DNA from: Eledone cirrhosa
Lineage: Eukaryota
DNA: 64,000 nucleotides
Assembly (NCBI GenBank): GCA_964016885.1
Contig: OZ024741.1
Location: 21,514,001 to 21,578,000, forward strand
Direction: 5' to 3'
Part shown: positions 1 through 64,000 of the stretch, one piece after another
Layout: every line of letters starts with the position of its first letter
How positions within the stretch are numbered: the stretch's first letter is position 1
Notes under the pieces: generated by a model
What the model was told of the DNA's origin: nothing
Seen by the model: the letters and a program-made list of their open reading frames with translations, nothing else
Database searches by the model: none
Made by a program: the position numbers and the translations under genes

Positions 1-3000
1 CTCAACCATGACACTTTATTACATTTTGTCTTCTCAACCATGATACTTTATTACATGTTGTGTTCTCAACCAAGACACTTTATTACATGTTGTGTTCTCA
101 ACCAAGACACTTTATTACATGTGTTTTCTACCAAGACACTTTACTACATGTTGCTTTCTCAACCATGACACTTTATTACATGTTATGTTCTCAACCAAGA
201 CACTTTGTTACATGTGTGCTCAAGCAAGACACTTTATTACATGTGTTCTCAACCAAGACACTTTATTACATGTTATGTTCTCAACCATGACACTTTACTA
301 CATGTGTTCTCAACCATGACACTTCATTACATTTTGTCTTCTCAACCATGATACTTTATTAGATGTTGTGTTCTCAACCATGACACTTTATTATATGTGT
401 TCTCAACCAAGACACTTTATTACGTGTTCTCAACCAAGACACTTTATTACATGTTATGTTCTCAACCAAGACAATTTATTACATGTGTTCTCAACCAAGA
501 CACTTTACTACATGTGTTTTCAACCATGACACTTTATTACATGTGTTCTCAACCAAGACACTTTATTACATGTTATGTTCTACACCATGACACTTTATTA
601 CATGTTGTGTTCTCAACCAAGACACTTTATTACATGTTGTGTTCTCAAGCAACACACTTTATTACATGTGTTCTCAACCAAGACACTTTATTACAAGTGT
701 TCTCAACCATGACACTTTATTACATGTGTTCTCAACTAATACACTTTATTACATGTTGTGTTCTCAACCAAGACACTTTATTACATGTGTTCTCAAGCAA
801 GACACTTCATTACATGTGTTCTCAAGCAAGACACTTTATTACATGTGTTCTCAAGCAAGACACTTTGTTACATGTGTTCTCAAGCAAGACACTTTATTAC
901 ATGTGTTCTCAACCAAGGCACTTTATTACATGTTGTGTTCTCAACCAAGACACTTTATTACATGTGTTCTCAAGCATGACACTTTACTACATGTTGTGTT
1001 CTCAATCATGACACTTTATTACATGTTATGTTCTCAACCAAGACACTTTATTACATGTGTTCTCAAGCAAGACACTTTATTACATGTTGTGTTCTCAACC
1101 AAGACACTTCATTACATGTTATGTTCTCAACCATGAGACTTTATTACATGTGTTCTCAACCATGACACTTTACTACATGTGTTATCAATCATGACACTTT
1201 ATTACATGTTGTTCTCAACCAAGACTCTTTATTACATGTTGTGTTCTCAACCAAGGCACTTTATTACATGTTATGTTCTCAACAAAGACATTTTATTACA
1301 TGTGTTCTCAACCAAGACACTTTATTACATGTTGTGTTGTCAACGAAGACACTTTATTACATGTGTTCTCAACCAAGACAATTTATTATATGTGTTCTCA
1401 ACCAAGACACTTTATTACATGTTATGTTCTCAACCAAGACACTTTATTACATGGGTTCTCAAGCAAGACACTTTATTACATGTTATGTTCTCAACCAAGG
1501 TACTTTAATACATGTGTTCTCAAGCAAGACACTTTGTTACATGTGTTCACAAGCAAGACACTTTATTACATGTGTTCTCAACCAAGGCACTTTATTACAT
1601 GTTGTGTTCTCAACCAAGACACTTTATTACATGTTGTGTTCTCAACCAAGACACTTTATTACATGTTATGTTCTCAACCAAGACACTTTATTACATGTGT
1701 TCTCAACCAAGACACTTTATTACATGTTGTGTTCTCAAGCAATACATTTATTACATGTGTTCTCAACCAAGACACTTTTTTACATGTTATGTTCTCAACC
1801 AAGACACTTTATTACATGTGTTCTCTACCAAGACACTTTACTACATGTTGTGTTCTCAACCATGACACTTTATTACATGTTATGTTCTCAACCAAGACAC
1901 TTCATTACATGTGTTCTCAAGCAAGACACTTTATTACATGTGTTCTCAACCAAGACTCTTTATTATATGTTATGTTCTCAACCATGACACTTTATTACAT
2001 GTGTTCTCAAGCATGACACTTTACTACATGTTGTGTTCTCAATCATGACACTTTATTACATGTTATGTTCTCAACCAAGACACTTTATTACATGTGTTCT
2101 CAAGCAAGACACTTTATTACATGTTGTGTTCTCAACCAAGACACTTCATTACATGTTATGTTCTCAACCATGACACTTTATTACATGTGTTCTCAACCAT
2201 GACACTTTACTACATGTGTTCTCAATCATGACACTTTATTACATGTTATGTTCTCAACCAAGACACTTTATTACATGTTGTGTTCTCAACCAAGACACTT
2301 TATTACATGTTATGTTCTCAACAAAGACATTTTATTACATGTGTTCTCAACCAAGACACTTTATTACATGTTGTGTTCTCAACCAAGACACTTTATTACA
2401 TGTGTTCTCGACCAAGACACTTTATTACATGTGTTCTCAACCAAGACACTTTATTACCTGTTGTGTTCTCAACCATGACACTTTATTACATGTTGTGTTC
2501 TCAACCAAGACACTTTATTACATGTTATGTTCTCAACCAAGACACTTTATTACATGTCTTCTCAAGCAAGACACTTTATTACATATGTTCTCAACCAAGA
2601 CACTTTATTACATGTTATGTTCTCAACCAAGACACTTTATTACATGTGTTCTTAACCAAGACACTTTATTACATGTGTTCTCAACCATGACACTTTATTA
2701 CATGTTGTGTTCTCAACCAAGACACTTTATTATATGGTGTGTTCTCAAACAAGACACTTTATTACATGTTGTGTTCTCAACCAAGCCACTTTATTACATG
2801 TTATGTTCTCAACCAAGACACTTTATTACATGTTATGTTCTCAACCATGACACTTTATTACATGTTGTGTTCTCAACCATGACACTTTATTACATGTTGT
2901 GTTCTCAACCATGACACTTTATTACATTTTGTCTTCTCAACCATGATACTTTATTACATGTTGTGTTCTCAACCAAGACACTTTATTACATGTTGTGTTC

Positions 3001-6000
3001 TCAACCAAGACACTTTATTACATGTTGTGTTTTCTACCAAGACACTTTACTACATGTTGCTTTCTCAACCATGACACTTTATTACATGTTATGTTCTCAA
3101 CCAAGGTATTTTAATACATGTGTTCTCAAGCAAGACACTTTGTTACATGTGTTCACAAGCAAGACACTTTATTACATGTGTTCTCAACCAAGGCACTTTA
3201 TTACATGTTGTGTTCTCAACCAAGACACTTTATTACATGTTGTGTTCTCAACCAAGACACTTTATTACATGTTATGTTCTCAACCAAGACACTTTATTAC
3301 ATGTGTTCTCAACCAAGACACTTTATTACATGTTGTGTTCTCAACCAAGACACTTTATTACATGTGTTCTCTACCAAGACACTTTACTACATGTTGTGTT
3401 CTCAACCATGACACTTTATTACATGTTATGTTCTCAACCAAGACACTTCATTACATGTGTTCTCAAGCAAGACACTTTATTACATGTGTTCTCAACCAAG
3501 ACTCTTTATTATATGTTATGTTCTCAACCATGACACTTTATTACATGTGTTCTCAAGCATGACACTTTACTACATGTTGTGTTCTCAATCATGACACTTT
3601 ATTACATGTTATGTTCTCAACCAAGACACTTTATTACATGTGTTCTCAAGCAAGACACTTTATTACATGTTGTGTTCTCAACCAAGACACTTCATTACAT
3701 GTTATGTTCTCAACCATGACACTTTATTACATGTGTTCTCAACCATGACACTTTACTACATGTGTTCTCAATCATGACACTTTATTACATGTTATGTTCT
3801 CAACCAAGACACTTTATTACATGTTGTGTTCTCAACCAAGACACTTTATTACATGTTATGTTCTCAACAAAGACATTTTATTACATGTGTTCTCAACCAA
3901 GACACTTTATTACATGTTGTGTTCTCAACCAAGACACTTTATTACATGTGTTCTCGACCAAGACACTTTATTACATGTGTTCTCAACCAAGACACTTTAT
4001 TACATGTTGTGTTCTCAACCATGACACTTTATTACATGTTGTGTTCTCAACCAAGACACTTTATTACATGTTATGTTCTCAACCAAGACACTTTATTACA
4101 TGTCTTCTCAAGCAAGACACTTTATTACATATGTTCTCAACCAAGACACTTTATTACATGTTATGTTCTCAACCAAGACACTTTATTACATGTGTTCTCA
4201 ACCAAGACACTTTATTACATGTGTTCTCAACCAAGCCACTTTATTACATGTTATTTTCTCAACCAAGACACTTTATTACATGTTATGTTCTCAACCATGA
4301 CACTTTATTACATGTTGTGTTCTCAACCAAGCCGCTTTATTACATGTTATGTTCTCAACCAAGACACTTTATTACATGTTATGTTCTCAACCATGACACT
4401 TTATTACATGTTGTGTTCTCAACCATGACACTTTATTACATGTTGTGTTCTCAACCATGACACTTTATTACATTTTGTCTTCTCAACCATGATACTTTAT
4501 TACATGTTGTGTTCTCAACCAAGACACTTTATTACATGTTGTGTTCTCAACCAAGACACTTTATTACATGTTGTGTTTTCTACCAAGACACTTTACTACA
4601 TGTTGCTTTCTCAACCATGACACTTTATTACATGTTATGTTCTCAACCAAGACACTTTGTTACATGTGTGCTCAAGCAAGACACTTTATTACATGTGTTC
4701 TCAACCAAGACACTTTATTACATGTTATGTTCTCAACCATGACACTTTACTACATGTTGTGTTCTCAACCATGACACTTCATTACATTTTGTCTTCTCAA
4801 CCATGATACTTTATTACATGTTGTGTTCTCAACCAAGACACTTTATTACATGTTATGTTCTCAACCATGACACTTTATTATATGTGTTCTCAACCAAGAC
4901 ACTTTATTACGTGTTCTCAACCAAGACACTTTATTACATGTTATGTTCTCAACCAAGACAATTTATTACATGTTGTGTTCTCAACCAAGACACTTTACTA
5001 CATGTGTTTTCAACCATGACACTTTATTACATGTGTTCTCAACCAAGACACTTTATTACATGTTATGTTCTACACCATGACATTTTATTACATGTTGTGT
5101 TCTCAACCAAGACACTTTATTACATGTTGTGTTCTCAAGCAACACACTTTATTACATGTGTTCTCAACCAAGACACTTTATTACAAGTGTTCTCAACCAT
5201 GACACTTTATTACATGTGTTCTCAACTAATACACTTTTTTACATGTTGTGTTCTCAACCAAGACACTTTATTACATGTGTTCTCAAGCAAGACACTTCAT
5301 TACATGTGTTCTCAAGCAAGACACTTTATTACATGTGTTCTCAAGCAAGACACTTTGTTACATGTGTTCTCAAGCAAGACACTTTATTACATGTGTTCTC
5401 AACCAAGGCACTTTATTACATGTTGTGTTCTCAACCAAGACACTTTATTACATGTGTTCTCAAGCATGACACTTTACTACATGTTGTGTTCTCAATCATG
5501 ACACTTTATTACATGTTATGTTCTCAACCAAGACACTTTATTACATGTGTTCTCAAGCAAGACACTTTATTACATGTTGTGTTCTCAACCAAGACACTTC
5601 ATTACATGTTATGTTCTCAACCATGAGACTTTATTACATGTGTTCTCAACCATGACACTTTACTACATGTGTTATCAATCATGACACTTTATTACATGTT
5701 ATGTTCTCAACCAAGACTCTTTATTACATGTTGTGTTCTCAACCAAGGCACTTTATTACATGTTATGTTCTCAACAAAGACATTTTATTACATGTGTTCT
5801 CAACCAAGACACTTTATTACATGTTGTGTTCTCAACGAAGACACTTTATTACATGTGTTCTCAACCAAGACAATTTATTACATGTGTTCTCAACCAAGAC
5901 ACTTTATTACATGTTATGTTCTCAACCAAGACACTTTATTACATGGGTTCTCAAGCAAGACACTTTATTACATGTTATGTTCTCAACCAAGGTACTTTAA

Positions 6001-9000
6001 TACATGTGTTCTCAAGCAAGACACTTTGTTACATCTGTTCACAAGCAAGACACTTTATTACATGTGTTCTCAACCAAGGCACTTTATTACATGTTGTGTT
6101 CTCAACCAAGACACTTTATTACATGTGTTCTCAACCAAGACACTTTATTACATGTTATGTTCTCAACCAAGACACTTTATTACATGTGTTCTCAACCAAG
6201 ACACTTTATTACATGTGTTCTCAACCAAGACACTTTATTACATGTTGTGTTCTCAAGCAATACATTTATTACATGTGTTCTCAACCAAGACACTTTTTTA
6301 CATGTTATGTTCTCAACCAAGACACTTTATTACATGTGTTCTCTACCAAGACACTTTACTACATGTTGTGTTCTCAACCATGACACTTTATTACGTTATG
6401 TTCTCAACCAAGACACTTCATTACATGTGTTCTCAAGCAAGACACTTTATTACATGTGTTCTCAACCAAGACTCTTTATTATATGTTATGTTCTCCACCA
6501 TGACACTTTCTTACATGTTATGTTCTCAACCAAGACACTTTATTACATGTGTTCTCAAGCAAGACACTTTATTACATGTTGTGTTCTCTACCAAGACACT
6601 TTACTACATGTTGCTTTCTCAACCATTACACTTTATTACATGTTATGTTCTCAACCAAGACACTTTGTTACATGTGTGCTCAAGCAAGACACTTTATTAC
6701 ATGTGTTCTCAACCAAGACACTTTATTACATGTTATGTTCTCAACCATGACACTTTACTACATGTTGTGTTCTCAACCATGACACTTCATTACATTTTGT
6801 CTTCTCAACCATGATACTTTATTACATGTTGTGTTCTCAACCAAGACACTTTATTACATGTTATGTTCTCAACCATGTCACTTTATTACATGTTGTGTTC
6901 TCAACCATGACACTTTATTACATGTTATGTTCTCAACCAAGACACTTTATTACATGTTATGTTCTCAACCAAGACACTTTATTACATGTTGTGTTCTCAA
7001 CCAAGACACTTTACTACATGTGTTTTCAACCATGACACTTTACTACATGTTGTGTTCTCAACCATGACACTTTATTACATGTGTTCTCAACCAAGACACT
7101 TTATTACATGTGTTCTCAACCAAGACACTTTATTACATGTTATGTTCTACACCATGACACTTTATTACATGTTGTGTTCTCAACCAAGACACTTTATTAC
7201 ATGTTGTGTTCTCAAGCAACACACTTTATTACATGTGTTCTCAACCAAGACACTTTATTACAAGTGTTCTCAACCATGACACTTTATTACATGTGTTCTC
7301 AACTAATACACTTTATTACATGTTGTGTTCTCAACCAAGACACTTTATTACATGTGTTCTCAAGCAAGACACTTCATTACATGTGTTCTCAAGCAAGACA
7401 CTTCATTACATGTGTTCTCAAGCAAGACACTTTATTACATGTGTTCTCAAGCAAGACACTTTGTTACATGTGTTCTCAAGCAAGACACTTTATTACATGT
7501 GTTCTCAACCAAGGCACTTTATTACATGTTGTGTTCTCAACCAAGACACTTTATTACATGTGTTCTCAAGCATGACACTTTACTACATGTTGTGTTCTCA
7601 ATCATGACACTTTATTACATGTTATGTTCTCAACCAAGACACTTTATTACATGTGTTCTCAAGCAAGACACTTTATTACATGTTGTGTTCTCAACCAAGA
7701 CACTTCATTACATGTTATGTTCTCAACCATGAGACTTTATTACATGTGTTCTCAACCATGACACTTTACTACATGTTGTGTTATCAATCATGACACTTTA
7801 TTACATGTTATGTTCTCAACCAAGACTCTTTATTACATGTTGTGTTCTCAACCAAGGCACTTTATTACATGTTATGTTCTCAACAAAGACATTTTATTAC
7901 ATGTGTTCTCAACCAAGACACTTTGTTACATGTTGTGTTCTCAACGAAGACACTTTATTACATGTGTTCTCAACCAAGACAATTTATTACATGTGTTCTC
8001 AACCAAGACACTTTATTACATGTTATGTTCTCAACCAAGACACTTTATTACATGGGTTCTCAAGCAAGACACTTTATTACATGTTATGTTCTCAACCAAG
8101 GTACTTTAATACATGTGTTCTCAAGCAAGACACTTTGTTACATCTGTTCACAAGCAAGACACTTTATTACATGTGTTCTCAACCAAGGCACTTTATTACA
8201 TGTTGTGTTCTCAACCAAGACACCTTATTACATGTTTTGTTCTCAACCAAGACACTTTATTACATGTTATGTTCTCAACCAAGACACTTTATTACATGTG
8301 TTCTCAACCAAGACACTTTATTACATGTTGTGTTCACAAGCAATACATTTATTACATGTGTTCTCAACCAAGACACTTTTTTACATGTTATGTTCTCAAC
8401 CAAGACACTTTATTACATGTGTTCTCTACCAAGACACTTTACTACATGTTGTGTTCTCAACCATGACACTTTATTACATGTTATATTCTCAACCAAGACA
8501 CTTTATTACATGTGTTCTCAAGCAAGACACTTTATTACATGTTGTGTTCTCAACCAAGACACTTCATTACATGTTATGTTCTCAACCATGACACTTTATT
8601 ACATGTGTTCTCAACCATGACACTTTACTACATGTGTTCTCAATCATGACACTTTATTACATGTTGTGTTCTCAACCAAGACACTTTATTACATGTTATG
8701 TTCTCAACAAAGACATTTTATTACATGTGTTCTCAACCAAGACACTTTATTACATGTTGTGTTCTCAACCAAGACACTTTATTACATGTGTTCTCAACCA
8801 AGACACTTTATTACATGTTATGTTCTCAACCAAGACACTTTATTACATGTGTTCTCAACCAAGACACTTTATTACATGTTGTGTTCTCAACCATGACACT
8901 TTATTACATGTTGTGTTCTCAACCAAGACACTTTATTACATGTTATGTTCTCAACCAAGACACTTTATTACATGTCTTCTCAAGCAAGACACTTTATTAC

Positions 9001-12000
9001 ATATGTTCTCAACCAAGACACTTTATTACATGTTATGTTCTCAACCAAGACACTTTATTACATGTCTTCTCAACCAAGACACTTTATTACATGCGTTCTC
9101 AACCATGACACTTTATTACATGTTATGTTCTCAACCATGTCACTTTATTACATGTTGTGTTCTCAACCAAGGCACTTTATTACATGTTATGTTCTCAACA
9201 AAGACATTTTATTACATGTGTTCTCAACCAAGACACTTTATTACATGTTGTGTTCTCAACCAAGACACTTTATTACATGTGTTCTCAACCAAGACACTTT
9301 ATTACATGTGTTCTCAAGCAAGACACTTTATTACATGTGTTCTCAACCATGACACTTTATTACATGTTGTGTTCTCAACCAAGACTCTTTATTATATGTT
9401 ATGTTCTCAACCATGACACTTTATTACATGTGTTCTCAAGCATGACACTTTACTACATGTTGTGTTCTCAATCATGACACTTTATTACATGTTATGTTCT
9501 CAACCAAGACACTTTATTACATGTGTTCTCAAGCAAGACACTTTATTACATGTGTTCTCAACCAAGACACTTCATTACATGTTATGTTCTCAACCATGAC
9601 ACTTTATTACATGTGTTCTCAACCATGACACTTTACTACATGTTGTGTTATCAATCATGACACTTTATTACATGTTATGTTCTCAACCAAGACTCTTTAT
9701 TACATGTTGTGTTCTCAACCAAGACACTTTATTACATGTTATGTTCTCAACAAAGACATTTTATTACATGTGTTCTCAACAAAGACACTTTATTACATGT
9801 TGTGTTCTCAACCAAGACTCTTTATTACATGTGTTCTCAACCAAGACACTTTATTACATGTGTTCTCAACCAAGACACTTTATTACATGTTGTGTTCTCA
9901 ACCATGACACTTTATTACATGTTGTGTTCTCAACCAAGACACTTTATTACATGTTATATTCTCAACCAAGACACTTTATTACATGTCTTCTCAAGCAATA
10001 CATTTATTACATGTGTTCTCAACCAAGACACTTTTTTACATGTTATGTTCTCAACCAAGACACTTTATTACATGTGTTCTCTACCAAGACACTTTACTAC
10101 ATGTTGTGTTCTCAACCATGACACTTTATTACATGTTATGTTCTCAACCAAGACACTTCATTACATGTGTTCTCAAGCAAGACACTTTATTACATGTGTT
10201 CTCAACCAAGACTCTTTATTATATGTTATGTTCTCAACCATGACACTTTATTACATGTGTTCTCAAGCATGACACTTTACTACATGTTGTGTTCTCAATC
10301 ATGACACTTTATTACATGTTATGTTCTCAACCAAGACACTTTATTACATGTGTTCTCAAGCAAGACACTTTATTACATGTTGTGTTCTCAACCAAGACAC
10401 TTCATTACATGTTATGTTCTCAACCATGACACTTTATTACATGTGTTCTCAACCATGACACTTTACTACATGTGTTCTCAATCATGACACTTTATTACAT
10501 GTTATGTTCTCAACCAAGACACTTTATTACATGTTGTGTTCTCAACCAAGACACTTTATTACATGTTATGTTCTCAACAAAGACATTTTATTACATGTGT
10601 TCTCAACCAAGACACTTTATTACATGTTGTGTTCTCAACCAAGACACTTTATTACATGTGTTCTCGACCAAGACACTTTATTACATGTGTTCTCAACCAA
10701 GACACTTTATTACATGTTGTGTTCTCAACCATGACACTTTATTACATGTTGTGTTCTCAACCAAGACACTTTATTACATGTTATGTTCTCAACCAAGACA
10801 CTTTATTACATGTCTTCTCAAGCAAGACACTTTATTACATATGTTCTCAACCAAGACACTTTATTACATGTTATGTTCTCAACCAAGACATTTTATTACA
10901 TGTGTTCTCAACCAAGACACTTTATTACATGTGTTCTCAACCATGACACTTTATTACATGTTATTTTCTCAACCAAGCCACTTTATTACATGGTGTGTTC
11001 TCAAACAAGACACTTTATTACATGTTGTGTTCTCAACCAAGCCGCTTTATTACATGTTATGTTCTCAACCAAGACACTTTATTACATGTTATGTTCTCAA
11101 CCATGACACTTTATTACATGTTGTGTTCTCAACCATGACACTTTATTACATGTTGTGTTCTCAACCATGACACTTTATTACATTTTGTCTTCTCAACCAT
11201 GATACTTTATTACATGTTGTGTTCTCAACCAAGACACTTTATTACATGTTGTGTTCTCAACCAAGACACTTTATTACATGTTGTGTTTTCTACCAAGACA
11301 CTTTACTACATGTTGCTTTCTCAACCATGACACTTTATTACATGTTATGTTCTCAACCAAGACACTTTGTTACATGTGTGCTCAAGCAAGACACTTTATT
11401 ACATGTGTTCTCAACCAAGACACTTTATTACATGTTATGTTCTCAACCATGACACTTTACTACATGTTGTGTTCTCAACCATGACACTTCATTACATTTT
11501 GTCTTCTCAACCATGATACTTTATTACATGTTGTGTTCTCAACCAAGACACTTTATTACATGTTATGTTCTCAACCATGACACTTTATTATATGTGTTCT
11601 CAACCAAGACACTTTATTACGTGTTCTCAACCAAGACACTTTATTACATGTTATGTTCTCAACCAAGACAATTTATTACATGTTGTGTTCTCAACCAAGA
11701 CACTTTACTACATGTGTTTTCAACCATGACACTTTATTACATGTGTTCTCAACCAAGACACTTTATTACATGTTATGTTCTACACCATGACATTTTATTA
11801 CATGTTGTGTTCTCAACCAAGACACTTTATTACATGTTGTGTTCTCAAGCAACACACTTTATTACATGTGTTCTCAACCAAGACACTTTATTACAAGTGT
11901 TCTCAACCATGACACTTTATTACATGTGTTCTCAACTAATACACTTTATTACATGTTGTGTTCTCAACCAAGACACTTTATTACATGTGTTCTCAAGCAA

Positions 12001-15000
12001 GACACTTCATTACATGTGTTCTCAAGCAAGACACTTTATTACATGTGTTTTCAACCATGACACTTTACTACATGTTGTGTTCTCAACCATGACACTTTAT
12101 TACATGTGTTCTCAACCAAGACACTTTATTACATGTGTTCTCAACCAAGACACTTTATTACATGTTATGTTCTACACCATGACACTTTATTACATGTTGT
12201 GTTCTCAACCAAGACACTTTATTACATGTTGTGTTCTCAAGCAACACACTTTATTACATGTGTTCTCAACCAAGACACTTTATTACAAGTGTTCTCAACC
12301 ATGACACTTTATTACATGTGTTCTCAACTAATACACTTTATTACATGTTGTGTTCTCAACCAAGACACTTTATTACATGTGTTCTCAAGCAAGACACTTC
12401 ATTACATGTGTTCTCAAGCAAGACACTTCATTACATGTGTTCTCAAGCAAGACACTTTATTACATGTGTTCTCAAGCAAGACACTTTGTTACATGTGTTC
12501 TCAAGCAAGACACTTTATTACATGTGTTCTCAACGAAGGCACTTTATTACATGTGTTCTCAACCAAGACACTTTATTACATGTGTTCTCAAGCATGACAC
12601 TTTACTACATGTTGTGTTCTCAATCATGACACTTTATTACATGTTATGTTCTCAACCAAGACACTTTATTACATGTGTTCTCAAGCAAGACACTTTATTA
12701 CATGTTGTGTTCTCAACCAAGACACTTCATTACATGTTATGTTCTCAACCATGAGACTTTATTACATGTGTTCTCAACCATGACACTTTACTACATGTTG
12801 TGTTATCAATCATGACACTTTATTACATGTTATGTTCTCAACCAAGACTCTTTATTACATGTTGTGTTCTCAACCAAGGCACTTTATTACATGTTATGTT
12901 CTCAACAAAGACACTTTATTACATGTTGTGTTCTCAACGAAGACACTTTATTACATGTGTTCTCAACCAAGACAATTTATTACATGTGTTCTCAACCAAG
13001 ACACTTTATTACATGTTATGTTCTCAACCAAGACACTTTGTTACATCTGTTCACAAGCAAGACACTTTATTACATGTGTTCTCAACCAAGGCACTTTATT
13101 ACATGTTGTGTTCTCAACCAAGACACTTTATTACATGTTGTGTTCTCAACCAAGACACTTTATTACATGTTATGTTCTCAACCAAGACACTTTATTACAT
13201 GTGTTCTCAACCAAGACACTTTATTACATGTTGTGTTCTCAAGCAATACATTTATTACATGTGTTCTCAAGCAAGACACTTTTTTAGATGTTATGTTCTC
13301 AACCAAGACACTTTATTACATGTGTTCTCTACCAAGACACTTTACTACATGTTGTGTTCTCAACCATGACACTTTATTACATGTTATGTTCTCAACCAAG
13401 ACACTTCATTACATGTGTTCTCAAGCAAGACACTTTATTACATGTGTTCTCAACCAAGACTCTTTATTATATGTTATGTTCTCAACCATGACACTTTATT
13501 ACATGTGTTCTCAAGCATGACACTTTACTACATGTTGTGTTCTCAATCATGACACTTTATTACATGTTATGTTCTCAACCAAGACACTTTATTACATGTG
13601 TTCTCAAGCAAGACACTTTATTACATGTTGTGTTCTCAACCAAGACACTTCATTACATGTTATGTTCTCAACCATGACACTTTATTACATGTGTTCTCAA
13701 CCATGACACTTTACTACATGTGTTCTCAATCATGACACTTTATTACATGTTATGTTCTCAACCAAGACACTTTATTACATGTTGTGTTCTCAACCAAGAC
13801 ACTTTATTACATGTTATGTTCTCAACAAAGACATTTTATTACATGTGTTCTCAACCAAGACACTTTATTACATGTTGTGTTCTCAACCAAGACACTTTAT
13901 TACATGTGTTCTCGACCAAGACACTTTATTACATGTGTTCTCAACCAAGACACTTTATTACATGTTGTGTTCTCAACCATGACACTTTATTACATGTTGT
14001 GTTCTCAACCAAGACACTTTATTACATGTTATGTTCTCAACCAAGACACTTTATTACATGTCTTCTCAAGCAAGACACTTTATTACATATGTTCTCAACC
14101 AAGACACTTTATTACATGTTATGTTCTCAACCAAGACACTTTATTACATGTGTTCTCAAGCAAGACACTTTATTACATGTGTTCTCAACCATGACACTTT
14201 ATTACATGTTATTTTCTCAACCAAGCCACTTTATTACATGGTGTGTTCTCAAACAAGACACTTTATTACATGTTGTGTTCTCAACCAAGCCGCTTTATTA
14301 CATGTTATGTTCTCAACCAAGACACTTTATTACATGTTATGTTCTCAACCATGACACTTTATTACATGTTGTGTTCTCAACCATGACACTTTATTACATG
14401 TTGTGTTCTCAACCATGACACTTTATTACATTTTGTCTTCTCAACCATGATACTTTATTACATGTTGTGTTCTCAACCAAGACACTTTATTACATGTTGT
14501 GTTCTCAACCAAGACACTTTATTACATGTTGTGTTTTCTACCAAGACACTTTACTACATGTTGCTTTCTCAACCATGACACTTTATTACATGTTATGTTC
14601 TCAACCAAGACACTTTGTTACATGTGTGCTCAAGCAAGACACTTTATTACATGTGTTCTCAACCAAGACACTTTATTACATGTTATGTTCTCAACCATGA
14701 CACTTTACTACATGTTGTGTTCTCAACCATGACACTTCATTACATTTTGTCTTCTCAACCATGATACTTTATTACATGTTGTGTTCTCAACCAAGACACT
14801 TTATTACATGTTATGTTCTCAACCATGACACTTTATTATATGTGTTCTCAACCAAGACACTTTATTACGTGTTCTCAACCAAGACACTTTATTACATGTT
14901 ATGTTCTCAACCAAGACAATTTATTACATGTTGTGTTCTCAACCAAGACACTTTACTACATGTGTTTTCAACCATGACACTTTATTACATGTGTTCTCAA

Positions 15001-18000
15001 CCAAGACACTTTATTACATGTTATGTTCTACACCATGACATTTTATTACATGTTGTGTTCTCAACCAAGACACTTTATTACATGTTGTGTTCTCAAGCAA
15101 CACACTTTATTACATGTGTTCTCAACCAAGACACTTTATTACAAGTGTTCTCAACCATGACACTTTATTACATGTGTTCTCAACTAATACACTTTATTAC
15201 ATGTTGTGTTCTCAACCAAGACACTTTATTACATGTGTTCTCAAGCAAGACACTTCATTACATGTGTTCTCAAGCAAGACACTTTATTACATGTGTTCTC
15301 AAGCAAGACACTTTGTTACATGTGTTCTCAAGCAAGACACTTTATTACATGTGTTCTCAACCAAGGCACTTTATTACATGTTGTGTTCTCAACCAAGACA
15401 CTTTATTACATGTGTTCTCAAGCATGACACTTTACTACATGTTGTGTTCTCAATCATGACACTTTATTACATGTTATGTTCTCAACCAAGACACTTTATT
15501 ACATGTGTTCTCAAGCAAGACACTTTATTACATGTTGTGTTCTCAACCAAGACACTTCATTACATGTTATGTTCTCAACCATGAGACTTTATTACATGTG
15601 TTCTCAACCATGACACTTTACTACATGTGTTATCAATCATGACACTTTATTACATGTTATGTTCTCAACCAAGACTCTTTATTACATGTTGTGTTCTCAA
15701 CCAAGGCACTTTATTACATGTTATGTTCTCAACAAAGACATTTTATTACATGTGTTCTCAACCAAGACACTTTATTACATGTTGTGTTCTCAACGAAGAC
15801 ACTTTATTACATGTGTTCTCAACCAAGACAATTTATTACATGTGTTCTCAACCAAGACACTTTATTACATGTTATGTTCTCAACCAAGACACTTTATTAC
15901 ATGGGTTCTCAAGCAAGACACTTTATTACATGTTATGTTCTCAACCAAGGTACTTTAATACATGTGTTCTCAAGCAAGACACTTTGTTACATCTGTTCAC
16001 AAGCAAGACACTTTATTACATGTGTTCTCAACCAAGGCACTTTATTACATGTTGTGTTCTCAACCAAGACACTTTATTACATGTGTTCTCAACCAAGACA
16101 CTTTATTACATGTTATGTTCTCAACCAAGACACTTTATTACATGTGTTCTCAACCAAGACACTTTATTACATGTGTTCTCAACCAAGACACTTTATTACA
16201 TGTTGTGTTCTCAAGCAATACATTTATTACATGTGTTCTCAACCAAGACACTTTTTTACATGTTATGTTCTCAACCAAGACACTTTATTACATGTGTTCT
16301 CTACCAAGACACTTTACTACATGTTGTGTTCTCAACCATGACACTTTATTACGTTATGTTCTCAACCAAGACACTTCATTACATGTGTTCTCAAGCAAGA
16401 CACTTTATTACATGTGTTCTCAACCAAGACTCTTTATTATATGTTATGTTCTCCACCATGACACTTTCTTACATGTTATGTTCTCAACCAAGACACTTTA
16501 TTACATGTGTTCTCAAGCAAGACACTTTATTACATGTTGTGTTCTCTACCAAGACACTTTACTACATGTTGCTTTCTCAACCATTACACTTTATTACATG
16601 TTATGTTCTCAACCAAGACACTTTGTTACATGTGTGCTCAAGCAAGACACTTTATTACATGTGTTCTCAACCAAGACACTTTATTACATGTTATGTTCTC
16701 AACCATGACACTTTACTACATGTTGTGTTCTCAACCATGACACTTCATTACATTTTGTCTTCTCAACCATGATACTTTATTACATGTTGTGTTCTCAACC
16801 AAGACACTTTATTACATGTTATGTTCTCAACCATGTCACTTTATTACATGTTGTGTTCTCAACCATGACACTTTATTACATGTTATGTTCTCAACCAAGA
16901 CACTTTATTACATGTTATGTTCTCAACCAAGACACTTTATTACATGTTGTGTTCTCAACCAAGACACTTTACTACATGTGTTTTCAACCATGACACTTTA
17001 CTACATGTTGTGTTCTCAACCATGACACTTTATTACATGTGTTCTCAACCAAGACACTTTATTACATGTGTTCTCAACCAAGACACTTTATTACATGTTA
17101 TGTTCTACACCATGACACTTTATTACATGTTGTGTTCTCAACCAAGACACTTTATTACATGTTGTGTTCTCAAGCAACACACTTTATTACATGTGTTCTC
17201 AACCAAGACACTTTATTACAAGTGTTCTCAACCATGACACTTTATTACATGTGTTCTCAACTAATACACTTTATTACATGTTGTGTTCTCAACCAAGACA
17301 CTTTATTACATGTGTTCTCAAGCAAGACACTTCATTACATGTGTTCTCAAGCAAGACACTTCATTACATGTGTTCTCAAGCAAGACACTTTATTACATGT
17401 GTTCTCAAGCAAGACACTTTGTTACATGTGTTCTCAAGCAAGACACTTTATTACATGTGTTCTCAACCAAGGCACTTTATTACATGTTGTGTTCTCAACC
17501 AAGACACTTTATTACATGTGTTCTCAAGCATGACACTTTACTACATGTTGTGTTCTCAATCATGACACTTTATTACATGTTATGTTCTCAACCAAGACAC
17601 TTTATTACATGTGTTCTCAAGCAAGACACTTTATTACATGTTGTGTTCTCAACCAAGACACTTCATTACATGTTATGTTCTCAACCATGAGACTTTATTA
17701 CATGTGTTCTCAACCATGACACTTTACTACATGTTGTGTTATCAATCATGACACTTTATTACATGTTATGTTCTCAACCAAGACTCTTTATTACATGTTG
17801 TGTTCTCAACCAAGGCACTTTATTACATGTTATGTTCTCAACAAAGACATTTTATTACATGTGTTCTCAACCAAGACACTTTGTTACATGTTGTGTTCTC
17901 AACGAAGACACTTTATTACATGTGTTCTCAACCAAGACAATTTATTACATGTGTTCTCAACCAAGACACTTTATTACATGTTATGTTCTCAACCAAGACA

Positions 18001-21000
18001 CTTTATTACATGGGTTCTCAAGCAAGACACTTTATTACATGTTATGTTCTCAACCAAGGTACTTTAATACATGTGTTCTCAAGCAAGACACTTTGTTACA
18101 TCTGTTCACAAGCAAGACACTTTATTACATGTGTTCTCAACCAAGGCACTTTATTACATGTTGTGTTCTCAACCAAGACACTTTATTACATGTTTTGTTC
18201 TCAACCAAGACACTTTATTACATGTTATGTTCTCAACCAAGACACTTTATTACATGTGTTCTCAACCAAGACACTTTATTACATGTTGTGTTCACAAGCA
18301 ATACATTTATTACATGTGTTCTCAACCAAGACACTTTTTTACATGTTATGTTCTCAACCAAGACACTTTATTACATGTGTTCTCTACCAAGACACTTTAC
18401 TACATGTTGTGTTCTCAACCATGACACTTTATTACATGTTATATTCTCAACCAAGACACTTTATTACATGTGTTCTCAAGCAAGACACTTTATTACATGT
18501 TGTGTTCTCAACCAAGACACTTCATTACATGTTATGTTCTCAACCATGACACTTTATTACATGTGTTCTCAACCATGACACTTTACTACATGTGTTCTCA
18601 ATCATGACACTTTATTACATGTTGTGTTCTCAACCAAGACACTTTATTACATGTTATGTTCTCAACAAAGACATTTTATTACATGTGTTCTCAACCAAGA
18701 CACTTTATTACATGTTGTGTTCTCAACCAAGACACTTTATTACATGTGTTCTCAACCAAGACACTTTATTACATGTTATGTTCTCAACCAAGACACTTTA
18801 TTACATGTGTTCTCAACCAAGACACTTTATTACATGTTGTGTTCTCAACCATGACACTTTATTACATGTTGTGTTCTCAACCAAGACACTTTATTACATG
18901 TTATGTTCTCAACCAAGACACTTTATTACATGTCTTCTCAAGCAAGACACTTTATTACATATGTTCTCAACCAAGACACTTTATTACATGTTATGTTCTC
19001 AACCAAGACACTTTATTACATGTCTTCTCAACCAAGACACTTTATTACATGCGTTCTCAACCATGACACTTTATTACATGTTATGTTCTCAACCATGTCA
19101 CTTTATTACATGTTGTGTTCTCAACCAAGGCACTTTATTACATGTTATGTTCTCAACAAAGACATTTTATTACATGTGTTCTCAACCAAGACACTTTATT
19201 ACATGTTGTGTTCTCAACCAAGACACTTTATTACATGTGTTCTCAACCAAGACACTTTATTACATGTGTTCTCAAGCAAGACACTTTATTACATGTGTTC
19301 TCAACCATGACACTTTATTACATGTTGTGTTCTCAACCAAGACTCTTTATTATATGTTATGTTCTCAACCATGACACTTTATTACATGTGTTCTCAAGCA
19401 TGACACTTTACTACATGTTGTGTTCTCAATCATGACACTTTATTACATGTTATGTTCTCAACCAAGACACTTTATTACATGTGTTCTCAAGCAAGACACT
19501 TTATTACATGTGTTCTCAACCAAGACACTTCATTACATGTTATGTTCTCAACCATGACACTTTATTACATGTGTTCTCAACCATGACACTTTACTACATG
19601 TTGTGTTATCAATCATGACACTTTATTACATGTTATGTTCTCAACCAAGACTCCTTATTACATGTTGTGTTCTCAACCAAGACACTTTATTACATGTTAT
19701 GTTCTCAACAAAGACATTTTATTACATGTGTTCTCAACAAAGACACTTTATTACATGTTGTGTTCTCAACCAAGACTCTTTATTACATGTGTTCTCAACC
19801 AAGACACTTTATTACATGTGTTCTCAACCAAGACACTTTATTACATGTTGTGTTCTCAACCATGACACTTTATTACATGTTGTGTTCTCAACCAAGACAC
19901 TTTATTACATGTTATATTCTCAACCAAGACACTTTATTACATGTCTTCTCAAGCAATACATTTATTACATGTGTTCTCAACCAAGACACTTTTTTACATG
20001 TTATGTTCTCAACCAAGACACTTTATTACATGTGTTCTCTACCAAGACACTTTACTACATGTTGTGTTCTCAACCATGACACTTTATTACATGTTATGTT
20101 CTCAACCAAGACACTTCATTACATGTGTTCTCAAGCAAGACACTTTATTACATGTGTTCTCAACCAAGACTCTTTATTATATGTTATGTTCTCAACCATG
20201 ACACTTTATTACATGTGTTCTCAAGCATGACACTTTACTACATGTTGTGTTCTCAATCATGACACTTTATTACATGTTATGTTCTCAACCAAGGCACTTT
20301 ATTACATGTGTTCTCAAGCAAGACACTTTATTACATGTTGTGTTCTCAACCAAGACACTTCATTACATGTTATGTTCTCAACCATGACACTTTATTACAT
20401 GTGTTCTCAACCATGACACTTTACTACATGTGTTCTCAATCATGACACTTTATTACATGTTATGTTCTCAACCAAGACACTTTATTACATGTGTTCTCAA
20501 CCAAGACACTTTATTACATGTGTTCTCAACCAAGACACTTTATTACATGTTGTGTTCTCAACCATGACACTTTATTACATGTTGTGTTCTCAACCAAGAC
20601 ACTTTATTACATGTTGTGTTCTCAACCAAGACACTTTATTACATGTTATGTTCTCAACAAAGACATTTTATTACATGTGTTCTCAACCAAGACACTTTAT
20701 TACATGTTGTGTTCTCAACCAAGACACTTTATTACATGTGTTCTCAACCAAGACACTTTATTACATGTGTTCTCAACCAAGACACTTTATTACATGTTGT
20801 GTTCTCAACCATGACACTTTATTACATGTTGTGTTCTCAACCAAGACACTTTATTACATGTTGTGTTCTCAACCAAGACACTTTATTACATGTTGTGTTC
20901 TCAACCAAGACACTTTATTACATGTCTTCTCAAGCAAGACACTTTATTACATATGTTCTCAACCAAGACACTTTATTACATGTTATGTTCTCAACCAAGA

Positions 21001-23756
21001 CACTTTATTACATGTGTTCTCAACCAAGACGCTTTATTACATGCGTTCTCAACCATGACACTTTATTACATGTTATGTTCTCAACCATGACACTTTATTA
21101 CATGTTATGTTCTCAACCAAGACACTTTATTACATGTGTTCTCAACCAAGACACTTTATTACATGTTATGTTCTCAACCAAGACACTTTATTGCATGTTG
21201 TGTTCTCAACCATGACACTTTATTACATGTTATTTTCTCAACCAAGCCACTTTATTACATGTTATGTTCTCAACCATGACACTTTATTACATGTTGTGTT
21301 CTCAACCATGACACTTTATTACATGTTGTGTTCTCAACCATGACACTTTGTTACATTTTGTCTTCTCAACCATGATACTTTATTACATGTTGTGTTCTCA
21401 ACCAAGACACTTTATTACATGTTGTGCTCTCAACCAAGACACTTTATTACATGTTGTGTTCTCTACCAAGACACTTTATTACATGTTATGTTCTCAACCA
21501 TGACACTTTATTACATGTGTTCACAACCATGACACTTTATTACATGTGTTCTCAACCAAGACACTTTATTACGTGTTCTCAACCAAGACACTTTATTACA
21601 TGTTACGTTCTCAACCAAGACAATTTATTACATGTTGTGTTCTCAACCAAGACACTTTACTACATGTTGTGTTTTCAACCATGACACTTTACTACATGTT
21701 GTGTTCTCAACCATGACACATTATTACATGTTGTGTTCTCAACCATGACACTTTATTACATCTTGTGTTCTCAACCAAGACACTTTATTACATGTGTTCT
21801 CAACCAAGACACTTTATTACATGTTATGTTCTCAACCACCACACTTTATTACATGTGTTCTCAAGCAAGACACTTTATTACATGTGTTCTCATGCAAGAC
21901 ACTTTATTACATGTTATGTTCTCAACCATGACACTTTATTACATGTTATTTTCTCAACCATGACACTTTATTACTTGTTGTGTTGTCAACCAAGACACTT
22001 TATTACATGTTGTGTTCTCAAGCAAAACACTTTATTACATGTTGTGTTCTCAAGCAAGACACTTTATTACATGTGTTCTCAAGCAAGACACTTTATTACA
22101 TGTGTTCTCAAGCAAGACACTTTATTACATGTTGTGTTCTCAACCAAGACACTTTACTACATGTGTTCTCAACCAAGACACTTTATTACAAGTGTTCTCA
22201 ACCATGACACTTTATTATATGTGTTCTCAAGCAAGACACTTTATTACATGTTATGTTCTCAACCATGACACATTATTACATGTTATGTTCTCAACCATGA
22301 CACTTTATTACATGTTGTGTTCTCAACCAAGACACTTTATTACATGTTGTGTTCTCAAGCAAGACACTTTATTACATGTGTTCTCAAGCAAGACACTTTA
22401 TTACATGTGTTCTCAAGCAAGACACTTTATTACATGTTGTGTTCTCAACCAAGACACTTTACTACATGTGTTCTCAACCAAGACACTTTATTACAAGTGT
22501 TCTCAACCATGACACTTTATTACAAGTGTTCTCAACCCTGACACTTTATTACATGTGTTCTCAACTAATACACTTTATTACATGTTGTGTTCTCAACCAA
22601 GACACTTTATTACATGTTGTGTTCTCTACCAAGACACTTTACTACATGTTGTATTCTCAACCATGACACTTTACTAGATGTGTTCTCAACCAAGACACTT
22701 TATTACATGTTACGTTCTCAACCATGACACTTTACTACATGTTGTGTTCCCAAACAAGACACTTTATTACATGTGTTCTCAACCAAGACACTTTATTACA
22801 TGTTATGTTCTCAACCAAGACACTTTATTACATGTGTTCTCAAGCAAGACACTTTATTACACGTTGTGTTCTCGAGCAAGACGCTTTATTACATGTTATG
22901 TTCTAAACCAAGACAATTTATTACATGTTGTGTTCTCAACCAAGACACTTTACTACATGTGTTCTGAACCAAGACACTTTATTACATGTTATGTTCTCAA
23001 CCATGACACTTTATTACATGTGTTCACAACCATGACACTTTATTACATGTGTTCTCAAACAAGACACTTTATTACATGTTGTGTTCTCAAGCAAGACACT
23101 TTATTACATGTGTTCTCAAGCAAGACACTTTATTATATGTTGTGTTCTCAACCAAGACACTTTATTACATTTTATGTTCTCAACCCCGACACATTATTAC
23201 ATGTGTTCTCAACCAAGACACTTTATTACATGTTTTCTCAACCAAGACACTTTATTACATGTTGTGTTCTCAAGCAAGACACTTTATTACATGTGTTCGC
23301 AACCAAGACACTTTACTACATGTTGTGTTCTCAAGCAAGACACTTTATTACATGTTATGTTCTCAACCAAGACACTTTATTACATGTGTTCTCAACCAAG
23401 ACACTTTATTACATGTGTTCTCAACCAAGTCACTTTATTACATGTTGTGTTCTCAAGCAAGACACTTTATTACATGTGTTCTCAACCAAGACACTTTACT
23501 ACATGTGTTCTCAACCAAGACACTTTATTACATGTTATGTTCTCAACCAAGACACTTTATTACATGTTATATTCTCAACCAAGACACTTTATTACATGTT
23601 ATGTTCTCAACCAAGACACTTTATTACATGTTGTGTTCTCAACCATGACACTTTACTACATGTGTTCTCAAACAAGACACTTTATTACATGTTGTGTTCT
23701 CAAACAAGACACTTTATTACATGTGTTCTCAAACAAGACACTTTATTACATGTGTT
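1..23756. repeat. Large satellite array of mixed 29- and 32-bp monomers, consensus TGTTCTCAACCAAGACACTTTATTACATG with or without TTG/TTA; extends beyond the window start
   Basis: Continuous tandem monomers with recurrent variants (AAGC, CATG, AATC). Identical ORF-track blocks recur at fixed offsets such as 9958 bp. The array ends about 40 bp before a NOC3L splice acceptor. Confidence 0.99.
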
Positions 23757-23798
23757 TATTTATTAATAGTTCTTTGTTTGTTTGTTATTTTCATGTAG

Positions 23799-23871
23799 AT
23801 TTGCTCATTTTGTTAATATTGATTACTTTGAGGACCTTTTCAACACCCTGAAAAGTATGATTGCAAGTGAG
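23799..23871 (+). CDS. NOC3L: NOC3L homolog internal exon (FAHFVNIDYFEDLFNTLKSMIASE); upstream exons lie outside the window
   Basis: tgtag acceptor after a T-rich tract and GAG/gtgagt donor. The peptide matches the recalled NOC3L CBF-domain segment FAHLINVEFFDDL. Confidence 0.9.
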
Positions 23872-24502
23872 GTGAGTTTTTAACCCAATTAACACTGAAC
23901 CACCTCAAACTGTTCATTGTTTCTTTTAAAGTGTTTACCATCATCAAATTCATTTTACCCTATTCATTTTAAAACCTTCCACCATAGTTTTATGTATGAA
24001 CCTTTAACCCTTTTGTATTTACTCTATATTTATTGTTGTACTTTCACAGTAAAGGCTTAATCTCACATAATATCGAATCTATGAGATTTTGATATTATTT
24101 AATGAGTGATAATGGGGGAGATATGGGGGTGCAATGGTGGTGACAATAGCTGCTGGAGAGTGCCAATGGAAGGGGATGGGTCAGGCCACATTGTATGCTT
24201 GTATCCAGGTTTTCATCATCACAGCATAGCACCACTCTTTGCGGTCATTTCAGTTGTGAGGCTTAGTTTCTTATGGTCAGTCTTTACTACTTGGCCCCAT
24301 GGCCCCCAAGTTTTCCTGAGTCTGCCTCTTTCATGGGTCACAGCCACTAAGGTTTTTCTGCATCTCTTTATGCAGTTGCAATCTTCCATATGCAATAGAT
24401 GTCCATACGAGTGCAGTCTTCTCTCTTGCACACTTCATCTAATTCCTCTAATACCATAGGACTGGTCTTGCTACTGTGGTTTCATGTGATACAGGACATT
24501 AT

Positions 24503-25125
24503 CCCTTTAGCATTTAAACCAGTCATATCCGACCAAAATTCTCTCAACTCTTTCTGTTCAAACCTCTCATACTGATGTTAAAATATTGTTCTCAAGATAA
24601 ATAATATCAAGATCTCATAGATTCGATATTATGTGAAGTAAAGCCTTTACTGTGAAAGTATATTAAATATAGAGTAATGTAAATTCTAAAGCATTAAACT
24701 GGTCATACCCGACCCAAATTCTCTCCCCTTTTTTCTGTTCAAACTGACTATAACCAGTCGCTCATACCGGCATTAACATATCATTATCAAAATAAACAAT
24801 GTTCTCAAAATCTTGATATATTTAAGATTATATGAAATAAAGCCTTTACCTTGAAAATACAATAGTAAATATAGAGTAATGTAAATACTAAAGGGGGTTA
24901 AGAGTTAACCCTTTAGCATTTAAACCGGCCATATCCGGCCAGAATTCTCTCACCTTTTCTGTTCAAACCAGCTGTAACTGGTTGCTCATACTTATGTTAA
25001 GGTTTTGTTCTCAAAATAAATATCAAGATCTTGCAGATTCGATATTATGTGAGATAATTATGTGAAATAAAGTGTTTTCCATGAAAATACAATAGTTAAT
25101 ATAGAGTAATGTAAATGCTAAAGGG
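24503..25125. mobile_element. Three tandem copies of a ~200-bp TTAA-specific (piggyBac-like) MITE; the third copy at 24909-25125 is intact
   Basis: 14-bp TIR CCCTTTAGCATTTA/TAAATGCTAAAGGG with TTAA on both sides of the third copy. A reversed partial copy lies at ~24005-24100. Confidence 0.88.
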
Positions 25126-25211
25126 TTAAGATATCATTAAGTCATAAACATGTCTATGCTAGCTATTTGATATTTTGAATGTTAATATTTGTAAATGTTT
25201 GTCTTTTTCAG

Positions 25212-25347
25212 AAATTGACCTTGCAACAGACTATGCAGTGTACTCTAACAGCTTTCATGATACTTTCTGGACAAGGAAATGTTTTAAACATTGATCCAGT
25301 ACATTTTTACAAATATTTCTACCACAGAATTACATCTTTAAGTGCAG
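25212..25347 (+). CDS. NOC3L: NOC3L exon (KLTLQQTMQCTLTAFMILSGQGNVLNIDPVHFYKYFYHRITSLSA)
   Basis: tttttcag acceptor and CAG/gtaaaa donor. Carries the conserved TAFxILSGQGxVLNIDP motif and is in phase with its neighbours. Confidence 0.95.
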
Positions 25348-25545
25348 GTAAAAAGACACATTTAACCCTTTCAGACACTGTCTATGTCATTAACCCTTCC
25401 TTAACTACATTTCTAATGAAAGACGTTGTCTATGTGTTTAACCCTTTCATGGGTGCATTTCTAATGAAATACACTCTGTTTCAATTAATTAATGAAGAAT
25501 TTCAAGTGATTTGTTAAAATGATTAATTATTTCATATAAAATTAT

Positions 25546-25711
25546 AATAATAATGAAATTATTGTGTACAGTGCTCAGGTGCACTGCAACTCATCAAAGG
25601 TGCATGTATAGTACATAGAGTAATATACAAATGTCAGGAAAGTGAATAGTGTATGAGTCGTGATATACATGTGTGCGTGTGTATGGAGGGGGAATATTAG
25701 GTGTAGTGTTG
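25546..25711 (-). mobile_element. Inverted 3' end of the same CR1 family; another copy lies at ~38022-38150 (-)
   Basis: Reverse complement of 26212-26377 with scattered mismatches. Confidence 0.92.
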
Positions 25712-26377
25712 TCTTAGCATTTTTCAGCAAGACCTTTGTCCACCGCTCTCCAGCCATCTATTTAAAGCTGTATATAGCTATGGTGCAGCCACACTTAGAA
25801 TTTGCATCATCAGTCTGGAACCCCTATCTTGTTCAGAACATTGACCGCCTGGAAACTGTTCAGGGACGTGCAACCAAGCGAATACCCTCCATCAGGTATC
25901 TACCATACTCTGAACGCCTTGCTTCCCTGGGCATGGATATATTGAAGCTCCGACGTCTGGCAACTGACTTGGTAAACACCCACAAAATTATTAACCATCT
26001 TACCAACAACAACACTGAGTACCTTTTTGCTTTCCATGTGTCTAACACACGTGGACATGCCAACCAAGTCAGAAAACAGCACAGCTCCCATGACTTTCAA
26101 AAACATTTTTTCACGCTCAGAGTTGCTGAAGCATGGAACAAACTACCTGCGTCAGTTGTTAGCTGTCGAAACACTGCATCCTTTAAAACCTCCATGCTTC
26201 CTGAGATTCGCCAACACCACACCTGATATTCCCCCTCCATACTCATGCACAGATGTATATCATGACTCATACACTAATCACTTCCCTGACATTTGTATAT
26301 TATTCTATGTACTATACATGCACCTTTGATGAGTTGTAGTGCACCTGAGCACTGTACACAATAATTTCATTATTATT
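25712..26377 (+). mobile_element. 5'-truncated CR1-group LINE: ORF2 C-terminus, 3' UTR and (ATT)n tail
   Basis: LY..MVQPHLEFASSVWNP, LETVQGRATK, YSERL, TRGH and FFTLRVAEAWNKLP are CR1 C-terminal motifs. Confidence 0.92.
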
Positions 26378-26565
26378 GGCAGTATCGGTAGAGGGTCGGA
26401 CGCCATGTTTTGCAGCAAAGAGTTACGACCCTTTATGGTCTGAGTTCAAATCCCGCTGAGGTTTACTTTGCCTTTCATCCTTACGGGGTCGATAAAATAA
26501 AGTACCAGTAATACACTGGTGAATTGCTGGCCTTGTGCCAAAAGTAGAAGCAATTATTATTATTA
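26378..26565 (+). mobile_element. tRNA-derived SINE, family A (the most abundant family here, at least 15 full or partial copies)
   Basis: B-box-like GAGTTCAAATCCC, core CTTTGCCTTTCATCC..GGGGTCGATAAAATAAAGTACCAGT and an ATT tail. Other copies at ~28255-28420(-), 32975-33500(-, three), 40620-40820, 42060-42200, 42663-42865, 48250-48452, 51772-51960 and 59560-59690. Confidence 0.9.
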
Positions 26566-27237
26566 AAATTGCCCCCCTCATCACACTGTTATATTAGTGC
26601 CACAATAAAATGCACCCAGTTTGCACTGTAAGATAGTAGTAGTGTTTGTGCCATGATAAGAAGCACTCAATACATCCTGTAAGGTGGTAGTGTTGGTGCC
26701 ACAACAAAAAGCACCCAATACACCCCCCAAAAAACAGCCAGATTGCTCTGTAAAGTGTGTCAGCATCACAATAAAATGTTCCCAGTACATGCTGTAAAGT
26801 GGTTGGCATTAGAAAGGACATCCAGCCATAGAAACCAAACCAAACCAAAAATGGAGTGTACAAGGAAGATATGATCTCTTGACCTGTTGAGCCTTAATAC
26901 ATGACAGCCCACCTAACCCCTGCAAAGATGGAAAATTGATGTTAAATTGTGATAACAATGATAATGACACTTTAATGTGAATAGGGAGCCTTTAAAATAG
27001 AATTAGGGGCAGGTTGATACCAAAAGGGTTAAATGTGTTGGTTTTTATGAAAATATTTTACCTTGTGGGTTGGTTGTCATTGTTTTATATAGGGACCCTT
27101 TAAAATAGAACTAGGGGTTGGTTGGTGAGGATATCTGTTTGACCTTGTGGGTTGGTTGTCATTGTTTTATATAGGGACCTTTTAAAATAGAAAGAGACAC
27201 TGACGCGCCATGCCCCCCCCCCCCCCCCCCCCCCCAA

Positions 27238-27388
27238 AGGTGAAAGTGCATGGTTTAGTGGTTAGAGCATTGGGCTTGCAATCGAAAGGTTGTGAATTCA
27301 ATTCTCAGACCGGGTGATGTGTTGTTTCCTTGAGCAAGACACTTTATTTCACGTTGCTCCAGTTTACTCAGCTGTAGAAATGAGATGA
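27238..27388 (+). mobile_element. tRNA-derived SINE, family B, with a CORE-like segment
   Basis: A-box-like TGGTTTAGTGG, B-box-like GAATTCAATTC, and CCTTGAGCAAGACACTT resembling the CORE domain. Other copies (-) at 27812-27965, ~34745-34890, 52720-52856 and 59300-59522. Confidence 0.88.
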
Positions 27389-28067
27389 CAGGACTGAGGT
27401 CCCTATCATTAAATCACCCAAGACACCAACGAGATATACCTTGGAGGAGGCCAGCTAAACCTGCATAGGTGTGAGCTGTCACTCACACACGCACTTTAAA
27501 ATAGAACTAGGGGTTGGTTGGTGAGGATATCTGTTTGACCTTGTGGGTTGGTTGTCATTGGTTTATATCATCATCATCATTTCATTTTACGTCCGCTTTT
27601 CCCTGCTTGCAAGGGTGGGACGGGAACTGATTCTGGCTTGATTTCTACAGCTGGATGCCCTTCCTAACACCAATCTCATTTACAGTGAGTGCTGGGTGCT
27701 TTTTTTCTGTGGCGCCTACACGTCCACTTTACATTGTGAGCTGGGTGCTTTTTTGCTGTGGCACCTCCACGACCACTCTACAGTGGAATGATATGGATCC
27801 CAGTCCCTATTATCTCATTTCTACAGCTGAGTAAACTGGAGCAATGTGAAATAAAGTGTCTTGCTCAAGGAAACAACACATCACCCGGTCTGAGAGTCTG
27901 AGAATTGAACTCACAACATTTTGATTGCAAGGCCAATGCTCTAACCACTAAGCCATGTGCCTCCATATTTTATATATTATTCTAACTTTGCAGGTAATAA
28001 ATATTGCTTAAGTTGTAGACTTTTACAGGCAGAAAATAATAAGGTGGTCTTTTCTTTTATATTCCAG

Positions 28068-28138
28068 GAGATTCTAGTGAACACATGCTCCTTCTTTTGA
28101 ACACATTAGAAGAAATCATTTTCAAACGAAAGAAACAG
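28068..28138 (+). CDS. NOC3L: NOC3L exon (GDSSEHMLLLLNTLEEIIFKRKKQ)
   Basis: ttccag acceptor and CAG/gtaaat donor. A phase-1 join completes Gly, and the exon ends in the KRKKQ motif. Confidence 0.9.
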
Positions 28139-28440
28139 GTAAATTAACACTCTTTCATTCTCTCTTTTTCTCTCTTTTTTCATTCTTTCTTTCTGTCTTT
28201 CTCTCTCCTTTTTCATTCTTTCTCTCTTTCTTTCCACTAGTTGGTAATAAATGATTTCTAATTTAGGCACAAGGCCAGCAGTTTGTAGGGAGAGGATAGT
28301 CAATTAAATCAACCCCAGTACATGACTGGTACTATATTTTATCAACCCTGAAAGAATCTAAAGCAAAGTTGGTGTAAAGAGCTGGAACAAATACTGCAAA
28401 GCATTTGTCTGATACTCAGATACATAAATCTTTATTTCAG

Positions 28441-28551
28441 ATCACCAAACATCGTGTGCTGGCCTTCATGAAGCGTCTTTCTACTCTCACATTACAAGGC
28501 TTACCAGAAGCTTCCATTGCTCTCCTTGGTGTTGTCCGCAGTCTTATACAT
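28441..28551 (+). CDS. NOC3L: NOC3L exon (ITKHRVLAFMKRLSTLTLQGLPEASIALLGVVRSLIH)
   Basis: tttcag acceptor, gtaagt donor, 111 nt, RxLAFxKRL motif. Confidence 0.95.
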
Positions 28552-28606
28552 GTAAGTCTTGTATCAGTTTATTTACTTTACTAGTAAAATTACTGCTGTT
28601 TTGGCA

Positions 28607-30969
28607 GACCACTTTACAGTGTGGACTGGGTGCTTTGTGTCATGATACCTACATGTCTACTTTACAGTATGGACTAGGTGTTTTTTGTCATGACACCTAC
28701 ATGACCACTTTACAGTGTGGACTGGGTGCTTTTTGTCATGATACCTACATGACTACTTTATAGTGTGGACTGGGTGCTTTTTGTCATGATACCTACATGA
28801 CTACTTTACAGTGTGGACTAGGTGCTTTTTGTCGTGACACCTACACGACTACTTTACAGTGTGGACTGGGTGTTTTTTGTCATGATACCTACATGACTAC
28901 TTTACAGTATGGACTAGGTGTTTTTTGTCATGATACCTACATGACTACTTTACAGTGTGGACTAGGTGTTTTTTGTCATGATACCTACATGACTACTTTA
29001 CAGTATGGACTAGGTGTTTTTTGTCATGATACCTACATGACTACTTTACAGTGTGGACTAGGTGCTTTTTGTCATGATACCTACATGATTACTTTACAGT
29101 ATGGACTAGGTGTTTTTTGTCATGATACCTACATGACTACTTTACAGTATGGACTAGGTGTTTTTTGTCATGATACCTACATGACTACTTTACAGTGTGG
29201 ACTAGGTGCTTTTTGTCATGATACCTACATGACTACTTTACAGTGTGGACTAGGTGTTTTTTGTCGTGACACCTACATGACTACTTTACAGTGTGGACTA
29301 GGTGCTTTTTGTCATGATACCTACATGACTACTTTACAGTGTGGACTAGGTGTTTTTTGTCATGATACCTACATGACTACTTTACAGTGTGGACTAGGTG
29401 TTTTTTGTCATGATACCTACATGATTACTTTACAGTATGGACTAGGTGTTTTTTGTCATGATACCTACATGACTACTTTACAGTATGGACTAGGTGTTTT
29501 TTGTCATGATACCTACATGACTACTTTACAGTGTGGACTAGGTGCTTTTTGTCATGATACCTACATGACTACTTTACAGTGTGGACTGGGTGTTTTTTGT
29601 CATGATACCTACATGACTACTTTACAGTGTGGACTAGGTGCTTTTTGTCATGACACCTACATGACTACTTTACAGTGTGGACTAGGTGTTTTTTGTCATG
29701 ATACCTACATGACTACTTTACAGTATGGACTAGGTGTTTTTTGTCATGATACCTACATGACTACTTTACAGTGTGGACTAGGTGTTTTTTGTCATGATAC
29801 CTACATGACTACTTTACAGTGTGGACTAGGTGCTTTTTGTCATGACACCTACATGACTACTTTACAGTGTGGACTAGGTGCTTTTTGTCATGATACCTAC
29901 ATGACTACTTTACAGTGTGGACTAGGTGCTTTTTGTCATGATACCCACATGACTACTTTACAGTGTGGACTAGGTGTTTTTTGCCGTTACACCTACATGA
30001 CTACTTTACAGTGTGGACTAGGTGCTTTTTGTCATGATACCTACATGACTACTTTACAGTGTGGACTAGGTGTTTTTTGTCGTGACACCTACATGACTAC
30101 TTTACAGTGTGGACTAGGTGCTTTTTGTCATGATACCTACATGACTACTTTACAGTGTGGACTAGGTGCTTTTTGTCATGATACCTACATGACTACTTTA
30201 CAGTGTGGACTAGGTGTTTTTTGCCGTTACACCTACATGACTACTTTACAGTGTGGACTGGGTGTTTTTTGTCATGATACCTACATGACTACTTTACAGT
30301 GTGGACTGGGTGCTTTTTGTCATGATACCTACATGACTACTTTACAGTGTGGACTAGGTGCTTTTTGTCATGATACCTACATGACTACTTTACAGTGTGG
30401 ACTAGGTGTTTTTTGCCGTTACACCTACATGACTACTTTACAGTGTGGACTAGGTGCTTTTTGTCATGATACCTACATGACTACTTTACAGTGTGGACTA
30501 GGTGTTTTTTGTCGTGACACCTACATGACTACTTTACAGTGTGGACTAGGTGCTTTTTGTCATGATACCTACATGACTACTTTACAGTGTGGACTAGGTG
30601 CTTTTTGTCATGATACCTACATGACTACTTTACAGTGTGGACTAGGTGTTTTTTGTCATGATACCTACATGACTACTTTACAGTGTGGACTAGGTGTTTT
30701 TTGTCGTGACACCTACATGACTACTTTACAGTGTGGACTAGGTGCTTTTTGTCGTGACACCTACATGACTACTTTACAGTGTGGACTGGTTGCTTTTTGT
30801 CATGATACCTACATGACTACTTTACAGTGTGGACTAGGTGTTTTTTGTCGTGACACCTACATGACTACTTTACAGTGTGGACTAGGTGCTTTTTGTCATG
30901 ATACCTACATGACTACTTTACAGTGTGGACTAGGTGCTTTTTGTCATGATACCTACATGACTACTTTAC
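28607..30969. repeat. 48-bp minisatellite of about 49 units (GACTACTTTACAGTGTGGACTAGGTGCTTTTTGTCATGATACCTACAT) in a NOC3L intron
   Basis: Tandem array with no visible indels and 16-aa periodicity in the ORF track. Confidence 0.99.
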
Positions 30970-31108
30970 TTTTGGTGAGGTAGATCTAGGCACATGTACG
31001 AGAGGCAGAGTGTTCAGGCATGTGTAGAGTGTTAGGACATGGGATGTGCAAGAGGGGGAGGGGTGTGAACAGAAATCAGTAATATTTTAATCATGTTTTA
31101 TTTTGCAG

Positions 31109-31237
31109 TCTTTTCCCTATACTGATGTGATGTTTGAAAACGAGAAATCTGGAAGTGGATTGTTTACGCCAGAAGTTGATGATCCAGAGTATTGTAATGC
31201 ACATAATTCTTCCTTATGGGAACTGGCACTTTTACAG
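31109..31237 (+). CDS. NOC3L: NOC3L exon (SFPYTDVMFENEKSGSGLFTPEVDDPEYCNAHNSSLWELALLQ)
   Basis: tttgcag acceptor and CAG/gtaaat donor. Carries the conserved GSG..PE.D.PEYCNA...LWEL motif. Confidence 0.96.
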
Positions 31238-31816
31238 GTAAATCTTTCAGATATTTACCTTGGTAGAATCAGTTGAGCGTCGGACAATATGTTTGAGATT
31301 GATATTGTTTGACACAAATCATCACCATTTTACGTCTTTTCTTCCATGCTAGCATGGGTTAGATGGGTTGTCCTGCTGTGGGCAGTGTCTGGTCGGGTGA
31401 CCATGCCTTGCTCATACAGGAACTGATTTTGGCTGTATGAGCAAGGCATGGTCAGCCGACCAGACAAATACAACACACTTTCATTGACATTTCTCTCTCC
31501 CCACTCTCCCTCCTCGTCTCTATCTCCCCCTCCCCCTCTCTCCTATGACATTAATATAACTCTTACTTTTTCATTGTCTCTCATTCACATCTCTCTCTCT
31601 CTCTCTCCCCTCACACTCCACCCCTCTTTCCTTTACTTCTGGCTGGTTCTTTTGATATTGTTTGACACATACAACTCCCACACTCTCATTGGCATCTCTC
31701 TCTCTCTCCTCTACTTTCATTGGCTCTCATTCACATTATTATAGTTTTGATTTTGTGTGTGTGTGGGGGGGGGGCTAAACAGAACTAAGCTGTCATATAT
31801 TACTGTCTCTTTCTAG

Positions 31817-31914
31817 AAACATGCTTCCCCAGATGTCGTCAAGTTTGCTAACTATGTGGCTCACCAGGCCCCCTTCTCTGGTAAAGGCCAGTTACCCCCA
31901 GAACTTTCAAAACT
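31817..31914 (+). CDS. NOC3L: NOC3L exon (KHASPDVVKFANYVAHQAPFSGKGQLPPELSKL)
   Basis: tttctag acceptor and gttagt donor (phase 2). Matches the recalled HxHPxVxxFA...AP..G.G.L.PELS segment. Confidence 0.92.
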
Positions 31915-33872
31915 GTTAGTATAAATATTCACTTTGTTTTTAAGTATAATGTTAACAATGTTGTATGTTATATCCATTAGAGTATAAAGTGCAGGTGTTG
32001 CATGGAAGTAAAACATGTGCAGTAAATGCATAGAATGTGTTATGTGAAGGATGGAGAGAAAATGAAGCGAGCATGCTTTGATGAATGTGCAAGAACGGTG
32101 AAGAATGGGCAAGCTGAGAGAATAAACTAGGTATAAAAGAAATTAAATGTAGTGTGTAAGAGAGACGACTGCGTTGTTATGGACATGTGGTAAATATGGA
32201 TGATGAGCATTGAATAAAGAAGTGTCAGGAGTTCGCAGTGGAAGGAAGCTGCAGTAGAAGAAGACCAAGGAAGATCTGGGCAGAAGTGGTGAGAGGGAAT
32301 CTCAAAATACTGATGATGACAGATGAGATGCTGAAGGAAGACAGGGGTTGGAGAGAAGCTGTGCTGGAAAATATTCATTTAACCCATGCAAACATGAAAA
32401 AGTGGATGATGATGATTAAATTGTGACATACAAGTTGACTAAAATTTAAGGTTGATTAACATAGTAGGATTATAATAGTGACCTTGTAAATGTGGTTGGT
32501 GTTATGAAGGGCATCCAACCGTAGAAAACCTGCCAGATAGTCCTGTACGAGCGAGACACAGTCACCCGACCAATCTTGCCTCAAGTGGGACAACTCCCAT
32601 CTAACCCATGCTAGCGTGGAAGATATTACAAATATTTTCAGTTTGCTGAACTTATCTCATATTTCTAACAAAGACATTACCACCAATAGAAGATAATAAT
32701 CTATATTACAATAAGAGCACTGTGTGTCTGTCTGTTTGTCCCTCCGTTCAGCACGCTCACTTTATATAGAGAGGGGGAGCACCAAGCAAGAGATATGTAC
32801 ATAGATAGAGAGAAAAGGGAACACCGTGTGTGTTTTTGAGGTGACAGAAAGAGGTAGATAGAAAGTTATGATGTCACCCTCATCTGTATAGAGAGAGGGG
32901 GAGTGCCTAGGGAAAGAGATGTACATAAACACATCATTTGCTGAGAGAGAGAAGACATTGCCCTCATCTAATAATTGTTTCTACTTTTGGCACAAGGCCA
33001 GCAATTATTCCAGTGTATTACTGGTACTTTATTTTATCAACCCTGTAAGGATGAAAGGCAAAGTTAACCTCAGCAATGGTTTCTGATTTAGGCACAAGGC
33101 CAACAATTTTGAAGGGATGGGGAAAGTCAATTAAATCAACTCCAGTGCATTACTGGTACTTTATTTTTTTTTACCCCTATAAGGATGAAAGGCAAAGTTA
33201 ACATCGGAAGGATTTCAACTCAGAACATAAAGGGCCGTAACTCTGTGCCGCACAGCATACTGTCTGACGTTGTAACGATTCTGCCAATCCACCACCCTTA
33301 TAGATGATAATTTCTACTTTTGGCACAAAGCCAGCAATTATCCCAGTGCATTACTGGTACTTTATTTTATCGAACCCGTAAGGATGAAAGGCAAAGTTAA
33401 CCTCGGCGGGATTTGAACTCAGATCATAAAGGGCCGTAACTCATTGCTGCAAAGCATGGTGTCCCACCCTCTACCGATACTGCCAATTCACCGACCTTAA
33501 CCACCGCAAAAATAATGTCAGCCCCCACAAACATCAAGAGTAGGTTTACTAAAATGGAAAACTACAAGGTGCAGCATAAATTAACCAAAAGCCAAATTAG
33601 TGATTTCACGATTTAGTTATGCGAGTGGGCAGTGGTCATCTCAATAAGGCTTTTTGTTTTGGGGGGATTAACAAGAGGAAGAAGGAAAAGTGGAAATGTG
33701 TCAATCATCAGAGCGCCGGATATTAAGTGGTTTTAGTTCCTGTCGTCTGTACTGATAATAATAATAATGTACTGAGTGTTCAATCCAGACGATCAATATT
33801 GCCTTTCGTCCTTTAGAGGTCGATAAATAAAGTAGTATCAGACTAAAACAGTAACACTGTGGTCGATTCTAC

Positions 33873-33937
<65 letters not shown>

Positions 33938-35149
33938 GTTTCTAGAGGACTAGAACTGTTTCATTCGGGAGAAATCATCAGGAAGCCATGGATAACAACC
34001 ATGAGCTTGACTGGTCTCACTTGGGGATCCAGCCAGATCAGTTGGACTTGCTGGAAGGAGTGTTTGATGACTCTGCCCCCGTGACCCTCTCAGGAATAAG
34101 TGGGCAAATAGAAATATCATCTTAATGAAATTATAACTTTAGTAAATTCTTCCCAAATTCTTAATTAATTACTTTAATTAAACTACAAAATATATCATGA
34201 GATATACAGTAACGAAAGGGTTAACAATTGCCATTGTTTTACTTTGGGAATGGATTGAAATTGAAATGATTGTGACATTTAGTAATTTTGAAGCTTGATT
34301 CTAAAACTGCTTCATGCACCTACAAGTATTACCATGTAGTTAGTAAATATCTTATTTTGTTGTTCTTCTTTCCATTCAGTTGTCTTTCAGGTAGAACAGG
34401 TAAATCCTGCTGAAATTTGTATAAGTTTATTGATTTTCTTCTTTGTGTCATTGCTGTTTTTATTGGTGTGAACTACTTCCAAAAACTTAATACAGATTGT
34501 AAGGATAAAAATAGTGTCAAGATTATCTTCTTTTCGTACACCCACATATTCCTGGGAGGGTTATAGGGGCAGTCCTCAGAGATGCCTTCCAGGGGGTCGT
34601 ATCCTAAAGTTTGTCTCGAACCTGGAGTCTTATCAGGCCAGTGCTTATCCCAGTTTCTGTGGCACAAAGTGACTGAGAGTACAAGACTATACTCTGGACA
34701 GGACACCAGTCCATCTCAGGGTTAAACCCCAGCTATTGCTGCTGGTACTCATTTTCAGCTGAGTATACTGGAGCAATGTGGAATGAAGTGTTTTGCTGAA
34801 GAACACAGCACACAACCCAGCTCAGGAATTGAACCGATGACATTATGATCATAAGTCCAACACCCTTACCACTAGACCACGCACCTCCACCATAGGGTCC
34901 TATTGGTAACAACCATATGACCCAGCTGGGTCTCCAAGTGAGACTAAAACCCAGATTATAGGTTTTATCTAACCATCTTGCTCGTGATGCTACAAGGTAT
35001 GGGTATGGCTGTGTGGTTCCATGTTCCCTCACACTACACACCACCTTAGGCAGGTATCTTCTATCACTGCCTCAGGTTGGCTAATGCTTTGTGAGTGGGA
35101 TTTGATAGAAAACTGCAGAAGCCTGTTGTATATATATGCGTGTGTGTTT

Positions 35150-35660
35150 CAAGGACTGTGTCAGAGACTCGTAACTTGATGTCAGCCTGGAAAGTGGAGG
35201 CTAGCGACAAACAAGTGGAGAAGAAAAATATATGAAGGATGTCGATCACTCCATGCAAAGACCAAACGGGTTGCCTTCCTTGCAGGTAGACTTCAATTTG
35301 CCATGAGTGTGGCCAAATATGCCCAACAAACGCAGGACTCAAAAACCACTCCAGGAGTCACATAAACAACTTGCCAACTGAATATGCCATGTTCATTGTT
35401 GCAGACCCACTTATGAGGTATGCGGCAAAATCTGCAAGAATCGCTCTGGACTCTCAAGACACTTAAAGACCCATAAAGATCTTCCAATTGAGAGGCCTAT
35501 TCATCAAGTTGTAAATATAGATTGTAGACATTGTGGCAAACTCTGTAAGTGTCTCTCTGACTTCGAAAGTCATTGCCCATCGCACGTTTGTAGCAACAAC
35601 CGACTGTGAATCAATCTGTCAGCAATGGTAAAGCTCGTCTGATGAGTGGACAGCCATCAT
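35150..35660 (+). mobile_element. Degenerate LINE 3' end (RTE/BovB-like) with three C2H2 zinc-finger remnants
   Basis: Manual translation gives CHECGQICPTNAGLKNHSRSH, (Y)EVCGKICKNRSGLSRHLKTH and CRHCGKLCKCLSDFESHCPSH. Confidence 0.65.
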
Positions 35661-35765
35661 ATATGTGTCTTTTGCTGATGGTGAGAAAACTGATAAATTG
35701 GTGTTTTTTAACAAAAATACCTTGTGTTTCATACAAATGTTTCTTTGTTAGTCATCACAAATCCA

Positions 35766-36005
35766 GTCTTCTTGTTGTCATATGACATATGGACAATAAC
35801 TAGAGAGTCAGGTTGAGACCAGCAAGCCAGACCAAGGTAACAATTTCAGCATTATGGATAACCTCCAGGCCACCAAGAAAACATCTGAGTGGGCAATCCC
35901 AAACAATATGAAGTACTAACTGGTCAGGGTCTCCACACTCACATGCTGGGCTGTCCTGGCATGTGTTGTACAGATCTGATTAAGGGACACCCATCCACAG
36001 ATCCA
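35766..36005 (-). mobile_element. 3' end of an Ingi/Vingi (I-group)-like LINE with a C-terminal zinc motif
   Basis: Manual translation DSPACECGDPDQLVLHIVWDCPLRCFLGGLEVIH...WLAGLNLTL*, followed by a very short UTR and an AAG-type tail. Confidence 0.7.
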
Positions 36006-36154
36006 CTGAATTAGTGATTGTCCCATTGGAAATGTAAACTACAATGCTATATCTTCACAATAATCCTTTGATTCTACACGTTTTCCACTTCACCTTCATA
36101 AAGAACCAAATATTCAGTTGTAGATGTTATACAAGAATTTTACCCTAAGTTTAA

Positions 36155-36360
36155 CCCTTTAGCATTTGCATTACTTTATACATTCTATTGTATTTTCGCA
36201 GTAAAGGCTTTATCTCACATAATTATCTCACAAAATATTAAATCTATAAGATTTTGAGGACAATATCTTAACATAAGTATGAGCAGCCAGTTATGGCTGG
36301 TTTGAACAGAAAGAGGTGAGCCCATCCTGGCCGGATATGCCCGGTTTAAATGCTAAAGGG
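36155..36360. mobile_element. piggyBac-like MITE of the same family in opposite orientation; a partial copy follows and shares the TTAA
   Basis: TTAA-CCCTTTAGCATTT...AAATGCTAAAGGG-TTAA. Confidence 0.9.
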
Positions 36361-36703
36361 TTAACCTTTTAGCATTTAAACCGTCTATATCCAGCCAGAA
36401 TTCTCTTCCACGCTAGCATGGGTTAAACGGATTGTCCTGTTGTGAGCAGTGTCCGGTCGGCTGACCATGTCTTGCTCATATGGGAACTGATTCTGGCTTG
36501 ATTTCTACAGCTGGATGCCCTTCCTAACACCAACCTCATTTACAGTGAGTGCTGGGTGCTTTTTTTCCATGGCGCCTACACGTCCACTTTACAGTGTGAA
36601 CTGAGTGCAACCACTAAGCCATGCGCCTTTCAGGCAGTTTGATATCATATGGTTTACTGTTTCTAGTAATGTACTAATTATGTTGCTATTTTATTTCTTA
36701 CAG

Positions 36704-36779
36704 GTCAGCAGTGGATTTATATGAAAAGTACCAGAAACAGAATATAACTAAATTTTCAAAATCTAGGTTAAATAAATGA
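36704..36779 (+). CDS. NOC3L: NOC3L probable last coding exon (SAVDLYEKYQKQNITKFSKSRLNK*)
   Basis: ttcttacag acceptor. A phase-2 join completes CTG, SAVDLYEKY resembles SATELFEAY, and TGA is at 36777-36779. Confidence 0.8.
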
Positions 36780-36870
36780 TTTGATAAAAAGTAGTTGTGT
36801 TTTTTGTGATTTAAAAAAAAATTTATCTTGACCAACAGTACAGTGACACTGAAGGCATTACCACTATTCA

Positions 36871-37080
36871 AGAGTGTTGGATTGGCAGAGTCAGTAGAGC
36901 ACCAGACACCATACTTCGTGGCATGGAGTTACGGCCCTTTACGCTCTGAGTTCAAATCACGCTGAAGTTAGCTTTGACTTTCATCCTTATGGGATTGATA
37001 AAATAAAGTACCAGTAATACACTGAGATCGATTTAATCAACTTTTCCCTTCTCCCCAAATTGCTGGCCTTGTGCGTACAA
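36871..37080 (+). mobile_element. SINE family A with a 15-bp TSD
   Basis: CATTACCACTATTCA at 36856-36870 and CATTATCACTATTCA at 37081-37095. Confidence 0.9.
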
Positions 37081-37107
37081 CATTATCACTATTCATGTAA
37101 AAAATTT

Positions 37108-37325
37108 AATGGTTTCTGATTTAGGCACAAGGCCAGCAATTTTTGGGAGAAGGGACAAGTTGATTAAATCGACCCCAGTGTGTTACTGGTACTTTATTTT
37201 ATCTATCCTGTAAGGATGAAAGGTAAAGCTAACCTCGGCAGGATTTGAATTCAAAAGGTAAAGGGCCGTAACTCTATGCTGCGAAGTATGTTTTCCGATG
37301 CTCTACTGGTTACTGTCAATCCAAT
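37108..37325 (-). mobile_element. SINE family A, tail-to-tail with the previous copy
   Basis: Reverse complement of the family A core. Confidence 0.9.
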
Positions 37326-37558
37326 AACAAATTTCTGTTAAGTGGTGTAACTTATTAGTTTATACTGATGGTTTCAAATTTGTATAATAAGCTAGAATGG
37401 TTTTCTGTTGTCTTCAATACATCCTTCTTTTGAATTGACCTCAGTGCATTACTGGTACCTTATTTTATCAACCCCATAAGGGGACCAGGGAGTTGCTTTA
37501 TTCTGATCAGTTTCCCTACACTGCCCTGCTTTGGGTAATTAGGCTGGGTTTATATTAA

Positions 37559-37753
37559 CCCTTTAGCATTTAAACCAGCCAAAATTATCTCACCTGTTTC
37601 TGTTCAAACCAGCCATAACTGGCTGCTCATACTGATGTTAAGGTATTGTTCTCAAAATAAGTAATAGCAAAATCTCATAGATTCGATATTATGTGAGGTA
37701 AAACCTTTACTGTAAAAATATAGTAAATATAAAGTAATGTAAATGCTAAAGGG
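37559..37753. mobile_element. piggyBac-like MITE of the same family
   Basis: Same TIRs, flanked by TTAA. Confidence 0.9.
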
Positions 37754-39171
37754 TTAAAAAAAAAACTGGAAAATCTTCCACAACAGTCATCCTCATCATA
37801 TTCCCGATTTAGCAAATACCACTACTTGATAGGATTACTACATATTGTCATATACAAACACAATATTTGAACTTAGGCTAACATATTTTCCATTCAAACA
37901 CAACTTATATTTTGACCCAAATTCTTTACATAAAAACATTTTTTTAATAACAACTGAGTGCAAATATATTTAACAGCATGTCTGGAGTAATGGTGTGTTT
38001 AACATTGTTTAAAAAAATAAAAATAATAATGAAAATTATTGTGTACAGTACTACTCAGGTGCACTACAACTCATCAAAGGTGCATGTATAGTACATAGAA
38101 TAATGTACAAATGTCAGGAAAGTGAACAGTGTATGAGTCATGATACACACACACGTGTGTAAAACCACTTTATAAGATTATTACCAATAAGCTTCACAGT
38201 TGATTGATTTTATAACATCAACATTGGTTATTGACTTAAAATGTTTGAAGGAACACAGTGTTGGGATTAATTGAATTATTAATCTAAAAAGAAAATTACT
38301 GATTGGAAAAGGAAAAAACAAAGCTGACTGGGTGAGGGAATAGTGTTTAACTAGCCTAGCAACCTGGCATCTGAATAGCAGTCACTTTGCTTATAAAACA
38401 ACATAAAAAATATTTTATATTGACTAACATACTATTAATGTAGCTGACTCACTAATATATCAATTTAGACTAACATGGTCCATTTAATCACCACAATTTA
38501 AATAATCAATGATGCAGTAACTCTCTTAAAAACATTCTTACTTCTCATTTATCAAACATTTAGCAAGAATTAAAATCAGTTAATCTCAGTTGCCACACTT
38601 TGAGACAACAGATGGTTACTGTATTGCCAGGATTTGGTCCTTAGTAGTGGAGGTTTCAAATCATTCTAATTCACAATAATTCTAAGGCAATATTTCAGAA
38701 TAAGCATATGTGTAAATTTTTCTAAATCTGAGAGTGTACAGTTACTGTTTAGAAAGCACAAGCAGCGACAGTAATCAACTCTGGTAACTAACTAATACAA
38801 TATTTGTAGTAAAAAGCTAGTTTAGAAGAACAATGACTGAGGAGGTCAAAGTATTCAATAATTTTAGTGTTATGTTTGAAGTTCAATGTCTGATAGAACC
38901 ATTGTCTTGTCATGTATTCCTAGAAGCAGTGCCATGTATATGTCTGTCTGTGCCTATATATATATATATATATAAAATATGTATGTATGTGAAAAGTAAA
39001 CAAATAAGAAAGCAAATGACACAATACAACGAAGAAATACATTGGTTTAATGCTTGATATAATAGGAAAAGAGTCTTAACGTTTTGGACACTAGTTCTTC
39101 ACCAGAAGATGTGTGTGTGTACACAGATACACATAATGAACAAAAATACTCAGGCATTTATATAGAGACAT

Positions 39172-39790
39172 CTAAACAAAAATACTCAGGCATTTATATA
39201 GAGACATCTGGGCAACAAGAAGCTGGCCATCGATCCCATACTCCTGCAAAACTTTCCACAGCAGGTCCTGAGGAATGCAGTCATATGCCTTTTCAAGGTC
39301 TACAAAACAAGGATACACCTCTTGGCAATACTCCCACAATTTCTTGAAGACCTGCCGCAGTGTGAATATTTGGTTGGCTCTGCTGCGTCTGGGGCAAAAA
39401 CCACACTGTTCATCAGCTACCTTGAACTCAACAATCTCCCTACATTTCTTTGCCAGACACTTAGCATAGTCTTTGCCAAGGAGGCTTAACAAGGAGATCT
39501 CTATAATTGGAGTAATCTCTCTTGTCACCCTTTTTGAAAATTGGGATTATCACTCCTGATTGCCATTTCTTAGGTGTCTTTCCAGAGATCCAGTCCACTT
39601 GCCACATCTTGGGCAAAATTTCATCCTTGTAACATTCCAGTTACCAACTATCAAGGTTTGCTCCCTTCTGGACCCTCTCCTAGGTCTCAGGATATATATC
39701 CTTTGTGCTTCCATCTCACAACTCGTAGGACCATCAGCAGTTTTTGCAGTATTAGGTGAAGACTGCAATATAGTTTTCAAACAGGCCTCT
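39172..39790 (-). mobile_element. Internally deleted RTE/Expander-like LINE remnant; a matching-type 3' end lies at ~33985-34105 (+)
   Basis: Endonuclease start GNWNVT joined to WQSGVIIPIFKKGD..SNYR, ISLLSL, QCGF, QIFTLRQ and CFVDLEKAYD. The 33985-34105 piece reads DWSHLGI...LPP. Confidence 0.88.
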
Positions 39791-40363
39791 CTAAGGCTTG
39801 AATGTGTTGTTCCTTGTTATTTTGCATGAAGGATGATGCAGTATGACTGCCTTTGTTGTTCCTAGTCCTATTGCAGTGTTTTGGTGGTTTCATTCGCACC
39901 AAACACCAATTTAGTACTTTTCTCAGACCCGCGATGACTAGGCTTTTTTTTACAGGCAGCCTTTACTCACCTTGTCGTAGATACATCACTGAATTTTGAG
40001 AGTTTTCTTAGGAGCTAACAGTGTCACCCATTGTTCCATCTCCCCCAGTAGTTAACTGCAGATGGTCCAGGGTTACTTATTCATCCAGTAAGAGCCGACA
40101 TATATCGCAACCGACCATCATATCTGGTGGCTGTATCACTATCCACCTCCTGTGACTCATTCTCTAGCAGAGCAGCTATATAAGATAGAAAGCAATTGAA
40201 CAATATAATAAACTGGCCCTCTTGTAAAGCATAACCCTTAGCCATACATTTGAGAGCTGATCTCAAATTGCTGAAACTCACAGAAGAGATGACAAAGGAA
40301 TGCTTAAAAGTGGAGAGATGTTGTGCTGAGGAAGACTCATGCAAGCATGGAACAAAGGATGTA

Positions 40364-40523
40364 AGATGATGATGGTGATGGTGAGAATGATGATGATGGT
40401 AATGATAGTGATGACAATGATGATGATGGCGATGGTAATGATGATAGTGATGACTGATGATGCTGATGTGGTAATGATGATAGTGATGACAATGATGATG
40501 GTGATGGTAATGATGATGATGAT
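40364..40523. repeat. Imperfect (GAT)n microsatellite
   Basis: Direct inspection. Confidence 0.95.
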
Positions 40524-40987
40524 AGTTTCATTAGTCATTTCAACTTTCATTCCTTTTCTTTAATTAGGCTGGCTAAAAGAAACATATGTGATGGGTCTGA
40601 TGAGATATTTACACCCCATGATGGGTTGGCACAATCTTCAGGTGTTAGATTTTATGGTATTTCTTCATGCTTTTTACATTCTGAGTTTAAATCTTACTAA
40701 GGTTAACTTTGCCTTTCATTTGTGGGGTAAATAAAATAAAGTACCAGTCAAGTACTGGGGGAGATTTAATTGATTTTTACCTTCTTTTAAATGTCTTGGC
40801 TTTGTTCTTAAATTAGAAACCATTATTTATATGCCATAGATCTACTGAAGTAGAATTAACTAGGGTTAATAAACAACATCATTAATAATTTAATGTGTCG
40901 ATTGGAAGAGTTAATAAATCGATGGTTTTACAGTATTTTCTTGTTAAGGTGTCAGATTAACCTTTTCACGACTATTTCTAATGATAT

Positions 40988-41512
40988 ACATCATCATCAT
41001 CATCGTCACCGTTTTAGGTCCATTCTTCCACGCTAGCATGGGTTAGACGGGTTGTCCTGAGGTGGACAGTGTCCAGTCAGCTGACCTTGTCTTGCTCATA
41101 CGGGAACTGATTTTGGCTTGATTTCTACAGCTGGATGCCCTTCCTAACACCAACCTCATTTACAGTGTGGGCTGGGTGCTTTTTTGCCATGGCACCTCCA
41201 CGACCACTTTACAGTGTGGGCTGGGTGCTTTTTTGCCATGGCACCTCCACGACCACTTTACAGTGTGGGCTGGGTGCTTTTTTGCCATGGCACCTCCACG
41301 ACCACTTTACAGTGTGGGCTGGGTGCTTTTTTGCTGTGGCACCTCAACGGCCTCTTTGCAGTAGGAGGGGGTGGGGGCATATTGTCTATATGCTTCAGCT
41401 TCGGCTTGTACCCATGGGAAGTCGGGTCTTCTGTATTACTGCGTGATGCCAGAGGTCACGGTCTTGTGTCATCGACCTTGAGAGGTGCAATTGGGTAAGG
41501 TCGGCTTTTATC
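40988..41512 (-). mobile_element. 3' end of the same RTE family, with its internal 49-bp repeat at about 4 copies
   Basis: Reverse complement of ~49350-49765. Further fragments at ~26590-26970(+), 27568-27785(-), 31320-31470(-), 32100-32420(+), 32490-32625(+) and 36405-36605(-). Confidence 0.9.
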
Positions 41513-41570
41513 GGTCTATTTTAATTAATTAATGAAGAATTTCAAGGGATTTACTAAAGTTATTAATAAT

Positions 41571-41752
41571 TGTTTCTACTTTTGGCACAAGGTCAGCAAT
41601 TATTCCAGTGCATTACTGGTACTTTATTTTATTGACCCCAAAAGGATGAAAGGCAAAGTTAACCTCTGCGGGATTTGAACTCAGACCGCAAAGGGCCGAA
41701 ACTCTGTGCTGCTAAGCATGGCGTCCAACCCTCTACCGATACTACCAACCAA
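41571..41752 (-). mobile_element. SINE family A with an 18-bp TSD
   Basis: ACTAAAGTTATTAATAAT at 41553-41570 and ACTAAAGTTATAAATAAT at 41753-41770. Confidence 0.9.
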
Positions 41753-42256
41753 ACTAAAGTTATAAATAATCTCATTACTAAGGCAGTAACTTAATGTAAG
41801 GTTCTCATATAAAATTATGTTGAAAAATTTTAAATTAATAGGAAGCCTTTAAAATGCACTGTGCTCTGGGTTCAAATCTTGTCAGGGTGAAGATTGTCTT
41901 TCATCCTTTCGAAGTCAATAAATAAAGAGCCAGTCCATGACCCTATTTCTCAGGAAGAAATCAGCTGTGTTACAACCTGAATAGGGATGGGCTTCACCAG
42001 GTAGAAAAATGCCCAAGACACACTGTGTTATGGCAGTGCCTCTACAACTCAATCAGGAGTTAAGGGGCCTTTACATTACCTACCTTTATGTTCTGAGCTC
42101 AAATCCTGCCAAGACCACATTTATCTTTTATCCTTCCAGGGTCATTAAAATAAATACTAATTGAACATTTGGGCCTATCTAATTGATTATAACCATACTC
42201 CAAATTTGATAGTGTGTGGAAGTAAACAATTAGTATTTAGTTTCATTCTTCTAGAC

Positions 42257-42917
42257 CAGAGATGGGGTACCTGTGGCCTGCTATGCCATCCTGTACGGCC
42301 TTTTGAAAGAATTAAAAATGTCCTATAGATTTATTATTTTTATTAATGTTTTTATGTATCTCTTATTATTTTAATTTAAACCATTTATTACTGCAAATCT
42401 ACCTTCTCCTACCTAACCCAAATCAAGACACCTTTTAGATCACAAATGGCAGATGCCCATCTTGAGGTTCAGTTGAAACTTCGGACCTCCATGATGCAAC
42501 CAAATATCAAAATACTTTCCTACAACAAAGTCATTAAAAGGTAGTTAGCTTGAAAATTAATTTTTTTTTTACCTTTTTCAGATAATTAGTACATAGTAAT
42601 TGAATTTTTACAAAATAATGTAGATTTTATGAATAAGTAATTATGGGTTCTTGAATGCAGCCATATTGGAATCGGTAGAGCGTTGGACAACATGCTTTGG
42701 GACATAGAGTTGCAGCCATTTACATTCTGTGTTCAAATCCCCGCCGAGGTTAGCTTTGCTTTTCATCATTACGGGGTTGATAAAATATCAGTAACCTACT
42801 GGAGTCGATTTAATCGACTTCCCCCACTCCAAATTGTTGGCCTTGTGCCTAAATCAGAAACCATTATATTCCAAGTAACTTAATGCAGCCTTTCAACATG
42901 AAAAGGTTCTCCACCTG
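42257..42917 (+). mobile_element. Internally deleted hAT (Charlie/Buster-like) element carrying a SINE A insertion
   Basis: Imperfect TIRs CAGAGATGGGGTACCT and AGGTTCTCCACCTG, with TCTAGAC on both flanks. A transposase C-terminal remnant RSQMADAHLEVQLKLRTSMMQPNIKIL lies at ~42438-42518. Confidence 0.8.
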
Positions 42918-43119
42918 TCTAGACTGTATGAGTTACAAGTTGTGAAGGTTTATTTACAGTAGTAAATTGATGTTTATAATGATGTTTTAATAGAAAATGT
43001 AAAAAAATTAGATTGAGAAGAAAGAATGGAATGTAAGATAGGAAAATATAAAAAAAAAACTGAAAAAGAAGAGAAAGGCAAGGGCTCTAGTGTCACAAAA
43101 GAAGGGGAGGGAATGATGG

Positions 43120-43292
43120 GATCTGGGCCTAGGGCGCGGTCGCAGACCCGCGGACAAAACCGCAAACGGTATCATAGCAAAGTTAGAGATTGGTTAAAAA
43201 TGTACGCTAAAGCATGTGTGGTCGGAGTTGCTGTGAGAAGTGTGTTGGTTGAGGGTTAAAGAGTACAAAAAGGGGGAGACGACCAGGTAAGT
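43120..43292 (+). promoter_or_regulatory. Candidate promoter or non-coding first exon of the nicotinamidase gene
   Basis: Local CpG cluster at 43130-43170 and a perfect CAG/GTAAGT donor at 43287. A TTTAG acceptor ends at 44545, 4 nt before the ATG. Confidence 0.35.
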
Positions 43293-43530
43293 AAAAGGGT
43301 GCTATGACCACCACTACTGCTTTCTCCGTTTTTCTCCTCCTAAGTTTGTCATTTAGCCAGCCACTCAGACAGACATAGCACAGACGAACACACATGTATG
43401 GCGAGACAGACGGCTAAATTGATTTGAATTTCATTATTGTTCGAAAAACACGGAAGAAAAAGCTAAAAAAATATATATCTATATATGTATACATACATAT
43501 GTATATCTAAACGTATACTTAATTATATAT

Positions 43531-43604
<74 letters not shown>

Positions 43605-44274
43605 GTATAACTTATACTTGATTTTATATATGTATGTATATTTATGTGTGTTATTAAATATTGTTTAACGAAGAGCTCCTGATAACGGGTTGAAAGTCTA
43701 GTTACGTAGGAATATCTCTGTTGGCATGGTGAGCCAGGACGCACCAAACTAATATTATCGACATTTCCTCCTTTTCTTCTTCATGATCAACTCTTCCTGC
43801 TACTATTGCAATTACTGTTCAGTTATTATTTCCTTCAACTTCTACTGCTTGTTCTGTCAACTCTACGTAACTAGTGGCTTTTAGTAGTCGGACTAAATGA
43901 TCAGCTCTAGCCTTAGAAACTAAACAAACCTTTACACAGCTGATTTATGATGTATAAGAACCACTTTCGCCTTACTCGTGCGCAACGATGATTATTCCTT
44001 CTCCGTCTATCAACAAACATTGTTAAATTAAGCACATCGCGCATTTGGCTGATTTTCTCTGTTTTGTTAATAAGAACGAGAGATAGAGAGAAAGTAATAG
44101 AAAAAGGTGTGTATTAAAACAACAAACTATAAAATAGATACAACATCATCAACCTCCGGTATTATATTATATTGTATTATAATATAATATAAATTTGTAT
44201 CCATCACAAATATTTATATTTATTGGAATAACAAAAGAATAACTTTTCCACCAAAGCGCTACTTCTGATCAAAT

Positions 44275-44475
44275 ATATACATATACAAATATATATATAT
44301 ACAAATACATATATATTATATACAAATATATATATATATATATATACAAATACGTATATATACAAATACACACATATATACAAATTCATATATATATATA
44401 TATATACATATACACACATATATATATATACAAACACACACGCATATACAGATATACACACATATATATAAATAC

Positions 44476-44540
<65 letters not shown>
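44275..44540. repeat. (TA)n/(CA)n microsatellite immediately upstream of the nicotinamidase ATG; further (TA)n at 43545-43601, (CT)n at 33875-33934, and CT/TA/TATG runs at 63363-63825
   Basis: Direct inspection. Confidence 0.97.
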
Positions 44541-44544
<4 letters not shown>

Positions 44545-44549
44545 GTGAA

Positions 44550-45635
44550 ATGTCTGTAATGCCTGATCATATTAGTCATAATAACGAACTCACTGGAAAT
44601 TTTCTAGATAAATACCGACGGAAACTCGGGAAAAACTCGAAAGATGAAGATAAAATTTCGAAAGACTGGTGCCAAGAATGTTTCCTTTCTTATGATAAAA
44701 ACAAAGATGGATTTTTGGATTTGGATGAATTTACCGAAATGATTAAAGACATTTACCACGGGTCGGTCAGCTGTGCTGCTTCTGTGTCCAGCCAGTTGTT
44801 AAAACTGTTAGACGAAGATGAAGATGGGTTATTAGGGAAGAACGAACATAGATGGCAGGTTTGGTTAAGCCGGGTACTAAGACCAGTTTCTGCACTTTTA
44901 ATAATTGATGTTCAAAATGATTTTATCGACGGAACCTTATCATTGAGGACATGTCCAGCAGGTCAGGATGGTGCTACTGTCATTCCTGTAATTAATGAAC
45001 TTACAAAGTCAATAAACTTTGATTTAGTAGTGTATTCTCTGGACTGGCATGATGAAAAACACATATCTTTCATTGATAATATTCATCTCCGAACTTTACA
45101 CCCCAGCAATACCCGTAGTGCTGAAGACATTCGGTTGTACGACACTGTAGTATTTAGTATGCCGACACCTAATTCACAGGTACTTTGGCCACGACACTGT
45201 GTCCGTGGTACATGGGGGGCCCAATTACATCGAGAACTAAATGTAACACCGGGTTCGGTGCAGGTGTTTAAAGGTACTGACACAAATGTGGACAGCTACT
45301 CGGCCTTTTTCGACAACAACAGAGCTTCCCAAACACAACTGTTTTCTATATTACAGAGTCATAACGTATCCGATGTTTACGTCTGTGGGATTGCGTATGA
45401 TGTGTGTGTTAAATACACAGCTCTAGATGCCATTTACCTCGGTTTTCGGACCCACCTCATCGACGATGCCTCCAAAGGAGTTAAACTGGAAGATATTGAG
45501 GAAACCAAAAAGGATTTAGCAGAGAAAAACTGCTGCTTACTAAAATCTTACCAAATTTCCGAATGGTTAATGAAGAAAATCCAGGATATTGATCGTGGAC
45601 TTTGGATTGCTCGGGCACTTTCATCACATGTGTAA
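44550..45635 (+). CDS. Naam: Nicotinamidase (isochorismatase superfamily, PncA/Pnc1/Naam type) with two N-terminal EF-hands; CDS uninterrupted
   Basis: Motifs [22 protein letters not shown]...DSYSAF and GIAYDVCV give an intact Asp-Lys-Cys triad and metal ligands. EF loops are [12 protein letters not shown] and [12 protein letters not shown]. Confidence 0.95.
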
Positions 45636-46409
45636 TATATATATATATTGACGGATATATCTGGTGAGATTCATTCAAATACTTATTTTATCATTTGTAC
45701 TCAGTATATTTTTCCTTCTCTCTCTCTCGCCCTCCCAACACACACCACACACACATATATAAATATATATCACCCGTATCTCTTTTTCTCATTATTTAAA
45801 TATTTGTAAAGAGTTCGTAAAAATTGTGTTCCTTCTATAAATGTTTTAGTAATTGTATTAGTTGTTATTATTGTTGTTGTTTAGTCATTGTTCATGATCA
45901 AAGACGTTCCAGCCGTGAGCAACCCGTCTTTTTTAAGGAGTTATCTGGAACTACATCATTTTGCATCAAGATGGCAAGGTATGATCTAATGAAGATTAGG
46001 CTACTATATCTAGCAGATCGAATTACCATGTAGAGACTTGTGGCTCGTGTGTATATGGTGAGTGTATGTGTATTGAGTGTGTGTGTGTATATGTGTGTTG
46101 TGTGTGTGTGTGTGTGTTATGTGTTGATGGTGTATGTGTATGTATTGAGTGTGTTTAGAGGGCATGCACCACACTACGGATATTAATGTTATTATGAAAC
46201 TTTGCTACACACATGTACACAATGTCACATGTGCACACAATATGCACATACGTGCACACACATATGCACACATGTGCACACGTGTACACATATGTACATA
46301 CTTTCACACACGTGCTCACACGCACACATGTGCACAGGCACACACACACACACACACAGCATCACAATTATGTGACTAATAAGTCTCATGTTATTCACGC
46401 GACTTGGAA

Positions 46410-48249
46410 TATCATCATCGTCGTCGTCATCATCTCCATCATCATCACCATCGTCGTCGTCATCGTCTCCATCATCTCCATCATCATCACCATCGTCGTC
46501 GTCATCATCTCCACGATCATCACCATCGTCATCATCATCATCATTATCATCGTCTTCGTCAACACCATCGTTTCCAGTTTCCCACATCATCTCCATCGCT
46601 GTTTTCACCACAACCACCACAACTACCACCACAACCATCACAGCAACCACAACAACCATCACAACCACCACCATCACAACCGCAACAACCACCACCACAA
46701 CCATCACGACCATCACAACCACCACAACAACCACCACAACCACCATCACAACCGCAACAACCACCACCACATCCATCACGACCATCACAACCACCACCAC
46801 AACCACCATCACAACCGCAACAACCACCATCACAACCGCAACAACCACCACCACATCCATCACGACCATCACAACCACCACCACAACCACCATCACAACC
46901 GCAACAACCACCACCACATCCATCACGACCATCACAACCACTACAACCACCATCTCAACAACCACTACCTCCACAACAACCACCATAACCACCACAACCA
47001 TCATAACCACCATCACAACCACCACAAACATCACAACCACCACAACCATCACCACCACCACAACAACTAAGACAACCACCACAACCATCACAACCACCAT
47101 CACCACCAAAACCATCACAACCATCACAACCATCACAACCACCACAACCACCACCGCAACCATCACAACCACCACAACAACCACCACAACCACCATCACA
47201 ACCGCAACAACCACCACCACATCCATCACGACCATCACAACAACCACCACAACCACCATCACAACCGCAACAACCACCACCACATCCATCACGACCATCA
47301 CAACCACCACCACAACCACCATCACAACCGCAACAACCACCACCACATCCATCACGACCATCACAACCACCACAACAACCACTACAACCACCATCTCAAC
47401 AACCACTACCTCCACAACAACCACCATAACCACCACAACCATCATAACCACCATCACAACCACCACAATCATCACAACCACCACAACCATCACAACCACC
47501 ACAACCATCACAAGCACCACCACAACCACCACCACCACAACCATCACAACCACCACAACAACCACCACTACCACAACCATCACAACCACAACCACCACCA
47601 CCACCACAACCATCACAACCACCATCACAACCACCTCAACCATCACAACCACTACAACCACCATCTCAACAACCACTACCTCCACAACAACCACCATAAC
47701 CATCACAACCACCACTTCCACCACCACAACCACAACCATCACAACCACCACCACAACCATCACAACCACCACCACCGTCACAACCACCACCATCACTTCA
47801 ACCATCACCACCGTCACAACCACCACCATCACCACCACCACCACCATCATCACCACCACCACAACCATCACCACCGTCACAACCACCACCATCACCACCA
47901 CCACCACCATCATCACCACCACCACAACCATCACCACCGTCACAACCACCACCATCACCACCACCACCACCACCACCACCACCATCATCACCACAACCAC
48001 AACCACCACCATCACCACCACCACCACCATCATCACCACCACCACCACAACCATCACCACCGTCACAACCACCACCATCACCACCACCACCACCATCATC
48101 ACCACCACCACAACCATCACCACCGTCACAACCACCACCATCACCACCACCACCACCACCACCACCACCACCATCATCACCACAACCACAACCACCACCA
48201 TCACCACCACCACCACCACCACCACCACAACCATCACAACACCACCACT
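46410..48249. repeat. 1.8-kb compound triplet array, (CAT/CGT)n grading into (CAC/CAA/CAT)n
   Basis: Direct inspection. Confidence 0.97.
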
Positions 48250-48452
48250 ATGGCGGTTTATTGACAGTATTGGTGGAACATTGGACAGCATGTGTTGCGG
48301 TCTTTAGACACGACTGTTTATGTTCTGAGTTCAAATCCCGTCCAGGTTAGTTTTGGCTCTCATCCTTCCGGAGTCAATAAAATCAGGTTCCAGTTTAAAA
48401 CTTGGGTCCATATATTCGACTGTCCCCTTCCACCAAATTGTTGGCCTTATGC

Positions 48453-49767
48453 AGGCAATAACGGAGGAGTTTAAGACCGGATGCCCATGGGAACTCCTGT
48501 ATGCTGATGACCTCGCACTCAGAGCTGAATCTATGGTAGAACTAGAGAATAAATTACAAACCTGGAAGCAGGGACTAGAGAGAAAGGGCCTCAAAGTCAA
48601 CATGACAAAGACTAAGGTCCTTGTAAGTAGACGAGAAAACAGAACCCAGATCCCCTCAGGGAAATGGCTTTGCTCAGTATGTAGGAAAGGTGTAGGTAGG
48701 AACTCCATTCTCTGCCCCAAATGCAAACAATGGGTACACAAGAGATGTAGCGGGATCTCAGGAAGCTTAATTAAGAATGTAGGATTCACATGCAGCAGCT
48801 GTGCTGAGACAGCAAGCAAACAGCCACAGGAAACAAGTACCACCAATCTCCGGGAGGGCTCTGTAGAAACAGTAGACAGCTTCTGCTACCTAGGTGACCG
48901 AATTAGCAACGGAGGTGGGTGTTCAGAAAGTACAATAACTAGGGTAAGAACGGGATGGAAGAAGTTTAGGGAACTACTACCACTGCTAGCTGCAAAAGGC
49001 TTCTCCCTCAGAATGAAAGGCAGACTGTATGATGCGTGTATCTGAACAGCGATGTTGCTTGGTAGTGAGACCTGGGCGCTGAAGGTGGAAGACTTACGTA
49101 GATTAGAGAGAAACGAAGCCTGCATGCTCCGATGGATGTGTAACAGTAATATACGTGAACGACAAAGCATAAATGAATTGAGAGAGAGACTGAGCATAAG
49201 AGGAATCAAATGCTGTGTGCAGGAGAGGCGGTTGCGCTGGTATGGACATGTGATGCGTATGAAGGATGACAGCTGCATAAAAAGGTGCAGAGCACTAGAA
49301 GTTGATGGAAACCGCGGAGTGGGGAGACCCAAGATGACCTGGGATGAGGTGATAAAAGCCGACCTTACCCAATTACACCTCTCAAAGACAATGACACACG
49401 ACCGTGACTTCTGGCGTCACGCAGTAATACAGAGTACCCGACCTCCCATGGGTACATGCTGAAGCATATAAACAATATGCCCCCACACACCCCACAGCAA
49501 GGTGGTCGTGGAGGTGCCACGGCAAAAAAGCACCCAGCCCACACTGTAAAGTGGACGTGTAGGCGCCACGAAAAAGCACCCAGCACTCACTGTAAATGAG
49601 GTTGGTGTTAGGAAGGGCATCCAGCTGTAGAAATCAAGCCAGATCAGTTCCTGTATGAGCAAGGCATGGTTAGCCGACCAGACACTGCACACAACAGGAC
49701 AACCCGTCTAACCCATGCTAGCGTGGAAGAACGGACGTAAAACGGTGATGATGATGATGATGATGAT
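48453..49767 (+). mobile_element. 5'-truncated RTE-clade LINE (RT C-terminal half, PHD-like finger, 3' UTR, (GAT)n tail) inserted into a SINE A tail
   Basis: PWELLYADDL, GLKVNMTKTK, DSFCYLGD, MLLGSETW, RRLRWYGHVMR and RGVGRPKMTW, with one in-frame TGA at 49043-49045. Confidence 0.95.
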
Positions 49768-49824
49768 GCGGATATTAGAAGAATTATATTACCACTATAA
49801 CTACTCTACCAACACCGCCACCAT

Positions 49825-50125
49825 CCGGGTCAGATTTAATGGCGGGGAAATTGTCCCAATGCCCCCTGCAGTAGGAGCCCCACCAGTGACGGCCTAGCAA
49901 TTTATTTGTGCCCCCAGCTGAGTTTTTTAGTTTTAGGATTAGAATTTTTAAATTTAATACCTGTATGCTACCTGTATGTATAACTTTTCAATTCTAATTA
50001 CTTGCACCAAGCTAACTTTGATATGTAAAAATGGGGGGTTTGCTCTGTATTCTAATTTTTTTTGCGTGTGAGGAGCCCCCCCTCCCCTGAACTACCCCGT
50101 CCCCCAAGGTCTAAATTCAACCCTG
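49825..50125. mobile_element. Possible old hAT-like MITE
   Basis: Imperfect ends CCGGGTCAGATTTA and TAAATTCAACCCTG with GC-rich subterminal GCCCC motifs. No TSD. Confidence 0.4.
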
Positions 50126-52969
50126 ACCTTCACGACCACCATCACCACAAGGATCTCGTCCAAGTCTCTAACAATTTCGCCAGACCACCACTCGAAAATG
50201 TAATCCTTTATTTTATCGACTTCGAAAAGATGAAAGGTCAAGTTGACCTGATCGGAAGTCAGAGTGCAGTGAGTAATGAGTTACCTTGTCCTAAGTTGTT
50301 ATTTAACGGCCAAAACCGTCCTTTTGCCAGCTTCTGTACTTTGTCGCAGAGGAGCGGAAGGTGAACAATTAGCAGACAATGTTGCAGCCGCCAGTGTCCT
50401 CGGTCGCGGGCCGTACCCCCGCCAACATAGGACGAGGACATGGGATTGGAATGGCTAATGTAGCAGATATTACTTTATATTTCACTCGGATATACCTGTT
50501 TGTATTCTTGTCCCTCCCCCCCCCCCCCCACTCCCGCAAGGTAAATCTTTATAATTATACCCATCTCCGAAATGAGTATAATACTAAATAATTTTGAATT
50601 TTAAAGGTTGTTAGTTGAGAAGTATAGCGGGTTTACTGGGTTGTATGAATGTAACAAATTTTAGAATTTTGAAGGTGAAATAAGTTTTTCTTATGATTTT
50701 TGATATGAACGATTACGGTCTTCAAATAATATCGTAAATAACTCGTTTTCTGTGTGTGTTTTTCAGATCACCATAACACTCGTCTACAAGACGGGTGTAA
50801 TAATAAAAATTTACCAAAACTAAAATAACATGTTCTAACGAAACGAAAGTAGGAAATACATGAATGTAAATAAAAATACGGAAGGAAAGTAGTTAACTGT
50901 TTATTCATGCTCGCCTATGTTGTTGTGTGTTACGTCATTTGGCCGGTGTTCATAGAAAAACGTCTAAATTGACCAAACCAAACCCTACACAAATGTCCAG
51001 TGAACTGTACTTGATCACTCTTAGTTTCTATCACACATTTCCTTCCTTCCTCCTTTCCTTACTTATTTCTGTCTGACTCATGGTAGCCCTGCAATTGTCA
51101 TGCGAGTTGCCTTTTGCAGGCTCCGGTCATTTTTATTGATATGACGGCAATGTACTCTAATCGATGAATCACTTCATTAGCATCGTTAAAAACATCTCCC
51201 AGATGATTGTAATACTAAATCATTTTGAATTTTAAAGGTTGAGAAGTTTGGTTAGAATTTTGAAGGTGAAATAAGTGTTTCTTATGATATTTGATATTAC
51301 GAACGGGAATTTACACATCGTAGTTCATTATATGTTGGCAGTGTAGAGGGTCGGGCGCCATGCTTTAACGCAGAGAGAGAGAGAGAGAGAGAGAGAGGGT
51401 AGAATCGACCACAGTGTTACTGTTTTAGTCTGATACTACTTTATTTATCGACCTCTAAAGGACGAAAGGCAATATTGATCGTCTGGATTGAACACTCAGT
51501 ACATTATTATTATTATCAGTACAGACGACAGGAACTAAAACCACTTAATATCCGGCGCTCTGATGATTGACACATTTCCACTTTTCCTTCTTCCTCTTGT
51601 TAATCCCCCCAAAACAAAAAGCCTTATTGAGATGACCACTGCCCACTCGCATAACTAAATCGTGAAATCACTAATTTGGCTTTTGGTTAATTTATGCTGC
51701 ACCTTGTAGTTTTCCATTTTAGTAAACCTACTCTTGATGTTTGTGGGGGCTGACATTATTTTTGCGGTGGTTAAGGTCGGTGAATTGGCAGTATCGGTAG
51801 AGGGTGGGACACCATGCTTTGCAGCAATGAGTTACGGCCCTTTATGATCTGAGTTCAAATCTCGCCGAGGTTAACTTTGCCTTTCATCCTTACGGGTTCG
51901 ATAAAATAAAGTACCAGTAATACACTGGGATAATTGCTGGCTTTGTGCCAAAAGTAGAAACAATTATTTTTGTGGAGGTTAAATATTTTAAGTTGAGCAA
52001 GATGGCTTCTTAAACCAGTCAACATCCTCAGTAAAATATACGTTGGGAGTCTCAATATGTAAACTAAACGGCTAATTCAGGTTTCTTAAGTCAGTCCACA
52101 TCCTCAGTAAAATATAGGTTGGGGTCTCAATATGTAAACTAAACGACTAATTCTGGTTTGTAAAAATTATGAAGGGAGTCAACCTAAAAAAATTACCGAT
52201 TTTCCACCTACCCTTATTATTCGAGACCCGAGCCATATTTTCTCAATGAATCTCCCAGAGGATTATATCGTGTTCGTGTATGTAAAATGCTCAGCCACTC
52301 ACACATTAATTTCATGAGCAGGTTGTTCCGTTGATCGAACAACTGGAATATTCATCGTCGAAACTGGCGGAGGCCACACAGGTACTCTCGGGTCTGGAAT
52401 AATAGTGGGGGAATGGGAGAAGTCGGGGTGTGTGGAAGATCGAACATTTTACTAGGTTGTCTCTTGATTTAAAAAACAAAACAAAACCAGAATTAGTCGT
52501 TTAGTTTACATATTGAGACCCCAACCCATCTTATTTATTTTATAACATATGGGATTTCTAGTAAGGTACTTTTTTTGTTATGAATAATGTTTTTAACGTC
52601 TAAAGAAAATTAATTGTCGCAGGAATGCTACCACTTAAAATAAAATTTCGCCAGAGATAGATTAGCAAAATTTAATAAACGGGGGTAATAAGAGTGGTGG
52701 GGGTTGGAAAAAACAACTTATTTTTGCCAGCTGACTGAATTGGAACAATGTGAAATAAGGTATTTTGCTCAAGCACACATCTCACCGTCGAGGCAATAGA
52801 CCTCACGAATTCACATCCCGAACCGAACACCTTAATGATTAAGCCACGTGTCTTCACACGTATGTTAAGATTAAAACCAATGTTATTTTTATTGATGACA
52901 AATGTTTAAAAAATGTCAACTTTGTTCTGTCTACCAGAAATCATCCATCTACACTTCCTATGAAGAATA

Positions 52970-55725
52970 TCACCACAACTACCATAGCCACCGCTACTAC
53001 CATAGCTACCACTACTACTATTACCACCACCACTACGACCACCACCACCACTACTACCGCACAACCACTACCACCATTACCACCACCACCGCTACTACCA
53101 CTACTACCACCATTACCACCACCACTGCTACTACCACTACCATCACCATTACCACCACCACTACCACACCACTACCACAACCTCAGTCACCACCACTACC
53201 ACACAACCACCACCACTACCACACCCTCGGTCACCACCCCTACCACACCACACCGCTACCACATCACCACCCCAACCTCGGTCACCAACACTACCACACC
53301 ACCAGCACTACCATTACCACCACCACTACCACATCACCACCACCCCAACCTCGGTCACCACCACTACCACCACCACCACAACTACTACTATTCCCACCGC
53401 CACCACCACCACCACTACCACCACCACCACCATCACTACTACTACTACTATTATTACCGCTACCACTACCACCACCACCACTACTACTATTACCACCACC
53501 ACCACCACCACCGCCACCACTACCACCACCACCACTACTACTATTACCACCATCACCGCCACCACTACCACCACCACCACTACTACTATTACCACCACCA
53601 CTACCACCACCATCACTACTACTATTACCACCATCACCGCCACCACTACCACCACCACCACTACTACTATTACCACCACCACCGCCACCACCATCACTAC
53701 TACTATTACCACCATCACCGCCACCACTACCACCACCATCACCGCCACCACTACCACCACCACCACTACTACTATTACCACCACCACCACCACCACCACT
53801 ACTATTACCACTACCACCGCCATCACTACCACCACCATCACTACTACTATTACCACCATCACCGCCACCACTACCACCACCACCACTACTACTATTACCA
53901 CCACCACCACTACTATTACCACCACCTCCGCCACCACAACCACCACCATCACTACTACTATTACCACCACCACTACCACCACCACCACTACTACTATTAC
54001 CACCATCACCGCCACCACCACCACCGCCACCACTACCACCACCACCACTACTACTATTACCACCATCACCGCCACCACTACCACCACCACCACCACTACC
54101 ACCACCACCACCACTACTACTATTACCACCACCACCGCCACCACTACCACCACCATCACTACTACTATTACCACCACCACCGCCACCACTACCATCACCA
54201 CCACTACTACTATTACCCCCAACACTACCACCACCACCACTACTACTATTACCACCATCACCGCCACCACTACCACCACCACCACTACTACTATTACCAC
54301 CACCACCGCCACCACTACCACCACCACCACTACTACTATTACCACCACCACCGCCACCACTACCACCACTACTACTATTACCACCACTACCACCACCACC
54401 ACTACTACTATTACCACCACCACCACTACTACTATTACCACCACCACCACTACTACTATTACCACCACCACCGCCACCACTACCACCACCACCACTACTA
54501 CTATTACCACCACCACCGCCACCACTACTACCACTACTACTATTACCACCACTACCACCACCACCACTACTACTATTACCACCACCACCGCCACCACTAC
54601 CACCACCACCACTACTACTATTACCACCGCCACCACTACCACCACCACCACTACTACTATTACCACCATCACCGCCACCACTACCACCACCATCACTACT
54701 ACTATTACCACCACCACCGCCACCACTACCACCACCACCACTACTACTATTACCACCACCACCACCACCACTACTACTATTACCACCACCACCGCCACCA
54801 CTACCACCACCACCACTACTACTATTACCACCACCACCGCCACCACTACCACCACCACCACTACTACTATTACCACCACCACCGCCACCACTACCACCAC
54901 CACCACCACCACCACCACCATCACTACTACTATTACCACCACCACCACCACCACTACCACCACCACCACTACTACTATTACCACCACCACCACTACCACC
55001 ACCATCACTACTACTATTACCACCACCACCACTACCACCACCACCACTACTACTATTACCACCACCACCACCACTACCACTACTACTATTACCACCACCA
55101 CCGCCACCACTACCACCACCATCACTACTACTATTACCACCACCACCACTACTACTATTACCACCACCACCACCACCACTACCACCACCACTACTACTAT
55201 TACCACCACCACTACCACCACCACCACTACTACTATTACCACCATCACCGCCACCACTACCACCACCACCACTACTACTATTACCACCACCACTACCACC
55301 ACCACCACTACTACTATTACCACCATCACCGCCACCACTACCACCACCACCACTACTACTATTACCACCACCACTACCACCACCACCACTACTACTATTA
55401 CCACCACCACCGCCACCACTACTACTATTACCACCACCACCACCACTACCACCATCACCGCCACCACTACCACCACCACCACTACTACTATTACCACCAC
55501 CACCGCCACCACTACCACCACCACCACTACTACTATTACCACCACCACCGCCACCACTACCACCACCACCACTACTACTATTACCACCACCACCACCACT
55601 ACCACCACCACCACTACTACTATTACCACCACCACCGCCACCACTACCACCACCACCACTACTACTATTACCACCACCACCACCACCACTACCACCACCA
55701 CCACTACTACTATTACCGCCACCAC
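52970..55725. repeat. 2.75-kb (CAC/TAC)n array with a recurring 45-bp superunit
   Basis: Direct inspection. The TACTACTATTAC anchor motif recurs throughout. Confidence 0.98.
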
Positions 55726-55801
55726 GGCTCACATGAATCGGTGCTAAATCCTTGAGATATTTTTACTTTCATTAATCTAGAGTTAAAAACATTTGGCGGT
55801 C

Positions 55802-58800
55802 GGTGACCTGAGACTAGGAGACATTATACACAAGATAAACAACAACAACAGTAGCAGGTGACCTGGGACTGGGTGACATTATACACAAGATAAACAACAA
55901 CAACAGTAGCAGGTGACCTGGGACTGGGAGACATTATACACAAGATAAACAACAACAACAGTAGCAGGTGACCTGGGACTGGGTGACATTATACACAAGA
56001 TAAACAACAACAGTAGCAGGTGACCTGGGACTGGGAGACATTATACACAAGATAAACAACAACAACAACAGTAGCAGGTGATCTGGGACTGGGTGACATT
56101 ATACACAAGATAAACAACAACAACAGTAGCAGGTGACCTGGGACTAGGAGACATTATATACAAGATAAACAACAACAACAGTAGCAGGTGACCCGCGACT
56201 GGGAGACATTATACACAAGATAAACAACAACAACAGTAGCAGGTGACCCGCGACTGGGAGACATTATATACAAGATAAACAACAACAACAGTAGCAGGTG
56301 ACCCGCGACTGGGAAACATTATATACAAGATAAACAACAACAACAGTAGCAGGTGACCTGGGACCGGGAGACATTATATACAAGATAAACAACAACAACA
56401 GTAGCAGGTGACCCGCGACTGGGAGACATTATATACAAGATAAACAACAACAACAGTAGCAGGTGACCCGCGACTGGGAGACATTATATACAAGATAAAC
56501 AACAACAACAGTAGCAGGTGACCCGCGACTGGGAGACATTATATACAAGATAAACAACAACAGTAGCAGATGACTTTGGACTGGGAGACATTATACACAA
56601 GATAAACAACAACAACAGTAGCAGGTGACCTGGGACTGGGAGACATTATATACAAGATAAACAACAACAACAGTAGCAAGTGACCTGGGACTGGGAGACA
56701 TTATACACAAGATAAACAACAACAACAGTAGCAGGTGACCTGGGACTGGGAGACATTATATACAAGATAAACAACAACAACAGTAGCAGGTGACCTGGGA
56801 CTGGGAGACATTATATACAAGATAAACAACAACAACAGTAGCAGGTGACCTGGGACTGGGAGACATTATACACAAGATAAACAACAACAACAGTAGCAGG
56901 TGACCTGGGACTGGGAGACATTATATACAAGATAAACAACAACAACAGTAGCAGGTGACCTGGGACTAGGAGACATTATACACAAGATAAACAACAACAG
57001 TAGCAGGTGACCCGGGAGTGGGAGACATTATACACAAGATAAACAACAATAGTAGCAGGTGACCTGGGACTGGGAGACATTATATACAAGATAAACAACA
57101 ACAGTAGCAGGTGACCCGCGACTGGGAGACATTATATACAAGATAAACAACAACAACAGTAGCAGGTGACCTTGGACTGGGAGACATTATATACAAGATA
57201 AACAACAACAACAGTAGCAGGTGACCTGGGACTGGGAGACATTATATACAAGATAAACAACAACAGTAGCAGGTGACCCGCGACTGGGAGACATTATATA
57301 CAAGATAAACAACAACAACAGTAGCAGGTGACCTTGGACTGGGAGACATTATATACAAGATAAACAACAACAACAGTAGCAGGTGACCTTGGACTGGGAG
57401 ACATTATATACAAGATAAACAACAACAACAGTAGCAGGTGACCTGGGACTGGGAGACATTATATACAAGATAAACAACAACAGTAGCAGGTGACCCGCGA
57501 CTGGGAGACATTATATACAAGATAAACAACAACAACAGTAGCAGGTGACCCGCGACTGGGAGACATTATATACAAGATAAACAACAACAACAGTAGCAGG
57601 TGACCTGGGACTGGGAGACATTATATACAAGATAAACAACAACAGTAGCAGGTGACCTGGGACTGGGAGACATTATACACAAGATAAACAACAACAACAG
57701 TAGCAGGTGACCCGCGACTGGGAGACATTATATACAAGATAAACAACAACAACAGTAGCAGGTGACCTTGGACTGGGAGACATTATATACAAGATAAACA
57801 ACAACAGTAGCAGGTGACCTGGGACTGGGAGACATTATATACAAGATAAACAACAACAGTAGCAGGTGACCTGGGACTGGGAGACATTATACACAAGATA
57901 AACAACAACAACAGTAGCAGGTGACCTGGGACTGGGAGACATTATACACAAGATAAACAACAACAGTAGCAGGTGACCTGGGACTGGGAGACATTATATA
58001 CAAGATAAACAACAACAACAGTAGCAGGTGACCTGGGACTGGGAGACATTATATACAAGATAAACAACAACAACAGTAGCAGGTGACCTTGGACTGGGAG
58101 ACATTATATACAAGATAAACAACAACAACAGTAGCAGGTGACCTGGGACTGGGAGACATTATATACAAGATAAACAACAACAACAGTAGCAGGTGACCTT
58201 GGCCTGGGAGACATTATATACAAGATAAACAACAACAGCAGTAGCAGGTGACCTGGGACTGGGAGACATTATATACAAGATAAACAACAACAACAGTAGC
58301 AGGTGACCCGCGACTGGGAGACATTATATACAAGATAAACAACAACAACAGTAGCAGGTCACCCGCGACTGGGAGACATTATATACAAGATAAACAACAA
58401 CAACAGTAGCAGGTGACCTGGGACTGGGAGACATTATATACAAGATAAACAACAACAACAGTAGCAGGTGACCCGCGACTGGGAGACATTATATACAAGA
58501 TAAACAACAACAACAGTAGCAGGTGACCTGGGACTGGGAGACATTATATAGAAGATAAACAACAACAACAGTAGCAGGTGACCCGCGACTGGGAGACATT
58601 ATATACAAGATAAACAACAACAACAGTAGCAGGTGACCCGCGACTGGGAGACATTATATACAAGATAAACAACAACAACAGTAGCAGGTGACCTGGGACT
58701 GGGAGACATTATACACAAGATAAACAACAACAACAGTAGCAGGTGACCTGGGACCGGGAGACATTATATACAAGATAAACAACAACAACAGTAGCAGGTG

Positions 58801-59238
58801 ACCTGGGACTGGGAGACATTATATACAAGATAAACAACAACAACAGTAGCAGGTGACCTGGGACCGGGAGACATTATATACAAGATAAACAACAACAACA
58901 GTAGCAGGTGACCCGCGACTGGGAGACATTATATACAAGATAAACAACAACAACAGTAGCAGGTCACCCGCGACTGGGAGACGTTATATACAAGATAAAC
59001 AACAACAACAGTAGCAGGTGACCTGGGACTGGGAGACATTATATACAAGATAAACAACAACAACAGTAGCAGGTGACCCGCGACTGGGAGACATTATATA
59101 CAAGATAAACAACAACAACAGTAGCAGGTGACCTGGGACTGGGAGACATTATATACAAGATAAACAACAACAACAGTAGCAGGTGACCCGCGACTGGGAG
59201 ACATTATATACAAGATAAACAACTGTAGCAGGTGACCA
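55802..59238. repeat. 55-bp minisatellite (52- and 58-bp variants), about 63 units: GGTGACCTGGGACTGGGAGACATTATATACAAGATAAACAACAACAACAGTAGCA
   Basis: Period measured from 55802 to 55857. Length variants differ by one AAC. Confidence 0.99.
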
Positions 59239-59760
59239 ACAACAACAATAGTTACAACAGTAACAATAACAACAATACTAGTAACAACAATAACAATAAC
59301 GTGTACCCATAACGAAGTTCTCAGGGAGATTCAACATGACACAGAATGTGACAGTGCTGGTCCTTCGAATTATAGGTACAACCCATTTTTGCCAGCTGAT
59401 TGGACTGGAGCAACGTGAAATAAAGTGTCTTGCTCAAGGACACAAAGAGCTGCCGGAAATCGAAATGGAACTCAAGAACTTTGGATTGTGAACCGAATAC
59501 CCTAACCACAAAGCCACGCACCAGGGGAAACCCTATAAACCATTATTAATAGCTGGACTTGGGCAGTGAATTAGCAGAATCGGCAGAGTGTCGGACAAAA
59601 TGATTTGCGGTGTTATGACTTTCAACGTTCTGAGTTCAAATCCCGCCTAGTTTAACTCTGCTTTTTATTCTTCCGAGGTCGATAAAATAGAGGTCAACAT
59701 ACGATGGCGGTGCTCCAGCATGGCCTCAGCCTATCAGCTGGAACACCTAATAGTGTATTA

Positions 59761-60097
59761 CAAGGTGAGGCTCAAACGTTCATAGGCTGACTATGAAGGA
59801 GTGATGCTAGAGCTGTGAAATCTTGCATGAAATAATTTCAACTCTTCTTATTAATAACTTCATTGTTTCTTTCCAGGAACTATGTTGAAAAACAAACCTC
59901 ATTTGGTCATTCCATGAGAGTATCTTGGTCAGCCTATGAAGGAGTGATGCTAGAGCTGTGAAATCCTGCATGAATTAATTTCAACTCTTGTTAATAACTG
60001 CGTTGATTCTTTCCAGGGACTATGTTGAAAAATAAACCTCATTTGGTCATTCCATGAGAGTATCTTGGTCAGCCTATGAACTTTTCATCGACCCTCG
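59761..60097. mobile_element. Mariner-like MITE with TA flanks and a 143-bp internal tandem duplication
   Basis: Imperfect ~30-bp TIRs sharing GTTCATAGGCTGAC/GTCAGCCTATGAAC, with TA at 59759-59760 and 60098-60099. Confidence 0.8.
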
Positions 60098-60529
60098 TAA
60101 TAAATTTTGTACTCCCCACAAATTGCTGGGGTTGTGCCTAGATTAAAAATCCTTATTCATCGCTGGATTCTACCAGGCACACATTTAATTTAAACAGATA
60201 CCTTCATATGTGGGATTGCTTCACAGAATCAGAGGCAGTTCTTCGTGGTTTGGTCTGAAAGGGTTTCAGAATCTGTGATAAACCTCTGGTCACATACCAC
60301 GTCTGGGCATCTGAAACAATGGCCGTCTGTCGATGTAGATTAGAAAATCTTAACCGGGTCAGTACGGTTCGATTGTACAGTTTTCACAAAACAGCCGCCC
60401 AAGTATCTAATTAGCATATCTCAGTTACTTCCTGTTTTATCGCACGTACCTTGCGTCTGATAATACAACCTTCTTACATTGCCATGGCAACAGAACTCGA
60501 CCAATGAAACACGGTGCCGTGGTACTTGC

Positions 60530-61265
60530 TATATGATATGGGAAGGTGGGATACTACATCTTAACTACATGATACGAAGGGTTGGTACTGTCTTAACTAT
60601 ATGATATGGAAGGGTGGTATTATCTCAACTACATGATGTAGAAGTGTAATACTATCTTAACTATATGATATGGAAGGGTGGTATTATCTCAACTACATGA
60701 TGTAGAAGTGTAATACTATCTTAACTATATGATATAGAAGGGTGGTATTATCTCAACTATATGATGTAGAAGTGTAATACTATCTTAACTATATGATATG
60801 GAAGGGTGGTATTATCTCAACTATATGATATAAAGGTGTAATACTATATTAAACATATGATATGGAAGCGTGGTATTATTTCAACCATATATGGGGGGAT
60901 GTGTGGTACTATCTCAACCATATATCATATAGAGGGGTGATACTATCTTAACTATGATATAGAGATATGGTACAATATGATATAGAGATATGGTACGATA
61001 TGATATAGAAATGTAGTACTATCTTATGATATAGAAATGTAGTATTATTTTATCTAAATGATATAGAGAAGTGAGGTCCTATCTTTATATGATATAGAGT
61101 TATGGTAGTATTTTAACTCTATGATATAGAGCTGAGGTACTATCTTAACTATATGATATAGAGTTATGGTATTATCTTAACTATATGACAGTGAAGTGTG
61201 GTACTATCTTAACTATATGACAATGAGGTGTGGTACTATTTTAACTATATGATATAGGGATGTAG
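60530..61265. repeat. Degenerate 32-bp minisatellite with a 64-bp dimeric core
   Basis: ATGATATGGAAGGGTGGTATTATCTCAACT at 60601 and 60665, alternating with ATGATGTAGAAGTGTAATACTATCTTAACT. Confidence 0.9.
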
Positions 61266-62317
61266 TAGATTAGTCATGTGTGTGTATGTGTGAAACACTT
61301 GTGACTAAAACTTTGATAAAGATAATAACTAGAATTCTTAGGTTAGTGGTTGGCTGGAAATAAAAGCAACCGATGTCAGATATCAAATTACACCTTCATT
61401 ATCATCATGACGTCTATGAATTCCAGTAGTTTATGACCCATCCTTTTCTTTTTACTTTGTTCCATGTTATCAGTTTTATAGCTAGTTTGTTCCCCCTGGG
61501 ACAGTTCTAAAATGTTCCATCCCTTCCTCCATGTAGACCAAAGGTTCTCAACCCATTTCGGCCAAACGCCCCCTTTTGCCCCTCGAAATCACGAAACGTC
61601 CCCTACCCTATTTTTCCATTTTTCAATATAATACTGATTTTGATATCAGTAGATTACTGGGCCAAATCAAGTTATGTTAGAATCTTTAAAAAAATCTTTA
61701 AAAAATACTCGTACAAATTAAATTCAAAAACGTTTCAGTCCAAAACAAAAGCAAGCTATTTCAAATTATATATTTTTGAAAAATAGACGTGAATGTTCTC
61801 AAAGATTTGATCTGAGTCGAAAAAGCTTTTTTTTTAAATTCTATATTTCACTGTTTGCTGTTGTAATATTTTGAGTGGATAGACAATTCTACAATTCAAA
61901 CTGTAAAGTCAAAATACAAAAGATGCAAAATATGAAGAATTTCTTACCTTTTTCTTGAATCTCAAACTCAAGGGAACAATAGTACCTTGCAAAATAAAGT
62001 GCCTCGATTACAAACTTAGTTGCAACGAATGAATTGAGATGCTTAGTGACAGTGAGCAAACAATATCTGTATCCCTTATATATATATATATACATAGATA
62101 GATACACACACACACACACACGCACGCACACACACACCCGTACACACACGCACACAAACAAACGTGTGTGTGTCTGCGTGTGCCTTGTTTTTGGTACAGA
62201 AGGAATTTTGTCTCCAGTTTTTATTGCCGAGTCAAAGGCCACTGCTCTTTTCAACAACGTCAAATAACAACGCCATATATATATATATAATATATATATA
62301 TTCAAATAACAAATGAA

Positions 62318-62360
<43 letters not shown>

Positions 62361-62434
62361 CAGAAAGAGTAAGAAATGTGTGTGTGTGTGTGTGTTTGGT
62401 ACACGTCTATCTATCTATTTATCTATCTCTCCAA

Positions 62435-62834
62435 CAAGGGGCTCAAACATGCGGCCCACGAACTACTTTTCTATGGCCCGTGGTAGAACCAATATTTCAG
62501 ATTCCATTATAACTGGTGAAAATAAGGCGGTGAGCTGGTGGAATCGTTAGCACATTTGGCGAAATGTTTAGTAGCACTTCCGTTTTTACGTTCTGAGTTC
62601 AAATTCCGCCGATCTCAACTTTGCCTTTCATCCTTTTGGGGTCGATAAATTAAGTACCAGTTGTGAACTGAGATCGATGTAATCGACGGGAACCTAAACC
62701 CTAAATTTTATGCCTTGTGCCTATAGTAGAAATGATTATAACTGGTGAAAATCATCACCCACCACCACGTTTAGCCCAGTGCCTCTCCTCCAGGACGTAA
62801 TGGCCCTTTTATGTCCTTGAGTTTGAGACCCCTC
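62435..62834. mobile_element. hAT-like MITE interrupted by a SINE
   Basis: Ends CAAGGGGCTCAAAC and GTTTGAGACCCCT. The TSD is not recognisable. Confidence 0.65.
62524..62734 (+). mobile_element. Full-length SINE family A with a perfect 18-bp TSD, nested in a hAT-like MITE
   Basis: ATTATAACTGGTGAAAAT at 62506-62523 and 62735-62752. Confidence 0.93.
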
Positions 62835-62934
62835 TTCTAAATACACACACACACACACATATATATACACTTTACTTTTTTGTTTCTGGACTACGCCCAT
62901 GCTGGAGCATCACCTTGGTAAGTTATGGGGACGT

Positions 62935-63128
62935 CAACAAACCAACAAGCATTGGTGGGAGGGCAAACACAAACGCAAAGATACACACAGACATATATAT
63001 ACATATATACGACGAGCTTCTTTTAGTTTCGGTCTATCAAATCCACTCACAGGGCTTCGGTCGGCCCGGGCAGTGGGACTGAACCCGGAAACATGTGGTT
63101 GAGAGGCAAGCTTCTTGTCACACTGCGC
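62935..63128 (-). mobile_element. SINE family C (tRNA-like head, internal TA/TG microsatellite); another copy at ~35000-35145 (+)
   Basis: The two copies share GTGAGTGGATTTGATAGA..AAACT...AGAAGC..GTxGTATATAT. Confidence 0.75.
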
Positions 63129-63160
<32 letters not shown>

Positions 63161-63358
63161 CTCTTATCAAGTTAAGAATGAAAATAAAAAGAACAAAGTC
63201 AAATTACTTTATAACTTTGTTTTTATTTTTATTGTTAATTTAATACCTAATATGTGACTTTGTATCTAAAGAATTAATTCAGCGAAACACAGAACTTCTC
63301 TATGGATTTTACAAGATTACATTTAGTCTTATCTACGGTGCGGTGCGACTGAAAAAAG

Positions 63359-63441
<83 letters not shown>

Positions 63442-64000
63442 ATAATCTCTCCCTCTCTCTCTATATATATATATAAATCTACATACATACATATACACAT
63501 ACATACATTTACCTCTGTATATAGCTATGCATTTATACATTTGTATATATACATGTATTTATATTTAAGTGTGTAAGGATGTTGACATGATTTATGGGTT
63601 TTTTTGGTAAGGAGAGAATTTAGTCTCCAGATTTTATTACCTAGGGAGATTAAATACCACAGCTCTGGCTGAAAGTTGACTAGGTTCTCAACCTCATCAA
63701 ACACCAACGCCGGCCTGTGTGTGGATATATATGTGTGTGTATGTATGTATGTATGTATGTATGTATGTATGTATGTATGTATGTATGTATGTATGTATGT
63801 ATGTATGTATGTATGTATGTATGCATGCATGTATGCTTCTTTTTCTTGTCGTTTCTGTTGTTCTTCTAACTGTTGTAAAAGTTGACGTTGTTCTTATTTT
63901 CATTTTCTTTGATTTCTTTCTTTTATCTCCCTAGGGAATTCGTTGACAAGTTTCTTTTATTTATTTTCTTCGTTTTCTTCATTAAAATGCATTCACACTG

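What the first reader, a model, noticed from the sequence alone, without database searches (positions are those of the whole stretch)
1..27356. The giant satellite monomer is a 32-bp slice of a CORE-like SINE, bounded by a GTTG microhomology
Seen: the satellite variant GTTGTGTTCTCAAGCAAGACACTTTATTACATGTTG aligns without gaps to SINE B at 27321-27356 (GTTGTTTCCTTGAGCAAGACACTTTATTTCACGTTG). The match is 30/36 with 16 consecutive identities, and the copy at 59411-59445(-) is at least as close. In the SINE, GTTG recurs exactly 32 bp apart, which equals the long monomer length. Inference: slippage or recombination between these two GTTGs seeded an array of more than 23 kb, and the 29-mer arose by loss of a triplet. 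TE-derived satellites are known in general, but here the source, boundaries and mechanism can all be read locally.
Basis: partly seen in the sequence, partly recalled or inferred. Interest (0 to 1): 0.75.

Follow-up and report, generated by a model that had tools for sequence, protein, structure and literature searches.

The report
SINE core grown into giant satellite
A 48,000-base run of 29- and 32-base repeats fills almost a whole intron of the NOC3L gene and matches a slice from the conserved middle of a common short jumping element, whose front end still sits at the array's edge; it likely grew in place after the slice was copied twice between two short matching ends, and the same slice is repeated in tandem at dozens of other places in this genome.

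Summary
Real, larger than reported, and of a known kind. The array is 48,265 bp (1,573 units), 98% of a NOC3L intron, and unique to this locus. Its consensus matches the CORE domain of an old tRNA-type SINE family at 26/32 (2,000 shuffles: at most 22). A SINE B-box remnant lies at its 5' edge, 24.5 kb upstream of the window (16/20 in fixed register, p about 2e-5); no tail survives. Corrections: the quoted 36-mer does not occur in the array; the 27.3-kb copy belongs to a younger family and is not the parent; the flanking repeat is CGTTG (6 of 7 bases). New here: the same slice is amplified at 11 of 20 junction-bearing loci, the reciprocal 32-bp deletion exists (4 of 4 family-2 deletions), and a control stretch of the same SINE gave 2 loci. 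A 45-bp register is commoner and has only 1 bp of microhomology, so microhomology is not required. Mechanism and class are published (Alu minisatellites, squamate SINE-derived satellites). This scan earlier noted analogous LINE-slice satellites elsewhere in this genome; two sequence look-ups found no note on this SINE slice.

The parts
1..23753 (+). 3' half of the 48,265-bp array of 32- and 29-bp units (whole array G000:C2:21489489-21537753); unit = slice of SINE CORE domain with six fixed changes
22860..22880 (+). Relic junction keeping three SINE-state bases in a row (unit positions 28, 8, 10); position 28 is kept at 3 places and position 8 at 1 place in the whole array
23754..23798 (+). 3' edge: T-rich intron end, no SINE tail (best 13/25 to the expected tail within 1.4 kb); array ends 45 bp before the splice acceptor
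23799..23871 (+). NOC3L exon downstream of the array (open frame between AG and GT; gene identity from neighbouring exons)
25211..25347 (+). NOC3L exon matching residues 550-591 of human NOC3L, E 4.5e-9
27244..27410 (+).
27787..27957 (-). Second family-1 copy, inverted relative to the first
34748..34897 (-). Family-4 copy sharing the CORE, different tail
52728..52779 (-). Family-2 fragment
59299..59522 (-). Family-2 copy, the type whose linker length fits the array's 5' edge; slice identical to the family consensus

Best explanation
The array fills 98% of a NOC3L intron, its unit matches a 32-bp slice of a SINE's CORE domain, and it likely grew in place from one old SINE copy after a slip between two CGTTG repeats 32 bp apart duplicated that slice. 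Shown: sequence match, B-box remnant at the 5' edge, locus-specific derived unit, multi-kilobase block duplications inside the array, the same duplication and its reciprocal deletion at other copies. Inferred: (1) an older family-2 (or family-3) copy inserted in sense in the intron; (2) misalignment at C[G/A]CGTTG duplicated 32 bp, probably early, while the CpG-rich repeat was intact; (3) point changes fixed, two of them by CpG decay; (4) one TGT was lost at the junction to give the 29-mer; (5) unequal exchanges of 2.5-10 kb blocks enlarged the array; (6) the tail and most of the head were lost. No function is indicated; it is best read as tolerated intron growth.
For: 26/32 to family-2 consensus, shuffles at most 22 of 32 in 2,000. 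Edge: 16/20 to the head in exact family-2 register; 14 of 799,962 random positions score as high. All 752 genome-wide matches of the derived motif lie in this array. Relic junction with three SINE-state bases. Period 32 has the longest direct repeat (5 bp; 6 of 7) among periods 25-52. 11 of 20 loci with a duplication junction of period 25-42 have period 32, control pattern 0 (loci counted by me). Many keep head and tail around the units, e.g. L070, L074, L118, L122. 4 of 4 family-2 deletion alleles remove exactly these 32 bp; of the other 16, 5 do so and 5 join at another GTTG. Control stretch in the 3' body of family 2, both anchors exact in 8 of 30 copies: 2 loci. Identical runs up to 119 units at lags of 2.5, 6.8 and 10 kb. 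Intron 49,079 bp, NOC3L.
Against: No SINE tail at the 3' edge and only about 20 bp of head. The 10 bases before the first unit fit a unit end better (9/10 with the position-25 change, by eye) than the family-2 linker (5/10), so the exact register may be partly secondary and the parent could be family 3, whose CORE has the same T at position 4. 45-bp arrays give 4,269 junction matches against 93 with 1 bp of microhomology. The position-25 T>A change is shared with 10 other arrays though uncommon in dispersed copies, which independent in-place origin does not predict. Independence of loci is assumed, not shown. No orthologous locus was seen.
Confidence: 0.8

Rival explanations
1. The first repeats were made at the RNA-to-DNA step: reverse transcriptase slipped, perhaps repeatedly, in the CORE during insertion, or a master copy with an internal repeat was retrotransposed. 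Later growth was in place. This differs from the best explanation only in when and how the seed formed.
For: 20 of 25 short arrays (25 units or fewer) have at most 1 majority difference from the family consensus over 29 nt while their units differ from one another, whereas dispersed family-2 copies average 2.0 differences over 18 unselected nt: most duplications are about as old as their copies. None of the 11 period-32 loci is a clean two-unit copy. The fixed 45-bp junction lacks microhomology. The slice holds a 5-bp-stem hairpin. Template switching at conserved SINE domains is proposed in PMC5804259 (passages).
Against: A single master predicts many two-unit copies and one head/tail type; 45-type arrays occur with family-2 and with family-3 tails (assigned by eye). 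Some arrays are late expansions of aged copies (L069: 5 fixed changes, 0.35 within-array differences). Early timing also follows if DNA slippage needs the intact CpG-rich repeat. The hairpin is weak (-3.3 kcal/mol; 55 of 290 windows of the SINE are more stable). This array is too homogenised to date its seed.
Confidence: 0.3
2. The units came from, or were converted by, another array of the same slice (for example a 45-bp array losing 13 bp between two TG), landing in a resident SINE copy by ectopic recombination, as described for Rsp-like in Drosophila.
For: L076 (45-mer, other end of C2) shares the position-25 and position-28 changes with this array; L076 and the C449 array share positions 8 and 25 but have different family tails. 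Position-25 T>A in 11 of 33 arrays against position-23 T>A in 1 of 33, while dispersed copies on C1 show 4 against 11 (chosen after seeing the data). The bases before the first unit look like a unit end. PMC7403614 (abstract only).
Against: No 45-mer spacer sequence anywhere in the array (0 matches); the derived motif occurs nowhere else; position 28 is a CpG site changed in 14 of 33 arrays; the position-25 change completes a 4-bp stem across the unit junction, so it could recur by template switching in any array (inference from the sequence).
Confidence: 0.12
3. Chance resemblance, an assembly artefact, or the SINE took the sequence from the satellite.
For: Long identical runs inside the array could include assembly duplications, so the exact length is uncertain.
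Against: Shuffle test; 32,865 exact 35-mers of the unduplicated CORE genome-wide; the CORE matches a scallop CORE-SINE at 45/54 (by eye against PMC4824008 supplement), so it long predates a one-locus array; short-read contigs run from the array into the 3' flank without differences (table 8; probably the assembly's own sample, so a check of the junction only).
Confidence: 0.02

Closest known systems
SINE-derived satellites (sSat1-3) of squamates, Vassetzky, Kosushkin and Ryskov 2023, PMC10702118 (parts 1-4 of 5 of the text read)
   Same: Tandem arrays of an internal SINE slice, with SINE head and/or tail left at an edge, few to over 1,000 units, longer arrays more uniform, many loci per genome, alternating subvariants.
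   Different: Units here are 28-45 bp against about 70-290 nt; the slice lies in the CORE domain shared by four families; this array has 1,573 units against a reported maximum of over 1,200; that paper invokes unequal recombination between SINE copies, and in the parts read it does not analyse flanking microhomology or reciprocal deletions (term count 0).
Alu-derived minisatellites (Jurka and Gentles 2006) and the Haber and Louis 1998 model; neither read, both cited from passages of PMC3389668 and PMC6947457
   Same: A SINE segment flanked by 5-10 bp direct repeats is duplicated by slippage or unequal crossing-over, then expanded; unit size in the minisatellite range.
   Different: Array length here is satellite-scale (48 kb); invertebrate CORE SINE; a second, commoner register has no such direct repeat (PMC3389668 likewise finds most TE-derived repeats unexplained by the two models).
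CORE-SINE superfamily: BivaCORE-SINE2 of scallops, and octopus OR elements listed as CORE-SINEs (PMC4824008 passages and supplement rows; PMC5804259 passages)
   Same: tRNA-type head followed by a central domain 45/54 identical to BivaCORE-SINE2; several families share the domain with different tails.
   Different: Identity with OR1/OR2 itself not tested (no sequence available); the tandem amplification of the domain was not found in the listings searched.
Rsp-like spread into 1.688 arrays in Drosophila, PMC7403614 (abstract only)
   Same: Model for the rival: microhomology-aided movement of units between loci and intralocus growth by unequal exchange of higher-order blocks.
   Different: There one satellite invades another; here most arrays sit inside a SINE with matching head and tail.

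Membership tests
SINE-derived satellite (sSat type) | Unit is a slice of a SINE, shorter than the SINE | tested here: met
   26/32 to the 322-nt family-2 consensus, shuffles at most 22
SINE-derived satellite (sSat type) | Head-to-tail array with at least four middle units | tested here: met
   1,573 units
SINE-derived satellite (sSat type) | Terminal unit extends into the SINE on one side | tested here: met
   5' B-box remnant 16/20 in register, p about 2e-5; no 3' tail. The head does not reach the SINE's 5' end.
SINE-derived satellite (sSat type) | Subtelomeric bias of long arrays | tested here: inconclusive
   This array at 21.5 of 416 Mb; other long ones at C2:7.6, 412.7, 415.0 Mb and C3:31 of 379 Mb, but also C18:17.8 of 44 Mb; sample not random
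Direct-repeat-seeded minisatellite (Haber-Louis / Alu type) | Unit flanked in the source by a 5-10 bp direct repeat | tested here: met
   CGTTG, 6 of 7 with the next two bases, best of periods 25-52; not met for the 45-bp arrays
Direct-repeat-seeded minisatellite (Haber-Louis / Alu type) | Seed formed by DNA slippage or unequal crossing-over | not testable with these tools
   Reciprocal deletions fit but reverse-transcriptase slippage gives the same products
CORE-SINE (source element) | Central domain homologous to CORE | tested here: met
   45/54 by eye against the BivaCORE-SINE2 row of the PMC4824008 supplement; the original CORE paper was not held
CORE-SINE (source element) | tRNA-derived head | tested here: met
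   Rfam tRNA match on the family-1 head, 31.2 bits (gathering 29) in L002 and 26.5 in L003; none of 5 family-2 copies reached E 1; ARAGORN 0 of 6. A- and B-box labels are recalled motifs.
CORE-SINE (source element) | 3' tail shared with a partner LINE; target-site duplications | not tested
   Tails differ between families; partner not sought
Dispersed satellite family (library type) | Same derived unit at several loci | tested here: not met
   752 of 752 matches in this one array

The most novel reading that the evidence does not exclude
The CORE domain itself is a slippage and template-switch hot spot: it seeds multi-unit arrays in two fixed registers (32 and 45 bp) at or soon after insertion, in several SINE families, and the new junction then templates the same point change in independent arrays. 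That would be direct genomic evidence for the untested idea that conserved SINE domains persist because they promote recombination, and a graded series from two units to 48 kb in one genome.
Probability: 0.3. Interest if true: 0.7.

Novelty: new member of a known kind. Interest (0 to 1): 0.45.

Why it matters
As a single locus it is a clear worked example of a published route from SINE to satellite. Its added value is the population around it: both products of the slip (duplication and exact deletion), arrays from 2 to 1,573 units with SINE ends still attached, and a matched control stretch that is rarely duplicated. Why CORE and similar domains are conserved across animal phyla is called a major enigma in PMC5804259, with recombination hot spot as one undemonstrated hypothesis; this genome offers a countable test. 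It also shows how an intron of a housekeeping gene can grow from about 0.8 kb to 49 kb, with the array ending 45 bp from the splice acceptor.

Tried and rejected
Local 27.3-kb copy as parent: rejected (family 1). A box upstream of the B-box remnant: rejected; that stretch reads as an open frame on the minus strand resembling the end of an RTE-type LINE ORF (label recalled, not tested), and matches the SINE head poorly. SINE tail downstream: none. Strong hairpin as the cause: weak support only. G>A at unit position 32 as a compensatory change: dropped, the same change is common in dispersed copies (6 of 26). Control at a 7-bp repeat 42 bp apart in the family-2 tail: 0 matches but both anchors are exact in only 1 of 30 copies, so inconclusive; replaced. 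Longer microhomology favouring arrays: A at the fifth linker base in 7 of 10 family-2 32-type arrays against 29 of 100 plain copies (by-eye counts; Fisher p 0.013), but in-register contraction could cause it afterwards. Orthologue check: the run search listed one organism only; no RNA holder listed. Contig depths were not used as copy number; the RAD run did not cover the junction. Pfam on 7 exons: CBF in 2 of 7. Left out of the 33-array table: the C5 31-bp array (L080, L230; relation unclear), L130 (no array seen), and two-unit or partial loci L116, L119, L120, L124, L127. Literature searches listed no paper on CORE-derived satellites in cephalopods or on junction-templated changes in arrays; listings only, subscription journals mostly absent.
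Full report
Observation. The window begins inside a tandem array that ends at 23753. Its units are 32 or 29 bp. The window is G000:C2:21514001-21578000; 80 kb of upstream sequence shows the array starting at C2:21489489, so it is 48,265 bp with 1,573 units, 888 long and 652 short. It lies in a 49,079-bp intron between exons of NOC3L: three exons tested match human NOC3L in order (residues 492-522, E 0.034; 550-591, E 4.5e-9; 656-696, E 2.2e-12).

The source element. In 400 kb of evenly spaced genome samples (40 stretches) a profile found 24 copies; one exact 35-mer of the central domain occurs 32,865 times genome-wide (some in arrays). At least four families share this domain and differ in head linker and tail (my numbering). 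Family 1 is young and includes the copy at 27244; family 2 (consensus from the first 30 of 333 pattern matches) has a 10-nt CpG-rich linker and includes the copy at 59299-59522(-). The domain is 45/54 identical, by eye, to scallop BivaCORE-SINE2 (PMC4824008 supplement rows), and a family-1 head passes Rfam's tRNA threshold, so 'CORE SINE' is justified. Earlier scan notes call the organism an octopus; I did not test that.

Derivation. The array consensus is 26/32 to the family-2 slice and 25/32 to the 27.3-kb copy; 2,000 shuffles never exceeded 22. Six changes are in the majority of units. One junction at window 22860-22880 keeps three SINE-state bases together, including the CpG intermediate that explains two adjacent changes. 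The 29-mer lacks one TGT of a doublet formed at the junction. All 752 genome-wide matches of the derived motif are in this array. Inside, identical runs of up to 119 units recur at 2.5, 6.8 and 10 kb, and variant frequencies are flat along the array, the pattern expected from recent large unequal exchanges (inference; some may be assembly duplication).

Edges. Twenty bases ending 10 nt before the first unit match the family-2 head at 16/20 without gaps; 14 of 799,962 random positions do as well. Against a simple reading: the intervening 10 nt match the linker at only 5/10 and look like a unit end, and position 4 has the family-3 base, so the parent is family 2 or 3; family 1 does not fit. Further upstream is a LINE-like fragment on the minus strand (RTE label recalled). 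No tail is found at the 3' edge. Short-read contigs cross the 3' junction as assembled, and one run shows a second form of that junction (table 7), suggesting the array end differs between haplotypes.

Microhomology. In the family-2 consensus the slice is flanked by CGTTG, with 6 of 7 bases matching; no other period from 25 to 52 has more than 4. A junction search covering periods 25-42 gave 93 matches at 20 loci, control 0; 11 loci have period 32 (binomial p 1.6e-9 if loci are independent and periods equally likely). Fetched loci often show head, units and tail in order. A deletion search gave 20 alleles: all 4 with family-2 tails lack exactly the 32 bp; of 16 others, 5 lack the equivalent 32 bp, 5 join at another GTTG, 6 are other (classed by eye). 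A control stretch of family 2 with similar detectability gave 2 loci. Against sufficiency and necessity: a search for periods 35-52 gave 4,269 matches, of which the first 100 were listed, nearly all at period 45, where the consensus offers 1 bp; they occur with family-2 and family-3 tails. The core is also shared by more copies than the control stretch, which inflates the contrast by an unmeasured factor.

Timing and parallel change. Across 33 arrays (non-random), 20 of the 25 short ones have at most one majority difference from the family consensus although their units have diverged, so most seeds are about as old as their host copies. This fits slippage while the CpG-rich repeat was intact, or slippage during reverse transcription; these tools cannot separate them. 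T>A at unit position 25, fixed here, is present in 11 of 33 arrays against 1 of 33 for T>A at position 23, whereas dispersed copies on C1 show 4 against 11 (post hoc, p about 0.001-0.004). It completes a 4-bp stem across the unit junction, which exists only in arrays; exchange between arrays is the alternative. Unresolved.

Comparison with what is known. It works like Alu-derived minisatellites seeded at short direct repeats (passages of PMC3389668 and PMC6947457; the primary papers were not read) and meets the tested features of squamate SINE-derived satellites (PMC10702118, parts 1-4 of 5). Tandem SINE structures in bivalve introns are whole elements (PMC11481361, passages). Passages of PMC13282606 and PMC4758252 did not mention such arrays. 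Six literature searches listed nothing on CORE-derived arrays in cephalopods; supplements of these papers, other than part of one, were not seen and could list such repeats. The scan's own notes describe LINE-slice and ribozyme satellites elsewhere in this genome but none like this sequence.

Verdict. Class and mechanism are published, so this is a new member of a known kind; the genome-wide recurrence in the CORE, with reciprocal deletions, lifts it to moderate interest (0.45).

Noticed in passing
G000:C2:21434004-21487697 (L063-L068), upstream of the window: A second giant array, 30-bp GGT-rich unit, over 53 kb and still running at the end of what was fetched, lies about 0.9 kb before the upstream NOC3L exon, probably in the previous intron.
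   Followed up: no
window 28607-30969: A 48-bp array (49 copies) in another NOC3L intron matches the 49-bp internal repeats of an interspersed element at 41159-41362, 27620-27785 and 49484-49765; an earlier scan note ascribes a 48-bp unit to a LINE 3' UTR.
   Followed up: partly
G000:C2:412.69-412.75 Mb, C2:7.55 Mb, C449:10-33 kb, C18:17.82 Mb, C21:8.45 Mb (L129, L226, L223, L078, L079, L073, L229, L123): Long 45- and 43-bp arrays of the same CORE slice, the commonest form in the genome, with an almost invariant junction and little microhomology.
   Followed up: partly
G000:C3:31151519-31172817 (L071, L072): A 21-kb 32-bp array of the same slice, close to the SINE consensus, with family-2 tail and no head.
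   Followed up: partly
window 27244-27410(+) and 27787-27957(-): Two young family-1 copies face each other as an inverted pair 380 bp apart inside a NOC3L intron; the pre-mRNA could form a duplex.
   Followed up: no
L074:1165-1891 and L078:4875-5793: 61-bp arrays at two loci whose unit resembles window 26133-26195, the end of a LINE-like fragment: another recurrently amplified slice.
   Followed up: no
L076:1-10000 (C2:414.95 Mb): Three different arrays (59, 45 and 44 bp) lie side by side, the first two abutting directly.
   Followed up: no
window 55802-59223, 53023-55725, 46606-48248: Further arrays: a 55-bp unit (63 copies) and two ACC-rich degenerate repeats.
   Followed up: no
window 33311-33899 and 51372-51960: A 589-bp inverted duplication at 99.5% identity.
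   Followed up: no
L231 (C4:74416937): A rare three-unit repeat of about 42 bp in the 3' body of a family-2 SINE.
   Followed up: partly
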